Shown: one piece after another, positions 1 through 63,460 of the stretch
Layout of the letters: each line of letters begins with the position of its first letter
How positions within the stretch are numbered: position 1 is the first letter of the stretch
Notes under the pieces: generated by a model
The model's input: the letters and a program-made list of their open reading frames with translations, nothing else
Told to the model about the DNA's origin: nothing
Databases searched by the model: none
Program-made: the position numbers and the translations under genes
Assembly: GCA_903899705.1 (NCBI GenBank)
Contig: CAIUKQ010000105.1
Coordinates: 1 to 63,460 of the forward strand
DNA: 63,460 nucleotides
Source: an uncultured beta proteobacterium
GTDB lineage: Bacteria; Pseudomonadota; Gammaproteobacteria; Burkholderiales; SG8-39
Direction of reading: 5' to 3'

Positions 1-72
1 GGCATGAAGCACTCGTTCTAAGAGAATCCTTCAGTCGAAGGAGTCATTCTTAAAGAAATATCAGTGGTCTTG

Positions 73-101
73 AAAAGGCGCCTTCGGGCGCCTTTTTTTT
101 T
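73..101 (+). terminator. Rho-independent terminator closing a + strand gene that lies mostly off-window
   Basis: GGCGCC(77-82)-TTCG-GGCGCC(87-92) hairpin followed by a 9-T run (93-101). An A4 on the 5' side means it could work in both directions. Confidence 0.7.
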
Positions 102-135
102 ACGTGCACAATACGGATTGTTGAAAGGAATAACG

Positions 136-765
136 ATGCCAACATTCACCGACACCCTGATTGCGGAATTCGACCGTGGCCTGCGCACGCTTTGCGGCAC
201 GCCGCGTGTCGGCAGGCCATCGCCCTCGCAGGGCGTTGCGGAAGGTGAACTGGAACCCGGGGAGCGCCGCCATGCAGCCGCCTTGATGCGCGTGAACCAC
301 AGTGGCGAAGTGTGTGCGCAGGCGCTGTATCAAGGGCAGGCACTGGCAACGCGAAATGAGGATCTGCGCTCGGCCTTGTCACAAGCCGGCGACGAAGAAG
401 CAGATCACCTGGAATGGAGCCGGGGCCGAATCAGTGAACTTGGCGGAAGAACAAGTCTTTTAAATCCCCTCTGGTATGCGGGTTCGCTTGCCATGGGGTT
501 GGTCGCCGGTCGTCTGGGCGATGCCTGGAATCTGGGTTTTCTTGCAGAGACCGAGAATCAGGTTGAAGCCCATTTGCAGGGCCATCTGGACCGTCTTGGC
601 CAGCAGGATACAAAAACCCGCGCGGTCATCGAAGCCATGCGCCAGGATGAGGCTGGCCACGCGCAGAACGCACGGGATCTTGGCGCCCGCGAACTGCCTC
701 AGCCGGTAAAGCTCGCAATGCGTTGCGCGGCGCGCATCATGACGACAGCCGCCTATCGATTATGA
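136..765 (+). CDS. coq7: 2-polyprenyl-3-methyl-6-methoxy-1,4-benzoquinol hydroxylase (Coq7-type di-iron ubiquinone hydroxylase)
   Basis: ORF 64..765 trimmed to the first ATG (136), which is preceded by [30 protein letters not shown] and EAGH motifs are typical of Coq7/Clk-1. Confidence 0.9.
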
Positions 766-834
766 GTGAGAGGTCATGCGGTGCGACTCTGGCGGTTGTG
801 ACGCCGCTTGTGCGCATCTGACGCGATCCACTTT

Positions 835-1251
835 CTAGTCGGCGATAATTTCATAATCGTGGGTGATCTGCGCGGTCTTCGCCAGCATTATGGAGGCGGA
901 ACAGTATTTTTCGTGAGACAGGCGAATTGCGCTCTCGACCACCGAGGGCTTCAGGTCGCGGCCCCGGACGATGAAATGCATGTGAATGCTGGTGAACACC
1001 TTGGGATCGGTTTCAGCGCGTTCTGCCTTTAGCTGGACTTCACAGCCGCTAACTTCCTGCTTGCTCTTTCTCAGAATGACGACCACGTCGGACGCGGTGC
1101 AACCGCCGGCACCGGCGAGCAGCGTTTCCATGGGCCGGGGACCGGTGTTGCGTCCGCCATGTTCCGGCGCGCCATCCATCACGAAAGCGTGTCCGCTGCC
1201 TGTTTCGGCGACGAAACTCATATTTTCAATCCATTTGATTCTGCATTCCAT
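835..1251 (-). CDS. OsmC/Ohr-family protein (OsmC-like peroxiredoxin fold)
   Basis: 138-aa ORF with the family pattern GGRNTGPRPMETLLAGAGGCTASDV ... HEKYCSAS (two conserved Cys). Confidence 0.85.
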   Translation of the reverse strand: MECRIKWIENMSFVAETGSGHAFVMDGAPEHGGRNTGPRPMETLLAGAGGCTASDVVVILRKSKQEVSGCEVQLKAERAETDPKVFTSIHMHFIVRGRDLKPSVVESAIRLSHEKYCSASIMLAKTAQITHDYEIIAD

Positions 1252-1479
1252 GCAAAGGCTCCATCCTGAAATTAAAATCGTCGATTGCGGCTAAGCAGCA
1301 CAAACGGTGCTGTCTACACGGCTTCCCGCACCCTGAGCACTTTATATAGCATTGATTAATAACAATATATTATCTAAATAACGAGGCGATCAGGGGGCGT
1401 TGCAAAAATTCTTGCATTGCAGCAAAAAAATCATTACTCTTGTCCCTGTCTCCTCCACCCCGAATTTTGGTGGATTTAA

Positions 1480-1506
1480 CGCAGCCCCCAAAGGGCTGCG
1501 TTTTTC
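1480..1506 (+). terminator. Orphan + strand intrinsic terminator in the osmC-like/hydantoinase spacer
   Basis: CGCAGCCC(1480-1487)-ccaaa-GGGCTGCG(1493-1500) followed by TTTTT. No credible + strand CDS lies upstream of it. Confidence 0.55.
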
Positions 1507-1687
1507 TTTGTGGAATCCATTGACACTGCATTCTATGCGAGGCGCACCTCGTCTTGACGGTGCTCCAAATATGGCGATAATCCCGAGGCCCCAATGACGG
1601 CTGCCGTGCAATCGCCGCAGATCACTATCTACGCGCATCTGCCAGAGCCGACGTTGGTTTTTTCCCCTCAATCCAGGAGTACCCGTT

Positions 1688-3787
1688 TTGAACATCCGCA
1701 AAAAACCCGGCGTCGCGACACATACGCGATTGGCCGCCGATATCGGCGGAACTTTTACCGATGTGGCTGCTTTCGACGAAAAAACCGGGCGCATGTTACT
1801 GGGTAAATCCCTGTCCACGCCGCGCAACATGGTCGAAGGCATCAGCCACGGCGTCGACAAGGCGGGCACCACCTATGCAGAAGCGTCGCTTTTTCTGCAC
1901 GGCTCGACCGTGGCGATCAACACCATGCTGGAGCGCACAGGCGCAAAGACCGCGCTGATCACGACCGAAGGCTTTCGCGACGTATACGAGATCGGGCGAA
2001 TCAACCGGCCCGACGCCTACAACCTGTTCTTCAAGAAGCACGTTCCGCTGGTTGAGCGCGCACTGCGCTTCGAGGTCAGGGAGCGTATGACCGCCGAGGG
2101 AGAGGCCTATATTCCACTCGATGAAGCCAGTGTCCACGCAGTGTGCGACAAGCTGGAGAAACTCGACATCGAGGCCGTCGCAATCCTACTGCTGCATTGC
2201 TATCGCAATCCGGACCATGAGCAGCGCGTAAAGGCCATTGTTCAAAAGCGCCTGCCCAAGGCGTTTGTCAGTGCATCGTACGAATTGTCGCAGGAATACC
2301 GCGAATTCGAGCGCACCTCGACGGTGGTTGCCAATGCGTTCATCGGACCGCGAGTCAGTCAATATATCGCGGGCATCGACAGGCACATTCGCTCCGAGGG
2401 ATTCAACGGCTCATTCCTGGTGGTCCAATCCACGGGCGGTCTGTACGAATCGCATCAGGCGCAAGTCCAGTGCGTGCGCATGCTGGAATCCGGCCCGGCG
2501 GCCGGCGTGATCGGCGCGCGTGCCCTTTGCCACGAAATGGGCCTGGGCGACGCGGTGGCTTTTGACATGGGTGGAACAACCGCCAAGGCTGGCGTGATCT
2601 ACAAGGGCGAGGCGCTGACCACCGGCGCTGCCCTGATCGGCGGCTACAACCAGGCGCTGCCCGTGCAGATAGCGATGGTGGATGTATTCGAAGTCGGCAC
2701 GGGTGGCGGCAGCATCGCCGCAGTTGATGAAAGCGGCGCCCTGCGTGTCGGCCCGCAGAGTTCGGGTGCCGAGCCGGGGCCGGCGTGCTACGGGCGCGGT
2801 GGTCTCCTGCCGACGGTAACGGATGCCAATCTGGTCCTTGGACGGTTGGGTGCGGATCGCTTTCTTGGCGGCGAGATGAAGCTCGATGTGAAGGCCGCCG
2901 AGAAGGCCATTTATGAACACGTGGCGAAGCCCCTGGGCGTGGATGTCATTCACGCGGCAGATGGCATTCTGAGAATCGCCATCACCGCGATGTCGTACGC
3001 GGTGAAGGCCGTGTCAACCGAGCGGGGCCTTGACGCCGCCGCCTTCTCCCTGATTGCCTATGGTGGCGCCGGCCCGTTGCATGCGTCCGCCATTGCCCGC
3101 GAAATCGGACAACAGAAACTGATCGTGCCGCGCGCGCCCGGCCATTTCTGCGCCTTCGGCATGCTGCATTCGGACCTGCGTTATGACTATGTAAAAACGT
3201 GGTTCACTCGCCTGGATGACGCGCCATTTGCGGACATTGAGAAGATATTCGACGGCATGATCGCCGATGGCAAGGCGGCTCTGGAAAGCAGTGGATTGAA
3301 GCCCTCGAAGGTCACGATCGGATACGCGGTGGACATGCGTTACGTCGGGCAGGAACATCCGGTGACCGTGGATCTTTCCCCGGCGGTGTTCAAACGCCGC
3401 GATCGCGAGGCCATCAAGCACCATTTTGACGACGTGCACCAGCAGCGCTACGGCACCTGTGCCCCCGATGAACGCGCCGAAATCGTGAGCCTGCGGGCTA
3501 CCGTAACCGGCGTGATGAAGAAGCCGCCGCTGGAGAAGATTACGCGGGGCAGCAAGGTTCCGCCTGCGGGCGCGGCCAGAGGCAAGCGCAGCGTCTACTT
3601 CCCCGAATTGGGCAAGGCCGTGGCCACGCCCACTTTCGCGCGCGACGATCTGCGCGCCGGCAATCGCATCGACGGTCCTGCTTTAATCGAGGAATACGCA
3701 TCGACCACGGTCCTGCTGCCTGGTGACAAGCTGAAAGTCGACGAATTCGGCAATCTGGTCATTGAGGTCGGCAAGCGCAGCCGATGA
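1688..3787 (+). CDS. Hydantoinase/oxoprolinase family, A (ATP-hydrolysing) subunit
   Basis: 699 aa with actin-like ATPase motifs DIGGTFTD and FDMGGTT. TTG start with AGGAG (1675-1679) 8 nt upstream. Confidence 0.9.
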   Translation: MNIRKKPGVATHTRLAADIGGTFTDVAAFDEKTGRMLLGKSLSTPRNMVEGISHGVDKAGTTYAEASLFLHGSTVAINTMLERTGAKTALITTEGFRDVYEIGRINRPDAYNLFFKKHVPLVERALRFEVRERMTAEGEAYIPLDEASVHAVCDKLEKLDIEAVAILLLHCYRNPDHEQRVKAIVQKRLPKAFVSASYELSQEYREFERTSTVVANAFIGPRVSQYIAGIDRHIRSEGFNGSFLVVQSTGGLYESHQAQVQCVRMLESGPAAGVIGARALCHEMGLGDAVAFDMGGTTAKAGVIYKGEALTTGAALIGGYNQALPVQIAMVDVFEVGTGGGSIAAVDESGALRVGPQSSGAEPGPACYGRGGLLPTVTDANLVLGRLGADRFLGGEMKLDVKAAEKAIYEHVAKPLGVDVIHAADGILRIAITAMSYAVKAVSTERGLDAAAFSLIAYGGAGPLHASAIAREIGQQKLIVPRAPGHFCAFGMLHSDLRYDYVKTWFTRLDDAPFADIEKIFDGMIADGKAALESSGLKPSKVTIGYAVDMRYVGQEHPVTVDLSPAVFKRRDREAIKHHFDDVHQQRYGTCAPDERAEIVSLRATVTGVMKKPPLEKITRGSKVPPAGAARGKRSVYFPELGKAVATPTFARDDLRAGNRIDGPALIEEYASTTVLLPGDKLKVDEFGNLVIEVGKRSR

Positions 3788-5640
3788 TTCGACGCACTCG
3801 GGGCAAGTCTGCATCGGCGGCTACCCCGGTAAAAATCAAGAAAGGGCGGGGGCCGCAAAAAGCGCTCCAGAGCCCTTCTTCCAAGCGAGGCGCGGGTTCA
3901 CGCGGGCCGGGTGCAAATCTGGCTGACCCGGTTCTCACCGAGATCATCAGAAACGGGGTGCTCTCGGTCACGGAGGAGATGAAGACCAATCTCACCCGCA
4001 CCGCCTATAACATGATCATCTACGAGGCCCTGGATTTCACCGTGGGCCTTTATACCGCCGAAGGCGAGACGGTATCAATCGGCCTCGGATTGCCCATGTT
4101 CATTCGCGGCATGGCCGAAACCATCAAGGCAAAACTGCGCCACTTCGGTGTGGAAAATCTCCATCCCGGCGACATTCTCATTACCAACGATTCATACACC
4201 ACCGGCAGCCACCTCAATCACGTGACGCTGAGTCTGCCGATTTTTCATGAAGGCAGATTGTCCGGCTTTGCCTGTTGCATGGCGCACTGGATGGATGTGG
4301 GCGGCGTGCTCGGCGGGCAGACCACGGACATTTATTCCGAAGGCCTGCAGATACCCATCCTCAAATACCAGGACAGGGGCGTGGTGAACCAGGACCTGGT
4401 CGACATCATCCGCATGAATGTGCGCATCCCGGAGCGGGGCATTGGCGACCTGCGTGCGCAGGTGACTGCGGTGAAAACCGGCGAACGGCGCTTCATGGAA
4501 TTGCTCTCGCGCTACGGGCGCTCGCACGTGCTGTCGGCGATACGGAACATCATGGACCAGTCGGAAATTGCGGCCCGTGCGCGCACCCGCTCCATCCCCG
4601 ACGGCATCTACGAAGCGGAATCCTACATGGATGACGACGGCGTTGACGTCGGCAAGCGCATCCCCATCAAGGTGCGCATCGAGAAGCGCGGCGAGGAGAT
4701 GACCGTTGATTTGTCCGAGGTTTCCAAGCAGGTGCGAGGGGGATTCAATTCCGGACTCACCACGGGCTACGGGTGCGCCCAGGTAGCCTATAAATGCCTC
4801 ACGTCGCCCACCGATTACCCGATCAATGAAGGCAGCTTCAGAGCTCTCAAAGTCAAGCTCACGCCGGGCACGGTGGTCACCGCGGTAAAACCGGCCGCGA
4901 TGCGCATGTGGATGACCTTTCCGATGACCGTCGTGGATACCATCCTGAAAGCGATGGAACGCGCCATCCCGGAGCGCACCATTGCCGCGCATCACGCCGA
5001 CCTGATCATCGCCTCCATCAGCGGCATTTCACGCAACGACGGGCGATTCTTCATGGCCGGAGCCGGCCCGATGGGTGGGGGCTGGGGTGCGAAGCTGACC
5101 GAGGACGGCATGAGCGCGACGGTATGTCTGAACGACGGCGACACGCACAACAGCCCGTGCGAGCAGATGGAATCCAAGTATCCAATCCTGTTTGAGCGCC
5201 ATGCGCTGCGGGAGGACTCCTGCGGGGCGGGAAAGCACCGCGGTGGCCTTGGTTCTGAGCAGGTGATTCAGGCCCGCTCCCCTGTGATGGTGACCGTGCA
5301 GGTGGACCGGGTGCATTGCCGGCCATGGGGCCTTGCAGGCGGCATGGAGGGGTTGGGCAACGAGGTGGCCTTGAGCATTGGGGGCAAGAGCGTAGATCCC
5401 CTGCCCTCCGGCAAGGTGTTCAACCAGCAATTGCGCAGCGGCGACAGTTTCACCCTGCGCGCGGCCGGTGGTGGCGGGTTCGGATCGCCGTTTGCGCGCC
5501 CACCCGAGAAGGTCGCCCATGACGTGCGGCAGGGCTATGTCAGCCGCGAGGCAGCAGACACACTCTACGGCGTGATCCTCGAGGGGGATGGCAGCGTGGA
5601 CATCACGGCAACCCGGCGGATGCGCACGTCACGCGCATAG
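3784..5640 (+). CDS. Hydantoinase B/oxoprolinase family, B subunit
   Basis: 618 aa. The family core starts at ..DPVLTEIIRNGVLSVTEEM.. and ends with ..GGGGFGSP... ATGA start/stop overlap with the A subunit. The first ~45 aa are a basic extension, so the true start is uncertain. Confidence 0.88.
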   Translation: MIRRTRGKSASAATPVKIKKGRGPQKALQSPSSKRGAGSRGPGANLADPVLTEIIRNGVLSVTEEMKTNLTRTAYNMIIYEALDFTVGLYTAEGETVSIGLGLPMFIRGMAETIKAKLRHFGVENLHPGDILITNDSYTTGSHLNHVTLSLPIFHEGRLSGFACCMAHWMDVGGVLGGQTTDIYSEGLQIPILKYQDRGVVNQDLVDIIRMNVRIPERGIGDLRAQVTAVKTGERRFMELLSRYGRSHVLSAIRNIMDQSEIAARARTRSIPDGIYEAESYMDDDGVDVGKRIPIKVRIEKRGEEMTVDLSEVSKQVRGGFNSGLTTGYGCAQVAYKCLTSPTDYPINEGSFRALKVKLTPGTVVTAVKPAAMRMWMTFPMTVVDTILKAMERAIPERTIAAHHADLIIASISGISRNDGRFFMAGAGPMGGGWGAKLTEDGMSATVCLNDGDTHNSPCEQMESKYPILFERHALREDSCGAGKHRGGLGSEQVIQARSPVMVTVQVDRVHCRPWGLAGGMEGLGNEVALSIGGKSVDPLPSGKVFNQQLRSGDSFTLRAAGGGGFGSPFARPPEKVAHDVRQGYVSREAADTLYGVILEGDGSVDITATRRMRTSRA

Positions 5641-5702
5641 GTGCTTTTCTCGAACCGGCAATTTTCCGATCTACAATGAGCCGTTGCATCGGATGACGGC
5701 AC

Positions 5703-6641
5703 ATGGCCACAAGCTTCGACGGAAAACTGGTGGTGGCGATTTCTTCCCGGGCGCTTTTCGATCTGGAGGAGAGCAATCGCGTGTTCGAGGCGGAGGGTGT
5801 CGAGGCGTATTACCGATACCAGCGCGAGCGTGAGGATCAGGTTCTTTCGCCTGGCATCGCATTCACCCTGGTCAAGAAACTGCTCGCGATAAACAACCTG
5901 CCTCCCGCCCGGCAGCGGGTGGAGGTGATCCTGCTGTCGAGAAACACCGCCGACACCGGGCTGCGCATCATGAATTCGATCGAGCACTACAAGCTTGCGA
6001 TATCGCGCGCCGCATTCACGGGCGGCGAGAACACCTACACCTACGTGCCGGCGTTTGATGCGCACCTGTTCCTGTCGGCCAATCCGATGGATGTGCGCAA
6101 GGCCCTGGAGGCCGGGCATGCTGCCGCGACCATCATTCCCGCGAATGCCGGCGAAGTCGGCCCAGAAGGCGGCTCCGGCGACAGGGTTGAAAATACCGAA
6201 AATTCGCCGCTGCGCATTGCATTCGACGGCGACGCGGTCCTGTTCTCCGACGAGGCGGAGCGGATCTACAAGAAAAGCGGACTTGATGCATTTACCGCCT
6301 CGGAAGTGGATGCCGCGCACGAACCCTTGATGGGCGGCCCTTTCAAGAACTTTCTTGCCGCCCTGCATCGCATCCAGTCGGAGTACCCGCCAGACCATTC
6401 GGTGATCCGCACCGCGCTGGTCACCGCGCGCAGCGCCCCGGCGCATGAGCGCGTCGTGCGGACTTTGCGTGCATGGAATATCCGCATCGACGAAGCGTTG
6501 TTTCTGGGCGGCCTGGACAAGGCGCCGTTCCTGAAGGCGTTCGGGGCGGACATTTTCTTCGATGATCAAAGCAGTCACGTCGAATCGGCACGCCAGCACG
6601 TCACCGCAGGGCATGTGCCCTACGGCGTGGCGAATGAATGA
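5703..6641 (+). CDS. 5'-nucleotidase (bacterial cytosolic 5'-nucleotidase family, HAD-like)
   Basis: 312 aa. LVVAISSRALFDLEESNRVFE..., LLSRNTADTGLRIMNSIEHY and a C-terminal FFDDQ motif match this family as I remember it. Confidence 0.75.
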   Translation: MATSFDGKLVVAISSRALFDLEESNRVFEAEGVEAYYRYQREREDQVLSPGIAFTLVKKLLAINNLPPARQRVEVILLSRNTADTGLRIMNSIEHYKLAISRAAFTGGENTYTYVPAFDAHLFLSANPMDVRKALEAGHAAATIIPANAGEVGPEGGSGDRVENTENSPLRIAFDGDAVLFSDEAERIYKKSGLDAFTASEVDAAHEPLMGGPFKNFLAALHRIQSEYPPDHSVIRTALVTARSAPAHERVVRTLRAWNIRIDEALFLGGLDKAPFLKAFGADIFFDDQSSHVESARQHVTAGHVPYGVANE

Positions 6642-7731
6642 CGGGGTCCGATTGGATGAAGCGGGGCATCGTGCAGTGAGTGGGGGTCATAGCAGTTTTG
6701 CGGATCGCCTGATTCTCTGGCAGCGCAAGCATGGCCGTCTCGATTTGCCCTGGCAGAACACGCGTGACCCCTACCGGATCTGGCTCTCGGAAGTCATGTT
6801 GCAGCAGACCCAGGTTGCGACGGCCACACCCTTCTACTACCGGTTTCTTGAGCGCTTTCCGGATGTGCAGTCGCTCGCTGCCGCGGATCGGGAAGATGTG
6901 CTCGCCTTGTGGAGCGGCCTTGGCTATTACTCGCGAGCCCGCAATCTTCACAAAGCAGCGGTACAAGTTGCGGCTAGAGGAGGATTTCCGGCAGCCCGGG
7001 AGGATCTTGAGGCACTGGCCGGCGTCGGCCGCTCGACTGCGGCCGCAATCTCGGTGTTCTCAGCGGGGCGGCGCGAGGCGATCCTTGATGGAAACGTCAA
7101 GCGGGTGCTTGCGCGTCATTTCGCCATTGACGGATTTCCGGGTGCCAGTGCCGTTCAGAAGCAAATGTGGGCGTTGGCGGAGTCGCTATTGCCATCGGCG
7201 GGTATTGAAACCTATACGCAGGCACTGATGGATCTTGGCGCGACGGTCTGCCAGCGCGCCAAACCACTCTGCAGCCGGTGTCCCGTCAGGGAGTCCTGCG
7301 GGGCTTTCGCCACGAATCGCGTCAACGAACTGCCGGGCAGGAAGGCGAGAAAACCGCTGCCGCGCAAGACCACGGTCATGCCGATATTGTTGCATCAGGG
7401 AAAGGTGATGCTGGTCAGGCGTCCCGAGAGCGGCATCTGGGGCGGCATGTCCAGCCTTCCAGAGTTTTCAACCGTTGCGGGCGCGCTGGATGCGATCTCC
7501 GTCATGTATGGATGCGAGATCGGGTCTCAGCGCGAGCTGCCGGTCTTGAGGCATGGTTTTACGCACTACTCGCTGAGTATCCAGCCGATCGTTTGCGAGA
7601 TTACCGCCCTGCATCCACGGGTCACGGAACCCGGCACCATCTGGCTGCCCGTTGCCAGGGCACTTCAGGCATCCATTCCTGCGCCGGTTCGTACGCTGCT
7701 GTTGCGGATTCCAGCTGACGGAGTTCAGTGA
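6634..7731 (+). CDS. mutY: A/G-specific adenine DNA glycosylase
   Basis: HhH-GPD motif LAGVGRSTAAAI, 4Fe-4S cluster loop CQRAKPLCSRCPVRESC and a C-terminal NUDIX-like domain. The ORF opens at 6562. I prefer the ATG at 6634, which overlaps the upstream stop by 8 nt. Confidence 0.88.
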   Translation: MNDGVRLDEAGHRAVSGGHSSFADRLILWQRKHGRLDLPWQNTRDPYRIWLSEVMLQQTQVATATPFYYRFLERFPDVQSLAAADREDVLALWSGLGYYSRARNLHKAAVQVAARGGFPAAREDLEALAGVGRSTAAAISVFSAGRREAILDGNVKRVLARHFAIDGFPGASAVQKQMWALAESLLPSAGIETYTQALMDLGATVCQRAKPLCSRCPVRESCGAFATNRVNELPGRKARKPLPRKTTVMPILLHQGKVMLVRRPESGIWGGMSSLPEFSTVAGALDAISVMYGCEIGSQRELPVLRHGFTHYSLSIQPIVCEITALHPRVTEPGTIWLPVARALQASIPAPVRTLLLRIPADGVQ

Positions 7732-8336
7732 GGGGGCGCGGTGTTGGCGCTGATGATGCGATTCAGAATGGAAAGGCGCGCGAGGCTGTCGTCCATGCAC
7801 AGCAGCTTTTGCCGATCCTCCGGAGGAAAGGGCAGGGCTTCCGATAGCCGGTAACCGACCCATGCCGCGTCATCAGTGAGGTGCGGTTCTGCAAAGATCC
7901 CCGGACCGTGTTCCGCGAGGATGCGTGCCAGGAGCTTCGAGCACGCGGTGAACTGTTCAGGAATCCGCGTTGGTGGCTCCGAGGGAATCGTTTCAACTTC
8001 GGCGAGGATCAGTCCCTGGGAATTGGTCGAGGTTGACAGGACCTTGAAGCGCTCCACACCTTGCGTGAGAAGTTGCAGCACACCCATTTGCTGCATGTCG
8101 CATTCGATGATGCGGGCCTGACAACCCACCATCTCCGGAACCGCCGGCTTTCCCACTTCGCGACCCTCGCGGATCAGGCAGACGCCAAACATCGATTTGT
8201 CCCGCAGGCACTGACGGGCCATGTCCATGTAGCGCGCTTCAAAAACACGGAGGGGCAGCATTCCCCCGGGAAAAAGAACGGTATTTAGGGGAAACAGGGG
8301 GAAGTCAGGCGCGGACAATTTGTTAATGCCCTTCAC
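7725..8336 (-). CDS. LON N-terminal (substrate-binding) domain protein
   Basis: 203 aa. FPLNTVLFPGGMLPLRVFEARYMDM is the Lon N-domain signature. No AAA+ or protease domain follows. Confidence 0.8.
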   Translation of the reverse strand: MKGINKLSAPDFPLFPLNTVLFPGGMLPLRVFEARYMDMARQCLRDKSMFGVCLIREGREVGKPAVPEMVGCQARIIECDMQQMGVLQLLTQGVERFKVLSTSTNSQGLILAEVETIPSEPPTRIPEQFTACSKLLARILAEHGPGIFAEPHLTDDAAWVGYRLSEALPFPPEDRQKLLCMDDSLARLSILNRIISANTAPPH

Positions 8337-8931
8337 CCCAGCGCGCCATCAGTTGATGGTTGATGCCCAGTTGATCAAGCACCCTCGCCACAATGAAATC
8401 CACCAGATCATCGACGCTTTTCGGATGATGGTAGAAACCCGGATTGGCGGGGAGTATCACGGCACCGGCATTCGCAAGTTTCAGCATGTTTTCAAGATGC
8501 AACACCGAAAAAGGCGTTTCACGGGGGACCAGTACCAGTCGACGCTTTTCCTTGATCATCACGTCGGCCGCGCGTTCGATCAGGCTGTCTGAAAGGCCCG
8601 CGGCAACCGCTGCGAGTGTTCCCATCGAGCATGGGCAGATCACCATGCCATCGGCGGGATTCGATCCTGAGGCAACGGGCGAGAACCAGTCCTCCCTTCC
8701 AAACACCCTGAGCTGACCCGCCTTCGCGCCATAGCGATCGGAGAAAAATTTCTCCGCATCGGGCGCGCGCGTCGGGATGGTGAGGTCAAGCTCCTGCTTT
8801 GCAACGATGTGCGCCGCCTGCGAATACAGCAGGTATACCCGCGCGCCTGATTCAATCAGGCACTGGGTCAATCGCAGGCCATAGGGCATGCCCGACGCAC
8901 CGGTGAGGGCGACCGCGATGGTGGAATTCAT
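8323..8931 (-). CDS. ubiX: Flavin prenyltransferase UbiX
   Basis: 202 aa. VALTGASGMPYGLRL..., MVICPCSMGTLAAVA and VLVPRETP are UbiX/Pad1 motifs. Confidence 0.92.
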   Translation of the reverse strand: MNSTIAVALTGASGMPYGLRLTQCLIESGARVYLLYSQAAHIVAKQELDLTIPTRAPDAEKFFSDRYGAKAGQLRVFGREDWFSPVASGSNPADGMVICPCSMGTLAAVAAGLSDSLIERAADVMIKEKRRLVLVPRETPFSVLHLENMLKLANAGAVILPANPGFYHHPKSVDDLVDFIVARVLDQLGINHQLMARWGEGH

Positions 8932-9839
8932 GTGCCTGGAATCTCCCTGTGTCTGACCAGCACGTTCAGATTTGAACTAAACCGGGTGCCCTGAATGCAA
9001 TCGCCGGATGAGTCCTTTACGGCCGACCGGATCGCACCGGCCAGCTTTTCGACCAAGTATACCGAGCGATGCCGGCCTCCCGTGCAGCCGATGGCGACGG
9101 TGAAGTAGTTCCGGTTGTCGCGCGCATATTCCGGCAGCCACCGCTTGAGAAATGACGCGATTTCCCCAACCAGAGCGGCTGCGCGCGGTTCCTGATCAAG
9201 GAAGCCGGCCACTGGCGCGTCCAGGCCGGTGAGCGGGCGCAGGCTGGGTTCATAAAATGGATTTGGCAGGCAGCGTGCATCAAAAACAAGGTCGGCATCC
9301 AGCGGCACACCGGCCCGATACCCGAAGGATTCAAGCACCAGGGTGCGAATATCGGTCTCGAGCTCGATCAGATCCTTGATCCAGTCGCGCAGCCGCATTG
9401 GCGTCAGCTCGCTCGTATCCACGTGATGGCCGTATTCGGCCACTGGCGCCAGCAATTGCCGTTCTTCGCTCAGGCATTCCTCGATGGTCCTGTCTCCGCC
9501 CGCAAGCGGGTGGCGGCGGCGTGTTTCGGCGAAACGCCGCACCAGCGTTTGATCACGCGCATCCAGAAAGATGACGCGCAGATCCGTCCCCTCCGCTTTC
9601 AGCTTCTGGAGATAGCCCGGCAGAGCCTGAAGCGAGGTGCCGCCACGCGCGTCTATGGACAGCGCAACCTGCGTGACTCCGGAGTCGCTCAACAGATGCA
9701 CGGTCTGGTCGAGCAGCGCCAGCGGCAGGTTGTCGATGCAGTTGTAGCCGGCGTCCTCCAGCGCGCGCAAGGCAATGCTTTTGCCCGACCCGGATACGCC
9801 GCTGATCATCACTAGCCGCAGGCGAGCACTTTCGGACAT
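8928..9839 (-). CDS. rapZ: RNase adapter protein RapZ (YhbJ)
   Basis: Walker A ISGVSGSGKS, C-terminal IGCTGGRHRSVY motif, and conserved position downstream of hprK/ptsN. Confidence 0.92.
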   Translation of the reverse strand: MSESARLRLVMISGVSGSGKSIALRALEDAGYNCIDNLPLALLDQTVHLLSDSGVTQVALSIDARGGTSLQALPGYLQKLKAEGTDLRVIFLDARDQTLVRRFAETRRRHPLAGGDRTIEECLSEERQLLAPVAEYGHHVDTSELTPMRLRDWIKDLIELETDIRTLVLESFGYRAGVPLDADLVFDARCLPNPFYEPSLRPLTGLDAPVAGFLDQEPRAAALVGEIASFLKRWLPEYARDNRNYFTVAIGCTGGRHRSVYLVEKLAGAIRSAVKDSSGDCIQGTRFSSNLNVLVRHREIPGT

Positions 9840-10777
9840 CAGTTGGATGTCCCGTCCATCTCGCCCTGCTGGCGGGCGATGAATTCCTGAGTGCTGTGGA
9901 TGCCCCGCAGTTGCAGGATGTGATTTCTCGCCGCAGCCTCGACCAGCACTGCCAGATTTCTCCCCGCCGCAACCGGTATCACCACCTTGCGCACGGCGAC
10001 GCCCAGGATATCCTCGGACAATTCATGCAATGGCAGTCTTTCGACCGGACTGGCCACGCCGGTGGCGGGCCGCTCGAGGTGCACGATCAGACGGAGGTTC
10101 ATTTTGGGTCGCACCGCGGTTTCGCCAAAAATGGTCCGGATGTTGAGCACGCCCAGGCCGCGTACTTCAAGAAAATCCTTGAGCATGCGGGGACAGCGGC
10201 ACTCCAGCGTTGATGGAGGGATATGCGTGATGTCCACCACATCGTCGGCAACCAGACCGTGCCCGCGGCTGATCAGCTCGAGACCGAGCTCGCTCTTTCC
10301 AACGCCTGAATCACCGGTAATCAGCACGCCAAGACCCAGGACATCCATGCAGACGCCATGGCGTTCGACCATGTCCGCGAGCATTTTTCTCAAATACCGG
10401 CGCAGTCCGACAATCAGTTCCGCGCCCGAAGCCGTAGAGGACAGGACACATACGCCGGCCTGCGCGGCAAGTTCGGTCAGTTGCGGCGGCAGTGCCGCGT
10501 TCTCGCAGGCAATGATCGCAGCAGGGGCGGCGCGAAGCAGGGTGTCAATGAGCTGCCTTGACGCCGCCACATCGAATCCCGCGAGATAGGCCACTTCGTG
10601 GGGCCCGAGCACCTGAACGCGGTTGGGGTGGATCAGGTTCAGGTGGCCGACGAGCGCTGCGGCGTCATTGAGGTCGCTGTGAATCTCGGCGTCGACGCGC
10701 GCGGCACCGGTTACCGGGGCTAGCCCCAGCTTCTCGCGGTTGTCTTCATACAGCCGCGCGAGGCTGATCTGCGGCAT
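9839..10777 (-). CDS. hprK: HPr kinase/phosphorylase
   Basis: Walker A GDSGVGKSE and LISRGHGLVADD. The 419-aa ORF is trimmed to the internal ATG (cat at 10775-10777), giving 312 aa. The longer form would run through ptsN. Confidence 0.88.
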   Translation of the reverse strand: MPQISLARLYEDNREKLGLAPVTGAARVDAEIHSDLNDAAALVGHLNLIHPNRVQVLGPHEVAYLAGFDVAASRQLIDTLLRAAPAAIIACENAALPPQLTELAAQAGVCVLSSTASGAELIVGLRRYLRKMLADMVERHGVCMDVLGLGVLITGDSGVGKSELGLELISRGHGLVADDVVDITHIPPSTLECRCPRMLKDFLEVRGLGVLNIRTIFGETAVRPKMNLRLIVHLERPATGVASPVERLPLHELSEDILGVAVRKVVIPVAAGRNLAVLVEAAARNHILQLRGIHSTQEFIARQQGEMDGTSN

Positions 10778-11231
10778 TGGGGCTCCATGTGGTGATTTTC
10801 TGATGCAGTGCGGCTGCGTCGCTGCCGGAATTGAGCTGGTCGCGCATTTCGGCATCGCTGAAAAACTGTGCAAGCTCCGAGAGAATCTGCAAATGAAGTT
10901 CAGTGGCGGCCTCCGGCACGAGCAATACGAACAACATGCCGACCGGTTTGCCATCCGGCGCGTCGAACGGAACCGGATGGGTGAGGCGGATAAATGCGCC
11001 GATGGCGTCCTTGATTCCCTTGACGCGCCCGTGAGGAATGGCGACACCCTGACCCAGGCCGGTTGAACCGAGTTTTTCTCTTGCAAACAGGCTGTCAAAC
11101 ACCGTGCTTCTTGCGATGCCCTGGTGATTCTCGAAAATCAGGCCAACCTGCTCGAAAAGGCGCTTCTTGCTCGTGACGTCGAGATTCAGAAGAATGTTCG
11201 ATAGGGGGAGGAGCTTGGCTATGTGATTCAT
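10746..11231 (-). CDS. ptsN: PTS IIA-Ntr nitrogen regulatory protein
   Basis: EIIA(Fru)-type domain with phosphorylation-site context GQGVAIPHGR. Start set at MNHIAKLL (11231). Overlaps hprK by 32 nt. Confidence 0.9.
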   Translation of the reverse strand: MNHIAKLLPLSNILLNLDVTSKKRLFEQVGLIFENHQGIARSTVFDSLFAREKLGSTGLGQGVAIPHGRVKGIKDAIGAFIRLTHPVPFDAPDGKPVGMLFVLLVPEAATELHLQILSELAQFFSDAEMRDQLNSGSDAAALHQKITTWSPNAADQPRAAV

Positions 11232-11421
11232 GCGTAGCGTGATCGGCGGCGGCATTTTGCATGCCGCGGAGACGTCACAGGCTGGATTGAGTTATTAATT
11301 CTACCTGAACGCAGGGACGCCAACGCCGGGGTGAGCCATATCAGGTGCCTGGCAGGCGGGAGATACGGAGAGGCCTGCAACAGGCGCTCTCCGGGGGGGC
11401 ACCATGGTTGGGGCCGCCAGG

Positions 11422-11766
11422 TCAATCTTCTTTGTTGTCCGGTTCAGCGGCGTCGGAATGGTGTTTCAGCGCATCATGCGGGTGCTCCCGCAGTTTGTCC
11501 TTGTACTTCAGAATGCTGCGGTCCAGTTTTTCGGCCATGTGGTCTATGGCGACGTAGAGATCCTCGTCCTCGTTTTCCACGTAAATTTCCTTGCCGCGCA
11601 CATGCACGGTGGCCTCGGCCTTTTGCCGCAGCTTTTCCACGCTCAATATGACACTGACGTTTATTACATGGTCGAAATGGCGGGTGATTCGTTCCAGCTT
11701 GGAATTGACATGCCCGCGAATTCCCGGGGTGATCGTCACATGGTGGCCGCTTAGGTTGAGGTTCAT
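11422..11766 (-). CDS. hpf: Ribosome hibernation promoting factor (sigma-54 modulation protein)
   Basis: 114 aa. MNLNLSGHHVTITPGIRGHV... is the classic HPF/YhbH N-terminus. Lies directly downstream of rpoN. Confidence 0.93.
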   Translation of the reverse strand: MNLNLSGHHVTITPGIRGHVNSKLERITRHFDHVINVSVILSVEKLRQKAEATVHVRGKEIYVENEDEDLYVAIDHMAEKLDRSILKYKDKLREHPHDALKHHSDAAEPDNKED

Positions 11767-11801
11767 TTCGTACTCCTCTTCATGGCTGAAATGGATTTGA
11801 A

Positions 11802-13241
11802 CTACAAGGTCTTTCTCAGGCTGACGGGTGGGATGTGTAATGATTCCCGGTATTTTGCGATGGTTCTCCTGGCCACCATGATGCCCTGCTTGCCTAGAAT
11901 CTCCGATATTCCTGCATCAGTCAACGGACGTTTTTCGTTTTCGCCGGCGACCAATTGCTTGATCAGGGCGCGAATGGCCGTCGCCGAACATGCGCCCCCC
12001 GCGTCTGTGGAAACATGACTGCCGAAGAAATATTTCAGCTCGAATATCCCCCGCGGGGTGAACATGTATTTCTGCGTGGTGACGCGCGAAACCGTGGACT
12101 CGTGCAGGCCGAGGAGGTCGGCGATTTCGCGAAGGACAAGCGGTCGCATCGCCACTTCACCGTGCTCGAAGAAATGCTTCTGGCGGTCAATGATGGCCTG
12201 TGAAACCCTGAGTATCGTTTCGAATCTTTGCTGCACGTTCTTGATCAACCACCGCGCCTCCTGCAACTGCTGTGACATCTGGGAGGCGGGTGCTCCGCGG
12301 CCGCCCTTGAGTATGTCGGCGTAAAGATTGTTGACCCGCAGCTTGGGCATGGCGGCGGAATTGAGCGATGCTAGCCACACCCCCTTTTGCTTCCTGACGA
12401 TCACGTCCGGCACCACGAAGCGCGCTTCGTCCGCGGCATATGCGGCGCCGGGTCTGGGATTGAGACTTTGAATCAGGGCCTGGGCTTCCTTCAGCCGGGC
12501 GTCATCGCATGAGAGCAGGCGCTTCAACCGCACAAAATCGCGGGCCGCGAGCAGTGCAAGGTGGTCGCGCACGATGGCGAGGGCGAGCGCCCGGCCGGGG
12601 GTGTCGGCCGGCAGCGCGCCCAGTTGTAGCGCGAGGCATTCAGAAGGGTTGCGCGCGCCGACTCCGATGGGATCAAGATTCTGCAAATGACGAAGCGCAA
12701 TGCGCAGTTCATCCACGGAAATTTCAAGTTCACCGGGCAGCGCCTCCGACAGTTCATCAAGGCTGGAGGTGAGATAGCCGTTTTCATCGAGGGCGTCGAC
12801 CAGCAGCGCGACCAGCGTCTTGTCACGCAGGTCCAGACGGAGCAACACGACCTGGTCGAGCATGTGCTGGCGCAGTCCCGGCTTTTCGGCCGCCACAGTC
12901 GGCGGATCGGTATCGTCATCCGTCGAGGAGGGTGCGGGCGCCGCGACCGAGGAGAACCAGTCGATATCCGAAGTCTGCGCATCGGTCGTGCTGTCGGTCA
13001 CGCGCGTGTCCGCAGGTTCGTTCTGCGCGGGGCCTGGCGCCGCTTCAGTTTGTACGCTTGACGAAGATCCCTGATGGCCGCTGGTTGGCTCGTCCAGTTC
13101 AAGCAGCGGATTTTCCAGGAGCATCTTTTCGAGCTCCTGATTGAGATCCTGGGTGGACAACTGCAGCAGGCGGATGGATTGCTGCAACTGCGGTGTCAGC
13201 GTGAGATGCTGAGACAGCTTGAGTTGCAGGGTCTGTTTCAT
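11802..13241 (-). CDS. rpoN: RNA polymerase sigma-54 factor
   Basis: 479 aa with the Gln/Leu-rich region I (MKQTLQLKLSQHLTLTPQLQQSIRLLQ) and the RpoN box ARRTIAKYRE. Confidence 0.97.
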   Translation of the reverse strand: MKQTLQLKLSQHLTLTPQLQQSIRLLQLSTQDLNQELEKMLLENPLLELDEPTSGHQGSSSSVQTEAAPGPAQNEPADTRVTDSTTDAQTSDIDWFSSVAAPAPSSTDDDTDPPTVAAEKPGLRQHMLDQVVLLRLDLRDKTLVALLVDALDENGYLTSSLDELSEALPGELEISVDELRIALRHLQNLDPIGVGARNPSECLALQLGALPADTPGRALALAIVRDHLALLAARDFVRLKRLLSCDDARLKEAQALIQSLNPRPGAAYAADEARFVVPDVIVRKQKGVWLASLNSAAMPKLRVNNLYADILKGGRGAPASQMSQQLQEARWLIKNVQQRFETILRVSQAIIDRQKHFFEHGEVAMRPLVLREIADLLGLHESTVSRVTTQKYMFTPRGIFELKYFFGSHVSTDAGGACSATAIRALIKQLVAGENEKRPLTDAGISEILGKQGIMVARRTIAKYRESLHIPPVSLRKTL

Positions 13242-13334
13242 AACGGGTTGTGATCGTCGGGGGCAGGCAAAGCATGCATGGTGACGGGTGTCCTGTGGTC
13301 GAAATCTCGGTCCGGCAGTCGGGATTCGACGACT

Positions 13335-14057
13335 CTAAAGCCGGAAATTCTCGCCCAGATATACCCGGCGGACATTTTCATTATAGATAATTTCATCGGG
13401 ATTTCCCGACGCGAGCACACTTCCCTCGTTGATAATATAGGCGCGGTCGCAGATGCCCAGGGTCTCCCGCACATTGTGGTCGGTGATCAGCACCCCGATT
13501 GAACGGGTCTTGAGGAAGCCGATGATCCTTTGAATATCCAGTACCGCGATCGGGTCCACGCCGGCAAATGGTTCGTCGAGCAGGATGAAATTCGGGTTTG
13601 TCGCCAGTGCCCGGGCAATTTCAACGCGGCGCCGCTCCCCCCCGGACAAGGAGAGTGCCGGTGAATTGTGCAGGTGGGAAATATTGAGATCCTCAAGCAG
13701 CGCCTGTTGCCTTGATGTGATCTGGTCCGGCGTCAGGTCCTGAAGTTCAAGCACCGCGCGAATATTCTCGGCCACCGTCAGTTTGCGAAAGACCGAAGCT
13801 TCCTGGGGCAGGTATGACAGGCCCAGTCTCGCCCGCCTGTGCATTGCCAGGTGGGTGATCTCCCGTGAATCAATGTGGATTGCGCCCCCGTCAGTCGCGA
13901 CCAGGCCGACCATCATGTAAAAACAGGTGGTCTTTCCCGCGCCGTTGGGGCCCAGCAATCCGACCACTTCTCCGCTCGCGACCTCTATCGAAACATCCTT
14001 CACCACGACACGCGACTTGTAGCGCTTTTTCAGCGAACTGGCTGCAAGTATGCTCAT
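13335..14057 (-). CDS. lptB: LPS export ABC transporter ATP-binding protein
   Basis: [17 protein letters not shown] and [12 protein letters not shown] motifs. Synteny lptC-lptA-lptB-rpoN. Confidence 0.95.
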
Positions 14058-14072
14058 TGAATTCCAGAATTC

Positions 14073-14669
14073 TCAGCGCGTGCCGGACGGTGCCGGACCC
14101 GGCTTGGAGACCGTTGACGAACAGGGGGACTTCGCTGACGGCGACTGCTGCTGATTGCGGGGCATGATGATTGCCCTGACCCTGTCATCCTTGTTGGCCG
14201 CAGATCCTTTGGCAGATTGCACGGAGAACTGCTCGGTCTTGGAGTCGTAGGATATGTAATTGCCGACTACGTCGTCGCCGCAGTCGCGGCGCAGCCGGGC
14301 CCTGTTGAAGAACTCGACGCGGTCCGCGCGACCGTCGTATTCGATTCTTTCCGCTTCACCTTCAATATTTTCGTCAAATCCCTCGCGCTTCTGGCGGAAT
14401 GTCGCGAGGTTGCCCATGGCGATTCCAGACTGAAATCCCTGGCTGTCCTGCTTGACCGTCAGGCGATCTGCATGAATGACCATGGTGCCCTGTGTCAGGA
14501 CCACTCGGCCTTCAAAGACCGATGTCTTCTTTGCATCATCGGCATTCATGCGATCCGATTCAAGGTTGACCGGTTTGTCGCGATCGGCTAGTTCAGCACG
14601 CGCCGGGGAATATGCAAGAAGCGCCACTGCCATCGCGGTCAACGCCCAAAAGTCATTTTTTCTGGACAT
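14073..14669 (-). CDS. lptA: LPS transport periplasmic protein LptA
   Basis: 198 aa with a signal peptide (..LLAYSPARA/E) and an OstA-like beta-jellyroll region. Synteny supports the call. Confidence 0.88.
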   Translation of the reverse strand: MSRKNDFWALTAMAVALLAYSPARAELADRDKPVNLESDRMNADDAKKTSVFEGRVVLTQGTMVIHADRLTVKQDSQGFQSGIAMGNLATFRQKREGFDENIEGEAERIEYDGRADRVEFFNRARLRRDCGDDVVGNYISYDSKTEQFSVQSAKGSAANKDDRVRAIIMPRNQQQSPSAKSPCSSTVSKPGPAPSGTR

Positions 14670-15225
14670 GAAAATTTCCTTTTACCGCGGACAGCAGTGT
14701 CAACTTCCCGGTTTGCTTTTCATATTCCATGCCGGTCCCGGTGAGCGTGGAGGCGCCATTGACGATCAACACGTCGCGGTCCGTACGCGCGGTTTCGCGG
14801 TCCATGAACACGAGCATGTACTGCGTCCGGATTGTGAGCAGGTCCTTTCCATTCGAAGGGCGGCGAACGAGCTCGACGTTGTCATTGAACCGGGCTTCCT
14901 GGACTTCCTGATTGATGGTTCCGTGATCTGCAACAACGGTCAGGTCGGCATTTGCATCGGTCCGATGAAACTTCGGCGCAGTCAGTTCCATGGAATCGTT
15001 GTCCGGGTAGTGCACCATGCGTGTGGCCGAAACGTGATATTGCGCGTCACCGCGTTCATCCATCCGGGCAATGGTGACGTTTTCGGCGATGCCGTCAGGC
15101 TCGTGGCGATTCTTCCCCGGATCGCCCGCCGGTGGTGCCTCCATCGTGAACCTCAGCCAGAGCGTCATCGCGCCGATCAAAAACATGAGGGTCACCGGCA
15201 GAAGGTGATTGAGCCGGGATTTCAT
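14653..15225 (-). CDS. lptC: LPS export system protein LptC
   Basis: ORF trimmed to MKSRLNHLLPVTLMFLIGAM (a single N-terminal TM segment). ATGA overlap with the kdsC stop. Synteny supports the call. Confidence 0.8.
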   Translation of the reverse strand: MKSRLNHLLPVTLMFLIGAMTLWLRFTMEAPPAGDPGKNRHEPDGIAENVTIARMDERGDAQYHVSATRMVHYPDNDSMELTAPKFHRTDANADLTVVADHGTINQEVQEARFNDNVELVRRPSNGKDLLTIRTQYMLVFMDRETARTDRDVLIVNGASTLTGTGMEYEKQTGKLTLLSAVKGNFHVQKK

Positions 15226-15755
15226 TTCAGATATTGCATCATAGAAGCGTCGTATTTTCCCTGGGCGCGAAGTATGAAATCGCATACTTCGCGCACCGCC
15301 CCGCGACCGCCCGGCGCCTCCGGCACAAAATGCACGCGGGACCTGACGGACTCCGGGGCTCCCGAAACGCTTGCTGCGAATCCGCAACGGATCAACACCG
15401 GAAGGTCAAGGACATCGTCCCCCATGTATCCGGCCTGTGCGGGGGAAATGCCGCGGCTGTTGAGCATCTTCAGGAATTCAACCGATTTGTCGGCCGTGCC
15501 CTGGCATACGAGGTCAATGCCCAGCTCCGCGGCCCGCATTGCAACGATTTTCGATCGACGTGAGCTTAGCAGCCCGACTTCCACGCCCGAGTCAGCGAGC
15601 ATTTTCAGGCCATGGCCATCCAGCGCATTGAAGGCCTTCATGACTTCACCGCTTTCGCCAAGGTACAACGTGCCGTCTGTAAGAATGCCGTCAACGTCAA
15701 ACAGCATCAGGCATATGTGCCGTGCCAGTTCCATGGCTTTGACCCGCGTGTCCAT
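15222..15755 (-). CDS. kdsC: 3-deoxy-D-manno-octulosonate 8-phosphate phosphatase
   Basis: 177 aa with HAD motif FDVDGILTDG and GDDVLDLPV. Confidence 0.9.
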   Translation of the reverse strand: MDTRVKAMELARHICLMLFDVDGILTDGTLYLGESGEVMKAFNALDGHGLKMLADSGVEVGLLSSRRSKIVAMRAAELGIDLVCQGTADKSVEFLKMLNSRGISPAQAGYMGDDVLDLPVLIRCGFAASVSGAPESVRSRVHFVPEAPGGRGAVREVCDFILRAQGKYDASMMQYLK

Positions 15756-15778
15756 TCAATGCCCCGAATATCTGGCCA

Positions 15779-16909
15779 TCAGATGGCTTTCGCGCGAAAC
15801 AGGTCGTGCATGTTGAGCGCCCCCACCAGCTTTCCCCGCTGATCCACGACGAGAAGCTGGTTGACCTTGTGGTCTTCCATAAGTTTGACCGCTTCCGCGG
15901 CAAGCTGGCTGGAACCGATGGTCCGCGGATTGGGGGTCATAACCGATTCGATATTTATGGACCGAATATCGCCGGTGCTCTCAAGTGTCCTGCGCAAATC
16001 GCCATCGGTGAAAATTCCCCGAACCCGGTGTTTGCCATCGACAATCGCCGTCATGCCAATGCGTTTTTGGGTAATCTCGATCAGGGCCTCCTGGAGTTTG
16101 GCCTGAAGCGTTACCGAGGGCACCGCCGCGCCGGTGCGCATGACATCGGAAACGCGGGTCAGGAGGCGCCGCCCCAGAGTGCCGCCCGGATGAGAGCGCG
16201 CAAAATCCTCGGCGCTGAATCCCCGCGCGTCTAGCAGGGATACCGCCAGGGCATCTCCCATGGCGAGCGCGGCAGTCGTGCTTGCGGTTGGCGCAAGGTT
16301 GAGCGGACAGGCCTCCTGTTCAACGCGGGCATCCAGGTGGGCATCGGCCTGCACTGCAAGGGTGGATTTCGCGTTTCCCGTGATGGCAATCAGTTTGGCA
16401 CCTTGACGCTTGATCAGGGGAATGATGTTCAGCAATTCCGAGGTTTCCCCGGAGTAGGACAACGCTATCAGAAGGTCGTTGGGTTGCACGAGCCCGAGGT
16501 CTCCATGACTCGCTTCGGCAGGATGAACGAAATACGCGGGTGTTCCGGTGCTTGACATCGTGGATGCGATTTTTCGCGCGATGTGCCCGGACTTGCCGAT
16601 GCCGCTGACAATGACTCGGCCGGTACAGCCAAGGATCATGTCCAGCGAACGCACGAAGTTCTGATCCAGACGCGAGGCAAGTGCCGAGATGGCCTTGGAT
16701 TCGATCGTTAGCACGTTGCGTGCAAGTTCCAAGGCTGATGATCCGGCAGTGGCCACAGCCTGTCGTCTGCCGCGGGGAGTGGCAGACGGTTTTTTCCTGG
16801 CGGCCGGTTTTGCGGCTGGAAGCAACTCCGAACGGCCGGGGCGCGTCTTGTGCAATTTGCCGGCTCGCGAAGCTGCCATAATCATGACGAAAGTATAGCA
16901 GAGCCCCAA
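15779..16909 (-). CDS. kdsD: Arabinose-5-phosphate isomerase (SIS + tandem CBS domains)
   Basis: GIGKSGHIARK, the SIS domain and two CBS repeats. About 45 extra basic N-terminal residues relative to the family core, so the start is uncertain. Confidence 0.9.
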   Translation of the reverse strand: MGLCYTFVMIMAASRAGKLHKTRPGRSELLPAAKPAARKKPSATPRGRRQAVATAGSSALELARNVLTIESKAISALASRLDQNFVRSLDMILGCTGRVIVSGIGKSGHIARKIASTMSSTGTPAYFVHPAEASHGDLGLVQPNDLLIALSYSGETSELLNIIPLIKRQGAKLIAITGNAKSTLAVQADAHLDARVEQEACPLNLAPTASTTAALAMGDALAVSLLDARGFSAEDFARSHPGGTLGRRLLTRVSDVMRTGAAVPSVTLQAKLQEALIEITQKRIGMTAIVDGKHRVRGIFTDGDLRRTLESTGDIRSINIESVMTPNPRTIGSSQLAAEAVKLMEDHKVNQLLVVDQRGKLVGALNMHDLFRAKAI

Positions 16910-17017
16910 GGGTCAAAATGCCGTGCCGCCGGGTGGGTAAGGCGAGTAATCCCATGAAAGCATCATTTCTGACCTTTTTGTTTCAGGCGCATCGCGATGT
17001 CTTTTGGCGGATAAATT

Positions 17018-18991
17018 GTGGGTAACACGCTCCAGCTGGTGATAATTCTGCTTGCGAGTGCCGTTTTCGTCGTGGCGGTGTTTCGCAGCTTTGGTTTGCC
17101 CCCGTTGCTGGGGTACCTCATTGTGGGCGTTGTCATTGGCCCGCATGCCCTGGGCTGGATTCCCGAGTCGCGGGAGACCAGTTACCTTGCCGAGTTCGGT
17201 GTCGTGTTCCTGATGTTCTCGGTCGCGCTGGAATTCAGTCTGGGAAAGCTTTTCCAGATGCGCAGAATCGTTTTTGGCCTGGGGTTGCTTCAGGTCGTCC
17301 TGACTTCAGGATGTCTGGCCGGTATCTGCATTCTGTTGGGACTGGGTTGGAAGACAGGGCTTGTCCTTGGCGCCGCTCTGGCGATGTCGTCTACCGCAAT
17401 CGTTTCACGAATGCTCGCGGAAAAGATGCAGCTGGATTCCGCCCAAGGTCGGGAGGTTGTCGGCGTCCTTCTTTTTCAGGATCTGGCGGTGGTGCCGTTT
17501 CTGGTGCTTATACCGGCCCTTGCAGCGGACGAAACGCAACTGCTGCCCCGTCTCGGGGAAGCAGCGGTCAAGGCGGCCGTCATTCTGACGATTGTGTTGT
17601 TCGCGGGGCAACGATTGATGCGGTTCTGGTTTCACATGGTCGCGCGCCGACGCTCGCAGGAATTGTTCATCCTCAACGTCCTGTTGATTACACTGGGACT
17701 TGCATTCATAACCGAGGCCGCAGGTTTGTCGCTTGCACTGGGGGCGTTCCTGGCCGGCATATTGATTGCCGAAACCGAATATCGGCATCAGGTTGAAGCC
17801 GATATCAAGCCATTTAGGGAAGTGTTGCTCGGCCTGTTTTTCGTTACCGTAGGCATGCAGCTCGATCCGCTTTTGGTTTGGTCGAATCTGGCCCTGGTCT
17901 TGTTCGTGCTGGTGCTGGCAATGGCCGTGAAATTTGCTCTGATCGCTCTTTTGTCACGCGCGTTCGGTGGCCCGTCCGGCACCGCGCTGAGAAGTGCGCT
18001 TGCGCTTTGCCAGTCTGGAGAATTCGGCCTTGTGTTGCTCGTTCTCGCAACAGGCACCGGCGTGCTCGAGGCGGAGTTGGTTCAGATAGTCACCGCAGCG
18101 ATGGTCCTTTCCATGCTTGTTGCGCCAGTGCTGCTGCACTTCAGCGATCGACTGGTATTGCGCTGGTCGAGTTCGGAATGGATGTTGCGTTCCCTGGCGC
18201 TTCACAGCATCGCGGTTCGAGGCTTGAATGCCGAGGGTCATGTGGTTATTTGCGGCTATGGCCGAACGGGTCAGCGCATCGCCCATCTTCTGGAACAGGC
18301 TGGCATCAGAACAATGTCCCTGGATCTGGATCCGGAGCGGGTGCGTGACGCCATGACGGCCGGGGAGGCGGTGGCCTATGGCGACAGTACCCGGATCGAG
18401 GCACTCACAGCCGCCGGCGTATCGAGAGCACGGGCTCTGATCATCACTTTCGCGGATACCAAAGCGGCGGAACGCATCCTCGACCTGTTGCGCTCAACGA
18501 ATGCCTCTTTGCCGGTTATTGTGCGGACCCGCGATGAAGCGGATCTGGATCGACTCATGGCCGCCGGCGCTGCGGAAGTGGTGCCTGAAACCTTTGAATC
18601 GAGTTTGATGCTCGCCTCCCACGCCCTGATGCTGTTGGGTGTTCCTCTTCGCCGGGTGGTTCGCCAGATTGGCGAAGTGCGCCGCAATCGATACCAGATA
18701 TTGAGAGGATTCTTTGAAGGGGAGTCCGATCGTGATGACACAGTAGACCACGCTGGCGAGGTGCGCCTGCATTCTGTAACCCTTAGTGCCGGAAGCCATG
18801 CGGTGGGAGCGGCCTTGGCAGACCTTGGCCTGGAGTCCCTGGATGTGTCAGTGGCCGCCATGCGGCGCCGGGACACGCGGGTGGCAAAACCGTCTGGCGA
18901 TACCGTTTTTCAGCAGGACGATGTTCTTGTGCTTCTGGGCAGGCCGGACGGTTTGGCGGCCGCGGAAATTCGCCTGACCCAGGGGGGCTGA
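17018..18991 (+). CDS. CPA2-family monovalent cation:proton antiporter with RCK (TrkA-N/TrkA-C) domains (KefB/KefC/YbaL-like)
   Basis: 657 aa, GTG start. About 12 TM segments, then the Rossmann motif VICGYGRTGQ and a C-terminal TrkA-C-like region. Confidence 0.9.
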   Translation: MGNTLQLVIILLASAVFVVAVFRSFGLPPLLGYLIVGVVIGPHALGWIPESRETSYLAEFGVVFLMFSVALEFSLGKLFQMRRIVFGLGLLQVVLTSGCLAGICILLGLGWKTGLVLGAALAMSSTAIVSRMLAEKMQLDSAQGREVVGVLLFQDLAVVPFLVLIPALAADETQLLPRLGEAAVKAAVILTIVLFAGQRLMRFWFHMVARRRSQELFILNVLLITLGLAFITEAAGLSLALGAFLAGILIAETEYRHQVEADIKPFREVLLGLFFVTVGMQLDPLLVWSNLALVLFVLVLAMAVKFALIALLSRAFGGPSGTALRSALALCQSGEFGLVLLVLATGTGVLEAELVQIVTAAMVLSMLVAPVLLHFSDRLVLRWSSSEWMLRSLALHSIAVRGLNAEGHVVICGYGRTGQRIAHLLEQAGIRTMSLDLDPERVRDAMTAGEAVAYGDSTRIEALTAAGVSRARALIITFADTKAAERILDLLRSTNASLPVIVRTRDEADLDRLMAAGAAEVVPETFESSLMLASHALMLLGVPLRRVVRQIGEVRRNRYQILRGFFEGESDRDDTVDHAGEVRLHSVTLSAGSHAVGAALADLGLESLDVSVAAMRRRDTRVAKPSGDTVFQQDDVLVLLGRPDGLAAAEIRLTQGG

Positions 18992-19023
18992 TTTTCGGGT
19001 GCCGTAGCTTTCTGGCATGCAAT

Positions 19024-19053
19024 AAAAAAAGCCCGCATCACGCGGGCTTTTTT
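19024..19053. terminator. Bidirectional intrinsic terminator between the convergent antiporter and pilin genes
   Basis: A7-GCCCGC(19031-36)-atcac-GCGGGC(19042-47)-T6. Confidence 0.8.
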
Positions 19054-19067
19054 ATCGTCCTGCAGCC

Positions 19068-19763
19068 TTAGAGGTTCTTGCAAAGCAGGTATTGATTGGT
19101 ACCGTTTTCCACGAACTCGACTGTCGGCGCGGTGGCGGATGCGGCGGGGTTGGGCGCGGTCTGAAGTTGGCCCCTCAACTGGCCGCGAATGGACGAGCCA
19201 TCATCAACCTGCGTATCCACCGCTATGGCCACTTTGTCCGGCAGGTTGCTGGTGCAAATGATGTTGGAGGTAAAACCCATTCCTGATGTCTGGACACCGA
19301 CAATGCCATTGACGGAATTGTTGGGCTGCTGGGTACTGGCCGCCGCCGTTGTGTCTGTCGAACCGGGCACGAAGCCGGATAGGCGCAGGTGCAGCCAGAA
19401 CAGGTTGTTTTCAGGTCCGCCGACCGCCGGTGCCGCTGGAGGGTTGTTATAGACCTGGGTTGTGGCCGCAGCCACACCAACGAAGGTGCCGCTACCGTTG
19501 CCGCCAAACGCCGACGCGCCCCAGCGAGCTACCGTGGTCGCGTTAAGTTCATCTCCGGGCAAGGCGCGATACCGGTCCTGATAGGAGTACATGGCGGCCG
19601 ACAGTCCATTGAAATCATTGATCAGGTTTTTAATCTTCGCCTGGGTGATCATCTCCTGGCCTTTGAGAATGCCACCAAGCAGCAGACCGATAATGACCAG
19701 AACGATCGCAATCTCAACCAGGGTAAAACCTGTTTGATTGGACCTGCGTATTGATTTCCTCAT
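19068..19763 (-). CDS. Type IV pilin-like protein, copy 1 (prepilin-type N-terminal cleavage/methylation domain)
   Basis: 231 aa. Leader MRKSIRRSNQTG followed by FTLVEIAIVLVIIGLLLGG (G-1/F+1/E+5). C-terminal Cys pair (IICTSN...YLLCKNL). AAGGAGG RBS. Confidence 0.9.
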   Translation of the reverse strand: MRKSIRRSNQTGFTLVEIAIVLVIIGLLLGGILKGQEMITQAKIKNLINDFNGLSAAMYSYQDRYRALPGDELNATTVARWGASAFGGNGSGTFVGVAAATTQVYNNPPAAPAVGGPENNLFWLHLRLSGFVPGSTDTTAAASTQQPNNSVNGIVGVQTSGMGFTSNIICTSNLPDKVAIAVDTQVDDGSSIRGQLRGQLQTAPNPAASATAPTVEFVENGTNQYLLCKNL

Positions 19764-19808
19764 GTTGCCTCCTTATTGCCCGATGTCGTGCAAGGGTTTA
19801 ACTTCGCA

Positions 19809-19827
19809 AGCCCGCAAGCAACGGGCT
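19809..19827 (-). promoter_or_regulatory. Intercistronic hairpin between the two pilin copies (weak terminator or processing site)
   Basis: AGCCCG/CGGGCT 6-bp stem with a 7-nt loop. There is no proper U-tract on the transcribed (-) strand. Confidence 0.35.
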
Positions 19828-19853
19828 ATTTATTGATACAACAACCGCCAATA

Positions 19854-20555
19854 TCAAAGATTCTTGCAAAGCAGGTACTGATTGGTGCCGTTTTCAACAA
19901 ACTCTGCTGCGGGCGCGGTGGCGGCTGCGGCGGGGTTGGGCGCGGTCTGGAGTTGGCCCCTCAGCTGGCCGCGAATGGCCGATCCATCATCAACCTGCGT
20001 ATCCACGGCAATGGCAACCTTGTCCGGCAGGTTGCTGGTGCAGATGATGTTGGAGGTAAAACCCATGCCCGAAGTCTGAACCCCGACAATGCCGTTGACG
20101 GAGTTGTTCGGCTGCTGCGTGCTCGCTGCAGCGGCTGTGTCGGTCGACCCTGGCACAAATCCGGAGAGGCGCAGATGCAGCCAAAAAAGGTTGTTTTCCG
20201 GTCCGCCCAATGCAGGCGCTGCGGGCGGATTGTTATAGACCTGGGTCGTAGCGGCCGCGGCGCCGACGAAAGTGCCGCTGCCATCCCCGCCAAATGCCGC
20301 GGCACCCCAGCGAGCGACGGTGGTGGCGTTGAGTTCGTCGCCCGGCAGGGCGCGGTAGCGATCCTGATAGGAGTACATGGCGGCAGACAAGCCATTGAAA
20401 TCATTAATTAAATTCTTTATTTTCGCCTGCGTGATCATTTCCTGACCTTTCAGGATGCCACCCAACAGCAGGCCGATAATGACCAGAACGATCGCAATCT
20501 CGACCAAGGTGAAACCTGACTGGGCGGCTTTGGATCTATTTGAAAATTTGTTCAT
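19854..20555 (-). CDS. Type IV pilin-like protein, copy 2 (promoter-proximal paralog)
   Basis: ORF trimmed to MNKFSNRSKAAQSG/FTLVEIA... (cat at 20553-20555, GGAGG RBS). The mature part differs from copy 1 at 9 of 219 residues by hand alignment. Confidence 0.9.
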   Translation of the reverse strand: MNKFSNRSKAAQSGFTLVEIAIVLVIIGLLLGGILKGQEMITQAKIKNLINDFNGLSAAMYSYQDRYRALPGDELNATTVARWGAAAFGGDGSGTFVGAAAATTQVYNNPPAAPALGGPENNLFWLHLRLSGFVPGSTDTAAAASTQQPNNSVNGIVGVQTSGMGFTSNIICTSNLPDKVAIAVDTQVDDGSAIRGQLRGQLQTAPNPAAAATAPAAEFVENGTNQYLLCKNL

Positions 20556-20612
20556 AGGGCCTCCAGTTTGTATGTCCCGCAACCTGACTTTTGTCGGTAA
20601 GGACAAGATAAC

Positions 20613-20627
20613 GCAATATTTGTGCCT
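20613..20627 (-). promoter_or_regulatory. Sigma-54 (-24/-12) promoter of pilin copy 2
   Basis: The minus strand reads AGGCAC-AAATA-TTGC, an exact GGCAC-N5-TTGC spacing. It lies 58 nt upstream of the ATG at 20555. Confidence 0.8.
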
Positions 20628-20708
20628 GTCTGAAGGATGCCGAGAGGTCATATTCCCTCCAATTCGGAAGGAATTTGTCGAGATTTAAACATTTTTGACA
20701 ATTTCCCG

Positions 20709-21431
20709 TCACTTCCCCTTTTTTATCCTCGACTCGATTTCTTTCAGTCGCAGCTCCATTGTTCGCAATTCTCCAGGACTTTTGATCAGGCCTTTTTCAA
20801 TGTAGCCGCCGATCATGATTCGCGCGGTTTCCAATTCATTCATGTCTTCGAGAATGAAGATTTCCATCTGCTTTGCCCAAAGCGGTACGTCCTCTCCGGT
20901 GGCATTCTGCTGAATCGCTGCGGCATATTTTCTGGCCAGCGGCAAGTCCTTCAATCCGTGTTTGGCCACAGCGGCGGCGTGCGCGAGCCATGGCCAGCGG
21001 CGGCCGGGGTCCCTGAAAAACTCCTGATAGACAAACTCCAGCATTTGCCGTTTTTTTGCCTCGTTAGGAACATCTGCATACAGCCTGCTTGCAGCCATAA
21101 GTGGGTACTGACCGTTGGGGTCTAGACGAAGGATTTGGGTCAGCCAGGCCTGCAACTTTCCATAGTCAAGCGCCTGGAACGGTGTTCTGTCGCCGGATTG
21201 GTAGTCAAACGCCTGCAGATAAAGCATCAGCAGTTTGGCCGTTGGTATGGGGTCCCCGAAACTGGCGACCGCCAAGGCGTTTGATCCTGGTGGGGCAGGC
21301 AGATCCACGGCCTTGGGAACCAGCAGCGGATTGGTGGCTCGAACCCAGATCTGCACGGCAAAGGCCAGACCAAAGATGATCGCAATGCCCTTCGGAACTA
21401 CGTGAAAGGGACGCTCCAGGGATCCGGCCAA
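20709..21431 (-). CDS. Hypothetical membrane-anchored all-helical protein (function unknown)
   Basis: No motif recognised. One N-terminal TM segment (GIAIIFGLAFAVQIWV), then a helical, TPR-like region. No in-frame ATG lies near the 5' end. TTG at 21431 (GAGG 5 nt upstream) is preferred over TTG at 21491, which overlaps the upstream gene. Confidence 0.55.
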   Translation of the reverse strand: MAGSLERPFHVVPKGIAIIFGLAFAVQIWVRATNPLLVPKAVDLPAPPGSNALAVASFGDPIPTAKLLMLYLQAFDYQSGDRTPFQALDYGKLQAWLTQILRLDPNGQYPLMAASRLYADVPNEAKKRQMLEFVYQEFFRDPGRRWPWLAHAAAVAKHGLKDLPLARKYAAAIQQNATGEDVPLWAKQMEIFILEDMNELETARIMIGGYIEKGLIKSPGELRTMELRLKEIESRIKKGK

Positions 21432-21447
21432 ATCCGCCTCGCTCTCG

Positions 21448-22218
21448 CTAAAAGTTCTTCCGGTACAAGTCGACCATGGTCGCGGCGCCAATCAGCAACA
21501 GGTAAACAACGGTCTGTGTTGCCCATTGGGATATCTCTCCCATCGTCGGTCCCTGGTCCGTGAGCCACGACGTCAATGTCATGCGATCCAGGTTCGGCAT
21601 CATGAGTGCAATTGCGTCGACAATCCATCGAAACACATCGTCGGTCCACGAGGTTTCTATGCTGATGGGCGTGGCGGCAATGATCTGCATCGCACTGATG
21701 GATCGTGCGAGCAGGTAGAAACCGGCGGTTGCCGCGAATGCAGCAATGACATGGGTGAGTGATATCGCGCAAAAAACGCTGATTGCGGCGACTATCAGAA
21801 GTTCGCATGCTAGAGACCCCCCCCAGATCGCCACCTGTGAAATCGGAGAATAAATTGCGAGGGGCACGGAAAATCCGGCGGCGAGCGCCAACGCCACCGC
21901 TGCACAGCCGGTGATTTTTCCAAGGTAGTACTGGGAGCGGGCCGCGGGTTGAGACAGGAAAAACTCGACAATCTTGTCGTTGGCTTCGCGCGCAAGGCTG
22001 GTAATGCAAAACGCGGAGACCAGGAATACGCCTGTAGCGCGCAACATCACCGCCATGATCGCGGTCTGGATCTGCGCCAATTCGATCATCGCAACCTGGC
22101 TCAGGAATTGGGCGACGCCAAACGCTACGCCCATCGCGACGATCGCAACCCAGGTCATGCGGCTCCTGAGAGCCTCCAGAAAAGTGATTCTGGCGATGGT
22201 TAGGCTGAATACCGGCAC
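21448..22218 (-). CDS. ABC-2 family (NosY-like) transporter permease
   Basis: Six predicted TM segments. The N-terminus ..SLTIARITFLEALRSR.. is typical of ABC-2/NosY permeases. GTG at 22218 (GAGG 6 nt upstream) is preferred over GTG at 22254. Confidence 0.7.
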   Translation of the reverse strand: MPVFSLTIARITFLEALRSRMTWVAIVAMGVAFGVAQFLSQVAMIELAQIQTAIMAVMLRATGVFLVSAFCITSLAREANDKIVEFFLSQPAARSQYYLGKITGCAAVALALAAGFSVPLAIYSPISQVAIWGGSLACELLIVAAISVFCAISLTHVIAAFAATAGFYLLARSISAMQIIAATPISIETSWTDDVFRWIVDAIALMMPNLDRMTLTSWLTDQGPTMGEISQWATQTVVYLLLIGAATMVDLYRKNF

Positions 22219-22464
22219 AGACAACCTCGATTCCTTGTCCTTTGAGAACCGCACCAGTCAGGATGACCGCCCCAAAACCTTGCGCCGGCGACACGCTGGC
22301 ATTCGTTATCGGATTGCGCTTCTGTTGGCATAATACGTGGGTCAGGATTTTTGTGAATTGCGTTGAGCAGTTGAAGCGGGCCACACTTCGCATTCCGGCA
22401 TTCAATTCAAACCCATTCAATCCGTTCGACTGGCCCGGACAGAAACGGTTAAGGCGCGGATGAA

Positions 22465-24201
22465 ATGTCGATATTCCGTTTAACGCAAATCCCCCATCCT
22501 TTTACAAACCGTTACTGGCGCGTCTTTTTCGTGCTGATGCTGGTTTTGTTGCACCTGTCCGCGATGCGCGGTGCCGAGGATTTCTGGGCCCGGGCGCTGA
22601 TGCTCGCGCATTTTGGGTTTTTCATATTGTGGCAGCCGTTCATGCGAGGCGAGCAGCAATTGACAGTGCCGCAGGTCATCGCCGTTGCAGGGGTGTCGGC
22701 TGGCATCCTGTTCTTCCTGAACTGGTGGCTGCTGGGATTGTGGGTCAGTGTGCTCGCCGGTATTGTCGGCGGAAAGGTGTTTCTTTTTCAGGCGCCCTGG
22801 CTGCGGCGTTTTTACCTGCTGGTACTCACCTATCTGGTGGCGTTGCTTCTGGTGTGGATTGTGCCAAGCACATTGCTGTCCAACGGACTACCCAAGGATC
22901 TTGGCAAGCTCGCCGAATTCGGATTGCCCATCCTGTTTAGCGTCATGCTCCTGATACCGGCGGAAGCGGATTCGGCCGAGACACCACAGATCGTGGATTT
23001 CTTTTATTCCACGCTGCTGTTCCTGCTCCTTGTGGTGCTGGTTCTGGGCAGCTTTGCTTTCATGAGTATCGGCAGCTATGCGTACCTTGATGCATTGTCG
23101 GTGTCCATGCTGGTCATTGCCGCGGTATTGTTTTCTTTGAGCATTGCCTGGAATCCCCGCGCCGGATTCGGCGGATTGTCGATGTATTTTTCCAGGTATC
23201 TGCTGTCGATCGGTCTGCCTTTTGAGCAGTGGTTGTTCTTTCTGGCCGAGTTGTCGCGGTTGGAGACCAAGCCGGAGCGTCTGATGAAGGAGGCCAGCAC
23301 CGGCCTGTCGCGTCTTCCCTGGGTTTCCGGGGGCGCATGGCGCGCGGCCGAGCATTCCGGGGAATTTGGCACTGTATCCAGAAACGTCGTCGAATATTCC
23401 AATCAAGCCATGGAACTGAAAGTCTTTTCCAAAAATCCCCTGAGTCCGTCATTGGTCTGGCATTTTCACCTGCTTGGCCAGTTGCTCGGGGAGTTTTATC
23501 TGGACAAGGTTCGCGAACAGAAGTTGCGCGATCAAACCTATTTGCAGGCGGTCCACGAAACCGGCGCCCGCGTCACCCACGATGTGAAGAATCTCCTTCA
23601 GTCGCTCAACGTGCTTTGCGCCGCAGTAGAGAGCAATTCGCAGGCAGAACCGGCTGCAATTGTCGGCTTGCTTCGCCGCCAGTTGCCGGTCATATCACAA
23701 CGCCTGCAGCAGACGCTGGACAAATTACAAAAGCCCCACACCGACAGCCCAAGCTTCGTGCAGGCTCGCGTTTGGTGGGATGGGTTTCATAAGGATTACA
23801 GGGACCGTGGCGTTGATTTCAGTGAAGGTTCGATCAATGACGCGGTCTTGTTGCCCAAAGAGCTTTTTGACAGCGCAGGGGACAACCTGCTTCAAAACGC
23901 ACTCAGAAAGCGCAAGATGGACGAGGCGGTGTCGGTTCGCGTCATGTTCCGTTGCGATGATGCCGTAGAATTATCGGTCAGCGACAATGGCGAGCCGGTT
24001 CCGAGCGACGTTCTGGCCGGATTGATGAAGGGGCCGGTGCCATCAAGCAGCGGTTTTGGCATCGGTTTGTTTCAAACCGCGCGCCTCGCGGAGAGTGCCG
24101 GGTTTACCCTCCGCCTTGCGGGCAATGAATCGGGTGCGGTGACATTTTCACTGACTGCCAATGCGCGTGCATTGCCCGTCATGGTCGAGCCGGATTCTTA
24201 G
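22465..24201 (+). CDS. Multi-TM sensor histidine kinase (PrsK-like architecture)
   Basis: 578 aa. About 8 N-terminal TM helices, H-box HETGARVTHDVKNLLQSL, and a HATPase region (DNLLQNALRK, SDNGEPV, GFGIGLF). Confidence 0.85.
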   Translation: MSIFRLTQIPHPFTNRYWRVFFVLMLVLLHLSAMRGAEDFWARALMLAHFGFFILWQPFMRGEQQLTVPQVIAVAGVSAGILFFLNWWLLGLWVSVLAGIVGGKVFLFQAPWLRRFYLLVLTYLVALLLVWIVPSTLLSNGLPKDLGKLAEFGLPILFSVMLLIPAEADSAETPQIVDFFYSTLLFLLLVVLVLGSFAFMSIGSYAYLDALSVSMLVIAAVLFSLSIAWNPRAGFGGLSMYFSRYLLSIGLPFEQWLFFLAELSRLETKPERLMKEASTGLSRLPWVSGGAWRAAEHSGEFGTVSRNVVEYSNQAMELKVFSKNPLSPSLVWHFHLLGQLLGEFYLDKVREQKLRDQTYLQAVHETGARVTHDVKNLLQSLNVLCAAVESNSQAEPAAIVGLLRRQLPVISQRLQQTLDKLQKPHTDSPSFVQARVWWDGFHKDYRDRGVDFSEGSINDAVLLPKELFDSAGDNLLQNALRKRKMDEAVSVRVMFRCDDAVELSVSDNGEPVPSDVLAGLMKGPVPSSSGFGIGLFQTARLAESAGFTLRLAGNESGAVTFSLTANARALPVMVEPDS

Positions 24202-24432
24202 CGGCTAATCCGGTTGTCGCCGGACCAGGCGATACACCGTGGTTTCGCTAAAATGTGGGCCCGGCCAAGACGTTTCAGCCGGGGTTGGCGCGTCTGGCGG
24301 CTTCGGTGAATCCTGATTGAATGCCATGCGTATTCAATCTTTGTGTGGCGTAGACTTACCCCCGAATGTCTGATCATAGAAAGCCCGGGGCGCTGAATTG
24401 AACACCATGTGGACTGTAACTTTCCGGCCTGA

Positions 24433-25800
24433 ATGAGTCATTTTCGATTGAGATTGCGGGGAAAACAGCGCGGAGCGGCAATATTGCTGTTTGCGATTGC
24501 AATCCTGATCATGTTCGTGACCATTGGAGAGGGGCTCCGGTCGATGACCTCCGCCACAGATTTCGCGAATTCGATGACCACTTCGGCGCGAATGGACAGG
24601 GTGCGTGAGGCGATAGCAAAATTCATCGCGACCAATAATCGCCTGCCTTGCCCCGCCATTCCGCAGTCCGATACGATTGTCGGCGCGGGGGTGGAGGCGC
24701 CCACACCCGGAACGTGCACCGGCGCTCTCTCGGGGACGGCCACAAAAAGAGGTTTGGTGCCCTGGGTTGCCCTTGGACTGCCCGTCGAAGTCTCCTATGA
24801 CGCCTATGGCCGCCACTTCACGTTTCTCGTGGCTACAGCCGCAACCGGATTGACTCAGCAAACCGTTGGCGGCATCACCGGGGCCATCACCCTTCATTCC
24901 GCTGCGCCCGTTGTTTTGGGTTTGGCAGGGGTCGGGTCGCAGAATCAAACCAACGCCTGTTCCACGGTGGCCGCCGTAACATCCTGCAACCGGCGAGGCA
25001 TCGCCGCATTGGTATCGCATGGTGAAAATGGGCTTGGGGGTTATCTTCCCAATGGAACGCAATTGACGTTTGTTGCCGGCCGCCAGAATACCAACGATCC
25101 AGAGTACGAAAATGCGGATTCCGACGATGCTCTGGTGACGATGAATGCAGTGACCTCAACCGATGACACAGTATCAATGTATGACGACAAGGTGGTCGTA
25201 TGGTCGGCGGCTGACATCATTCAGCGCGTTCCGATAACCGAATCGGTTGCTTCGGCGGATCGGGTTACGAACATGAAAATTCAGGTCATCAAATCCGCGT
25301 TGATTGGTTTTGCGATGGGGCACACGACGGTATCACCGGGTTCAACCTGCGTGAGCAGCGGCACGCCGGCCGGCGTGTTCTGCAGAAGGCTGCCGGTTCC
25401 TGACTATTCTCCTCTGGATGGAAACGAGGATTCGACAACAACCGGCACCGGGTTGTATCCGACGGCAGGCAACCACGCCCGCGTTCCCTATATTTCGGTC
25501 GGACTCCTCCTTAATGACATCAAGGATGGCTGGGGCAATTATTTTGACTATGCAGTTTCGGAGCGTCGCTTTGTGCGCGCTGGAAATGCGTCTGCTGCGA
25601 GTCATCGGGGCTTCAGTGGTACAACGCCGGCCAATCCGGCTTCGGCTGTCATAGCAGCCTGTTCCACCTACCATTGCTTTACACTCACCTCGAGTGGCCC
25701 CGATGGCACAATGGGCACGAGCGACGATATATCCATCGCGGTCAAGCTGGATGAGATTCGCACACTGTTCAACGCTGCCAGCGTTACTTATCCGCCGTGA
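24433..25800 (+). CDS. Large pseudopilin-like protein A; non-canonical N-terminus, two GspG-like modules
   Basis: 455 aa. N-terminus KQRGAAILLFAIAILIMF has no Phe+1 or Glu+5. It carries RLPCPA, GLVPWVALG, DAYGRHFTF...VSHGENGLGGY and a second set LPVPD, VPY, DGWGNYFDY...SSGPDGTMGTSDD. Confidence 0.7.
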   Translation: MSHFRLRLRGKQRGAAILLFAIAILIMFVTIGEGLRSMTSATDFANSMTTSARMDRVREAIAKFIATNNRLPCPAIPQSDTIVGAGVEAPTPGTCTGALSGTATKRGLVPWVALGLPVEVSYDAYGRHFTFLVATAATGLTQQTVGGITGAITLHSAAPVVLGLAGVGSQNQTNACSTVAAVTSCNRRGIAALVSHGENGLGGYLPNGTQLTFVAGRQNTNDPEYENADSDDALVTMNAVTSTDDTVSMYDDKVVVWSAADIIQRVPITESVASADRVTNMKIQVIKSALIGFAMGHTTVSPGSTCVSSGTPAGVFCRRLPVPDYSPLDGNEDSTTTGTGLYPTAGNHARVPYISVGLLLNDIKDGWGNYFDYAVSERRFVRAGNASAASHRGFSGTTPANPASAVIAACSTYHCFTLTSSGPDGTMGTSDDISIAVKLDEIRTLFNAASVTYPP

Positions 25801-25850
25801 TGTATCGAATGTCATGCCCCATACAATGCTCCCGATAGGCAGTTGAAAAG

Positions 25851-27233
25851 ATGCTGGCCCGTTCGCAAAGAGGTTTTACGCTGATCGAGGTGGCGATTGC
25901 CCTCCTACTGGTCGGCCTCGCGCTCGCGTCAACCATGGTCGTCGTGACCACGCAGATCGAGGCGCGCAACACGAGGGAAACCCAGCGACGGATGGAAATA
26001 GTGAAGGCGTCATTGGCAAGCTTTGTCGCGAAGAACAGCCGTCTGCCCTGTCCGGCGGTGCCGACGCTGACCAATACCTCGGCCAACTATGGCGTCGAAG
26101 CCTCAACTCCCGGGACGTGCACGAGCACGGTGGCCGCAGGCGCGAGCAATGTCATCGGTGTCGTTCCGTGGGTGACCTTGGGCATTGAATCATCCTATGC
26201 GGCGGATCCGTACGGACATTTCTTTACTTACAACGTGGTTAAGGCGGAAACGAATCGGAATTCAAATACGATCACCAGCATGCGCGGAAATATCTCTGTT
26301 CACAGCGGCACGCCAGTCAGTCTTGGTTTGACCGGTGCCGGCGGTCTCTCCACCCAGAATCAGATCAACGCGTGCTCCACGACGCAGGGCGACAACGGGT
26401 GCAATATTGCCGCGGTGGTTGTGATTGTGTCTCATGACCGGAATGGCGCCGGCGCATATCAGACTTCGGGAGTCCAGTCCACGCTGCCCTCCGCCACGAC
26501 CAATCCCGCCGAATGGCAAAACGCCCAGGCTGATACAAAGTACGTCAATCCCTCGACGGGGTACGTCAAGGACGTCTATGACGATATCGTGTTCGCGATT
26601 ACTCCGGAAGACTTGTTGTTTCCCCTGGCACAGCAGGGCGCATTCAAGACGTCGCGCGCCGTTACCAACGACCGTTTGCAACTTGTGAAGAATGCCCTTT
26701 TGTCGTTCATCGTCAATAATTCGAGCGGATTTGGCAGCAGTGCCTGCAATGCCGGATCGACACCGCAGTGCCGGTATCTTCCGTTGCCGGATTCAGGTTT
26801 GCCTGTCGCGACAGGATATGACGGCGTCACGGACGCGCTTGCAACAACAGGGGTGATTCTTTGGGATCCTTCCGCGACAACCAATGCAATCGGCTGGCCC
26901 AGTTCAACAAATCTTTATGTCAGGGGACAGGTGCCCTATTCCACTTTGGGCATGCAGCAATGGGAAACTCTGGACGGCTGGGGTTCGGCGATTCAATATA
27001 TTGTCTATCAGACGATCGCCAATACGACGACGGCCAGTGGCATCGGAATTTCCACCACAACGCCCGCTTCGACCTATTCCGTTGCGATCAGGTTATGGTC
27101 CTATGGCGTCGACAAAACCGCGAATATGTCTGTGGGTAACACGTATTCTTCCCCGAGCGACGATATCGTTCTTGATATCTCGCCGGCGGAACTCAGGGGT
27201 TACCTGATTAACAGTGGGCGCGCAATCCCTTGA
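25851..27233 (+). CDS. Large pseudopilin-like protein B; canonical prepilin N-terminus, two GspG-like modules
   Basis: 460 aa. QRG/FTLIEVAIALLLVGL (G-1, F+1, E+5). Paralog of 24433..25800 sharing RLPCPA, VVPWVTLG, DPYGHFFTY...VSHDRNGAGAY, LPLPD, VPY and DGWGSAIQY motifs. Confidence 0.8.
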   Translation: MLARSQRGFTLIEVAIALLLVGLALASTMVVVTTQIEARNTRETQRRMEIVKASLASFVAKNSRLPCPAVPTLTNTSANYGVEASTPGTCTSTVAAGASNVIGVVPWVTLGIESSYAADPYGHFFTYNVVKAETNRNSNTITSMRGNISVHSGTPVSLGLTGAGGLSTQNQINACSTTQGDNGCNIAAVVVIVSHDRNGAGAYQTSGVQSTLPSATTNPAEWQNAQADTKYVNPSTGYVKDVYDDIVFAITPEDLLFPLAQQGAFKTSRAVTNDRLQLVKNALLSFIVNNSSGFGSSACNAGSTPQCRYLPLPDSGLPVATGYDGVTDALATTGVILWDPSATTNAIGWPSSTNLYVRGQVPYSTLGMQQWETLDGWGSAIQYIVYQTIANTTTASGIGISTTTPASTYSVAIRLWSYGVDKTANMSVGNTYSSPSDDIVLDISPAELRGYLINSGRAIP

Positions 27234-27302
27234 TTATTAAATAATATTTAGGAATTGTCGGATGGGTCCCGGAATGCGCCGAGATAACAAGCCGTTGTTT
27301 GC

Positions 27303-27785
27303 TCAGCGTTTGGCAGAGGGCTTGGCCGGGGGATTCGCGGATTTGATTTTGATTTCGCCACCACCCAAGCCATTGTTGATGGACCCGCTGTTCCTGTCGA
27401 GTGTTTGACCGACGCGCACATCGGTGGCCGGTTCCTCTTCAACCGGCTTTAGTGGAATGAGAGCCGGATTGCGCGGTTTATAGGCGTCGTTTTGGGACGC
27501 GCCGTTAATCCAGGTGGTGGTCTTTCCAGAGGACCGTGAAACCTGTCCATTGACCGTGTACAGACTTTCAACCTCCACGGTGGCCTCCTGAATGTTGAGT
27601 TCCCGCCTGCGATCCAGTTCCTGGCGCTGCTGTGGCGAGAAAAACAGCCGGCCAAGGTCCTTGGTAACGGCGTTGTCCTGACCGAAGGCGCCAATCGGCG
27701 CCAACATTGCCATCAGCAGGCAAACCGCCGGCGGCATTGTTCGGAGGGCTTCAGAAAATAAAGGGGCTGAGCTCACGTTTTTCAT
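27303..27785 (-). CDS. Secreted pilus-biogenesis accessory protein (MshK/PilP position; function unverified)
   Basis: 160 aa with a signal peptide (..LLMAMLAPIGAFG/Q). Last gene of the assembly operon; 4-nt overlap with the upstream gene. No motif recognised. Confidence 0.5.
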   Translation of the reverse strand: MKNVSSAPLFSEALRTMPPAVCLLMAMLAPIGAFGQDNAVTKDLGRLFFSPQQRQELDRRRELNIQEATVEVESLYTVNGQVSRSSGKTTTWINGASQNDAYKPRNPALIPLKPVEEEPATDVRVGQTLDRNSGSINNGLGGGEIKIKSANPPAKPSAKR

Positions 27786-28390
27786 GATTTCACCGGCTTT
27801 ACGACAACCAGATCCACTTCGCAGATAGAGCTAAGGCGTGGCGACGCCGATGACGCCTGCACGCCGCTACGCTCCAGTCGGTCAATCGTGCAGTGGCGGA
27901 TTGAGACCTGAGATAGCGCTGCAGCTTCAAGGTCGGAAAGGAATTTGAGCAAATCTTCCTCGTGAAGCAACTGCATTTCAAGCCTCATCCGGCTGGCCGC
28001 CAGATCGAGGGCGCCGGCGGGGGTCATCCCCGGATAGGCGAGCGGCTTTTGCGAATCGATGGTGTAGCGAATCTCGAATAGTTTCCTCGCGGCTTTTATC
28101 TTTGCAATCGAATCAATGAGATCAAGCCTGTTCTCCTGGTCAACCATGCCCCGCGATGCCATGCGCGCATACCAGACCATGTTTTCCTTGATTTCACGTT
28201 CCTCCTCGGAAACCTGGGCAACCTTCTTTTGCGTCTCTTCACTGGATTTGGCTGCCGCGCCGCGGGCAACCTTGGCGTCGGCGAGCCATGATTCGGACAC
28301 GGCGACAAAACCCGCCCCCAAGCCGATCAATAGCACCGCAAGCGCGACGGGCAGGCGCATTTTTTTGAAATCGGCGCGGTCAATCCTCAC
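27782..28390 (-). CDS. PilO/MshJ-like pilus assembly protein
   Basis: 202 aa: a single TM segment (LPVALAVLLIGLGAGF), a coiled-coil, then a small C-terminal domain. GTG start overlaps the upstream stop; an alternative ATG is at 28360. Confidence 0.6.
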   Translation of the reverse strand: MRIDRADFKKMRLPVALAVLLIGLGAGFVAVSESWLADAKVARGAAAKSSEETQKKVAQVSEEEREIKENMVWYARMASRGMVDQENRLDLIDSIAKIKAARKLFEIRYTIDSQKPLAYPGMTPAGALDLAASRMRLEMQLLHEEDLLKFLSDLEAAALSQVSIRHCTIDRLERSGVQASSASPRLSSICEVDLVVVKPVKS

Positions 28391-29961
28391 GATTCGAGAC
28401 GCCTGCTCAGAACAATGGTAAAGCGCGGTATTTCGGTTTCCCTGGCGGCGCCGATGTCCCCGGAAAGGCTCTTTTCCGCGGTCAGATCGAAAGGCAATTG
28501 CACGCTGTCAACGACTATCCCCGGCAGACCGCGCAAGGCATCTGCGAACTTGTTGACCAATTGTGTGATGTTCTTGTAGTCCCCGCTCTGGGCCGCATTG
28601 ATGCGCCCGGAAATCTGCACAACTTCGTACATCGGGGCGCCTTCGGATTTTTCTCCGGATGCCACCGGCGCCGGAGCGGCGGGTTTGACCTCTCCCGCCT
28701 TGGAACCTGCGCGCGGCGCGTCCGACCTGAGCTGCCATTCAATGTGTTCCAGCTCAATCTGTGGACTGGAAACGAGTGTGCGGCTGAGGTCCACAAACAT
28801 CTTCTCCGGGGAGGTGCTCTGCTTTTGCAGGGTGACATAGTTCTTTACCAGCGCCTTGAGGTTATCCGTCGTTGTCGGCGTCTTTGGAAACTGCGCCTGC
28901 AACCGGGCATATTGTTCATTCAATTGCCGTTCCCGCTGCTGGTCGCCGTCGGCCTGGGTTCTCACGCTGTTGAATTCCAGGAGCCGGACGGAAGTCCAGA
29001 GCGCGCACAGCAGGAATATCGCGCCGCCCGTTGCAAATGCGGCAAGCCGTGCACGCCACAGATTGAAAAAGCGGCGGTGCTCGTCAACCGCGAATTGCAA
29101 CGAAGGCGGGGAGGAAGCAAGGGAATGGGCAAATATGTTTTCGGTCAATGCGTCCGCCGGTGCTGATTTCAATCCAATCCGCTTGCTCGCGTCGCTTACT
29201 GTTAAAAGGTTGTAATGCAACTGCGCGGTATTGACGCAGGCGACCTGAAACTGGGTAAGCATGTCATCCGGACAAAGAACGATTACTTCCAGCGCGCCGC
29301 CGTCGCGCGCAAGCATGCGCATGTTGGTGAGGTATTGCTGCAGACGCGAGGTTTCCGAGGCGAGCATATTGGCCCGAAGCACCGGGTCATCGCCCTCTAT
29401 CTGTCCCAGCCGGGAGAACCGGATTTGGCCCTTGTCGACGAAGGTCTGGCGAATGCCGGCCTGCTGCCGACTGACAAGGAGAAACCGCTGCTGGGAAAAA
29501 CCGAGGCGCTTTGCCAGCGCCGGGGCAAGCAAAGGAGGGGAGTAGACCCCGGCCATTCGCGCTTCCAGCCTGGACAGGGCCAACAGCCATGGCTGCAATT
29601 GCTGGGTGTTCGTGAAGGATGTGAACAGGATGCTTTCTTCGCGCCTCGGTCCGGTCTCATAGCCCAGGGAAAGGGTCATCGCGAGTGAAAGGTCGCGGTA
29701 ACGTTGCGCCAGTTTTCGGTGCAAAAGCGTGCGGCGGTCACCGCCACGAACGTAGGGAATCAATTCCTGGTGAAAATCCTCGTCGACGATATCCACCAGC
29801 AGAAAATAAAGGGCCTGTGGCGACTGGGAGACGTAACTGGTGAATTCGGGCGGTGCCTCTTCGCCTTGCGGGAAAACTGCGTCTCGTACGAGCGTGCCGG
29901 CCGTCCAGGTGAACGCTACGACCTGGTTTGTCGTGAAATACAGGATTCTCTTGGCGGGCAT
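28387..29961 (-). CDS. PilM-PilN fusion-type (MshI-like) pilus assembly protein
   Basis: 524 aa: a cytoplasmic ~300-aa actin-like-sized domain, one TM segment (LAAFATGGAIFLLCALW), then a periplasmic coiled-coil plus alpha/beta domain. Position matches the alignment subcomplex. Confidence 0.6.
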   Translation of the reverse strand: MPAKRILYFTTNQVVAFTWTAGTLVRDAVFPQGEEAPPEFTSYVSQSPQALYFLLVDIVDEDFHQELIPYVRGGDRRTLLHRKLAQRYRDLSLAMTLSLGYETGPRREESILFTSFTNTQQLQPWLLALSRLEARMAGVYSPPLLAPALAKRLGFSQQRFLLVSRQQAGIRQTFVDKGQIRFSRLGQIEGDDPVLRANMLASETSRLQQYLTNMRMLARDGGALEVIVLCPDDMLTQFQVACVNTAQLHYNLLTVSDASKRIGLKSAPADALTENIFAHSLASSPPSLQFAVDEHRRFFNLWRARLAAFATGGAIFLLCALWTSVRLLEFNSVRTQADGDQQRERQLNEQYARLQAQFPKTPTTTDNLKALVKNYVTLQKQSTSPEKMFVDLSRTLVSSPQIELEHIEWQLRSDAPRAGSKAGEVKPAAPAPVASGEKSEGAPMYEVVQISGRINAAQSGDYKNITQLVNKFADALRGLPGIVVDSVQLPFDLTAEKSLSGDIGAARETEIPRFTIVLSRRLES

Positions 29962-29977
29962 GTTTTGTCGTGCCGTC

Positions 29978-31183
29978 CTAGATCTTGATCTTGGTCATGA
30001 TGTCGTAGATCGGGCCCAGTACCGACAGCATCACCCAGCCCAGAATTGCGCCCAGCACCACCGTCATTGCCGGTTCAATCATCACCTGCACCTTTCCGAT
30101 GGACTCACGGACTTCCCGGTTGTAAAAGTAGGAAACGTTCAGCAACGCGTTGTCCAGCCCCCCGGTGGTTTCGCCCACCCGGATCATTCTTATCACCAGT
30201 GGCGGGAAGAGCCCCACATCCTGAAAAGCGGTCGTCACGCTTTTGCCTTCGGCAATTTCCTGGCCGGCCATGCGCAGCCCCTCCTGGATGACCAGATTGC
30301 CGGCAATCTCTTCGGAGCTGTGCATGGCATCCATGATGGTTATGCCGGCCGAATACATCAGGGCAAAGGTGCTCGCAAAGCGCGAAAGGATGATTTTTCG
30401 CAGGATGTTGCCCACCATAGGAATGTTGAGTTTGGCCCGGTCAAGCTGATAGCGGACGAGGGGATTCTTTTCGGCGGCAATTTTGATTCCGAAAATCAGC
30501 AAAATGGGAGTTCCGATGAGTGCCCACCAGTAGTTGACAAAGATGCCCGACACCACGATCAACGCCCGCGTGTGCAGCGGCAGGGTTTGTCCCATGCCCT
30601 TGATGAATGCCACCATTTGCGGCACCAGATAAATCATCAGAAAAAACGTAACGAGAAGGACGACGGAGCCGACAAATGCAGGCAGCATGACAATCTTCTT
30701 GGTCTGTGCGGCGAGTTCGTCCTCCCATTTGAGGGTGTCAGTCAGGTTGAGCAGCACCTGGGGCATGCGGCCGGTGGCCTCTCCGGCCCGGATCAGGCTG
30801 GCGAAAACCGGTGAAAAAACATCAGGATAGTCGCCCAGCGCCACCGACAGGGCGGAGCCACCCTGGATGCTTTCAATGATGCCGGAGATGACTTCGCGAA
30901 ACCGCGGATTCTCCGAACTGTCGCGAAGGTCGGTCAGGCTCTCGATCAGGGGTACTCCGGCCTTGACCAGATTCTCGAGATGAAAACAGAAGTTGATGAG
31001 GTCTTCTCGCTTGATGGACCCTTTGCGCATCAGCGAAGTGCCGCCACGCGTCGGCCCGCCGTTGATCATGTCCAGGCCCATGCGCTTCAGGCGCATCTCA
31101 AGGTCCACCAGATTGGTTGCCTGGACCTGGCCGATCGAGGACTTCCCGGCGGCGTCAATGGCCTTGTAGGTGAAAAGCGGCAT
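29978..31183 (-). CDS. GspF/PilC-family inner-membrane platform protein (MshG-like)
   Basis: 401 aa with two T2SS-F repeats (..GVPLIESL.., ..AGITIMDAM..) and three TM segments. Confidence 0.9.
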   Translation of the reverse strand: MPLFTYKAIDAAGKSSIGQVQATNLVDLEMRLKRMGLDMINGGPTRGGTSLMRKGSIKREDLINFCFHLENLVKAGVPLIESLTDLRDSSENPRFREVISGIIESIQGGSALSVALGDYPDVFSPVFASLIRAGEATGRMPQVLLNLTDTLKWEDELAAQTKKIVMLPAFVGSVVLLVTFFLMIYLVPQMVAFIKGMGQTLPLHTRALIVVSGIFVNYWWALIGTPILLIFGIKIAAEKNPLVRYQLDRAKLNIPMVGNILRKIILSRFASTFALMYSAGITIMDAMHSSEEIAGNLVIQEGLRMAGQEIAEGKSVTTAFQDVGLFPPLVIRMIRVGETTGGLDNALLNVSYFYNREVRESIGKVQVMIEPAMTVVLGAILGWVMLSVLGPIYDIMTKIKI

Positions 31184-31210
31184 GATCTAAAGCGGGATTC
31201 TCTGTGACAC

Positions 31211-32932
31211 TTACATGCGATCGGTCAGGTCAACCACTCGCAGTACTTCGTCAAGGGCGGTATTGCCGTCGAGTGCCCTGCGGATTGCGTCGTCGGCAAG
31301 GGTCTTGAATCCCCGGCTGATTGCTGCCTTGAGAAGCTCGCGCGTTGTCGCGCGATGCGCAATCATTTCGTCGATTTCCGGGTCGAATTTGAGGATCTCG
31401 AGAATAGCAAGGCGCCCCTTGTAGCCCTGGAAATCGCATTGGTCGCAGCCGACCGAGCGATGCAATGTGGGAGCCTTCCCCACGTCCACGCCCAGCAGTT
31501 TGCAGTCTGCAGCGCTCGCCTCGTAGGGCTGCTTGCAATGTTTGCAGAGCCGCCGCATCAGACGCTGGGCGACGATTCCGATGATGTTGCCCGACAGCAC
31601 GTCGGGAACAATGCCGATATCCAGGAGCCGGGGTATCGCCCCGATTGCGGAATTGGTATGCAGTGTCGAATACACCTGGTGGCCCGTCATTGCGGCGCGA
31701 AAGGCCATGGTGGCCGTGTCTTCATCGCGAATTTCGCCAACCAGGATGATGTCCGGATCCTGACGCATCAGCGAGCGTATGCCATTGGCGAAATCCATCT
31801 TCGCTGCTTCGTTGACCGAGGTCTGGCGGATGAGGGTCATGGGGTACTCGACCGGATCCTCCAGCGTCATGATGTTTAATCCGTCGCTGTTGATGTGGTT
31901 AAGTACAGAATAAAGGGTGGTGGTCTTTCCGCTTCCGGTCGGGCCCGTGACCAGAATGATTCCCTCCGGCCTTGCGATCATCTTCTTGAGAAGTTCCAGC
32001 TGGTTTTTTTCCAGGCCAAGGCCGTCCAGCGGCACGATGCCTTTCTGCCGGTCCAGGATACGCAGCACCACGTTTTCACCGTGTGACGTTGCCTGCGAGG
32101 CAACGCGAAAATCGACGGAACGGCCGGTCAGCGTGAGTGAGATGCGCCCATCCTGCGGTGCGCGTGTTTCGGCAATATTCATTTTGGCCATCACTTTGAT
32201 GCGCACCGCCATCGCCGGCCAATAGGTCTTGTGCAGGCTGCGAATCTGCCGCAGCACGCCATCGATGCGGTAACGGATTCGCAGGAAATTCTGTTCCGGC
32301 TCGAAGTGCACGTCCGACGCGCCGCGTTCGACGGCATCCGCAAGCAATGCAGACACAAGCCGGACCACCGGCTGGGAATAGGCGTCGCCGGAAACCTGGA
32401 GGCTCTGGTAATCGACTTCGCCCGTTTCAATTTCGTGAAGAATGCCGTCGATGGAAAAGTCGTGGCCATAGTATTGATCCACGGCGCGTGCGATCTCGCT
32501 TTCGCCGGCAAGGCGCACATCGACATCAAAATTGTCCCGAAGCTGCGCGCGAACCTGGTCCAGCGCGACAATGTTGTTGGTGTCGGCAATGGCGATGATG
32601 AGGCGTTTGCGCTCCCGATCCAGCGCCACCGGAAACAGGTTCTGGCGCTTTGCGAAATCGCGGGGGACCAGTTTCAATGCCGAGGAATCCACCACGATCT
32701 GGGAAAGATCGACGCTCTGAAGACCGAGTTTTTCCGACAATGCGTCGCGAAGTGTGGCTTCGGAGACGAAACCCAGCTGGACCAGCAACCGGCCCACCGG
32801 CTGATTGTTCTTGAGCTGCTCAAGGAGCGCGATTCGCAGCTGATCTTCGGTCAGTATTCCCTGCGAAATCAGTATCTGACCGATATGGCGCTTGGCCTGC
32901 GGAGCGACAGGCGCGCCCTGCGGGGAGTTCAC
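31211..32932 (-). CDS. mshE: GspE-family pilus assembly ATPase with N-terminal MshEN-type domain (MshE-like)
   Basis: 573 aa. Walker A GPTGSGKTTT, Asp/His boxes, and tetracysteine CKHC...CDQC. The N-terminus has two 24-aa MshEN-like repeats (HIGQILISQGILTEDQLRIALLEQ / PVGRLLVQLGFVSEATLRDALSEK). Confidence 0.88.
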   Translation of the reverse strand: MNSPQGAPVAPQAKRHIGQILISQGILTEDQLRIALLEQLKNNQPVGRLLVQLGFVSEATLRDALSEKLGLQSVDLSQIVVDSSALKLVPRDFAKRQNLFPVALDRERKRLIIAIADTNNIVALDQVRAQLRDNFDVDVRLAGESEIARAVDQYYGHDFSIDGILHEIETGEVDYQSLQVSGDAYSQPVVRLVSALLADAVERGASDVHFEPEQNFLRIRYRIDGVLRQIRSLHKTYWPAMAVRIKVMAKMNIAETRAPQDGRISLTLTGRSVDFRVASQATSHGENVVLRILDRQKGIVPLDGLGLEKNQLELLKKMIARPEGIILVTGPTGSGKTTTLYSVLNHINSDGLNIMTLEDPVEYPMTLIRQTSVNEAAKMDFANGIRSLMRQDPDIILVGEIRDEDTATMAFRAAMTGHQVYSTLHTNSAIGAIPRLLDIGIVPDVLSGNIIGIVAQRLMRRLCKHCKQPYEASAADCKLLGVDVGKAPTLHRSVGCDQCDFQGYKGRLAILEILKFDPEIDEMIAHRATTRELLKAAISRGFKTLADDAIRRALDGNTALDEVLRVVDLTDRM

Positions 32933-34353
32933 CGTTCCAGCTCCTGCGCGCGCGTTTCAGCCTGTCTGCGATCGAATCCGACAGGGCGTGTACCCGCGAG
33001 GGCGACAGCTTTCCGGTAGTAATCGGCTGCAATTTTGCGTTGGCGGAGATGGTCCAGGCTTACCGCGAGATTGAATGCAAAATCGGCATTTTGCGGGTCT
33101 GCACTGAATGCCTTGAAATAGGCGTCCTGCGCTTCCCCCCAGCGTGACTGCGCCGAATACTGGTTTCCCAATGCGAAGTAGAGGTGGGTTGTATCCGGCT
33201 GCGCCGCAATAAGGTTTTTGATCCGGCTTTCGAGTTGCACGGGATCCACGTTGCCCTGCAACGCGATCAGTGCCGCCTGTGCAAGTGAGTCCCGCGGGTC
33301 CAGCTCGATCAATTTGAGATAGCGCATTTCGGCGGTTTCGTAATCCCGCATTCTCACGTCGATCGCAGCCAGACCCAGCAGGGCATCGCGGTTATTGGCT
33401 TCCCGGCTGAGAGCCAGCTGGTATTCCGATCGCGCACGGTCGAAATCACCGCTCTGAAAAGCGGCGTAGGCATTCTCGAGAGTGACATTCCCCTGCAATG
33501 CGGGCGGCGTTATTTTTATCGGCAATCGCGGCGGGCGAGGTACGGCTGGGGTCTGCGCGGGTGCGCTTTGGGGCGATGTTCCTGCCGGAGCGGTGACCGT
33601 TGGCGGCACCCCGCCTGCCTTACCCGATCGTTGCGCCGACGGAGTCCCGGTCGGAACTTCCGCTTTGGCAGGCGCGGATTTGGGGGGGGCGGCTACGGAA
33701 GGCGCAATTGCCACCACGGCCGACGCGGGGCCCGGGGCGACCGGCGCCGGTTGAACGCCCGGCGTTGGTGCCGCAGTCACTGTTTGCACTTTCTCGTCTG
33801 CCCCGGGCGCGGTGGCTAGTTCAGATTGGGGATCCGTCACGGGGGGCGGGGGTGGGGGCCTTGAGATCGGCGCAGATTTCGGGGCATTCTGAATCGCGGT
33901 CGTATTCACGGAGTAGTGAGGCTGCAGCTGCCACCAAAGGTAGACGCCGTAGCCGACAGCGGCGAGCCCGAGTGCGCCCAGAGTGATGTAAAAGGGCCGT
34001 TTCGGGTTGTAATCAACCTCTTTGGCTTCAAACATTTGGCGGGCGGCTTGACGCTGCGGATTGGGTCTGGGAGGAGATACTACATCTGCATCGGACGGGG
34101 GGGCAGGTGGTCTTGCCGGCATCGCTGCGACGGGAACGGGTTCAACCACGGGTGCCGGTGCCGACTTTGGTGCAGCGCTTTGCTCCGTCTCCGAAGCGTT
34201 GTATTTCGGCATTTGATCCGGACGCAGCGTCGGTTCATCGGGCTCCTCAAAGCGAATGCTGCCCGAATCAAGTTCTTCCGGCTGTGGATTGTTTGCCAGT
34301 GCGCCCTGTTTGGCCAGTTCGGCTTTTTTGAGGGCTTCAAGCAGCAAGCTCAT
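32929..34353 (-). CDS. TPR-repeat pilus biogenesis protein with Pro/Ala-rich linker (MshN-like)
   Basis: 474 aa: N-terminal region, one TM segment (FYITLGALGLAAVGYGVYLWW), a long P/A-rich segment, and C-terminal TPR repeats. 4-nt overlaps on both sides. Confidence 0.7.
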   Translation of the reverse strand: MSLLLEALKKAELAKQGALANNPQPEELDSGSIRFEEPDEPTLRPDQMPKYNASETEQSAAPKSAPAPVVEPVPVAAMPARPPAPPSDADVVSPPRPNPQRQAARQMFEAKEVDYNPKRPFYITLGALGLAAVGYGVYLWWQLQPHYSVNTTAIQNAPKSAPISRPPPPPPVTDPQSELATAPGADEKVQTVTAAPTPGVQPAPVAPGPASAVVAIAPSVAAPPKSAPAKAEVPTGTPSAQRSGKAGGVPPTVTAPAGTSPQSAPAQTPAVPRPPRLPIKITPPALQGNVTLENAYAAFQSGDFDRARSEYQLALSREANNRDALLGLAAIDVRMRDYETAEMRYLKLIELDPRDSLAQAALIALQGNVDPVQLESRIKNLIAAQPDTTHLYFALGNQYSAQSRWGEAQDAYFKAFSADPQNADFAFNLAVSLDHLRQRKIAADYYRKAVALAGTRPVGFDRRQAETRAQELER

Positions 34354-36191
34354 TTCCGCGCGTCCTCGGAAAACGTGGACGGATTGGGTTGTGTGAGGAA
34401 GTTCTCATCAGGCGCAAAAACGCGATAAGCACGGTAATCGCCGTCAATGCTGGGATCGCGAATCACCACCGGCCTGAAAAATATGACAAGTTCGGTTTTC
34501 GTATTGGCGCGGTTGCGCTGCCCGAACAGCTGTCCGAAGCCCTCAGAACTTCTGGCACCCGGGATGCCGTCCTCCAGGTCCGTCACCGACTCCTGGATGA
34601 GTCCGCCCATGACCGCGATCTGCCCGCTGTTCACTTTGATCAGCGACTCCATCTCGCGGCGTTGAATTTCCGGAAAGCGGCTCACGATGGGCGCGAGGTT
34701 GCAGCCCCCAACCGGGACAGGAATGCCGCACGGATTGGCCAGCGCCGGATTCGGATCATTGACGAAGTTGACAATGCGCGACAGGGACGGCCGCACATTG
34801 AGCAGCACAATGTCCGTGTCGCCGATCTGGGGGGGCACATTCATCACAAAGCCGACGGGGACAGTGTTTGCGGTGGTGGTGAAGGTTGTTTGCGAGACGT
34901 TGGCCGTGGCGTTAGTGCTTACCGAAATGTTGAAATAAACACGCTCGTCAACGACCTTCAGCATGGCGGTTTGATTGTTTAAAACCGAGATCTTGGGGCT
35001 GGAAAGCACCCGGACATTGCCAAAGGATTCGAGAAGCTGGACGATTGAGGTGAGATTGCCCAGATTGAAGTTCGGCGCAGACAGGTTGCCGACGAACAGG
35101 CCCTGGGTGGGTGTCGAGGCAAGGCCGCCAACGGGCAACTGGCTGATGCTGATTCCCGAGGGGCCTCGTCGCAACAGCGACCAGTTGATGCCCTGCTGAA
35201 ACTGGTTGCTCAACTGTACCTCGACGATGGTGGCCTCGATCAGAACCTGCCGCCTGGCATTCACCAGCACACGGTCCAGGAATTCCTGAATTTTTTCGTG
35301 CTGGCGGGAGGTTGCGCGAATGCTCATGACGCCGGCTTCCGCATTTGCGATGACCGATGCGGCTTCCCTGAATGTCGAATTTGAGGTTCCGCCACCGGGA
35401 GCGGCCGGAAGGGGGCCCGGCAGTGGCTGCGCTGCACCAGCGCCCCCCGCGAGAGAGCCGGCAATTGCTCCCAGGGGATTTGGCGGGCTTGCAGGCGCCG
35501 CCGGAGCTGCAGCGGCCGGTGTGCTGTTTGCTGTGTTGCCGGCAGGTATGATCTTGTCGGTTTCGTGGAGGATTTCCTCAACGTTCTTGACCAGGGTCTC
35601 CCAGAACTTGTTGCTGGATTTATTGGTCAGTGTTGTGCTGGAGTTGTTGCCACCGCCACCACCGGGAGCGGCGCCGCCACCGCCGCCACTTGCTCCGCCA
35701 GTACCTGAGATCTGGCTCGAAATGCCGACCGTGCCGGTCGATGTACGCTCAATGTTGACGTAATCGATTTTGTAAATGCGAAGGAAGGGCGAGTCCGGCA
35801 TCACGATCAGATTGGGAGGATCGAACTCCCAGCGCATGTCCACCTGCTTTGAGATGCGTGTCAGCAACTGCGGCAGGGTCTGGTCGATCGCGTTCATCGT
35901 GACGGTCCCGGAAATACCGTTGTGAATGTCGACATTCAACTTGGCATCGCGGGCCAGTGCAAAAAGCAATTCACTGACTTTGACGCCATTGACGACAACG
36001 CTATAGGTCTCGGGTTTCTGGATCTGTTTCGGTTTTGGGAGGAACGGTGAAAACGGAACCGGCGCGGGAATTGAACCTGTGGTTGCGGGTGCTTCCGAAA
36101 CGATATGCGTATCCGATTGCTTCATGATTGGCGGGGCGGTGCATCCAAACAGCAAAGCCACGCCCGCCATCAATAATCTCTTCGTCGTCAT
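34350..36191 (-). CDS. Secretin (MshL/PilQ/GspD family), predicted lipoprotein
   Basis: Secretin C-domain (..VLSSPKISVLNNQTAMLKV.., ..ELVIFFRPVVI..). Lipobox LLFGC. ATG at 36191 is preferred to TTG at 36200. Two Gly/Ala/Pro low-complexity inserts. Confidence 0.9.
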   Translation of the reverse strand: MTTKRLLMAGVALLFGCTAPPIMKQSDTHIVSEAPATTGSIPAPVPFSPFLPKPKQIQKPETYSVVVNGVKVSELLFALARDAKLNVDIHNGISGTVTMNAIDQTLPQLLTRISKQVDMRWEFDPPNLIVMPDSPFLRIYKIDYVNIERTSTGTVGISSQISGTGGASGGGGGAAPGGGGGNNSSTTLTNKSSNKFWETLVKNVEEILHETDKIIPAGNTANSTPAAAAPAAPASPPNPLGAIAGSLAGGAGAAQPLPGPLPAAPGGGTSNSTFREAASVIANAEAGVMSIRATSRQHEKIQEFLDRVLVNARRQVLIEATIVEVQLSNQFQQGINWSLLRRGPSGISISQLPVGGLASTPTQGLFVGNLSAPNFNLGNLTSIVQLLESFGNVRVLSSPKISVLNNQTAMLKVVDERVYFNISVSTNATANVSQTTFTTTANTVPVGFVMNVPPQIGDTDIVLLNVRPSLSRIVNFVNDPNPALANPCGIPVPVGGCNLAPIVSRFPEIQRREMESLIKVNSGQIAVMGGLIQESVTDLEDGIPGARSSEGFGQLFGQRNRANTKTELVIFFRPVVIRDPSIDGDYRAYRVFAPDENFLTQPNPSTFSEDARK

Positions 36192-36283
36192 GGAAGGCAA
36201 ACCTTTCCAGCAAGCGACATGGTCGCGAAGTTAGATGAAAAGTATAATCTAATAAATTGATTTTGCGCGATAATTTATAAAAT

Positions 36284-37780
36284 TCATTGACTATTTTGAC
36301 TTCGCATGCGATCAACGCTTCGAAAATACGGATTGGGGGCTTTGAGGTCTGCGGGCAACTCGGATATGGCGTTGCGCACGTCAACGGTGGTGGGGTAGTT
36401 CCCCATTGCCACGCGGTAATGCTGTGCACCATTGATTTTTACACTATAGACGTAAAGATCCTGTGTCGGCAGCAATTTCTGCGCCCGATGGATAAAACTC
36501 TCCAAGCGTGCGGGTTCGCTTTCCGCCACTGTAATTAGTTGAATTGAATAGTTTTTTCCGGGGGCGCCTTTGAGCCATTCCTGGGTCTTGGCGAAGCTTT
36601 GTTGGGCCAGTTTTCCAAGCGAATGATTTTCGGGGGCCTGCATGGCCACAGCGTCGTCCCCGGTCAGACTTTTGACCGCTGGATTGAGGTTTTTTTCGGA
36701 TTGCACCTGTGCAGCGGGCTGCACCGCCGCCGCCGGATCTCGCTGCGGCAACGCTTCGGGACGCTCGTCAACCCGCACCTGCGGGACATCCTTTTCCGGG
36801 GCCGGCGACGTCTGGATGCCTTGCGTTCCGGCGGCGACCGGTGGGGGTTGCTGCACAATCGCTGCAACATGGTTCGGCGTCGCCGCAAGCATCATGGCGA
36901 GTCCATATCCAATGGCAATGCCGGCGGCTGCGCCAGCGCAAATCAGCGCAATGCGACCCAATTTCGGTTTCGGGCGGTAGAAGTCGGAATCAGCAACTGC
37001 CCGCCGGGCTTCTCGTTCGCCCACGGTATGGGTGTTTGCGGCAAAAGCGGCAAGCAGTGATTTATCCGCAAGAATATTGATTCTTCGGGTGAGACCCTTT
37101 GACGCTTCGTCGATACGTCTGATCGCGGCAGGTGAAAACGGATTGGGCCCGCGATAACCTGCGGCCCGCAATCGGTAGTCGATGTAGCTTCGAATGTCGT
37201 TTCGAACCAGGGGTTCAAGGCGGAATCCATGAGTGATCCTCTCCTTGAGCTGGCGCATTTCGGCCGTGTTGAGAAGTTCATCAAGTTCCGGCTGCCCGAA
37301 AAGCACGATCTGCAGCAGTTTGTTGCGATTGGCCTCGAGATTGGATAGGAGGCGAATTTCCTCGAGGGTTTCACGCGGCATTGCATGCGCTTCGTCGATC
37401 AGCACCACGACACGTCGCCCGGCGGCGTACCGTTCAATAAGAGCATCCTGTATGGAACGCAAAATCCTCGTGCCGCGCTCGCTGTCCGGATTCAGTTTCA
37501 GTTCATCCGAGATCGCAATGAGGATTTCGTCTTTCGAAAGAGACGGATTCGCGAGGTAAATAATTTCGACATGCGGCGGAAGACGCTCCATGAGAACCCG
37601 GCACAACATGGTTTTTCCGCTGCCCACTTCACCCGAAACCTTCACGATTCCTTCGTCGTGGGTGATGGCATACAGGAGTGCGTCCAGCGTGGCGCCGCGA
37701 TTTGCGCCCGCGAAGAAAAAATCGGTGTGCGGGGTTATTCGAAACGGGGCTTCGCTCAGGCCGAAATGGTCGAAATACAT
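36284..37780 (-). CDS. ExeA/MshM-type AAA+ ATPase fused to TM segment and C-terminal SPOR-like domain
   Basis: 498 aa. FGLSEAPFRITP, Walker A GEVGSGKT, Walker B VLIDEAH. TM segment (IALICAGAAAGIAIGYGLAMML). C-terminus YSIQLITVAE...YRVAMGNYPTTVDVRNAISELP looks like a SPOR domain. Confidence 0.85.
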   Translation of the reverse strand: MYFDHFGLSEAPFRITPHTDFFFAGANRGATLDALLYAITHDEGIVKVSGEVGSGKTMLCRVLMERLPPHVEIIYLANPSLSKDEILIAISDELKLNPDSERGTRILRSIQDALIERYAAGRRVVVLIDEAHAMPRETLEEIRLLSNLEANRNKLLQIVLFGQPELDELLNTAEMRQLKERITHGFRLEPLVRNDIRSYIDYRLRAAGYRGPNPFSPAAIRRIDEASKGLTRRINILADKSLLAAFAANTHTVGEREARRAVADSDFYRPKPKLGRIALICAGAAAGIAIGYGLAMMLAATPNHVAAIVQQPPPVAAGTQGIQTSPAPEKDVPQVRVDERPEALPQRDPAAAVQPAAQVQSEKNLNPAVKSLTGDDAVAMQAPENHSLGKLAQQSFAKTQEWLKGAPGKNYSIQLITVAESEPARLESFIHRAQKLLPTQDLYVYSVKINGAQHYRVAMGNYPTTVDVRNAISELPADLKAPNPYFRSVDRMRSQNSQ

Positions 37781-37787
37781 GACGGGT

Positions 37788-39221
37788 TCAGGGCTGCTTC
37801 TGCAGCGCTTCCATCCGGGAATACAGGGTTGTGCGGTTGATTCCCAGCAATTTTGCCGCCTGGCTGACGTTTCCGCGGGTCAACTTCATGGCCGCCTCGA
37901 TGTACCCCTGCTCCCACTGCTTGAGGGTCTGGTCCAGGTTGAAGTCACGTTCACGCTGCAGGTGCTTTTGCGCCTGGTCCACGAGGGCTTCCGGATCCCG
38001 TTCCTCAAGGGGGGCTACGCGCGTTTGCTGAGGAAAGTCCTCCATATCCAGTTCGGGCTCCAGTTCCCTGGCGGATAGGCGTTGGCCCGCGTACTTGGTG
38101 GCCAGACGGATGGTGATGTTCCTCAATTCCCTGACGTTGCCCGGGAAACGGTATTCCTGCCAGAGCTGCTTGGCGGAATCTTCCAGCGAGAACGTCTGGA
38201 GTTGTGCCTGGGCGGCATAGAATTTCTGAAAGTGCTCGAGCAGCAATGTCTTGTCATCGTCCATTTCCCGCAACGGGGGAACGCTGATGGTGAAGACCGA
38301 CAGCCGGTGGTAAAGGTCGGCTCGAAAGTGCCCCTTTTTGATTTCCTGACGCAGATCGCGGTTTGTGGCGGCAATGACCCTTGCCTCTGAATGGCGCTGT
38401 TGCGTCTCGCCCACCCGCTGATATTCGCCATTTTCCAGTACACGGAGCAATTTGGCCTGCAATTCCATCGGCAACTCACCGATTTCATCCAGAAACAGGG
38501 TTCCGTCCGCGGCGTCTTCGAAATAACCCGATTTGTTCTGTGTGGCGCCTGTAAATGAGCCTTTTGCATAGCCAAAAAGAGTCGGTTCCACCAGTGTCGG
38601 CGCGATTGCCGCGCAGTTGAGCGCGAACCAGGGCTTTGACCTGCGCCAGGAAAGCCGGTGAAGCAGATTGGCGACCAATTCCTTGCCGGTTCCGGACTCC
38701 CCTTCGATCAGGGCCGGGTATGGCGAGTCCGCGTACTGGTTGATCTGGTTCTTCAGTTTTTGAAGCGGCGGGCTGTTCCCAATGAGAGGATCCGTGTCGG
38801 TTGCGCCACCCCCCGATATTTCTGCTGCGCGGAATTGCAATGCGCGCAAAAGAATCTTTTTCAGACTCTCCGCGTCGCAGGGTTTCGCGACAAATTCGGT
38901 TGCCCCCAGGGTTCTGGCATGACGCGCATTCGCGGCGTCGTTTTGACCGGACAGCACCAGAATCTTCATGGCCGGCGAATGCGCGAGCAGATCACCTATC
39001 AGGGCGAACCCTTCGTCGGGACGATGCGGCGCCGGCGGAAGTCCCAGGTCGATGAGGGCGAGTTGCGGGGCATCGTCCCGCTGTCGCAGCAGGCTGATGG
39101 CATGGCGACGCGAATCGCTGACGAGGACATCAAAATCCCCGCTCAGCGCGAACGAAAGGGTCTCGGTGATGAGCGGGTCGTCGTCAACTAGCAACAGGCT
39201 CGGTTTATCGGCCATGGACAT
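37788..39221 (-). CDS. Sigma-54-dependent response regulator (REC-AAA+-Fis HTH; PrsR-like)
   Basis: 477 aa. REC domain with LALIDLGLPP, Walker A GESGTGKE, sigma-54 contact loop GSFTGA, and C-terminal HTH (GNVSQAAKLLGINRTTLYSRM). Confidence 0.92.
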   Translation of the reverse strand: MSMADKPSLLLVDDDPLITETLSFALSGDFDVLVSDSRRHAISLLRQRDDAPQLALIDLGLPPAPHRPDEGFALIGDLLAHSPAMKILVLSGQNDAANARHARTLGATEFVAKPCDAESLKKILLRALQFRAAEISGGGATDTDPLIGNSPPLQKLKNQINQYADSPYPALIEGESGTGKELVANLLHRLSWRRSKPWFALNCAAIAPTLVEPTLFGYAKGSFTGATQNKSGYFEDAADGTLFLDEIGELPMELQAKLLRVLENGEYQRVGETQQRHSEARVIAATNRDLRQEIKKGHFRADLYHRLSVFTISVPPLREMDDDKTLLLEHFQKFYAAQAQLQTFSLEDSAKQLWQEYRFPGNVRELRNITIRLATKYAGQRLSARELEPELDMEDFPQQTRVAPLEERDPEALVDQAQKHLQRERDFNLDQTLKQWEQGYIEAAMKLTRGNVSQAAKLLGINRTTLYSRMEALQKQP

Positions 39222-39939
39222 TCGATTCGATGCATTTCAGGAACGCGCGCTCAAGCGACGGTTCTCCCTGGCGTTCCAGCAACATGCCGGGGCTCCCGCT
39301 ATACGCCACCGAGCCGCAATGCAAGACCACCATATCGTCGCAGATTTCATCAATGTCGGCGAGAGAGTGCGAGGTGAAGACAAGGGACTTGCCGTCATTT
39401 TTGAGCCTTTGCAGCATTTTTTTTACATGCACCCTCGCGCTTGGATCCAGGCCGCTCATGGGTTCATCGAGGACAAAAAGCTCCTTGCGGGAGAGAAAAC
39501 AGGCCGCCAGCCCCAGCTTTTGCGTCATCCCTTTTGAGAAGGTCCGAACAGGTTTGTCCAGGCAGGAAGGCGCAAGATCCAGATCGGCAAAGGTTGAAAG
39601 TACCGATTGATCATCCCAATCCGACCCGGAAATCTGCCGCGTGGCCCGAATGAACTCCCGCCCCGTCAGAAACCAGGGGGGGGTAAAACGCTCGGGCAGA
39701 AAAGTCAGGCAGGCGCGGGCCGAGGGCCTCGTGCTGGGCATCCCCTTGATTTCGATCGCTCCGCTGTCGAAGGAGCAGAAATCGAGCATGCATTTCAGGA
39801 GTGTTGTCTTGCCCGCGCCGTTTTCGCCGGCCAGGCCGAGAAGTTGACCGGGCGCAACGCTGAATTCCACATCGTCGAGAATCTTGACGCGACCGAAGCT
39901 TTTGCTGACTTTTTTGAAGCTGAGTATTGGCGCAGGCAT
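39205..39939 (-). CDS. ABC transporter ATP-binding protein (first gene of the pilus operon)
   Basis: 244 aa. Walker A GENGAGKTT, signature FSKGMTQK, Walker B LFVLDEP, H-loop TSH. 17-nt overlap with the response-regulator gene. Confidence 0.88.
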   Translation of the reverse strand: MPAPILSFKKVSKSFGRVKILDDVEFSVAPGQLLGLAGENGAGKTTLLKCMLDFCSFDSGAIEIKGMPSTRPSARACLTFLPERFTPPWFLTGREFIRATRQISGSDWDDQSVLSTFADLDLAPSCLDKPVRTFSKGMTQKLGLAACFLSRKELFVLDEPMSGLDPSARVHVKKMLQRLKNDGKSLVFTSHSLADIDEICDDMVVLHCGSVAYSGSPGMLLERQGEPSLERAFLKCIESNVHGR

Positions 39940-40066
39940 GGACGCCCCCGCTTGAAGTTATTTTCGATCATATATCAACCCCATGGTACGTCGCGGGTAA
40001 CGATTCATTTGGAAGTGGTTTTCATTTCCATCTGAGGACTCTGGGATATCAGCTAGAATCCGCGCT

Positions 40067-40900
40067 TTGCCCTTGCGCGCAAGACATTTCCCGGTGAGCA
40101 ACGAGAATCTGGTCGAAGTCGACAACGTTACCTTTGCCTACGACAGACGCACCATTCTGGATGCAATCAGTCTGAACATCGTACGGGGCCAGGTTATAGC
40201 CATAATGGGCGGAAGCGGTTGTGGAAAAACCACGACCTTGCGCATGATCGCCGGTGCCCTGCGTCCCAGCCAGGGTGACGTGAGGGTGGCAGGTCAGACG
40301 GTCAACCGCCTTTCCAGCCGGGACCTTTACGCATTGCGTCGCCGGATGGGTATGCTTTTCCAGTTCGGCGCGCTTTTCACGGATGCCTCCACTTTTGACA
40401 ATGTCGCGTTTCAATTGAGGGAACATACGACGCTGCCAGAATCGATGATAAGTGACCTGGTTATGATGAAACTAAATGCGGTGGGGTTGCGTGGCGCCTC
40501 AAACCTGATGCCCTCGGAGTTGTCCGGCGGCATGGCGCGGCGAGTGGCGCTGGCCCGATCAATCGCCCTGGACCCCATGCTGATGATGTACGACGAACCG
40601 TTTGCCGGCCTTGATCCCATTTCGTTTGGTGTGATTGGCAAACTTATCCGGCAGCTTAACGATGCTCTCGGGGCCACCTCAATCATCGTGACACATGATG
40701 TCGCGGAGGCCCTGCAAATCGTGGATTACGTGTATTTCATGTCGGAAGGCCGGATTGTCGCCAAAGGCAGCCCCTCGGAAATACGGGCATCGACGGACCC
40801 GTTTGTGCGGCAGTTCGTTCAGGGAGAGGCCTACGGACCTGTTGAATTTCAATACCCCGCCCCGGATTACCGGCAGCATCTTTACGCGGAAGCACATTGA
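40067..40900 (+). CDS. mlaF: Phospholipid ABC transporter ATP-binding protein MlaF
   Basis: [23 protein letters not shown] and [12 protein letters not shown] motifs. TTG start at 40067; an alternative in-frame GTG is at 40094. Confidence 0.92.
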
Positions 40901-41691
40901 TGGAGCGGCTCGTTGAGCTTTTGCGTCTGCTGGGTGCCCGTGCCATCAACTGGGTATGGCGCCTTGGGTACGCATCCCGGTTTTTCTGGCTGGTACTCAA
41001 ATATTCCGGTTCAAGTCTGCGCCGGTTTTCGCTGACCATTCGCGAGATCTATTTCGCAGGCGTTCTTTCGCTTGTCATCATTCTGGTTTCGGGGCTGTTC
41101 GTTGGCATGGTGCTCGGACTGCAGGGCTATGACACCCTTGTGCGTTATGGCGCTTCCGACTCGCTTGGCGTGCTTGTGGCCTTGTCCCTGATTCGAGAAC
41201 TCGGGCCTGTCGTGGCCGGATTGCTGTTTGCGAGTCGCGCCGGTTCTGCGATTACCGCGGAAATCGGATTGATGAAGGCAACCGAACAGCTCGCCGCAAT
41301 GGAAATGATGGCGGTGGATCCCATTGCTAGGGTCATCGCCCCCCGTTTCTGGGCGGGCGTGATATCGATGCCGATACTGGCGGCCCTGTTTTCTGCCATG
41401 GGTGTGTTCGGTGGTTATCTGGTGGGTGTGCACATGATTGGAGTGGATGAGGGCTCATTCTGGTCCCAGATGCAGTCCGCAGTCGATTTCAGGGAAGACG
41501 TGCTGAATGGCGTTATAAAAAGCTTTGTATTCGGGGTCGCGATTACCTGGATATCCGTTTTCGAAGGCTATGATGCGCCGCCTACTGCGGAGGGGGTGTC
41601 TGGCGCTACGACACGGACCGTGGTGACTTCGTCACTGGCCGTTCTGGCACTCGATTTTATTTTGACCGCGCTGATGTTTCGGGGAGTTTGA
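40897..41691 (+). CDS. mlaE: Phospholipid ABC transporter permease MlaE
   Basis: 264 aa. MlaE/Ttg2B permease pattern (..[27 protein letters not shown]..). 4-nt overlap with mlaF. Confidence 0.92.
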
Positions 41692-41693
41692 TC

Positions 41694-42167
41694 ATGATGT
41701 CTCGCAAGGAACTTGACCTGTGGGTCGGAATATTCGTGGCGATGGGGTTCGGGGCGCTGTTGTTTTTGGCCCTCAAGGTGGCCAATTTGTCCTCCTTTTC
41801 CGCCTCCCAGGCTTATGATATTTCAGCCAAATTTGACAATATTGGCGGACTCAAGCGAAGCGCTCCCGTGAAGAGCGCCGGTGTCGTCGTCGGGCGAGTG
41901 ACGGATATCAGTTTTGACGCTCAGACGTTTGAGGCCGTGGTTCGCATGGCGCTGGACAGCAAGTTCCAGTTTCCAAAGGACTCTTCGGCAAAAATACTGA
42001 CTTCCGGATTACTCGGGGAGCAATATGTGGGAATTTCCGCCGGGGGGGACAGCGCAAGCCTGAAATCCGGAGATACGTTAAAGATTACGCAGTCTGCGGT
42101 CGTTCTAGAGAATCTGATCAGTCAATTCTTGTATAGTAAAGCGGCTGAGGGCGACAACAAAAAGTAA
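41694..42167 (+). CDS. mlaD: MCE-domain phospholipid-binding protein MlaD
   Basis: N-terminal TM segment and MCE domain (..GGLKRSAPVKSAGVVVGRV..). ATG at 41694 with GGGGAG 7 nt upstream. Confidence 0.9.
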   Translation: MMSRKELDLWVGIFVAMGFGALLFLALKVANLSSFSASQAYDISAKFDNIGGLKRSAPVKSAGVVVGRVTDISFDAQTFEAVVRMALDSKFQFPKDSSAKILTSGLLGEQYVGISAGGDSASLKSGDTLKITQSAVVLENLISQFLYSKAAEGDNKK

Positions 42168-42278
42168 AATCAACATCCTATGATGTCGGAGAAGGTTTTT
42201 GCGACCTGGAAATCCTGGCGCGGGTCGAAAACCGGGCCAGTTTTGGCCGCTGATCAAAAATCAAGGTTAAGGAATTCC

Positions 42279-43127
42279 ATGCAGTGCGGATTGAAGAGCT
42301 TGGTCTGGGGGGTGCTGTTGAGCGCGACCCTTGCCGGATGCGCGACCCCTGGCGGGAATCCCCGGGACCCGCTTGAGCCGTTAAACAGGGCCGTTTTCAC
42401 TTTTAACGAAACGGTTGACGATGCCGTGCTTCGTCCCGTGGCCCAGGGCTATCGGGCCGTATTGCCGGAAATGGTTCGCACCGGAGTGAGCAATTTTTTC
42501 GCCAATCTTGAGGACCTGTGGATCGGTGTCAACAACATCCTCCAAGGCAAACCGGCCGATGGCGTACAGGATTTCGCCCGATTTGCCTTTAACAGCAGCT
42601 TCGGCATCCTGGGCCTGATTGATGTCTCCACGGATTTCAATATTCCAAAGCATAACGAAGACTTCGGTCAGACGCTGGGCCGCTGGGGGGCAGAAGCGGG
42701 GCCCTATCTCGTGCTGCCTTTTTTCGGCCCCAGCAATGTTCGCGATGGTCTGGGATTCGTTGTCGGCAACAAAGCGGATATCGTTCGTAATCTCGGTCAT
42801 GTGCCAACGCGCAATACGCTATTTGCCGTTCGTACGCTCAATATCCGCGCCAATTTGCTTGACATCGGCAGGGTCGCCGAGGAGGCGGCGCTGGATAAAT
42901 ACCGGTTCATGCGGGACGCCCATTTTCAGCGCAGAAACAACCTTATCTTCGATGGCGATCCTCCTCGAGAGAGCGAAAAATCAGAACTTCCATCCGCGGG
43001 CGAGATAAGTAGCACGACTGCACCGGCCATTCCGGCTTCAGATGATCATTCAACTGGAGCAAACGCAAGTGGATCGCTGGCGGATCAATCGATCCGATCG
43101 TCGCAGCCCGGTCCAACCATCAACTAA
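42279..43127 (+). CDS. mlaA: Outer-membrane lipoprotein MlaA (VacJ)
   Basis: Lipobox SATLAGC, DPLEPLNRAVFTFN and VLPFFGPSNVRD motifs. ORF trimmed from 42180 to the ATG at 42279. Confidence 0.88.
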   Translation: MQCGLKSLVWGVLLSATLAGCATPGGNPRDPLEPLNRAVFTFNETVDDAVLRPVAQGYRAVLPEMVRTGVSNFFANLEDLWIGVNNILQGKPADGVQDFARFAFNSSFGILGLIDVSTDFNIPKHNEDFGQTLGRWGAEAGPYLVLPFFGPSNVRDGLGFVVGNKADIVRNLGHVPTRNTLFAVRTLNIRANLLDIGRVAEEAALDKYRFMRDAHFQRRNNLIFDGDPPRESEKSELPSAGEISSTTAPAIPASDDHSTGANASGSLADQSIRSSQPGPTIN

Positions 43128-43145
43128 AGAGTGTTCGTGACGACA

Positions 43146-43763
43146 ATGAGAGCGATTTTATTATTTGCATTCGCCGGATTCCTTTCTGGTGCGTCATTTG
43201 CGCAAGTACCGCAAAGTCCTGATCAGCTTGTCCAGGGAATCACCACCGAGGTGATCGGTATCATCAAGAAGGATAAGGAAATCCAGGCTGGAAACGCGAA
43301 GCGCATCCAGGAACTTGTTGAAGGCCGCGTGCTGCCCCATTTCAGCTTTACCCGAATGACCCAGATCGCGATGGCCGTGAACTGGCGCAAGGCGACCCCT
43401 GAGCAACAGCAGGCTCTCGTCGGGGAATTCAAGACATTGCTGATTCGAACCTATTCCAACGCATTGTCGTTATATCGGGATCAGGTCATAGATTTCAAAC
43501 CACTGCGCGCCCGTCCGGACGACGCCGAGGTCACGGTTCGTTCCGAGATACGTCAGCGCGGGCAGCAACCACTGACTCTTGATTACGATATGGAAAAAAC
43601 GCCACAGGGATGGAAGGTCTTCGATGTCAAAGTCGGAGGTGTCAGCCTGATCAGCACCTACCGGGAGGATTTCGCCGGACAGGTTCGGGACGCTGGTATT
43701 GACGGCTTGATCAAGGTTTTAACCACGAAAAACCGTCAACTGGAAGCCAGGACGAAGTCGTGA
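43146..43763 (+). CDS. mlaC: Periplasmic phospholipid-binding protein MlaC (Ttg2D)
   Basis: Signal peptide MRAILLFAFAGFLSGASFA/Q and Tol-tolerance family core (..HFSFTRMTQIAMAVNWRKAT..). GTG at 43131 is an alternative start. Confidence 0.88.
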   Translation: MRAILLFAFAGFLSGASFAQVPQSPDQLVQGITTEVIGIIKKDKEIQAGNAKRIQELVEGRVLPHFSFTRMTQIAMAVNWRKATPEQQQALVGEFKTLLIRTYSNALSLYRDQVIDFKPLRARPDDAEVTVRSEIRQRGQQPLTLDYDMEKTPQGWKVFDVKVGGVSLISTYREDFAGQVRDAGIDGLIKVLTTKNRQLEARTKS

Positions 43764-44041
43764 TTCGTCGCGAGGGCGATGGATTGCGAGTTTCCGGGCC
43801 CCTGACCATGAGTACGGTCCCGCTGCTCGCCGACGCCCTGGCCGAGCACCTTGTTGCTGATCCCGTCGAGATCGATTTCTCGGAGGTCACGGACGTGGAC
43901 TCTTCTGCGGTGGCCCTGACGCTTGAATGGCAGCGGCTGGCGGCCCGCAAGAAAGTGCTGCTTCATTTGCGCAACCTGCCTGAGGCGATGCTCAACCTTG
44001 CCAAACTCTATGGAGTATCCGAGTTCGTTCAACCACATTGA
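43760..44041 (+). CDS. mlaB: STAS-domain protein MlaB
   Basis: 93 aa. STAS/anti-sigma-antagonist fold pattern (..IDFSEVTDVDSSAVALTLEW..). GTGA overlap with mlaC. Confidence 0.8.
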   Translation: MIRREGDGLRVSGPLTMSTVPLLADALAEHLVADPVEIDFSEVTDVDSSAVALTLEWQRLAARKKVLLHLRNLPEAMLNLAKLYGVSEFVQPH

Positions 44042-44129
44042 AGTCATGTTCGCGCGCCGGCGCGACACGCATATCGTTGCCGGGTCCCCATTTTCTGTTT
44101 CTACAGCACCAATCCTCCGGTAATAACAC

Positions 44130-45035
44130 ATGAGCGCGGCTATTGAGATTGAGCAAATATCCAAGCGCTTTGGGTCGCTGCAGGCCCTTGACAATGTCAC
44201 CCTGCGAATCGAACAGGGCGAGTTTTTCGCCTTGTTGGGTCCCAATGGAGCCGGTAAGACCACGCTGATCAGCACACTTGCCGGTTTGGTCAGGGCCGAT
44301 TCGGGATCGGCGCGGATCATGGGATATGACGTGACCGCCGACTACCGGCAGTCGCGCCGGTCACTGGGGGTGGTTCCGCAAGAGCTTGTATTTGATCCTT
44401 TTTTCACCGTTCGTGAGACGCTGAGGATTCAATCCGGGTATTTCGGCCTCAACTCCAATGACGATTGGATTGATGAGATCATGGCCAATCTGGATCTCAC
44501 CACCAAAGCCGACGTCAATATGCGGGCGCTTTCCGGAGGGATGAAACGGCGGGTGCTGGTTGCGCAAGCGCTGGTGCACAAGCCGCCGGTCATTGTGCTG
44601 GATGAGCCGACGGCAGGGGTTGATGTGGAACTTCGGCAGGGGCTGTGGCAGTTCGTGCAGCGTCTGAATCGCGATGGCCACACGGTAGTGCTCACGACGC
44701 ATTACCTGGAGGAGGCGGAGACGTTATGCGAGCGCATCGCGATGCTGAAGCATGGACGTCTGGTCGCGCTCGATTCGAAATCCAACCTCGTGCGTCGTCT
44801 TCACAATATCCGGCTTCGGGTTCGCCTCGCCGGCAATCTGCCTCCCATCCTTGCCGAAATCGATCACGGGGTTCGCAACGGCGAGCATATCCTGTGGTTG
44901 CACGACTATTCAGAAGTTGAGCCGACACTGGCGGCCATCAGGGAGGCCGGTTGCTCCCTGATTGAAATGGAACTCGAACAGCCGGATCTGGAGGATGTAT
45001 TTCTTGAAATCATGAACCGGGAGGACGGCGCTTGA
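44130..45035 (+). CDS. ABC-2 type exporter ATP-binding protein (YadG-like)
   Basis: 301 aa. [17 protein letters not shown] and IVLDEPTAGVD motifs. Confidence 0.9.
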   Translation: MSAAIEIEQISKRFGSLQALDNVTLRIEQGEFFALLGPNGAGKTTLISTLAGLVRADSGSARIMGYDVTADYRQSRRSLGVVPQELVFDPFFTVRETLRIQSGYFGLNSNDDWIDEIMANLDLTTKADVNMRALSGGMKRRVLVAQALVHKPPVIVLDEPTAGVDVELRQGLWQFVQRLNRDGHTVVLTTHYLEEAETLCERIAMLKHGRLVALDSKSNLVRRLHNIRLRVRLAGNLPPILAEIDHGVRNGEHILWLHDYSEVEPTLAAIREAGCSLIEMELEQPDLEDVFLEIMNREDGA

Positions 45036-45787
45036 GCGGCTTTCAGACGCTGTTTCGCAAGGAGGTCCTGCGATTCCGGAAGGTGGCGACCCAAACCGTG
45101 ATGGCGCCGGTCCTGACCTCAATGCTCTACCTGCTGGTGTTCTCGCACCTGATGGAGAGCCGGCTGAGGGTGTATGACGCGGTGCCCTACAGCGCATTCC
45201 TGGTTCCGGGGCTTGTCATGATGTCCATGCTGCAAAACGCGTTTGCGAACACTTCCTCATCGATCATTCAATCGAAAATGACCGGCAACATCATTTTTGT
45301 GCTGTTGCCGCCGCTTTCCCACTGGGAGTTTTTCAGTGGATACGTTCTGGCCGCCGTCGTGCGCGGCATGGTCGTGGGCTCAGGAGTGCTGCTGGTCACC
45401 GTGCCGTTTACAGAGGTTTCATTGCAGCATCCGGTTTGGGTGCTGGCGTTTGCTCTGGTGGGGTGCGGCTTGCTGGGAACCCTTGGGCTTATCGCCGGCA
45501 TGATGGCCGACAAGATCGATCAAGTCGCGGCATTCCAGAATTTCCTGATCATGCCATTGACATTCCTGTCCGGCGTGTTTTACTCGATTCATTCCTTGCC
45601 GCCCCTGTGGCAGGATATCTCCCATCTGAATCCGTTTTTCTACATGATTGACGGGTTCAGATATGGCTTTTTCGGCATTTCGGATGTGAATCCTGCGGTG
45701 AGTTTTGTGGTTGCATTTGCCGCGCTTGCAGTCAGCGCTTCTTTCGCATTGAGCATGCTGAGAAGCGGCTACAAACTGAGGTTTTGA
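45032..45787 (+). CDS. ABC-2 type exporter permease (YadH-like)
   Basis: 251 aa with six TM segments. 4-nt overlap with the ATPase gene. Confidence 0.88.
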   Translation: MSGFQTLFRKEVLRFRKVATQTVMAPVLTSMLYLLVFSHLMESRLRVYDAVPYSAFLVPGLVMMSMLQNAFANTSSSIIQSKMTGNIIFVLLPPLSHWEFFSGYVLAAVVRGMVVGSGVLLVTVPFTEVSLQHPVWVLAFALVGCGLLGTLGLIAGMMADKIDQVAAFQNFLIMPLTFLSGVFYSIHSLPPLWQDISHLNPFFYMIDGFRYGFFGISDVNPAVSFVVAFAALAVSASFALSMLRSGYKLRF

Positions 45788-45798
45788 AACGGAGATTG

Positions 45799-46036
45799 AT
45801 GATGTTGACACCCGAGCAATTGCGCGAGTACATCGCTAAGGGCCTGATTTGTGAAACGCTGGAGGTGTCCGGAGACGGGCAGCATTTCGAGGCTTTGATA
45901 GTCAGTGCCGAGTTTGCCGGAAAGAGCCGGATTCAACGCCATCAGGCGGTCTATGCGGCATTGGGTGAGCGCATGCGCGAGGAAGTTCATGCACTGTCAA
46001 TGAAGACGCTGACCCCCGAGGAGTGGACAGCGACGC

Positions 46037-46044
<8 letters not shown>
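45799..46044 (+). CDS. ibaG: BolA-family protein (IbaG/YrbA position between mlaB-side genes and murA)
   Basis: BolA fold pattern (..[40 protein letters not shown]). Same synteny as E. coli mla-ibaG-murA. Start could be 45784, 45799 or 45802. Confidence 0.8.
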
Positions 46045-47289
<1,245 letters not shown>

Positions 47290-47411
47290 CCCTTGCTGAT
47301 GCCGTCGACAGTCCCTTGCAAACGGAGGCGCGAAGGCGGGATGTTCCCGGCAAATCCATGATTTTCTTGGGTTCTTTACTGTAAAATCCACCTTTTTGCG
47401 CTGCCGCATCC

Positions 47412-48047
47412 GTGATAACAATTGCATTGTCCAAAGGGCGAATATTCGACGAGACGCTTCCACTTCTCGACGCGGCAGGCATTCGTCCTTCTGAAGACCC
47501 GGAACAGTCGCGCAAGCTCATCATTGGCACTACCCGGCCAGACGTGCGTCTGGTCATTGTCCGTGCTGCCGACACGCCGACCTATGTGCAGTATGGCGCT
47601 GCGGAGCTCGGAATCGCCGGCAAGGATGTGCTTCTCGAGCATGGGGGCATGGGACTGTATCAACCGTTGGACCTCCGTATCGCTGCCTGCCGCATGGCGG
47701 TTGCAGCCCCCGTTGGCTTCGATTACGCGAGCACGGTGCGAAAAGGGGGACGGTTGCGGGTGGCCACCAAATATATGCAAACGGCTCGCGAACATTTTGC
47801 CGCCAAGGGTGTGCATGTGGATCTCATCAAGCTCTACGGGTCCATGGAGCTCGCCCCCCTGGTAGGACTGGCTGACGCCATCGTCGACCTGGTGTCCACC
47901 GGCTCCACTTTGCGCGCAAACAACCTGTGCGTGGTCGAAGAGATCGTTCCAATCAGCGCGAGGTTGATCGTTAATCAGGCTGCGTTGAAGTTGAAGCGGG
48001 AGGGGATCCAGCGAATCCTTGACGCATTCGAAGGGGCGGTACGCTGA
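47412..48047 (+). CDS. hisG: ATP phosphoribosyltransferase, short form
   Basis: 211 aa (short HisG lacking the C-terminal regulatory domain; normally partnered with HisZ, which is not in this window). GTG start. Confidence 0.92.
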
Positions 48048-49351
48048 TGCCAGACCTGCGCCGCCTGTCTTCAGCGCAATCGGATTTTTCTGCGCAACTT
48101 GCGGCGTTGACCGCAATAGAAGCGACGCAGGATGCCGATGTTGAAAACGTGGTCCGGGAAATTCTGGCGGATGTGCGCAAGTCCGGGGACGAAGCGGTGT
48201 TGCGGCATACGGCCAAATTTGACCGGATCAGTGTATCCGGGATGGCCGAACTCGAAATTTCCAAAGCCGAATGCCAGATAGCACTGGAAGGTTTGCCACA
48301 GGGCCTCAGTTCCGCTTTGCAGGCTGCAGCTGAGCGAATTCGCATGTTTCACAGCAGGCAGGTATCGGAATCCTGGGAATACACCGAACAGGACGGCACC
48401 CGTCTGGGTCAGCGGGTAACGCCGCTCGCGCGCGTGGGGTTGTACGTTCCCGGCGGCCGTGCGGCCTACCCTTCTTCTGTGCTGATGAACGCATTGCCGG
48501 CCAGGATTGCGGGGGTTGGTGAACTCGTCATGGTCACCCCCACACCGGGTGGCGAACGTAATCCACTGGTCCTTGCTGCTGCGGCGATTGCCGGCGTCGA
48601 CCGCGTCATCGCAATTGGCGGCGCCCAGGCGGTCGGGGCACTCGCCTACGGTACGCAATCGATTTCACAGGTGGACAAGATCGTGGGGCCGGGAAATGCC
48701 TACGTGGCGGCGGCCAAACGGCGGGTATTTGGCGAGGTGGGCATCGATATGATTGCCGGACCGTCGGAGATCCTGATCATCTGTGACGGCGGCACCGATC
48801 CTGACTGGATTGCCATGGACATGTTCTCGCAGGCCGAGCACGATGAAATGGCGCAGGCGATCCTGCTGTCGCCCGATGCCGAATTCCTTGACAAGGTTTC
48901 ATCAAGTATCAGGCGCCTGCTGCCGGACCTGCCCAGGCGCGAAACGATAAGTGCTTCGCTTGCCGCACGGGGTGCGCTCATACTAACGCGCGACCTTGAG
49001 GAGGCTTGTGATATTGCCAACTTGATTGCACCGGAACACCTGGAATTGTCGGTCGAGGACCCGGGAAAATGGGCGACTCGAATAAACCATGCGGGCGCCC
49101 TGTTTCTGGGGCGTTACAGTTCGGAAGCACTGGGGGACTACTGCGCCGGGCCCAACCATGTGTTGCCGACATCGCGAAGCGCCCGGTTTTCATCGCCGCT
49201 CGGTGTTTACGATTTCCAAAAGCGGACCAGTATCATCCAGGCATCTCAGGGCGGTGCGAAGACTCTGGGCAAACTGGCGGCAACGCTTGCCATGGGTGAA
49301 GGTCTGGATGCACATTCCCGTTCCGCGATGATGAGAGTCACTCAGTCATGA
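48047..49351 (+). CDS. hisD: Histidinol dehydrogenase
   Basis: 434 aa. ..[12 protein letters not shown].., ..QAEHDE.. and ..APEHLEL.. motifs. Confidence 0.95.
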
Positions 49352-50427
49352 GTGCCAGCCCGAGCCAGGTCATTCGCGCCGATATACGCGCGATGAGCGC
49401 CTATCCGGTCCAGCATGCAGAAGGGCTGGTGAAACTTGATGCAATGGAGAATCCGCACCATCTGCCTTCGTGGCTTTGCGATGAAGTCGCCGGCGTCATC
49501 CGCAGCGCGGAAATCAACCGCTATCCGGATCCTGAAGCCCCGGCGCTAAAAAAGCGCCTCCGTGAAGTCATGTCAGTGCCGGATGATTGTGAGCTGATAC
49601 TTGGCAATGGATCCGATGAAATCATTGCAATGATGATCAATTCCGTGGCGGGTCCGGAAGCCGTGATCATGTCCATCTCGCCCACTTTCGTCATGTTCAA
49701 GATGAGCGCGGTAATTGCGCGCGCCGGGTATGTTGGTGTGCCCCTTAATGCGGATTTTTCGCTGGACGTGGACCGCGTTATTGCGGCTATGTCGGAGCAC
49801 CGTCCAGCCATACTGTTTATCGCCTATCCCAACAATCCGACCGGCAACCTGTTTGACGAGACCGCGTTGCACCGGGTGATTGAATCCGCACCCGGACTGG
49901 TGGTGATTGACGAGGCCTATAACGTGTTCGCCCGGCAGAGTTTCATGCCGAAATTGCCGGACTATCCCAATGTGGTGGTCATGCGTACGCTTTCCAAGCT
50001 GGGCCTGGCGGGATTGCGTCTGGGCTACGCCGCCGCAAAGCCGGAGTGGATTCGTGAATTTGACAAAGTGCGCGGCCCCTACAATGTCGGGGTTCTGACG
50101 CAGTTGATCGCGGAAAAGATCCTGGGCCACCATCACGTTCTGGAGGAGCAGGCCGGCGAAATTGTCGGCGAGCGGGAAAAGATGGCCAGGGCTTTGCAGG
50201 GCATGCCCGGCGTGGTTGCGTATCCGAGCGTTGCAAATTTCATCCTGTTACGGGTTGCGGACGCACAAGCTGTGCATGCCGGGCTGATTAGTCGAGGGGT
50301 CCTTGTGCGCAATTTGCACGGATCACATGCCCTGCTGGACAGTTGCGTACGTTTTACCGTGGGAACCAGAGCGGAAAATCAGATCCTGATGAACGCGTTT
50401 GCTCAGACCCTTGAGTCCCTTGCGTGA
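49348..50427 (+). CDS. hisC: Histidinol-phosphate aminotransferase
   Basis: 359 aa. Class-II aminotransferase with PLP lysine context ..[17 protein letters not shown]... Confidence 0.93.
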
Positions 50428-50474
50428 TGCCAATTCCGGCTGACCATCAATTGCGAATCGTGTAGGCTTCTCAC

Positions 50475-51080
50475 ATGGCAACGCGAAAACTCACCCGCAA
50501 GGCGGGAATTGTCCGAAACACCAACGAAACGCAAATCAGCGTCAGTGTTGACCTCGATGGCGAGGGGCAGGCTAAGCTTTTCACTGGCGTGCCGTTTCTT
50601 GACCACATGCTGGATCAGGTCGCGCGACATGGCGCGATGGACCTTGATATCAGGGCCAAGGGTGACCTGCACATCGATGCCCACCATACTGTCGAAGACA
50701 TCGGCATTACGCTGGGGCAGGCCGTCGCAAAGGCGGCGGGGGATAAGAAAGGCATTGTGCGGTATGGCCACGCCTATGTCCCGCTTGACGAGGCCTTGTC
50801 GCGTGTCGTGGTGGACTTCTCCGGTCGTCCGGGCCTGGAATTCCGCGTGAATTTCGCGAGGCCTCTGGTGGGAGAGTTTGATGTCGATCTGGTGCATGAA
50901 TTCTTCCAGGGCTTCGTCAACCATGCGCTGGTGACCCTTCACATTGACAACTTGCATGGGGCGAATGCTCACCATCAGTGCGAGACGATTTTCAAGGCTT
51001 TCGGACGGGCCCTGCGCATGGCACTTTCCGTGGACCCCCGGTCGCAGGGAAAGATTCCCTCAACCAAAGGCACCTTGTAG
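50475..51080 (+). CDS. hisB: Imidazoleglycerol-phosphate dehydratase
   Basis: 201 aa. ..[12 protein letters not shown].., ..[11 protein letters not shown].. and ..[19 protein letters not shown].. motifs. Confidence 0.95.
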
Positions 51081-51126
51081 GGCAACCTGCAATTCTGCCA
51101 GGCCTGAATTAAATGACGACGAAACA

Positions 51127-51762
51127 ATGAGAGTCGCAGTAATCGACTACGGTATGGGTAATCTGCGCTCGGTGTCGAAGGCGCTCGAGCACGTCGCGCC
51201 AAGAGCGGAGGTATTGGTCACTTCCGACGCTGGAATCATCGCGTCCGCGGACAGGGTGGTCTTTCCAGGGCAGGGCGCCATGCCGGACTGTATGCGAGAA
51301 GTGGATGCCCGGAATCTGAGGCCAGCCATCCTGGACGCAGCACGGGAGCGGCCATTTCTGGGGATTTGCATCGGACTCCAGATGTTGTTTGAATTCAGCG
51401 AAGAGGGGAACACCAGCGGCCTGGGTCTTTTCCCGGGGCAGGTCCGCCGCTTTTCAGGTCCCGCGGCCGATGCCGGCGTGATGGGGCGCCTGAAGGTGCC
51501 CCACATGGGGTGGAATCGCGTCCAACAGCGGGGGGCACATCCCTTGTGGAGCGGAATCGAAGATGCCGCCCGCTTTTATTTCGTGCACAGCTTTTTTGCT
51601 CAACCTTCTAGCGAAGAAATCGTCACCGGAGAAACGGAATACGGAATATGCTTTACCTGTGCGGTGGCTCGGGATAATATTTTCGCCGTGCAGTTCCATC
51701 CCGAAAAAAGCCAATCTTCCGGTCTTCGACTATTAGCCAACTTCATCAGCTGGAATCCTTGA
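51127..51762 (+). CDS. hisH: Imidazole glycerol phosphate synthase, glutaminase subunit
   Basis: ORF trimmed to MRVAVIDYGMGNLRS. GATase triad context GICIGLQ ... HPEKS. Confidence 0.93.
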   Translation: MRVAVIDYGMGNLRSVSKALEHVAPRAEVLVTSDAGIIASADRVVFPGQGAMPDCMREVDARNLRPAILDAARERPFLGICIGLQMLFEFSEEGNTSGLGLFPGQVRRFSGPAADAGVMGRLKVPHMGWNRVQQRGAHPLWSGIEDAARFYFVHSFFAQPSSEEIVTGETEYGICFTCAVARDNIFAVQFHPEKSQSSGLRLLANFISWNP

Positions 51763-51821
51763 TTCGAATCTGACATTGGCATTTACATTTCATCCACTGA
51801 CTCGAAGCAGACCTATTTGCA

Positions 51822-52565
51822 ATGCTGATCATTCCTGCCATTGATATCAAAGACGGTCATTGCGTGCGCCTCAAACAGGGCGACATGAATGACGCGACCG
51901 TATTTTCCGAGGATCCCGCAGCCATGGCGCGTCATTGGCTTGCCCAGGGCGCAAAGCGGTTGCATCTGGTCGATCTCAACGGTGCCGTTGCCGGAAAGCC
52001 GAAAAACGAAGGGGTCATCAAGCAGATCGTGGATGCACTGGATGACAAGCTTCCCATTCAACTGGGCGGCGGCATCCGGGATCTGGATACGATCGAGCGA
52101 TATCTGGACATGGGGGTGTCATATGTCGTCATTGGCACGGCTGCGGTCAAAAACCCGGGTTTTCTTCAGGATGCATGCACGGCGTTTTCAGGGCATGTGA
52201 TCGTTGCGCTGGATGCCAAAGACGGAAAAGTCGCGGTGGAGGGATGGTCCAAGATGACCGGACACGATGTTGTCGACCTTGCTCTCAAGTTCCAGGACTA
52301 CGGCGTTGAGGCCATCATTTATACCGACATTGGCCGCGATGGCATGCTCACAGGGATCAATCTCGGGGCGACCTTGACGCTCGCACGGGAACTGCGAATC
52401 CCGGTCATCGCCAGCGGCGGCTTGACCAATCTGAAGGACGTTGAAGAACTCTGCAAGCTGGAGTCAGAGGGCATCAATGGCGTGATCACCGGCAGGGCCA
52501 TTTATCAGGGAACGCTGGACTTCAAGCAGGCAGTTGCGCTGTCGGACCGGCTTTCGGAAAAATGA
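51822..52565 (+). CDS. hisA: ProFAR isomerase
   Basis: 247 aa. [17 protein letters not shown].., ..GGGIRD.. and ..ASGGL.. motifs. Confidence 0.95.
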
Positions 52566-52626
52566 GGACCTTCAGGTCCAGACCGGGTCAGTCGCCCACG
52601 CCAAATGCATTCGGCCTCGAATCCTG

Positions 52627-53436
52627 ATGCTCGCCAAAAGAGTCATCCCCTGCCTTGACGTCACCGCCGGCAGGGTCGTCAAAGGTGTCAATTTTGTGGC
52701 ATTGCGCGATGCGGGTGACCCCATTGAAATCGCCAAGCGTTACGACGAACAGGGTGCAGACGAGCTGACTTTTCTGGATATCACTGCAAGTTCGGACGGC
52801 CGCGATGTCATTCTTCACGTCATTGAAGAGGTTGCCGCCCAGGTATTCATTCCGCTGACTGTTGGTGGCGGAGTGCGCAAAGTCGAGGACGTGCGCCGCC
52901 TTCTGAATGCGGGTGCCGACAAGGTCTCAATCAATACTTCCGCGGTACAGAATCCCGATTTGGTCGCCGAGGCATCGGGCAGGTATGGGTCGCAGTGCAT
53001 CGTCGTCGCAATCGATGCAAAAAGGGCCAATTCCGCTCCGGTCGGTCGAAATACGGACAACGTGGGCAGTGCAGGGTCCGTGAGTTCCGGGTGGGAGGTC
53101 TTCACCCATGGCGGCCGGAAGGCCACCGGCATCGATGCGCTAGCCTGGGCGCGGAAAATGCAGGAGTATGGTGCCGGCGAAATTCTGCTCACCAGTATGG
53201 ATCGCGATGGCACACGCGAAGGTTTCGACCTCGAATTGACAAGGCTGATTTCGGATTCTGTCGACATCCCTGTGATCGCAAGTGGCGGCGTGGGCGGATT
53301 GGACCACCTTGCTCGGGGCATTTTGGCAGGTCACGCAGATGCCGTGCTCGCAGCCAGCATTTTCCATTTCGGGGAATTCACTGTGCGGCAAGCCAAGGAG
53401 TACATGGCAGCGCGCGGAATTGAGGTCCGGTTGTAG
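52627..53436 (+). CDS. hisF: Imidazole glycerol phosphate synthase, cyclase subunit
   Basis: ORF trimmed to [12 protein letters not shown]. ..GGGVRK.., ..SMDRDGT.. and ..ASGGVG.. motifs. Confidence 0.95.
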
Positions 53437-53623
53437 GTACGCCCCTCCAGCCTCAGGCATTTGCTGTTACGCGGCTTGAAGCGGATACCCGGTTGCGGTT
53501 AAGCTGGATTGGGACGCAGGCACCCTGTGGTCACCGTACGGTAGCGGACGCGGCGAAGGGCCCCAGTCTGCGCTACCTATCATAATGCCTTGATGAGTCG
53601 CCGCAAAAGGCGCGGGCAACGAA

Positions 53624-54040
53624 ATGCAGGAGACGGCGGCAAAAATGTCTTGGCTTGATGAGGTCAATTGGAACAACCAGGGGTTGGTACCCGCCATTGC
53701 CCAGGAGGACGGGACCGGGAAGATTCTCATGGTTGCATGGATGAACCGGGAGGCTCTTGAAAGAACGGTGGTGTCCGGCCAGGCAGTCTATTGGTCACGT
53801 TCCCGCAATAGGCTCTGGCACAAGGGCGAGGAATCGGGACATGTGCAGAAGGTCCATGAACTGCGGCTGGATTGCGACAATGATGTGGTCCTCCTTCAGG
53901 TCGAACAGGTCGGCGGCATCGCTTGCCATACCGGCCGGCACAACTGTTTTTTCAAGAAGCTGGAGGATGGCCAATGGCGGGAAGTCGATTCCGTCATCAA
54001 GGATCCAGGCGAAATTTACGGCGGGTGTGAAAAAAAATGA
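53624..54040 (+). CDS. hisI: Phosphoribosyl-AMP cyclohydrolase
   Basis: ..[25 protein letters not shown].., ..[13 protein letters not shown].. and ..[10 protein letters not shown].. motifs. Alternative start at 53645. Confidence 0.93.
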
Positions 54041-54354
54041 GCGAAATACTGGACCGATTGGCCGAAGTCGTTGAATCTCGCAAGGGCGCTGACGCCGCTA
54101 CCTCCTATGTGGCGCGCCTTTTGTCTCTGGGTGAGGATGCGATCCTCAAGAAGATCGGCGAAGAGGCTACTGAAACGGTCATGGCGGGTAAAGATGGCGA
54201 GCGGCAGAAAATTGTCGCGGAGACGGCCGATCTCTGGTTCCACTGCGTGATCATGCTGGCCCATTACGGGTTGAAGCCCGGCGATGTGCTCGCGGAGCTG
54301 CGCCGCCGCGAAGGCATTTCCGGAATTGATGAAAAAGCCGCTCGCAAGACTTGA
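54037..54354 (+). CDS. hisE: Phosphoribosyl-ATP pyrophosphatase
   Basis: 105 aa. ..SYVARLL..GEEATE..ADLWFH.. 4-nt overlap with hisI. Confidence 0.93.
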
Positions 54355-54407
54355 TGGACGCACGATTGCGACGTGCGGTTGGCCATTGAATATCAGAGAG
54401 GACTGAC

Positions 54408-54767
54408 ATGTCTGAAGACCCTGGCTGCATTTTCTGCAAAATCGTCAGCGGAGCGATTCCCTGCAAGAAAATCCACGAGGATGACGAAATACTGGCATTC
54501 CACGACATCCATCCCATCGCCCCGGTGCATTTCCTGATAATTCCCAAAGTTCATATCGAGTCCCTTGTGGAATGCAATGATTCCCATCGAGCGGCCCTTG
54601 GCGCAATGCTCGCCGTCGCCGGCCGCCTTGCTGTGGAACAGGGCGCGAATGACGGATTTCGCACCATCATCAATACGGGCAGGGTGGGTGGGCAGGAGGT
54701 GTATCATTTACATGCACACATTCTCGGTGGACAGGAGAGGTTGCCCAGAATGTTAAGCAAGTCTTGA
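54408..54767 (+). CDS. HIT-family (HinT-like) nucleotide-binding protein
   Basis: 119 aa. CIFCKI and the histidine triad HLHAHILGG. Confidence 0.9.
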   Translation: MSEDPGCIFCKIVSGAIPCKKIHEDDEILAFHDIHPIAPVHFLIIPKVHIESLVECNDSHRAALGAMLAVAGRLAVEQGANDGFRTIINTGRVGGQEVYHLHAHILGGQERLPRMLSKS

Positions 54768-54778
54768 AGGAGAAATGA

Positions 54779-55006
54779 ATGGGAACTTGGAGCATTTGGC
54801 ACTGGTTGATAGTGCTGGCCGTCGTGCTGGTGATTTTTGGTACCAAGAAATTGCGCAATATGGGTTCCGACCTGGGTGGAGCGGTCCGTGGATTCAAGGA
54901 TGGGATGAAGGAGGCGTCGCCTGATGCGGGCTCTGACCATGCCTCGCCACAGGTTTCGGGGCGAACCATTGATGCTGAAGTGCGCAAGGAGAGCAAGGTC
55001 TCTTGA
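54779..55006 (+). CDS. tatA: Sec-independent translocase TatA
   Basis: 75 aa. [34 protein letters not shown]. Confidence 0.93.
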
Positions 55007-55016
55007 GGCCTTGTGT

Positions 55017-55035
55017 ACTGGTGCTTTGCGCCAGT
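55017..55035 (+). promoter_or_regulatory. Hairpin in the tatA-tatB spacer (possible partial terminator or stabiliser)
   Basis: ACTGGTGC-ttt-GCGCCAGT, an 8-bp stem with one G-T pair and no U-tract. Confidence 0.3.
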
Positions 55036-55092
55036 TAGTCAGTTCTTATGAATGGGGTCGGCCCCCGGTTTCTATTGAAGCGCATCTAGTAG

Positions 55093-55527
55093 ATGTTTGA
55101 CATCGGCTTTTCCGAATTGATGGTTATCGCGGTGGTGGCGCTCGTGGTCATAGGGCCGGAGCGGTTGCCGCGCGTAGCACGCACGGCCGGTCATCTCCTT
55201 GGACGGCTCCAGCGCTACGTGAACGATGTAAAAGCCGATATCAATCGCGAAATGGAACTTGAAGAGCTCCGAAAATTCAAGGACGAATTCGAGAAGACCG
55301 CACAGACGGTGCAAAAACAAGTGAGCGATGAAATCTACAAATCTGAGGACTTTTTCAAAAGCATTTCAGCCGATGTGAATCCGCACGAAGGCTCGGCCAC
55401 ACCGGTTGGGCCGTCTGAAACCGGCCCGGGGCTCGAATCATCCCTAGGGACTGGTTCCACCGTCAGGGCGCCACAACCGTTGGCGCCCGAACATCAATTA
55501 GCGCCTGACCAGAAAACGGCCACTTGA
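55093..55527 (+). CDS. tatB: Sec-independent translocase TatB
   Basis: 144 aa. MFDIGFSELMVIAVVALVVIGPERLP. Confidence 0.92.
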   Translation: MFDIGFSELMVIAVVALVVIGPERLPRVARTAGHLLGRLQRYVNDVKADINREMELEELRKFKDEFEKTAQTVQKQVSDEIYKSEDFFKSISADVNPHEGSATPVGPSETGPGLESSLGTGSTVRAPQPLAPEHQLAPDQKTAT

Positions 55528-55572
55528 TGCGCGTCTTGATCGAATATCGAAGCGCCATTGGGCGACCGTGAC

Positions 55573-56343
55573 ATGGGAGAGTCTGAATCCTTCCTGTCGC
55601 ACCTTGTCGAATTGCGCCAGAGGCTTGTGCGCGCACTGGCAGTGGTCCTGATTTTCGTGCTCTGCCTTTTTCCCTGGGCTCGCGACATCTATGCGATTCT
55701 GGCGATGCCAATGCTGGAGGCCATGCCCAAGGGCGGGCAAATGATCGCAACGGATGTCATTGGTCCGTTTCTCGTGCCGCTCAAAGTCACCATGCTGGTG
55801 GCCTTTGTCGCAGCACTGCCCTACGTGCTCTATCAGGCTTGGGCGTTTGTCGCACCGGGCTTGTATGCGCACGAGAAGAGTCTGGTTCTGCCGCTTGTTA
55901 TCACCAGTTTCCTGTTGTTCCTGGTTGGAATGGCGTTTGCCTACTTTTTTGTGTTTCCGGTGATATTCAAATTCATGTCGTCAGTTGCGCCGCAGGGCGT
56001 GGCGTGGATGACTGACATAGACAAGTATTTCAGTTTTGTATTGACCAGCTTTATCGCATTTGGGGTGACCTTTGAAGTCCCCATCGTCGTCATCGTGCTG
56101 GTTCGGTCCAACATCGTGTCGATCGAAAAACTCAGGGAGGCGCGTCCCTATGTCGTCGTGGGCGCCTTTGTGATCGCGGCGGTGTTCACTCCGCCGGATG
56201 TGGTTTCACAATTTCTGCTCGCCGTGCCGTTGTGCCTGCTATACGAATTGGGATTGCTGGTATCCCGATTTTTCGTCAGCAAGACCATGCAAATTCCGAC
56301 CGAAGTCGTGGCTTCGAAAGCCGGCCACCAGCCCGGGCATTAA
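55573..56343 (+). CDS. tatC: Sec-independent translocase TatC
   Basis: Six TM segments. SFLSHLVELRQRL start region. ATG at 55573 is preferred over TTG at 55558. Confidence 0.92.
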   Translation: MGESESFLSHLVELRQRLVRALAVVLIFVLCLFPWARDIYAILAMPMLEAMPKGGQMIATDVIGPFLVPLKVTMLVAFVAALPYVLYQAWAFVAPGLYAHEKSLVLPLVITSFLLFLVGMAFAYFFVFPVIFKFMSSVAPQGVAWMTDIDKYFSFVLTSFIAFGVTFEVPIVVIVLVRSNIVSIEKLREARPYVVVGAFVIAAVFTPPDVVSQFLLAVPLCLLYELGLLVSRFFVSKTMQIPTEVVASKAGHQPGH

Positions 56344-57509
56344 CCGGGACGATTTTGCCGTGTGCTTGCCGGCCTGCGTCCGACTTCAACCGAGAATTCA
56401 ATTTCCTTTTGATTTCTCAGCAGGCGCAGGCGGGCCGGCTTGCCGGGCTTCAATGCCGAAATAAGATTCAGCATGGCACTGGGGTCTCCCACGTTCCTGC
56501 CTTCGACAGACAAAAGTATGTCTCCGGGTTTGATTCCCGCAGTATCTGCCGGTCCTCCGCGAACGACACCGGCTATCAGTGCCCCCTCCGCAGATTTCAA
56601 TTTAAACGATTCTGCCAGGTCAGCGCTGATCTCCTGGGCCTCCACGCCGATCCAGCCGCGAGTCACGCTACCGGATGAAATGATCTGCTCCATGACCTGC
56701 TTGGCGCTGGAAACGGGAATCGCAAATCCTATTCCCAGTGAGCCGCCTGAACGTGAATAGATTGCGGTGTTGATTCCCACCAGATCACCGTTGGCGTCGA
56801 TCAGCGCGCCGCCCGAATTGCCTGGATTTATCGCCGCGTCAGTCTGGATGAAATTCTCGAAAGTGTTGATTCCGAGGTGGCTGCGACCGAGCGCCGAGAC
56901 GATCCCCATGGTGACGGTTTGGCCGACTCCGAACGGGTTGCCGATGGCAAGTACTACATCACCAACGCGCAATCCGCCGTCATTCCCAAGTGTAATGGCG
57001 GACAGATTGCCTCCCTGAACCTGCAAAACAGCGAGATCCGTTTCAGGGTCGGAACCGACCGTGCGCGCACGCATCTTCTTGCCATTAGCGAACGCTACCT
57101 CGATTTCGTCGGCGGCCTCGACGACGTGGTGATTGGTCAGAATATACCCGGAGGAACTGACGATCACGCCGGAACCGAGGCTGGAAGAGCGTTGCGAATT
57201 CTCGCCGAATTGATCACCAAAAAAATGCCTGAACATCGGATCGTCCATCAGGGGGTGCCGGGGCGTCTTGACCAGTTTGCTTGTGAAAATATTGACGACC
57301 GCAGGCTGGGCACGATTGACCGCATCGCGAAACGATCCGGAGAATCGGGCCTCGCCCGATGGCGACGCGGTTGCCTGCTTGAGTTCGACGACCTGGGGGC
57401 TTGAAACGGTGTCCGAGAGCCATTCCGGTTTGAGTGTCGAAACGACAAAAAAGGCGGCTAAAAGGACGGTGGCGGTTTGCGCGAATATCAGCCAAAGGCG
57501 GTGGGTCAT
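56340..57509 (-). CDS. DegS/AlgW-type membrane-anchored trypsin-like serine protease with one PDZ domain
   Basis: ORF trimmed to MTHRLWLIFAQTATVLLAAFFVV. Catalytic contexts TNHHVV, DLAVLQV and GNSGGAL. Single PDZ domain. Confidence 0.88.
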   Translation of the reverse strand: MTHRLWLIFAQTATVLLAAFFVVSTLKPEWLSDTVSSPQVVELKQATASPSGEARFSGSFRDAVNRAQPAVVNIFTSKLVKTPRHPLMDDPMFRHFFGDQFGENSQRSSSLGSGVIVSSSGYILTNHHVVEAADEIEVAFANGKKMRARTVGSDPETDLAVLQVQGGNLSAITLGNDGGLRVGDVVLAIGNPFGVGQTVTMGIVSALGRSHLGINTFENFIQTDAAINPGNSGGALIDANGDLVGINTAIYSRSGGSLGIGFAIPVSSAKQVMEQIISSGSVTRGWIGVEAQEISADLAESFKLKSAEGALIAGVVRGGPADTAGIKPGDILLSVEGRNVGDPSAMLNLISALKPGKPARLRLLRNQKEIEFSVEVGRRPASTRQNRPG

Positions 57510-57640
57510 GACGGGATTACATTTCAATTGTTTTGCATGATGCCTTGATCCCGTAGTGCCGCGAAGATCAAAACAAGGATTTTCCGCAATTACGACACAA
57601 CGCAAATATAAAGCTAAATCATGCAGTTATCGACGAAAAT

Positions 57641-57669
57641 TTGGTCGTTTCGGGAAGATTCTATATAAT
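57641..57669 (+). promoter_or_regulatory. Sigma-70-type promoter candidate for petABC
   Basis: TTGGTC(57641-46)-17 nt-TATAAT(57664-69), 57 nt upstream of the petA ATG. Confidence 0.5.
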
Positions 57670-57725
57670 CACAAGTCCGGTTTCTGTTGTACACCGCTGC
57701 ATTTGAATTCTTATGAGGGCTTTCC

Positions 57726-58319
57726 ATGAGTGATTCCCAGGACATAAACGAATCGCGCCGAAATCTGATCGTCGCATCAGCGACCGCTGGCGGCGCGGCT
57801 GCAGTCGGCGTGGCATTGCCGTTTGCAGCATCGATGCTCCCCTCCGAACGTGCAAAGGCCATGGGCGCGCCCGTTGAAGCCGATATCAGTGCTTTGCAGC
57901 CCGGTGAATTGCAAATCATGGAGTGGCGCGGCAAACCGGTTTGGATTCTGCGACGCACCAAGGAAATGCTGGAAGGGATCAAGAAGAGCGATCCGAATGT
58001 GGCAGATCCGGGATCGGAGGTGCCGCTGCAGCCCGATTATGCAAAGAATGCATTCCGCTCCATCAAGGAGGAGTTCGTTGTTTTGGAGGGCGTGTGCTCA
58101 CATTTGGGTTGCTCGCCGCAGTTCAAGGGATCTGATGCCAAGGCCGAAATGGGCGCTGAATGGAATGGCGGTTTTTATTGCCCTTGCCACGGATCCAAAT
58201 TTGATCTCGCAGGGCGGGTCTACAAGGGGGTGCCGGCGCCGGTCAATCTGTCTGTGCCGCCTTATACCTACCTGTCGGAGACGAAGATCCTGATTGGCGA
58301 CGATAAAAAAGGGGCATGA
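57726..58319 (+). CDS. petA: Ubiquinol-cytochrome c reductase Rieske iron-sulfur subunit
   Basis: Tat signal (SRRNLIVASATAGGAAAVG) and Rieske boxes CSHLGC and CPCHGS. Confidence 0.95.
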   Translation: MSDSQDINESRRNLIVASATAGGAAAVGVALPFAASMLPSERAKAMGAPVEADISALQPGELQIMEWRGKPVWILRRTKEMLEGIKKSDPNVADPGSEVPLQPDYAKNAFRSIKEEFVVLEGVCSHLGCSPQFKGSDAKAEMGAEWNGGFYCPCHGSKFDLAGRVYKGVPAPVNLSVPPYTYLSETKILIGDDKKGA

Positions 58320-58322
58320 CGC

Positions 58323-59642
58323 ATGGCTGCCACGCATAAAGAACCAGTAGTTGTCACCTGTATCGGGCCTTTGAACGGGCCTGCAAGCAGTTTGCTCACA
58401 TGGGTGGAGCAGCGCTTCCCGATGATGGAAAACTGGCGCAATCACCTTGCCGAATACTATGCTCCCAAGAATTTCAACTTCTGGTACTACTTCGGCTCGC
58501 TCGCCATGTTCGTGCTGGTGCTGCAGATAGTCACGGGCATCTTCCTGACCATGCATTACAAGCCCGATGCAAGTCAGGCGTTCGCGTCCGTGGAATACAT
58601 CATGCGCGAAGTGCCGTTCGGGTGGCTGGTGCGATACATGCATTCCACCGGGGCATCAGCCTTTTTCATCGTGGTGTATCTGCACATGCTTCGCGGGCTT
58701 CTGTACGGTTCCTATCGCCAGCCGCGCGAGCTGATATGGATCTTCGGCATGCTGATTTACCTTTGCCTGATGGCAGAGGCGTTTTTCGGTTACCTGCTTC
58801 CCTGGGGCCAGATGTCCTATTGGGGCGCGCAGGTGATCGTGAACCTCTTTACCAGCATCCCGTTCATCGGACCTGACCTTTCGCTTTGGATCCGGGGTGA
58901 CTATGTGGTCTCCGACGCCACTCTGAACCGCTTCTTTGCGTTTCATGTCATTGCCATTCCCCTGGTTCTGCTTGGACTGGTCACCGCACATTTGCTGGCG
59001 CTTCACGAGGTGGGGTCCAACAACCCCGACGGGATTGAAATCAATGACCACAAGGATGCAAAAGGGCGGCCTCTGGACGGAATACCGTTCCACCCCTATT
59101 ACATCGTCAAGGACGCCTACGGCGTGGTGGTTTTCCTGATTGTATTTGCCACCATTCTGTTCTTCATGCCGGAAATGGGCGGCTACTTCCTTGAGTACAA
59201 CAATTTCATTCCTGCGGACCCGCTCAAGACGCCGACGCACATCGCTCCTGTCTGGTACTTCACACCTTACTATTCAATTCTGCGAGCGGTGCCACCGATG
59301 TTCAATTCGCAGTTTCCCGGTGTCGCGGTATTCGGCATCGCAAGCGTCATCATGATTCTGCTTCCATGGCTTGACCGCAGCCCGGTGAAGTCGATCAGGT
59401 ACAAGGGCCCGATATTCAAATCGGCGCTTACCGTTTTCATCGTTGCGTTCCTAGTGCTTGGCTACCTGGGTACGGTGCCTACCAGTGAATGGGGTCAGTT
59501 TGGGGAATGGCTGGGCGGGGTCGATCGTGCGACGGTGGTTGCGCGAATCTGCTCTGTCGCCTACTTCGCGTTTTTCATATTGATGCCCTGGTATTCGGCA
59601 ATAGACAAGACCAAGGTGGTACCGCAACGGGTGACAGGATGA
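58323..59642 (+). CDS. petB: Cytochrome b
   Basis: 439 aa, multi-TM. ..NFWYYFGSLA.., ..RYMHSTGASAFF.. and ..PEWYFL-like VWYFTPYYSILR.. motifs. Confidence 0.95.
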   Translation: MAATHKEPVVVTCIGPLNGPASSLLTWVEQRFPMMENWRNHLAEYYAPKNFNFWYYFGSLAMFVLVLQIVTGIFLTMHYKPDASQAFASVEYIMREVPFGWLVRYMHSTGASAFFIVVYLHMLRGLLYGSYRQPRELIWIFGMLIYLCLMAEAFFGYLLPWGQMSYWGAQVIVNLFTSIPFIGPDLSLWIRGDYVVSDATLNRFFAFHVIAIPLVLLGLVTAHLLALHEVGSNNPDGIEINDHKDAKGRPLDGIPFHPYYIVKDAYGVVVFLIVFATILFFMPEMGGYFLEYNNFIPADPLKTPTHIAPVWYFTPYYSILRAVPPMFNSQFPGVAVFGIASVIMILLPWLDRSPVKSIRYKGPIFKSALTVFIVAFLVLGYLGTVPTSEWGQFGEWLGGVDRATVVARICSVAYFAFFILMPWYSAIDKTKVVPQRVTG

Positions 59643-60478
59643 GCGCCATGACTCAAGCTGCGAAATTCTTCTCACGCGCGCTGGCGTGTTTCACACTGGT
59701 CGTTGCCCCGATATTTATTCCGACGGCGCTTGCGTCATCGGGAGAGGGCAAACTGGACCGCGCACCGATTGATCTGCGAGATGCGGCCAGCCTTCAGTCC
59801 GGGGCCAAGGTGTTTGTCAATTACTGCCTCAATTGTCACGCAGCTTCCATGATGCGTTACAACCGCATGCGTGACCTGGGGCTTTCGGATATCCAGATCA
59901 AGGACAACCTTCTGTTTACCGCCGAAAAAGTGGGCGAGATGATGAATGTCGGGATGACCCGAAAGGATGCCAAGGAGTGGTTTGGTGCGGCCCCCCCGGA
60001 TCTCTCGGTACTTGCAAGGGCGCGCGGGGCGGATTGGCTGTATACCTACTTGCGGTCGTTTTATCGCGACCCGGCCACCCCGACAGGCTGGAATAACCTG
60101 TTGTTTGAAAAGGTTGCGATGCCACATGCGCTGTGGCCGCTATCCGGGCAGGCGGCACTGGATGTCCGTGAATTCAAAACGGACGAGGCTGCTATCGCGG
60201 CAAAAGTGCAGACGCGCACGTATTCCCGGATTGATGAAAGTGGTGAGGGAGACGCAAAGCTTTTCCTGCTCAAATCCACCAAGATTGTGACGCCCGGGGC
60301 GCAAACCGCAGCTCAGTACGACGCAACGGTTCGTGACCTGGTGACTTATCTTGTTTGGATGTCCGAGCCGGACCAGCTTTACCGCAAGCATGTCGGTATC
60401 GTGGTTCTTTATGTGCTGCTTATCCTTTTGGTCCTGACCTTCGCGCTATACAAGAACTTCTGGAAAGACGTTCACTGA
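59639..60478 (+). CDS. petC: Cytochrome c1
   Basis: ORF trimmed to MSAMTQAAKFF (ATGA overlap with petB). Signal peptide, heme site CLNCHA, C-terminal TM anchor. Confidence 0.92.
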   Translation: MSAMTQAAKFFSRALACFTLVVAPIFIPTALASSGEGKLDRAPIDLRDAASLQSGAKVFVNYCLNCHAASMMRYNRMRDLGLSDIQIKDNLLFTAEKVGEMMNVGMTRKDAKEWFGAAPPDLSVLARARGADWLYTYLRSFYRDPATPTGWNNLLFEKVAMPHALWPLSGQAALDVREFKTDEAAIAAKVQTRTYSRIDESGEGDAKLFLLKSTKIVTPGAQTAAQYDATVRDLVTYLVWMSEPDQLYRKHVGIVVLYVLLILLVLTFALYKNFWKDVH

Positions 60479-60496
60479 TTAACTGAACATTCAGAG

Positions 60497-60526
60497 GGCG
60501 CGGCTCCCCGGGGCCGCGCCTTTTTC
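60497..60526 (+). terminator. Rho-independent terminator after petC
   Basis: GGCGCGGC(60497-504)-loop-GCCGCGCC(60513-520) followed by TTTTT. Confidence 0.8.
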
Positions 60527-60553
60527 TTCTGGAATGCAATCGAGGTAAAGCAA

Positions 60554-61153
60554 ATGATGAATCTATATTCCGGAACCACTTGCCCGTTCTCACAACGCTG
60601 CCGCATTGTGCTTTACGAAAAAGGCATGGATTTTCAGATCATTGATGTCGACATGTACAACAAGCCCGAAGACATTGCCGTGATGAATCCGTACAACCGG
60701 CTTCCGGTGTTGGTCGAGCGGGATCTGATTCTGTACGAAGCCAATATCATCAATGAATACATTGACGAGCGGTTCCCTCATCCGCAATTGATGCCGGCCG
60801 ACCCAGTGATGCGCGCGCGCGCGCGACTGTTCCTGTTCAATTTCGAGACTGAGTTGTTTTCACACATCGAAATGCTCGAGAAAGGCAATCAAAAGCAGCA
60901 GGAGCGTGCCCGGCAGCAGGTTGCCGAGCGCCTCACGGAACTGGCGCCTGTGTTCCAAAAGCAGAAGTACATGCTTGGTGATGAGTTTTCGATGCTGGAT
61001 GTCGCCATATCGCCATTGCTCTGGAGAGTCGACTTCTATGGCATTTCCCTTCCAAAAACAGCAGCGCCGTTGATGAAGTATGCGGAGCGGTTGTTTTCAC
61101 GGCCTGCTTTCATAGAGGCGTTGACACCTTCAGAAAAGGTGATGCGCAAGTAA
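60554..61153 (+). CDS. sspA: Stringent starvation protein A (GST-like)
   Basis: 199 aa. ..SGTTCPFSQRCRIVLYEKG.. and ..YEANIINEYIDERFPHPQLMP.. motifs. Confidence 0.93.
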   Translation: MMNLYSGTTCPFSQRCRIVLYEKGMDFQIIDVDMYNKPEDIAVMNPYNRLPVLVERDLILYEANIINEYIDERFPHPQLMPADPVMRARARLFLFNFETELFSHIEMLEKGNQKQQERARQQVAERLTELAPVFQKQKYMLGDEFSMLDVAISPLLWRVDFYGISLPKTAAPLMKYAERLFSRPAFIEALTPSEKVMRK

Positions 61154-61210
61154 TCGCCAGCGTCGCCTGGCTCAGATCTGCCGGCGCAATGAGCAATGTG
61201 AGGGCCTTGA

Positions 61211-61642
61211 ATGGTCAATAACGTGTCCGGGATTCCATCCACCAAGCCGTATATGCTTCGTGCCCTCTACGAATGGTGCGTTGACAACGCGTTTACTCCC
61301 TATATATCGGTAGTCGTTAATGCCGATACGCGGGTTCCCATGGAATACGTGCGTGACGGCAAAATTGTCCTGAATATCGGCCCGCTCGCGTCCAATCGCC
61401 TGCAGATCGGTCAGGATCGGCTCGATTTTGCCGTGCGCTTTGGTGGCGTCGCGCGGGAAATCTCTGTGCCCATATCGGCGATCAGGGAGATTTATGCCAA
61501 AGAGAATGGATTGGGCATGGCCTTTGCAGACGTGCTGGAAGGCGCGGTTCGCAAGGGTGACGATTTGACTGGAACTACGCCTAATCCAGTTCCTGAACCT
61601 CCGGCCCCAGGGGGGCGACCGAATTTGCGGCGAGTAAAGTAG
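61211..61642 (+). CDS. sspB: ClpXP adaptor / stringent starvation protein B
   Basis: 143 aa. KPYMLRALYEWCVDN.. and a C-terminal ClpX-binding tail ..RPNLRRVK. Confidence 0.92.
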   Translation: MVNNVSGIPSTKPYMLRALYEWCVDNAFTPYISVVVNADTRVPMEYVRDGKIVLNIGPLASNRLQIGQDRLDFAVRFGGVAREISVPISAIREIYAKENGLGMAFADVLEGAVRKGDDLTGTTPNPVPEPPAPGGRPNLRRVK

Positions 61643-61867
61643 CTGTTGCCTTGGAAATTCGTAATCAATTGAAAATAAAAGAAAATAAGCTTGTTCTGAC
61701 CGGTAAATCCAGCGTCGCTGGGCGATTTGGGTCAGAGTCGGTTATTCCAACGCATGGATTGGCCCAAACGTGAATTATTGACGCCAAATGCCGTAGAAGT
61801 ACGTGCAGGTTCATCGTTTCGATACTATTCTCTGCGCTACGCAATTTAATCCCCGGGAGGGACAGTC

Positions 61868-62092
61868 ATGCGTGAATTGAAAGCCGAAGAGTACTTGCAG
61901 GTCAGTGGTGGAGGCCGGAGAAAAAACCATTGCGGCGGCGGTCATGGCAGCAACCATGGCAGCAGCCACGGCAGCAGTCACGGTTCTGGACAGGATGGTA
62001 ATGGAGGCGGTGGCGGTACCGATCCGGCCGCAGTCTGCGCAGCCAGTGGCGGGACATGGGATGCTGGTAGCGGTGTCTGCATATTGCCCTAA
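61868..62092 (+). CDS. Double-glycine-leader, Gly/His/Ser-rich bacteriocin (class II microcin-like) precursor
   Basis: 74 aa with GGGAGG RBS 7 nt upstream. Leader MRELKAEEYLQVSGG fits the GG-leader consensus (M-15, L-12, E-8, Y-7, V-4, GG). The 59-aa core has 19 Gly, 8 Ser, 5 His, 3 Cys and four HGSx tetrads. Confidence 0.7.
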   Translation: MRELKAEEYLQVSGGGRRKNHCGGGHGSNHGSSHGSSHGSGQDGNGGGGGTDPAAVCAASGGTWDAGSGVCILP

Positions 62093-62135
62093 CATCAGCG
62101 GTTATTGTGTCGGTTAATATCTGACACGCCGCGAT

Positions 62136-62164
62136 AAAAAAGCCGCGAGTTCGCGGCTTTTTTT
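62136..62164 (+). terminator. Rho-independent terminator after the peptide gene
   Basis: A6-AGCCGCG(62141-47)-agtt-CGCGGCT(62152-58)-T7. Confidence 0.8.
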
Positions 62165-62211
62165 ATCTCTTTCTGAAATCACGAAGATTTAAAGGCAACG
62201 GGATCCACCAC

Positions 62212-63375
62212 ATGGGTCGCATTTCGACCAATAGGGGTAGGCAATTTGTCGCCGGGATCGGAACCTTGGCGCTTTTGCCCTGGCCTGCAGCGGTTGCCCA
62301 GGTTGAATTGTCGGACGGAATTCGACTGCGCAACGATACATCCCTCGCCTTTGCGGCAACAGTTCGAGGATCAGTTACACAAGGATCCGGAACGGCAGGA
62401 TTGGTCCGGCTAGGTGAAATGGCCCTTTCGGCACAACCGGCAATTCTCGTCGCAGAAGCACGCGCTCGCGCCGATATGGAAAAGCTCGAGCAAGCCCGCG
62501 GGGGGCTGAGGTCGACTGTCGGCGGGTCGCTGGGTTACGGACGCGAGTTGGCCAACAGCGGGTTGGCGTTCCCGTCTTCGAGTTTCACAGGGGGAGTGCT
62601 TCTGACCATTCCCTTGTTCCGGCCGCAAGCGGATGCGAGCATTGGCCAGGCGCGATTTCAGGAAACGTCCTCACGTTCTGCTGTAGCCGAAGCAGAGCAG
62701 GACGCGTTGTTTCGGGTAATTGATGCGTATCTCAACGCTTCCCAAGCCGAGGAGGAAAAAAGCCTCTATGACCAGGAGAGGGAGGTCCTTCTGGACCAGC
62801 GGCGCCTGAACCAGCGTCGAATGGACGGCGGGGTCGGCACACGTGTCGAGGTCATGGAGACTTCGGCCCGTGCTGAATCCATCCTTGCCCAGATGGAGGT
62901 CGTTCGTAACACCTATCGTTCACAACTCGCCGAGCTGAGCAGGTTATCCCGGTCTCCTGTGGCGGGGGTCAGCCGCATCCAAGACAGCCTTCCCTCCTTG
63001 GTGGTGCCTGCTCGTGTCGAAGATACGGTTGCCATCGCCAGATTGAAAAGCAGAGCCTTGGCCAGATTGGATGCCGCTTTGTCGGCGGCCAGAGCTGGCG
63101 TGGAAGTGCAACGTGCCGCACTGCAACCAACCGTCAATCTGGTTGGAAATATTGACCGAACACGCCTGTATTCCAGTGGTGCCGCAAGTACGATTCCATC
63201 CACGGGCGTTGGCGTGCAGTTCGCCATCCCGTTTTATACCGGGGGCGTCGGGGAATCCCGGATCAGGGAAACCCAAGCCCTGGCGGAGGGCACCCAGGCG
63301 CAGTATGAAGACGCCGCGAATATCCTCGAGACGGAATTGCGAAAGGTGCGTATTCCACGTCATCGTGACCGGTGA
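62212..63375 (+). CDS. TolC-family outer-membrane efflux protein, probably 3'-truncated
   Basis: Signal peptide (..LLPWPAAVA/QV) and two OEP-type repeats. The second repeat stops at ..ANILETELRKV and runs into unrelated RIPRHRDR*. About 70-80 C-terminal residues seem to be missing by comparison with its own first repeat. Confidence 0.7.
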   Translation: MGRISTNRGRQFVAGIGTLALLPWPAAVAQVELSDGIRLRNDTSLAFAATVRGSVTQGSGTAGLVRLGEMALSAQPAILVAEARARADMEKLEQARGGLRSTVGGSLGYGRELANSGLAFPSSSFTGGVLLTIPLFRPQADASIGQARFQETSSRSAVAEAEQDALFRVIDAYLNASQAEEEKSLYDQEREVLLDQRRLNQRRMDGGVGTRVEVMETSARAESILAQMEVVRNTYRSQLAELSRLSRSPVAGVSRIQDSLPSLVVPARVEDTVAIARLKSRALARLDAALSAARAGVEVQRAALQPTVNLVGNIDRTRLYSSGAASTIPSTGVGVQFAIPFYTGGVGESRIRETQALAEGTQAQYEDAANILETELRKVRIPRHRDR

Positions 63376-63439
63376 TTCCGCCGCATCGTGACCGAGGTTC
63401 CAGGGGATCGTGACCGCAATTCCGCGGCCATCGTGACCG
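63353..63439 (+). repeat. Four tandem 22-23 bp direct repeats, TTCCnnnnn(n)ATCGTGACCG
   Basis: Units start at 63353 (TTCCACGTCATCGTGACCG), 63376 (TTCCGCCGCATCGTGACCG), 63398 (TTCCAGGGGATCGTGACCG) and 63420 (TTCCGCGGCCATCGTGACCG). Confidence 0.9.
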
Positions 63440-63460
63440 ATGGAGTGGTTGTTGTATGGA

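Follow-up and report, generated by a model that had tools for sequence, protein, structure and literature searches.

The block at positions 19068–39939 of the window, by which we mean the whole 63,460-nt stretch of DNA from an uncultured beta proteobacterium that was analysed here, most probably encodes a type IV pilus system of the MSHA branch that is intact, inherited with the chromosome and part of a large Betaproteobacteria family (a probability of roughly 0.7, judging from sequence). The block measures ~21 kb. Its genes are all intact, belong to a single type IV filament system and number 17, correcting the 19 proteins counted in an earlier note on this DNA; the parts named in that note were all present and lay essentially where it had placed them. 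Domains could be assigned with Pfam or NCBIfam profiles to 12 of the 17 proteins. A 340-aa ORF at 21398–22420 was discarded as a spurious, arginine-rich, overlapping call.

The earlier view of a self-contained locus between core genes also held. On one side, the block is limited by a bidirectional intrinsic terminator (19024–19053) between a kefB-like gene and the second pilin gene, and on the other by the divergent spacer before mlaF. The terminator hairpin reaches −18.7 kcal/mol on the plus strand and −20.6 kcal/mol on the minus strand (z ~ −5), and none of 200 shuffles was equally stable. The long minus-strand operon (27303–39939) contains overlapping or near-abutting genes, as had been described, with spacing that ranges from a 17-nt overlap to a ~90-nt gap. 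Neither a prepilin peptidase (peptidase A24) nor PilT turned up in those ORFs of the window that were scanned.

Predicted assembly machinery

In the TXSScan/TFF-SF definition of MSH systems (PMC6668835), mshE, mshG, mshL, mshM and mshA are mandatory. The extension ATPase corresponding to mshE (31211–32932; all genes in this section lie on the minus strand) matches T2SSE with 418 bits and carries an N-terminal MshEN domain (55 bits), which was also recognized by NF053729 at 57.8 bits, over the cutoff of 38. This domain contains two of the 24-residue motifs defined previously (PMC5013675), separated by a 5-residue spacer, and both motifs are found in 62 of 66 relatives. The first motif starts with His at the position where Vibrio MshE has its guanine-stacking Arg (PMC5013675). 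Matches of the ATPase in the PDB were PilB, PilF and GspE, and among family models GspE (523.8 bits) scored slightly above PilB (516.2 bits). The counterpart of mshG is a GspF/PilC/MshG-type inner-membrane platform (29978–31183; T2SSF 165 bits, two repeats). The lipoprotein secretin (34350–36191; Secretin 103.6 bits, Secretin_N_2 31 bits) starts at ATG 36191 and has the lipobox LLFGC; its best model is MshL (TIGR02519, 215.7 bits, cutoff 250.2), compared to 140 bits for GspD and 67 bits for PilQ. An ExeA/MshM-like AAA ATPase (36284–37780; AAA_22 100 bits) continues through a TM segment into a periplasmic SPOR domain (20.5 bits) that resembles the DamX SPOR domain (2lfv, E 6.7e-5). Between the MshE-type ATPase and secretin genes lies that of an MshN-like TPR protein (32929–34353) with a Pro-rich linker, several TPR families matching its C-terminal 180 aa.

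The remaining machinery genes are less easily recognized. A 524-aa MshI/GspL-like assembly protein (28387–29961) consists of a cytoplasmic actin-like domain, a TM helix and a periplasmic domain. It had been called a PilM-PilN fusion, a label favored by its AF2 model (pLDDT 77), for which the best Foldseek matches were PilM (3jc8, 5eou, 2ych) and the cytoplasmic domain of EpsL/GspL (1yf5, 4pht) at E ~2e-9, but not by Pfam or NCBIfam, where the protein has no match. The 202-aa bitopic protein (27782–28390) would take the MshJ/PilO/GspM role according to its position and its single N-terminal TM; the "PilO-like" label given to it previously found no Pfam, PDB or hhalign support. Likewise, the 160-aa secreted protein (27303–27785) may act as MshK/PilP, given its position; it has an N-terminal hydrophobic segment and a conserved GRLFFxPxxR motif, and no family or PDB match.

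Major pilins and sigma-54 control

Two major pilin genes, 93% identical, are arranged in tandem on the minus strand. Copy 1 (19854–20555) encodes a 233-aa protein with a 14-aa leader and an N_methyl match, and copy 2 (19068–19763) a 231-aa protein with a 12-aa leader, the cleavage site G/FTLVE, a C-terminal Cys pair and an N_methyl match of 29.8 bits (Pfam). The major pilin, the candidate for mshA, carries a class III signal peptide and an N_methyl domain. The start of copy 1 was placed at ATG 20555, which is preceded by a GGAGG ribosome-binding site, and a start at 20651 was rejected. The mature major pilin is ~219 aa long; when copy 1 was compared to solved pilins, likeness was confined to the alpha1 helix and the globular part matched no known pilin. 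A weak hairpin between the two genes (19809–19827, minus strand; −12.2 kcal/mol, z −1.8) is a possible attenuator on weak evidence.

A sigma-54 −24/−12 element, GGCACaaataTTGC (20613–20626, minus strand), was identified ~58 nt upstream of copy 1. It is the only intergenic match of its kind within the locus, and none precedes copy 2. Read upstream of this element is an activator-like inverted repeat, TGTCA-N15-CGACA (20676–20700, minus strand). In relatives, the same sigma-54 element precedes 38 of 64 pilin-gene starts, mostly those of the first copy, and a longer TGTCR..CGTCR..TGTCC..CRACA block occupies the position of the inverted repeat in 25 of 36 (shuffles: mean 0.47, maximum 4); the repeat of the window is shorter and falls outside the counted pattern. 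The locus had been described as "sigma-54-wired" as a whole. Judging from these elements, the wiring is real and confined to the major-pilin promoter with its conserved upstream activator site.

The candidate regulators are encoded at a distance from each other. A sensor histidine kinase with ~7–8 TM segments, the H-box THDVKN and HATPase_c (33.7 bits) lies on the plus strand at 22465–24201, and a sigma-54-dependent response regulator on the minus strand at 37788–39221, composed of a receiver domain (Response_reg 52.8 bits), an AAA+ domain with GSFTGA (Sigma54_activat 221 bits) and a Fis-type HTH (HTH_8 52 bits). Among loci covered on both sides, both genes are present in 25, neither in four and one alone in none; moreover, four loci without the sigma-54 pilin element (L077, L081, L082 and L085) also have no linked kinase or nearby regulator. 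Carriers in culture include members of the Oxalobacteraceae, and Pseudoduganella and Massilia have a version that lacks a regulator. Kinase and response regulator would be phosphorelay partners. PilS/PilR-type control combines an activator of REC, sigma-54 AAA+ and HTH domains, a −24/−12 element with an upstream site at the pilin gene, and a membrane kinase; all of these were found here, as a shared mechanism and not as orthology.

A two-gene minor-pilin pair

The two ~455-aa proteins encoded on the plus strand had been interpreted as giant paralogs replacing the usual minor-pilin set. Instead, sequence comparison indicates that they are the usual two-gene minor-pilin pair of this family, in inverted orientation, with the second protein enlarged by duplication of a globular module. 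Minor pilin A (24433–25800, 455 aa) has a pilin-like hydrophobic N-terminus without Glu5 (KQRG/AAILL) and no Pfam match. Over its full length, it is 34% identical to minor pilin B (giantB; 25851–27233, 460 aa), a canonical G/FTLIE prepilin (N_methyl 27.4 bits). Neither protein has a family match beyond N_methyl, and giantB and the two major pilins carry the only three canonical prepilin N-termini in the window. Relatives possess an equivalent pair made up of a 592–657-aa protein without Glu5 and a 256–296-aa prepilin. The N-terminus of minor pilin A resembles the former (weak alignment, best E 0.005), and residues 4–265 of giantB share 32% identity with the 296-aa prepilin of relative L008 (E 2e-31). 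Alignment of the N- and C-terminal halves of giantB with hhalign (probability 98.6, E 8.5e-16) pointed to two homologous globular modules. Its AF2 model (pLDDT 76, pTM 0.72) shows an alpha1 helix at residues 11–62 and had no fold match in the PDB.

A conserved, putative ABC transporter module

The first gene of the long operon encodes an ABC transporter ATPase (39205–39939, minus strand; ABC_tran 82.7 bits), and in 36 of 43 loci, that of Pseudoduganella (L081) among them, a homologue with at least 45% identity is found at the corresponding place. The ATPase gene heads the machinery operon and lies ~17 kb from that of an ABC-2 family permease (21448–22254, minus strand; PF12679 29.8 bits, ~6 hydrophobic segments). 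For the permease unit, a candidate sigma-70-like promoter (22330–22357, minus strand) agrees with the consensus at 10 of 12 hexamer positions, a consensus match only. Next to the permease, a 240-aa membrane-anchored, TPR-like protein (20709–21431, minus strand; start TTG 21431) has one TM segment, a weak profile match to the consensus TPR and no Pfam or NCBIfam match. Both permease and 240-aa protein were found in 39 of 43 loci.

By analogy with Myxococcus PilGHI, we infer that the ATPase, permease and 240-aa protein form a conserved accessory module with a possible role in pilus biogenesis. A bolder reading, which we regard as tentative and rather doubtful, is that these three proteins co-evolve with, and are indispensable to, a separate subclass of type IV filament, in which an ABC exporter is coupled mechanistically to pilin extraction, modification or fiber assembly and the fiber is primed by only two minor pilins, with a globular module that lacks a PDB fold match. 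If true, a subclass with a coupled ABC exporter could explain the role of PilGHI-type transporters in pilus biogenesis.

Comparison with known systems

The MSHA flavor proposed earlier was supported by the features that resemble the Vibrio cholerae MSHA system (mshI–F and mshB–Q operons): an MshE-type ATPase with an N-domain of the c-di-GMP-binding kind, a GspF-like MshG counterpart, a secretin closest to MshL, an ExeA/MshM-like ATPase, a TPR protein like MshN, and a GspL/PilN-like counterpart of MshI, after which come two small, putative assembly proteins. Both systems also consist of a single locus without a peptidase or retraction ATPase (PMC4624765, PMC6668835). The missing prepilin peptidase and PilT, previously considered atypical, are normal, as MSH loci are normally single loci without a prepilin peptidase (PMC6668835) and the MSHA pilus uses a pilT encoded elsewhere, in Vibrio outside the msh cluster (PMC4624765). 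Here, all parts lie within one 21-kb block. The two systems differ in gene order, as had been claimed, since M-L-N-E-G-I-J-K replaces the I-J-K-L-M-N-E-G-F of Vibrio (PMC4624765) and MshF is missing. The accessory set of MshB/C/D/O/P and MshQ was not found; the locus has two minor pilins only, whose sequences showed no relation to those five proteins, and it lacks a large MshQ. Further differences are the SPOR domain on the ExeA-like protein, the built-in sigma-54 two-component system and ABC module, the ~219-aa mature pilin, and MSH-type model scores that all fall under cutoff. Every component stays below the curated cutoffs of the equivalog models specific to MSH, T2SS or T4aP.

The two-component system and ABC transporter had likewise been considered atypical, but both have precedent in the T4aP clusters of Myxococcus and Geobacter (PMC6060248, PMC3724824). 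Like the locus, the clusters of Myxococcus xanthus and Geobacter (pilS/pilR, pilA, pilGHI) encode a kinase and a sigma-54 activator that control the pilin gene. Beside the pilin gene they also encode an ABC ATPase, a permease of the ABC-2 type and one further protein, on which pilus biogenesis depends (PMC6060248, PMC3724824, PMC5544727); the likeness of PilGHI to the module described here is an architectural parallel only (PMC3724824). Both pilin translocation and S motility require PilGHI (PMC3724824, PMC5544727). Unlike the locus, those clusters are T4aP systems with separate PilM/N/O/P and a PilQ secretin, and they include PilT and PilD. In the locus, PilB (516 bits, cutoff 676) and PilQ (67 bits, cutoff 284) fall short, PilM-like and periplasmic parts are fused, and PilT is missing from the locus.

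Four locus proteins have XrtA/PEP-CTERM families among their NCBIfam matches. These rank first for the ExeA-like protein (TIGR03015) and the histidine kinase (PrsK, weakly and at its C-terminus); for the response regulator PrsR comes second, and for the TPR protein PrsT comes third. All scores are far under cutoff (TIGR03015, 216 vs 324; PrsK/TIGR02916, 43.8 vs 300; PrsR/TIGR02915, 367 vs 502.6; PrsT, 40 vs 312 bits), and a PrsK/PrsR identity for kinase and regulator was not supported. The scanned window ORFs also included no exosortase.

Proposed working of the system

The multi-TM histidine kinase would phosphorylate the sigma-54 activator, which would bind the conserved upstream site and open the promoter of pilin copy 1, with copy 2 transcribed by read-through. 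Prepilins would be cleaved by a peptidase encoded elsewhere and polymerized by the MshE-type ATPase on the GspF-like platform, which may be held by the MshI/GspL-like protein together with the bitopic one. Because of its MshEN domain, the ATPase is probably c-di-GMP-responsive. The two large minor pilins are proposed to prime assembly, A without Glu5 (as in GspK and PilX) and B with it. The fiber would exit through the lipoprotein MshL-type secretin, whose assembly may be aided by the TPR protein and by the ExeA-like ATPase, which carries a SPOR domain of the peptidoglycan-binding kind. The ABC ATPase, permease and 240-aa protein may assist pilin export or assembly in the manner of PilGHI. A c-di-GMP-responsive adhesive pilus, likely biofilm-related, is the most likely function.

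Distribution and alternative interpretations

The combination of parts is not peculiar to the source genome. Dozens of Burkholderiales genomes and metagenome contigs share this architecture, which usually occupies the kefB–mlaF site. For the MshI-like protein, 2,560 cluster representatives were counted at 50% identity, and for the 240-aa protein 3,454 homologous clusters at 90%; all named members are called "hypothetical", and Pfam recognizes no domain in any of them. This is a large, conserved family across environmental Betaproteobacteria that has apparently gone unstudied so far.

A type II secretion-like machine, in which folded proteins are driven out through the secretin by a short pseudopilus in the periplasm and the cell makes no pilus on its surface, would account for several of the same parts. 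T2SS (Gsp) systems share with the locus a GspE/GspF-like motor and platform, a GspL-like fused protein with the actin-like, TM and periplasmic layout of the 524-aa protein, a secretin, and an ExeA-like helper (Aeromonas ExeAB). In addition, GspE and GspF are the top-scoring models for ATPase and platform, GspD secretins are the nearest solved ones in sequence, and MshEN-type ATPases are found in T2SS too (PMC5013675). We nevertheless consider this improbable, as the GspE (523.8 vs 630), GspF (304 vs 424), GspD (140 vs 351) and GspG (25 vs 89) scores are all under the T2SS cutoffs. No GspC-like protein, 140-aa GspG-type major pseudopilin or GspH-I-J-K was found, and the secretin scores best as MshL and has Secretin_N_2 instead of GspD-type N-terminal domains. 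The subunit itself is pilin-typical in its mature size, C-terminal disulfide Cys pair, tandem copies and own strong sigma-54 promoter, and the locus has no linked genes for candidate substrates.

Two further alternatives accept a pilus locus and question its history or integrity. Acquisition as a horizontal island between kefB and mlaF is quite improbable, even though presence at this site varies: the operon is there in 35 of 49 mlaF-anchored contigs and missing in 14, and kefB directly adjoins mlaF in the relatives L136 and L151, an arrangement that the earlier note had suggested looking for and whose occurrence agrees with its prediction. The block edges, a terminator and a divergent spacer, would suit an insertion as well. 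However, GC content is unremarkable and, like the skew, matches that of the flanks, and neither an integrase or tRNA gene nor repeats at the flanks were seen. The mlaF/kefB-adjacent position is also held in relatives, including Rhodocyclaceae and Sulfuricella, whose MshI-like proteins are 26–51% identical, which fits ancient presence and repeated loss better than acquisition. Least probable is a decaying or silent remnant that forms no functional filament because inversion uncoupled the minor-pilin pair from the operon. The pair is inverted compared to ~40 relatives and has no obvious promoter, and homology with the close relative L086 stops at window position 24241. Against decay, all 17 ORFs are full length and the regulatory elements are intact, and the inverted pair is kept at 85–92% identity in L086 and L087, which argues for selection.

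A widespread MSHA-like pilus family in Betaproteobacteria

Type IV filaments power adhesion, biofilm formation, DNA uptake and secretion. The pilus block at 19068-39939 comprises 17 genes, all intact, and is bounded by a strong bidirectional terminator on the left and by the spacer preceding mlaF on the right. Ten of them form a minus-strand operon with overlapping genes or short gaps, which encodes, in order of transcription, an ABC ATPase, a sigma-54 response regulator with REC, Sigma54_activat and HTH_8 domains (37788-39221), an ExeA-like AAA ATPase (36284-37780), a secretin, a TPR protein (32929-34353), an ATPase with T2SSE and MshEN domains, a GspF-type platform, and proteins of 524 aa (28387-29961), 202 aa and 160 aa. 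A histidine kinase (22465-24201, plus strand) and two large pseudopilin-like proteins of 455 aa (giantA, 24433-25800, plus strand) and 460 aa (giantB, 25851-27233, plus strand) are transcribed convergently toward this operon. The left part of the block, again on the minus strand, holds an ABC-2 permease, a membrane-anchored 240-aa protein (20709-21431) and two prepilin genes sharing 93% identity. Start sites were revised for pilin 1 (to 20555), the 240-aa protein (to a TTG at 21431) and the secretin (to 36191), the last of which provides the secretin with a lipobox. A 340-aa arginine-rich frame overlapping the permease (21398-22420, minus strand) looks spurious.

The system was found in 80 genome loci, nearly all from Burkholderiales or Betaproteobacteria MAGs. 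Platform, ATPase and secretin were present in all 43 loci with enough upstream sequence, together with the sigma-54 activator in 39 and the ABC ATPase in 36 of these. On the other side, 39 of 43 loci with enough downstream sequence carried permease, 240-aa protein and pilin, and 37 of 43 carried the kinase as well. Cultured Pseudoduganella and Duganella harbor a more distant, single-strand version with no kinase; the Pseudoduganella locus, visible in its entirety, lacks the activator too and carries the ABC ATPase, the permease and the 240-aa protein. In Massilia Root351 the core machinery occurs with a pilin and with neither regulator, and no permease or 240-aa protein was detected. In one relative (L005), an O-antigen ligase/Wzy_C family gene (20350-21563) directly follows the pilin, at the place occupied by kefB in the window. 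At the protein level, the family of the 524-aa protein counts at least 939 clusters at 90% identity, every named one being "hypothetical", and 2,560 representatives at 50% identity, while 3,454 clusters were counted for the 240-aa protein. The locus belongs to a conserved, widely distributed and so far uncharacterised pilus variant of probable MSH type. The earlier note had recognised and described a real type IV filament locus well, but the combination of parts that it could not place is no singular oddity and recurs across this family. A literature search for the system in Oxalobacteraceae, Rhodocyclaceae and other Betaproteobacteria returned no relevant paper.

Experimental knowledge of the MSH branch comes from one model, the Vibrio cholerae system (PMC6668835). 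The locus reveals a large, apparent sister family in soil, freshwater and groundwater Betaproteobacteria, which provides a second tractable context for why certain pili require an ABC transporter, offers a clear and testable sigma-54 regulatory circuit, and contains several unannotated protein families that could receive names. The chief points of interest are the minor-pilin set, which is reduced and without a PDB fold match, and the ABC transporter that, with its 240-aa partner, is strictly linked to the system.

Identity of the machinery proteins

No protein of the locus reached the curated cutoffs of MSH-, T2SS- or T4aP-specific equivalog models. The secretin was clearly nearest to the MshL model (215.7 bits, compared with 140 for GspD and 67 for PilQ). 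The MshE-type c-di-GMP domain of the ATPase scored above its cutoff and has both 24-residue motifs and the 5-residue spacer as defined previously (PMC5013675), with motif 1 starting with His instead of Arg. A SPOR domain lies at the C-terminal end of the ExeA-like protein. Five core proteins of the family have zero Pfam matches, and the 202-aa, 160-aa and 524-aa proteins returned nothing in Pfam (E up to 10) or PDB profile searches, nor did the 524-aa protein match NCBIfam or PDB sequences. An AlphaFold model of the latter, built from 45 sequences (pLDDT 77), showed an N-domain of actin-like fold followed by a long TM helix and an alpha/beta domain in the periplasm, and Foldseek grouped the N-domain with PilM and the GspL/EpsL cytoplasmic domain (E about 2e-9). 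The modeled 524-aa protein has the MshI/GspL layout. For the 202-aa and 160-aa proteins, position and expected topology would give the labels MshJ/PilO and MshK/PilP, with no sequence-level support. The 202-aa protein had been called "PilO-like"; profile searches were empty and hhalign found no match between its family and the C-terminal half of the MshI-like family, so that this label is a putative one, given by position.

Families of XrtA/PEP-CTERM systems appeared among the NCBIfam matches of four locus proteins, all far under cutoff: PrsK was the top match of the kinase, TIGR03015 the top match of the ExeA-like ATPase, PrsR the second match of the response regulator and PrsT the third match of the TPR protein. 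Such a pattern may reflect a common ancestry of the accessory and regulatory modules. An actual PEP-CTERM/exosortase association, as suggested by the best matches, was dropped because no score reached its cutoff and the scanned ORFs of the window included no exosortase.

Comparison with known pilus systems

TFF-SF defines mshA, E, G, L and M as mandatory for MSH systems, which occupy a single locus without a prepilin peptidase (PMC6668835), and the Vibrio MSHA pilus relies on a pilT at another site (PMC4624765). The absence of a peptidase and of PilT, previously listed as atypical, is therefore unremarkable. For the ABC transporter and two-component system, Myxococcus and Geobacter T4aP clusters provide a precedent in which pilS/pilR and pilGHI adjoin pilA, PilGHI being required for pilin translocation and motility (PMC6060248, PMC3724824, PMC5544727). 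Real differences from Vibrio MSHA remain in the gene order, as the earlier note had said, in a minor-pilin set that has two members and lacks MshQ, in the SPOR domain carried by the ExeA-like protein, and in the inclusion of a sigma-54 two-component system and of the ABC module.

The two large minor pilins

The N-terminus of giantB is a canonical prepilin sequence (G|FTLIE), and that of giantA is hydrophobic and pilin-like without Glu5, a residue also missing in GspK/PilX-type tip subunits. Both proteins share 34% identity over their full length. At the same position, about 40 relatives carry two operon-strand genes, encoding a 592-657-aa protein, which lacks Glu5 and has an N-terminus closely resembling that of giantA, followed by a 256-296-aa prepilin. 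Residues 4-265 of giantB align to this prepilin across its whole length (32% identity, E 2e-31), and the two halves of giantB are homologous to one another (hhalign probability 98.6, E 8.5e-16). The match between giantA and the 592-657-aa protein was far weaker (best E 0.005), and their much more tentative correspondence is drawn mainly from N-terminus and gene order. Taken together, the gene pair at the same position, the giantB alignment and its homologous halves argue that the giants are not a replacement of the usual minor-pilin set, as had been proposed, but the family's own two-gene set, which in the lineage of the window is inverted, with giantB enlarged through a duplicated globular module.

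The same inverted arrangement recurs in L086 and L087, the closest relatives. Homology between L086 (1-940) and the window ends at 24241, just 3' of the kinase stop codon, which suggests a rearrangement breakpoint beside the inverted pair; the neighbor gene past this point is an unrelated signaling-protein fragment with a weak HNOBA match. A search for inverted repeats around the inverted segment found none of note. The giantB model presented a typical alpha1 helix of 52 residues, and Foldseek gave no significant match against the PDB, leaving the globular parts unmatched. Homologues of the giants were also considered as markers of the system elsewhere and instead proved to be orphan genes in Dechloromonas and a Burkholderiales metagenome scaffold. 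These isolated copies (35-43% identity; 10001-11107 of L001, from Dechloromonas denitrificans, and 10001-11203 of L002/L003) have no pilus machinery near; one has a VgrG/T6SS spike gene and a Sel1 protein as neighbors, and the other is surrounded by catabolic genes.

Probable sigma-54 control of the pilin

The sole intergenic sigma-54 -24/-12 element of the locus, GGCACaaataTTGC at 20613-20626, lies 58 nt 5' of pilin 1, and no further one was found in front of the long operon, the kinase gene or the giants. The locus, described earlier as "sigma-54-wired", is so at the pilin 1 promoter but at no other intergenic site. Among relatives, the same element precedes 38 of 64 pilin-gene starts by 30-100 nt, mostly the first copy (chance expectation about 0.016 matches per region), and is absent in four loci (L077, L081, L082 and L085, of which L081 is from Pseudoduganella and L085 from Massilia), all without a linked kinase or nearby activator. 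Where both sides were covered, activator and kinase occurred together in 25 loci, were both missing in 4 and never occurred singly. In 25 of 36 relatives, TGTC/GACA half-sites form a block 60-110 nt 5' of the -24 element (shuffled-sequence control: mean 0.47, maximum 4); the corresponding stretch of the window, at 20676-20700, is shorter and falls outside the counted pattern. The arrangement follows the logic established for PilS/PilR and pilA. With about 7-8 TM segments and without a large periplasmic domain, the kinase has a topology that, we infer, would allow intramembrane sensing. A subgroup of relatives (L041, L042, L045, L058, L061, L072 and L074) carries a CRP-like palindrome, cGTGAtttc(n)tTCACa, between activator block and sigma-54 promoter 5' of the first pilin, which is absent in the window.

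Genomic site and origin

The block occupies the classic junction of kdsD/lpt/rpoN with mla, flanked by core genes on one side (kdsD, lptB, rpoN, hprK, rapZ) and the other (mla, murA, his, tatC), and its GC content equals that of its flanks. The kefB neighbor was found again in seven loci, and mlaF adjoins the pilus locus in Rhodocyclaceae and Sulfuricella. An mlaF-anchored metagenome scan yielded 49 contigs with upstream sequence, 35 with the pilus operon divergent from mlaF and 14 without. The arrangement that the earlier note had proposed to look for, with the antiporter gene next to mlaF, was recovered in two of these 14, where kefB lies immediately 5' of mlaF. The simplest reading is that the locus is a long-term resident that has been lost repeatedly.

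The sigma-54 gene itself, rpoN (11802-13241, minus strand), is encoded ~6 kb to the left of the sigma-54-dependent pilus block within its usual lptB-rpoN-hprK-rapZ cluster, with kdsD (15779-16909) and kefB intervening. A 446-aa plus-strand frame between lptB and kdsD (14476-15816), without a family match, looks spurious; lptA, lptC and kdsC would be expected in this stretch on the minus strand.

Follow-up and report, generated by a model that had tools for sequence, protein, structure and literature searches.

Class II microcins are reported to be widespread and to vary greatly in sequence (PMC12219008). The five-part definition of their systems comprises a pre-peptide with an N-terminal double-glycine signal, an adjacent small inner-membrane immunity protein, a nearby C39-peptidase ABC exporter (PCAT), a nearby MFP and a TolC-family partner, and for most characterized members the site of action is on or in the inner membrane (PMC10233263). 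Microcin V (CvaC/Cvi/CvaA/CvaB/TolC), a class IIa member with a 15-residue leader, leaves E. coli with the help of the chromosomal tolC, and the class IIb siderophore microcins MccE492, H47 and M, which also have a double-glycine leader and PCAT/MFP export, end in a Ser/Gly-rich siderophore-attachment motif (PMC10233263). Bacteroidetocins, small peptides with a 15-residue double-glycine signal and a PCAT nearby, are toxins reported to lack a dedicated immunity gene (PMC10233263, PMC12219008, PMC6671954). The RaxX precursor of Xanthomonas oryzae (RaxX/RaxSTAB) has some 60 residues and a double-glycine-type leader; the PCAT RaxB, working with the MFP RaxA and the outer-membrane partner RaxC, processes and secretes it. 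The exported, sulfated product serves a purpose other than that of a bacteriocin, and no immunity gene accompanies it (PMC6637879; 10.1101/442517).

The window, by which we mean the whole 63,460-nt stretch of DNA analysed here, contains a gene (61868-62092, +) for a 74-aa peptide that, in our reading, represents a new microcin-like variant and comes from uncultured Burkholderiales; its sequence is exactly as given in the original prediction. The repetitive GGC/AGC/CAC DNA of the window also leaves open an antisense frame (61811-62095, 94 aa) and a +2-frame ORF (61905-62117, 70 aa), as might be expected if the ORF were open by chance in DNA that is repetitive and GC-rich, or if an overlapping frame were the true gene. 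Against this, no frame other than +1 stays open throughout the six homologous loci; the antisense ORF is interrupted in three of them (L002, L016 and L019), and the +2 frame contains one or two stops in every locus, at positions that differ between loci. Variation within the species points the same way, being confined to two SNPs, both silent in +1 only and one of them creating a stop in the antisense ORF, and to a second allele that has exactly one 12-nt repeat unit fewer and keeps the reading frame. The identical peptide was found on 12 contigs from many samples. With a nearly invariant leader, a conserved ribosome-binding site and a constant linkage to the PCAT cassette as well, the ORF is almost certainly a real gene, and a chance or overlapping frame is highly improbable. 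The original prediction was to be given up if the ORF proved not to be conserved in frame among relatives; it is conserved.

The precursor opens with the double-glycine leader MRELKAEEYLQVSGG (codons 1-15; 61868..61912, +), for which cleavage is predicted after Gly15. Eleven of the 15 leader positions are invariant in a seven-sequence alignment, and about a dozen relatives share the form MRELK(A/P)EE(Y/F)xQVSGG; residue 16 varies among them (G/C/N), G14-G15 never. The arrangement R2-x-L4-x9-G14-G15 agrees with Motif 1 of Parker et al. 2025, M..Rx[IL]x9G[GAS] (PMC12219008), eight of the 15 residues are identical to those of the CvaC leader (ColV plasmid NZ_CP028383.1), and a helix is predicted at leader residues 6-12 (AF2).

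Directly after the peptide gene lies a TolC/OEP-family outer-membrane gene (62212..63349, +; Pfam OEP, 2.3e-29; TIGR01844, 5.4e-37), represented by its 5' 379 codons and then cut by an insertion. Its truncated product is 98% identical to a 485-aa protein of the same species (contig L001) until about 63349, where the sequences diverge. From there to the window end runs the left end of a probable IS21-family element (63350..63460, +), in which ATCGTGACCG recurs four times without mismatch, every 22-23 nt (63362, 63385, 63407 and 63430, and nowhere else in the window), and the contig ends inside it. On Polaromonas and Variovorax plasmids, one of which is Polaromonas sp. JS666 plasmid 1 with annotated istA/istB, DNA some 130 nt ahead of istA/istB matches this segment at 76-83% identity; the IS21 assignment draws on the repeats and this identity, the istA/istB genes of the window copy lying past the window end. 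The element is absent from L001 and L002. The original prediction had noted that no PCAT, MFP or immunity gene is visible within the window, which is correct; however, the missing PCAT and MFP are not a deficit of the locus, because the TolC gene is broken by the insertion near 63350 and the contig goes no further than the inserted element.

The original prediction had proposed to look for both genes in the full genome, especially just beyond 63460, and named the lack of a PCAT or MFP exporter as a further ground for giving it up; both genes lie directly downstream in every relative and in L001. The intact L001 contig encodes the identical peptide, the 485-aa OEP, an MFP and a next gene starting MSANFFSLWGRRDPPVILQTEEAECGLACLAMCA, of which it holds the first 34 PCAT residues. 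The genes for peptide, OEP, MFP and PCAT lie together in L009-L014, L015, L016, L019, L021 and one further record, and in L001 and the relatives the MFP gene separates those for OEP and PCAT; L033 keeps the linkage in a permuted order. Every locus with enough flank places the peptide gene with TolC-family, HlyD-type MFP and C39-peptidase ABC genes. The PCAT contains Peptidase_C39, ABC_membrane and ABC_tran domains, retains the catalytic residues Gln20, Cys26, His99 and Asp115, and shares 40% identity with CvaB across 682 residues (E 7e-173), the motifs QTE-AECGLACLAM and HWD-HFVV being present in both; the MFP is of the HlyD/AprE type and 23% identical to CvaA (E 2e-35). Between lineages, the PCAT is 80-89% and the MFP 71-92% identical, compared with 69-85% for SspB.

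The exporter linkage, the intact catalytic residues and the fit of the leader motif together give good support to cleavage and export, and the inference of a double-glycine leader handled by a PCAT with an MFP and TolC, made originally from the leader, is borne out by the linked genes of relatives. The peptide is, therefore, very probably a PCAT-processed, exported product. By analogy with the CvaAB-TolC mechanism, the C39 cysteine-peptidase domain of the dedicated PCAT would recognize MRELKAEEYLQVSGG and cut after Gly15, and the 59-residue core would leave via the PCAT, the HlyD-type adaptor and the TolC-family channel that the cassette itself encodes. In the source strain, with its TolC gene broken, export may be impaired, or may proceed via another TolC or with IS-derived promoter activity.

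The predicted core has 59 residues (5.41 kDa; 19 Gly, 8 Ser, 5 His and 3 Cys, a recount that agrees with the original figures), a size inside the range of about 5-10 kDa given for class IIa microcins, which carry no modification other than disulfides (PMC10233263), and is strongly hydrophilic (GRAVY -0.67). Its low-complexity part (codons 16-50; 61913..62017, +), common to all family members, contains an RRK patch, Cys22, the four H-G-S-x tetrads already recognized at 61943-61990 and a Gly5 run (62003-62017); Tandem Repeats Finder reported a 12-nt unit repeated 3.2 times at 61946-61983. The C-terminal mini-domain TDPAAVCAASGGTWDAGSGVCILP (codons 51-74 plus the stop; 62018..62092, +) holds Cys57 and Cys71, which are kept in most relatives. 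The AF2 model is confident for these 24 residues only (pLDDT 83-89; helix 53-59, hairpin 63-65/70-72), with pLDDT below 50 across most of residues 20-49. The mature 5.4-kDa product would accordingly be pictured as a disordered hydrophilic chain, with its Lys/Arg patch, tetrads and Gly5 run, ending in a small folded C-terminal knob that a Cys57-Cys71 disulfide probably closes, Cys22 being an extra cysteine. In other lineages, the C-terminal module is swapped for another Cys loop (C-x15-C with PDG) or missing, and one family member is without a C-terminal Cys domain altogether, so that the common part is the low-complexity His/Gly/Ser/Lys segment. Nearly all members keep 5 to 8 His at i/i+4 spacing; the third, odd Cys varies in position among relatives.

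A word-indexed search gave seven proteins, and among 1.84 billion 50%-identity cluster representatives eight matched at E<=1e-3, three of these being already counted in the seven; the architecture is the same throughout. About a dozen relatives share the leader, the Lys/Arg patch, (H-G-S-x)n and the Gly run, and most add the two-Cys tail. Among the matches listed in a profile search of genome contigs, L020 (a Gemmobacter MAG) was discarded, the match being of low complexity, out of frame and within a permease gene. The peptide matched no Pfam-A or NCBIfam family at E<=1, and hence no curated bacteriocin or double-glycine model; tblastn against 72,556 plasmids yielded no match, and the leader and repeat motifs of the family did not occur in a full-text literature search. 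The original impression of an unfamiliar core is therefore upheld.

The cassette adjoins sspB, within the core chromosome, in at least three lineages, and sspB does lie upstream of the peptide gene in the window; neighbors in other contexts include toxin-antitoxin genes, RsmJ, a uvrA-like gene and a decarboxylase. After the PCAT gene come two paralogous glycosyltransferase-like genes of the GT1 family in two lineages, and an M50-protease/HlyD fusion plus a giant adhesin-like DUF4347 gene in three sspB-linked lineages. We rejected the giant DUF4347 protein as a PCAT substrate, its N-terminus being without a double-glycine leader. No modifying enzymes were seen in the closest, sspB-linked relatives. 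The flanks of the peptide and exporter genes were searched for an immunity gene in seven contexts (the window, L009, L015, L016, L019, L021 and L033); among ORFs of at least 25-30 aa flanking the peptide or after the PCAT, none was conserved or membrane-like. Hydrophobic, Ala/Val-rich ORFs in the +2 frame were considered as an overlapping immunity gene and rejected, having one or two non-conserved stops per locus; their composition simply follows from the GGC/AGC/CAC repeats. Two low-complexity peptides of other types were also observed: a double-glycine peptide of the form (GGGHGKGGGYGY)n adjoins a related exporter in L024, and a Ser/Lys/His-rich double-glycine peptide lies beside a related exporter on Methylobacterium pMNOD02, which suggests that the present peptide may belong to a broader, undescribed class.

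Compared with the five-part definition (PMC10233263), the locus provides the double-glycine pre-peptide, a TolC-family partner directly after it and, in L001 and the relatives rather than in the window, the nearby MFP and PCAT; the adjacent small inner-membrane immunity protein was not found in the seven contexts. The likeness to microcin V extends from leader length, layout and the TolC-family channel to a small Gly-rich core whose two-Cys loop lies a few residues short of the C-terminus. In contrast to microcin V, the cassette has no cvi-like gene in those contexts, begins with its own TolC gene, is located in the chromosomal core genome and belongs to uncultured freshwater Burkholderiales, and its core, hydrophilic, predicted to be disordered and built around an (H-G-S-x)n array, is without sequence similarity to MccV. 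Bacteroidetocins come from another phylum and are related to Gram-positive class IIa bacteriocins, a relation that the present core does not show, and the cassette here is a complete OEP-MFP-PCAT set. The RaxX cluster encodes the sulfotransferase RaxST, which RaxX requires, whereas the genes called in the cassettes here include no sulfotransferase domain; by this mark the locus is not of the RaxX type, and the two peptides share no sequence similarity. The resemblance to the class IIb microcins lies in the leader, the PCAT/MFP export, the Gly/Ser-rich sequence and, in two related lineages other than the window's, a GT1-family gene after the exporter (cf. MceC/MchA). However, the C-terminus is hydrophobic (...SGVCILP) rather than a Ser/Gly-rich attachment motif (PMC10233263), esterase and MceIJ-like genes are lacking, and the glycosyltransferase is absent from the closest (sspB-linked) relatives; the motif is thus missing, as is, in the sspB-linked relatives, the set of glycosyltransferase, esterase and linking genes that marks class IIb.

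As to function, we favor a secreted class II microcin-like peptide, and the mature product would most likely be an antibacterial that acts on other bacteria. Judged from sequence, the odds of an antibacterial function are at best even, and the complete statement, precursor and antibacterial role together, stands at an even chance. A canonical microcin reading loses weight through the lack of a neighboring immunity gene and through a hydrophilic core predicted to be disordered; Pfam, NCBIfam and plasmid matches to any bacteriocin are missing as well. Given its composition, the peptide is probably not a membrane-inserting pore former, and a low-complexity segment as the shared part is odd for a receptor-specific toxin. 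The metal binding already raised in the original prediction offers an alternative that we regard as unlikely, namely a non-toxic extracellular peptide that would bind Zn, Ni, Cu or Fe in order to acquire, buffer or detoxify the metal, with a His at every fourth residue of a flexible Gly/Ser chain and a free Cys as ligands. Such a role needs no immunity gene, in agreement with the seven contexts; it is also consistent with a His i/i+4 array that is conserved while the C-terminal module is variable or missing, with the shifting third Cys, and with a cassette that sits by sspB in several lineages and whose exporter diverges less than SspB does. In one locus, the gene directly upstream encodes a Ni/Co transporter of the HupE/UreJ type, but this lone neighbor may be coincidence; a TonB-dependent receptor, an uptake ABC system or a metal regulator is not consistently linked, neighbors differ by context, and gene context as a whole lends a metal role no support. 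We know of no PCAT-exported ribosomal peptide that serves as a metallophore. Put more broadly, a disordered, type-I-secreted His-array peptide might bind metal outside the cell as a ribosomal metallophore or a buffer, or as a metal- or pH-dependent antimicrobial, and would then be a new kind of secreted product; we consider this rather improbable, although it would explain both the missing immunity gene and the fact that conservation falls on the Lys/Arg-(HGSx)n-Gly(n) segment and not on the folded tail.

Less probable again is some other non-toxic extracellular role, whether as a signal or mimic (RaxX-like) or as a surface-, matrix- or mineral-associated peptide, which in some lineages may act after modification. 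Double-glycine peptides with non-bacteriocin roles are indeed exported by PCAT/MFP/OMP systems, RaxX being an example (PMC6637879, bioRxiv 10.1101/442517). The GT1-family pair, the M50-protease/HlyD fusion with its giant DUF4347 gene, and the low-complexity double-glycine peptides of L024 and pMNOD02 could be understood in this way. However, these accessory genes vary by lineage and may thus be unrelated neighbors, no sulfotransferase or modifying enzyme is common to all loci, and a sensor kinase or receptor is not consistently linked, a two-component pair occurring nearby in L033 only.

If the peptide is antibacterial, it would extend class II microcin-type weapons to uncultured freshwater Burkholderiales, with a core chemistry (hydrophilic, disordered, His/Gly/Ser repeats) unlike that of described class II microcins; this chemistry and the lack of an immunity gene would imply a mode of action or self-protection other than that of membrane-targeting microcins. 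If it is metal-binding or otherwise non-toxic, it would be a rare case in Proteobacteria of a PCAT-type exporter serving something besides bacterial warfare, and, should the His array indeed bind metal, these bacteria would conserve a TolC-MFP-PCAT cassette of its own for it. The compact, transplantable four-gene system with its clear cleavage site makes the question directly testable either way.

Candidate control elements also accompany the gene. The 225-nt spacer upstream of it, downstream of sspB, is AT-rich as originally described (45.8% GC compared with 57.5% for the window, within the lowest 1.6% of 225-nt windows). The suggestion that this spacer marks an island edge was rejected on composition and synteny, the cassette having a genome-like GC content (0.60 vs 0.575) and adjoining sspB in several lineages. 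A near-perfect 7-1-7 palindrome, CGTGAATTATTGACG (61769..61783, +), lies about 85-100 nt before the ATG and is a candidate operator or promoter element; it is conserved in the sspB-linked relatives L015 and L016, has no second close match in the window, and is matched by a related GTGACAT(T/G)ATG motif upstream in L009, L021 and L022. A second palindrome, CGTA-N4-TACG (CGTAGAAGTACG; 61792..61803, +), is a candidate regulatory site that is present in the upstream regions of the window, L015, L016, L021 and L022, and occurs once in the window where 0.23 are expected. Judged by eye, the palindromes fit no recognizable sigma-54, CRP/FNR, ARG-box, Fur, Zur or NikR site, and the lack of a Fur, Zur or NikR match speaks against the metal role. 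The strong ribosome-binding site noted before, GGGAGGG (61855..61861, +), is in place 6 nt before the ATG (7 nt counted from GGGAGG); it is identical in the window, L015 and L016, and of the GGAG type in L009, L019, L021 and L022.

Right after the stop codon is a conserved stem-loop (62098..62132, +), maintained in five lineages by G-U pairs and compensatory changes, and the fold of 62090-62175 has an energy of -36.7 kcal/mol (z = -6.3); by inference, the stem-loop may serve transcript stability or processing. Between the peptide and exporter genes follows an intrinsic terminator, AAAAAGCCGCG-N4-CGCGGCTTTTTTT (62133..62167, +; matched at 62136-62163 by a terminator scan), with a stem almost invariant in five lineages, so that the gene does have its own terminator before the TolC-family gene, as first proposed. 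The peptide gene thus has conserved palindromes and a strong ribosome-binding site upstream; given the conserved hairpin and terminator 3' of the gene, peptide mRNA probably exceeds exporter mRNA, presumably through partial terminator read-through.

Re-reading of the window bore out the original prediction of a 74-aa peptide gene with a ribosome-binding site, tetrad repeats, a terminator and a TolC-family gene downstream. The ORF (61868-62092, + strand) lies next to the upstream SspB gene and comprises 74 codons from an ATG start, with the sequence first reported; GGGAGGG occupies the ribosome-binding position (61855-61861), an intrinsic terminator follows at 62136-62163 by scan (62133-62167 with the full element), and the TolC-family outer-membrane (OEP) gene starts at 62212. 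The predicted 59-residue core (19 Gly, 8 Ser, 5 His, 3 Cys; 5.41 kDa, pI ~7.1, GRAVY -0.67) includes four H-G-S-x tetrads (61943-61990), which Tandem Repeats Finder returned as a 12-nt unit. The repeats keep two competing ORFs open in the window as well, one antisense and one in +2, so conservation was used to pick the real frame. Across six homologous loci only frame +1 is without an internal stop, and the antisense ORF is interrupted in three of the six (the same-species contig L002 and the related loci L016 and L019). Nine same-species copies contain two SNPs, both silent in +1 and amino-acid-changing in the other frames, one of which generates an antisense stop. This conservation shows the peptide gene to be genuine and maintained by purifying selection. 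A second allele, on the same-species contigs L027 and L028, has exactly one HGSS tetrad fewer (three H-G-S-x tetrads rather than four); owing to the loss of this in-frame 12-nt unit, the repeat number varies within the population.

Neither a C39-peptidase ABC exporter (PCAT) nor an HlyD-type adaptor (MFP) is visible in the window, because the TolC gene is broken by what appears to be an IS21-family element and the contig stops there. The window and the intact same-species contig L001 are near-identical to about 63349 and unrelated beyond; the foreign DNA is 76-83% identical to sequence lying some 130 nt ahead of istA/istB in IS21-family elements of Polaromonas and Variovorax plasmids. Together, these observations point to an insertion in the TolC gene of the window's strain, with the assembly ending inside the element's left end (63350-63460). 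This end begins with TGCGTATTCC and contains ATCGTGACCG four times without mismatch, once every 22-23 nt. The same shortened 387-aa TolC product occurs in another assembly, while L001 and a second contig, L002, are intact, so the population is polymorphic for the insertion. On L001 the identical peptide is accompanied by a 485-aa OEP, an MFP and the start of a PCAT (34 residues, with the catalytic Cys motif).

Wherever the flank suffices, the gene order is peptide, OEP (452-497 aa), HlyD/AprE-type MFP (385-416 aa) and a 716-722-aa PCAT with Peptidase_C39, ABC_membrane and ABC_tran domains, as seen at the related loci L009-L016, L019 and L021 and in one record without DNA; at L033, the order is OEP, MFP, PCAT, peptide. 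Since the flanks beyond this cassette differ between loci, the four genes constitute the unit. Retention of Gln20, Cys26, His99 and Asp115 (LQTEEAECGLACLAM ... HWDLNHFVVM ... DP) argues for an active C39 peptidase and against a degenerate domain of the HlyB type. Compared with the cvaC-cvaB-cvaA locus of an E. coli plasmid, the family PCAT shares 40% identity with CvaB across 682 residues and the MFP 23% with CvaA; the leader matches that of CvaC at 8 of 15 residues in the same register, whereas the core peptides bear no relation to each other. M..Rx[IL]x9G[GAS], the signal motif with which class II microcins were mined (Parker et al. 2025), fits the leader as well. Between lineages, the exporter (PCAT 80-89%, MFP 71-92% identical) is better conserved than SspB (69-85%). 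The linked PCAT and MFP genes, the catalytic residues and the CvaAB homology thus uphold the proposed double-glycine export route, and cleavage after Gly15 with export through PCAT, MFP and TolC is very probable.

The AT-rich spacer upstream of the peptide gene had been taken for an island edge, which was not substantiated: cassette GC (0.60) is in line with that of the window (0.575), and the cassette adjoins sspB in at least three lineages, being located elsewhere in others. The spacer is just the promoter region. It holds two palindromes (61769-61783 and 61792-61803) that the sspB-linked relatives have retained; other lineages show similar motifs. Five lineages share both a stem-loop (62098-62132) 3' of the peptide gene and the terminator (62133-62167) behind it, which together fold with a stability well beyond that of shuffled sequence (z = -6.3). 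A terminator between precursor and exporter genes is the usual means of making precursor exceed pump, and this one presumably does the same.

The peptide family is small. A word-indexed search recovered seven proteins; HMMER, run exhaustively against 1.84 billion cluster representatives, gave eight (E<=1e-3), of which three overlap with those seven. All members have a leader (consensus MR(E/D/K/T/V)L(K/N)x(E/K)E(Y/F/L/M)x(Q/L)VSGG), a Lys/Arg patch, a run of H-G-S-x or H-N-S-x tetrads, and a run of 5-10 Gly. Most also have a two-Cys C-terminal module, and most have a third Cys of no fixed position. The module reads TDPAAxCxAxGGxW...C(I/A)xP in the window, L015 and L016, and C-x15-C with a PDG(T/S)Y motif in other members; some have a short Pro-rich tail, and the L033 peptide has none. 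An AlphaFold2 model from a six-sequence alignment predicts a helix in the leader (residues 6-12), low confidence in the middle (pLDDT <50 across most of residues 20-49) and a confident mini-domain in the last 24 residues (pLDDT 83-89; helix 53-59, hairpin 63-65/70-72), within which Cys57 and Cys71 probably form a disulfide.

We regard the system as a novel form of class II microcin-type peptide/T1SS, and we give the peptide itself close to an even chance of being antibacterial and microcin-like. Four of the five defining parts of class II microcin systems are matched (PMC10233263), CvaAB are homologues of the exporter, and the C-terminal modules differ between lineages, as those of polymorphic toxins do; class II microcin-like peptides, moreover, have proved to be numerous and varied (PMC12219008). 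Three features speak against a canonical microcin: no immunity-like ORF lies next to the peptide or exporter in the seven contexts inspected, the core is hydrophilic (GRAVY -0.67) and predicted to be disordered, and the part of it that every member shares is the low-complexity His/Gly/Ser/Lys segment. Double-glycine toxins lacking an immunity gene nonetheless have a precedent in the bacteroidetocins (PMC6671954). These same three features fit a metal-binding peptide, which we nevertheless judge unlikely; no gene for metal uptake or metal regulation accompanies the cassette consistently across the examined loci. A signalling or structural, non-toxic role, for which RaxX is a precedent (PMC6637879), is possible but somewhat less likely still.

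Several relatives carry accessory genes. At L009 (15307-17813) and L021 (8451-9910), a pair of paralogous GT1-family (GT-B fold) glycosyltransferase-like genes comes directly after the PCAT; their products share 34% identity, and the second matches CalG1, SnogD and rhamnosyltransferases, a hint at glycosylation of the peptides that have the PDGTYGC tail. In the window's nearest relatives, L015 (6925-9054), L016 (6715-8844) and L032 (3794-5899), the PCAT precedes a 701-709-aa fusion of an intramembrane-metalloprotease-type M50 domain to an HlyD adaptor (daptide_HExxH, 1.7e-41, under that model's cut-off), and next comes a giant DUF4347/cadherin-like gene (>1750-2440 aa; 9306-end in L015, 6142-end in L032). 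At L019, a HupE/UreJ_2 gene (Ni/Co transporter family; C-terminal part, 20-262), the only metal-related neighbour seen, lies directly 5' of the family gene.

A leader-pattern scan and plasmid PCAT neighbourhoods yielded further low-complexity double-glycine peptides. Those at L024 (1016-1357) and L026 have the leader MRDLKNEELEQVSGG and a (GGGHGKGGGYGY)n core of variable copy number; that of Methylobacterium nodulans pMNOD02 (L031, 3417-3572) has the leader MRELTIDELTHVYGA and a Ser/Lys/His-rich core. Each adjoins FemAB-like and MFP/PCAT genes. Low-complexity double-glycine peptides with hydrophilic cores may thus form a wider, undescribed class.

The window as a whole represents ordinary core chromosome (oxoprolinase, hprK, rpoN, an MSHA-type pilus cluster, mla, murA, his, tat, petABC, sspAB), and the clusters of its cytochrome b and SspA have members named 'Burkholderiales bacterium' MAGs. 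Rfam places a Betaproteobacteria_toxic_sRNA (RF02278) at 1447-1509 (51.8 bits; gathering score 50). Four long ORFs (340-524 aa; 14476-15816, 21398-22420, 24433-25800 and 28387-29961) have no Pfam match at E<=1e-5, two of them within or next to the MSHA-type pilus/secretin cluster (about 25.8-39.2 kb), which contains a sigma-54 activator.
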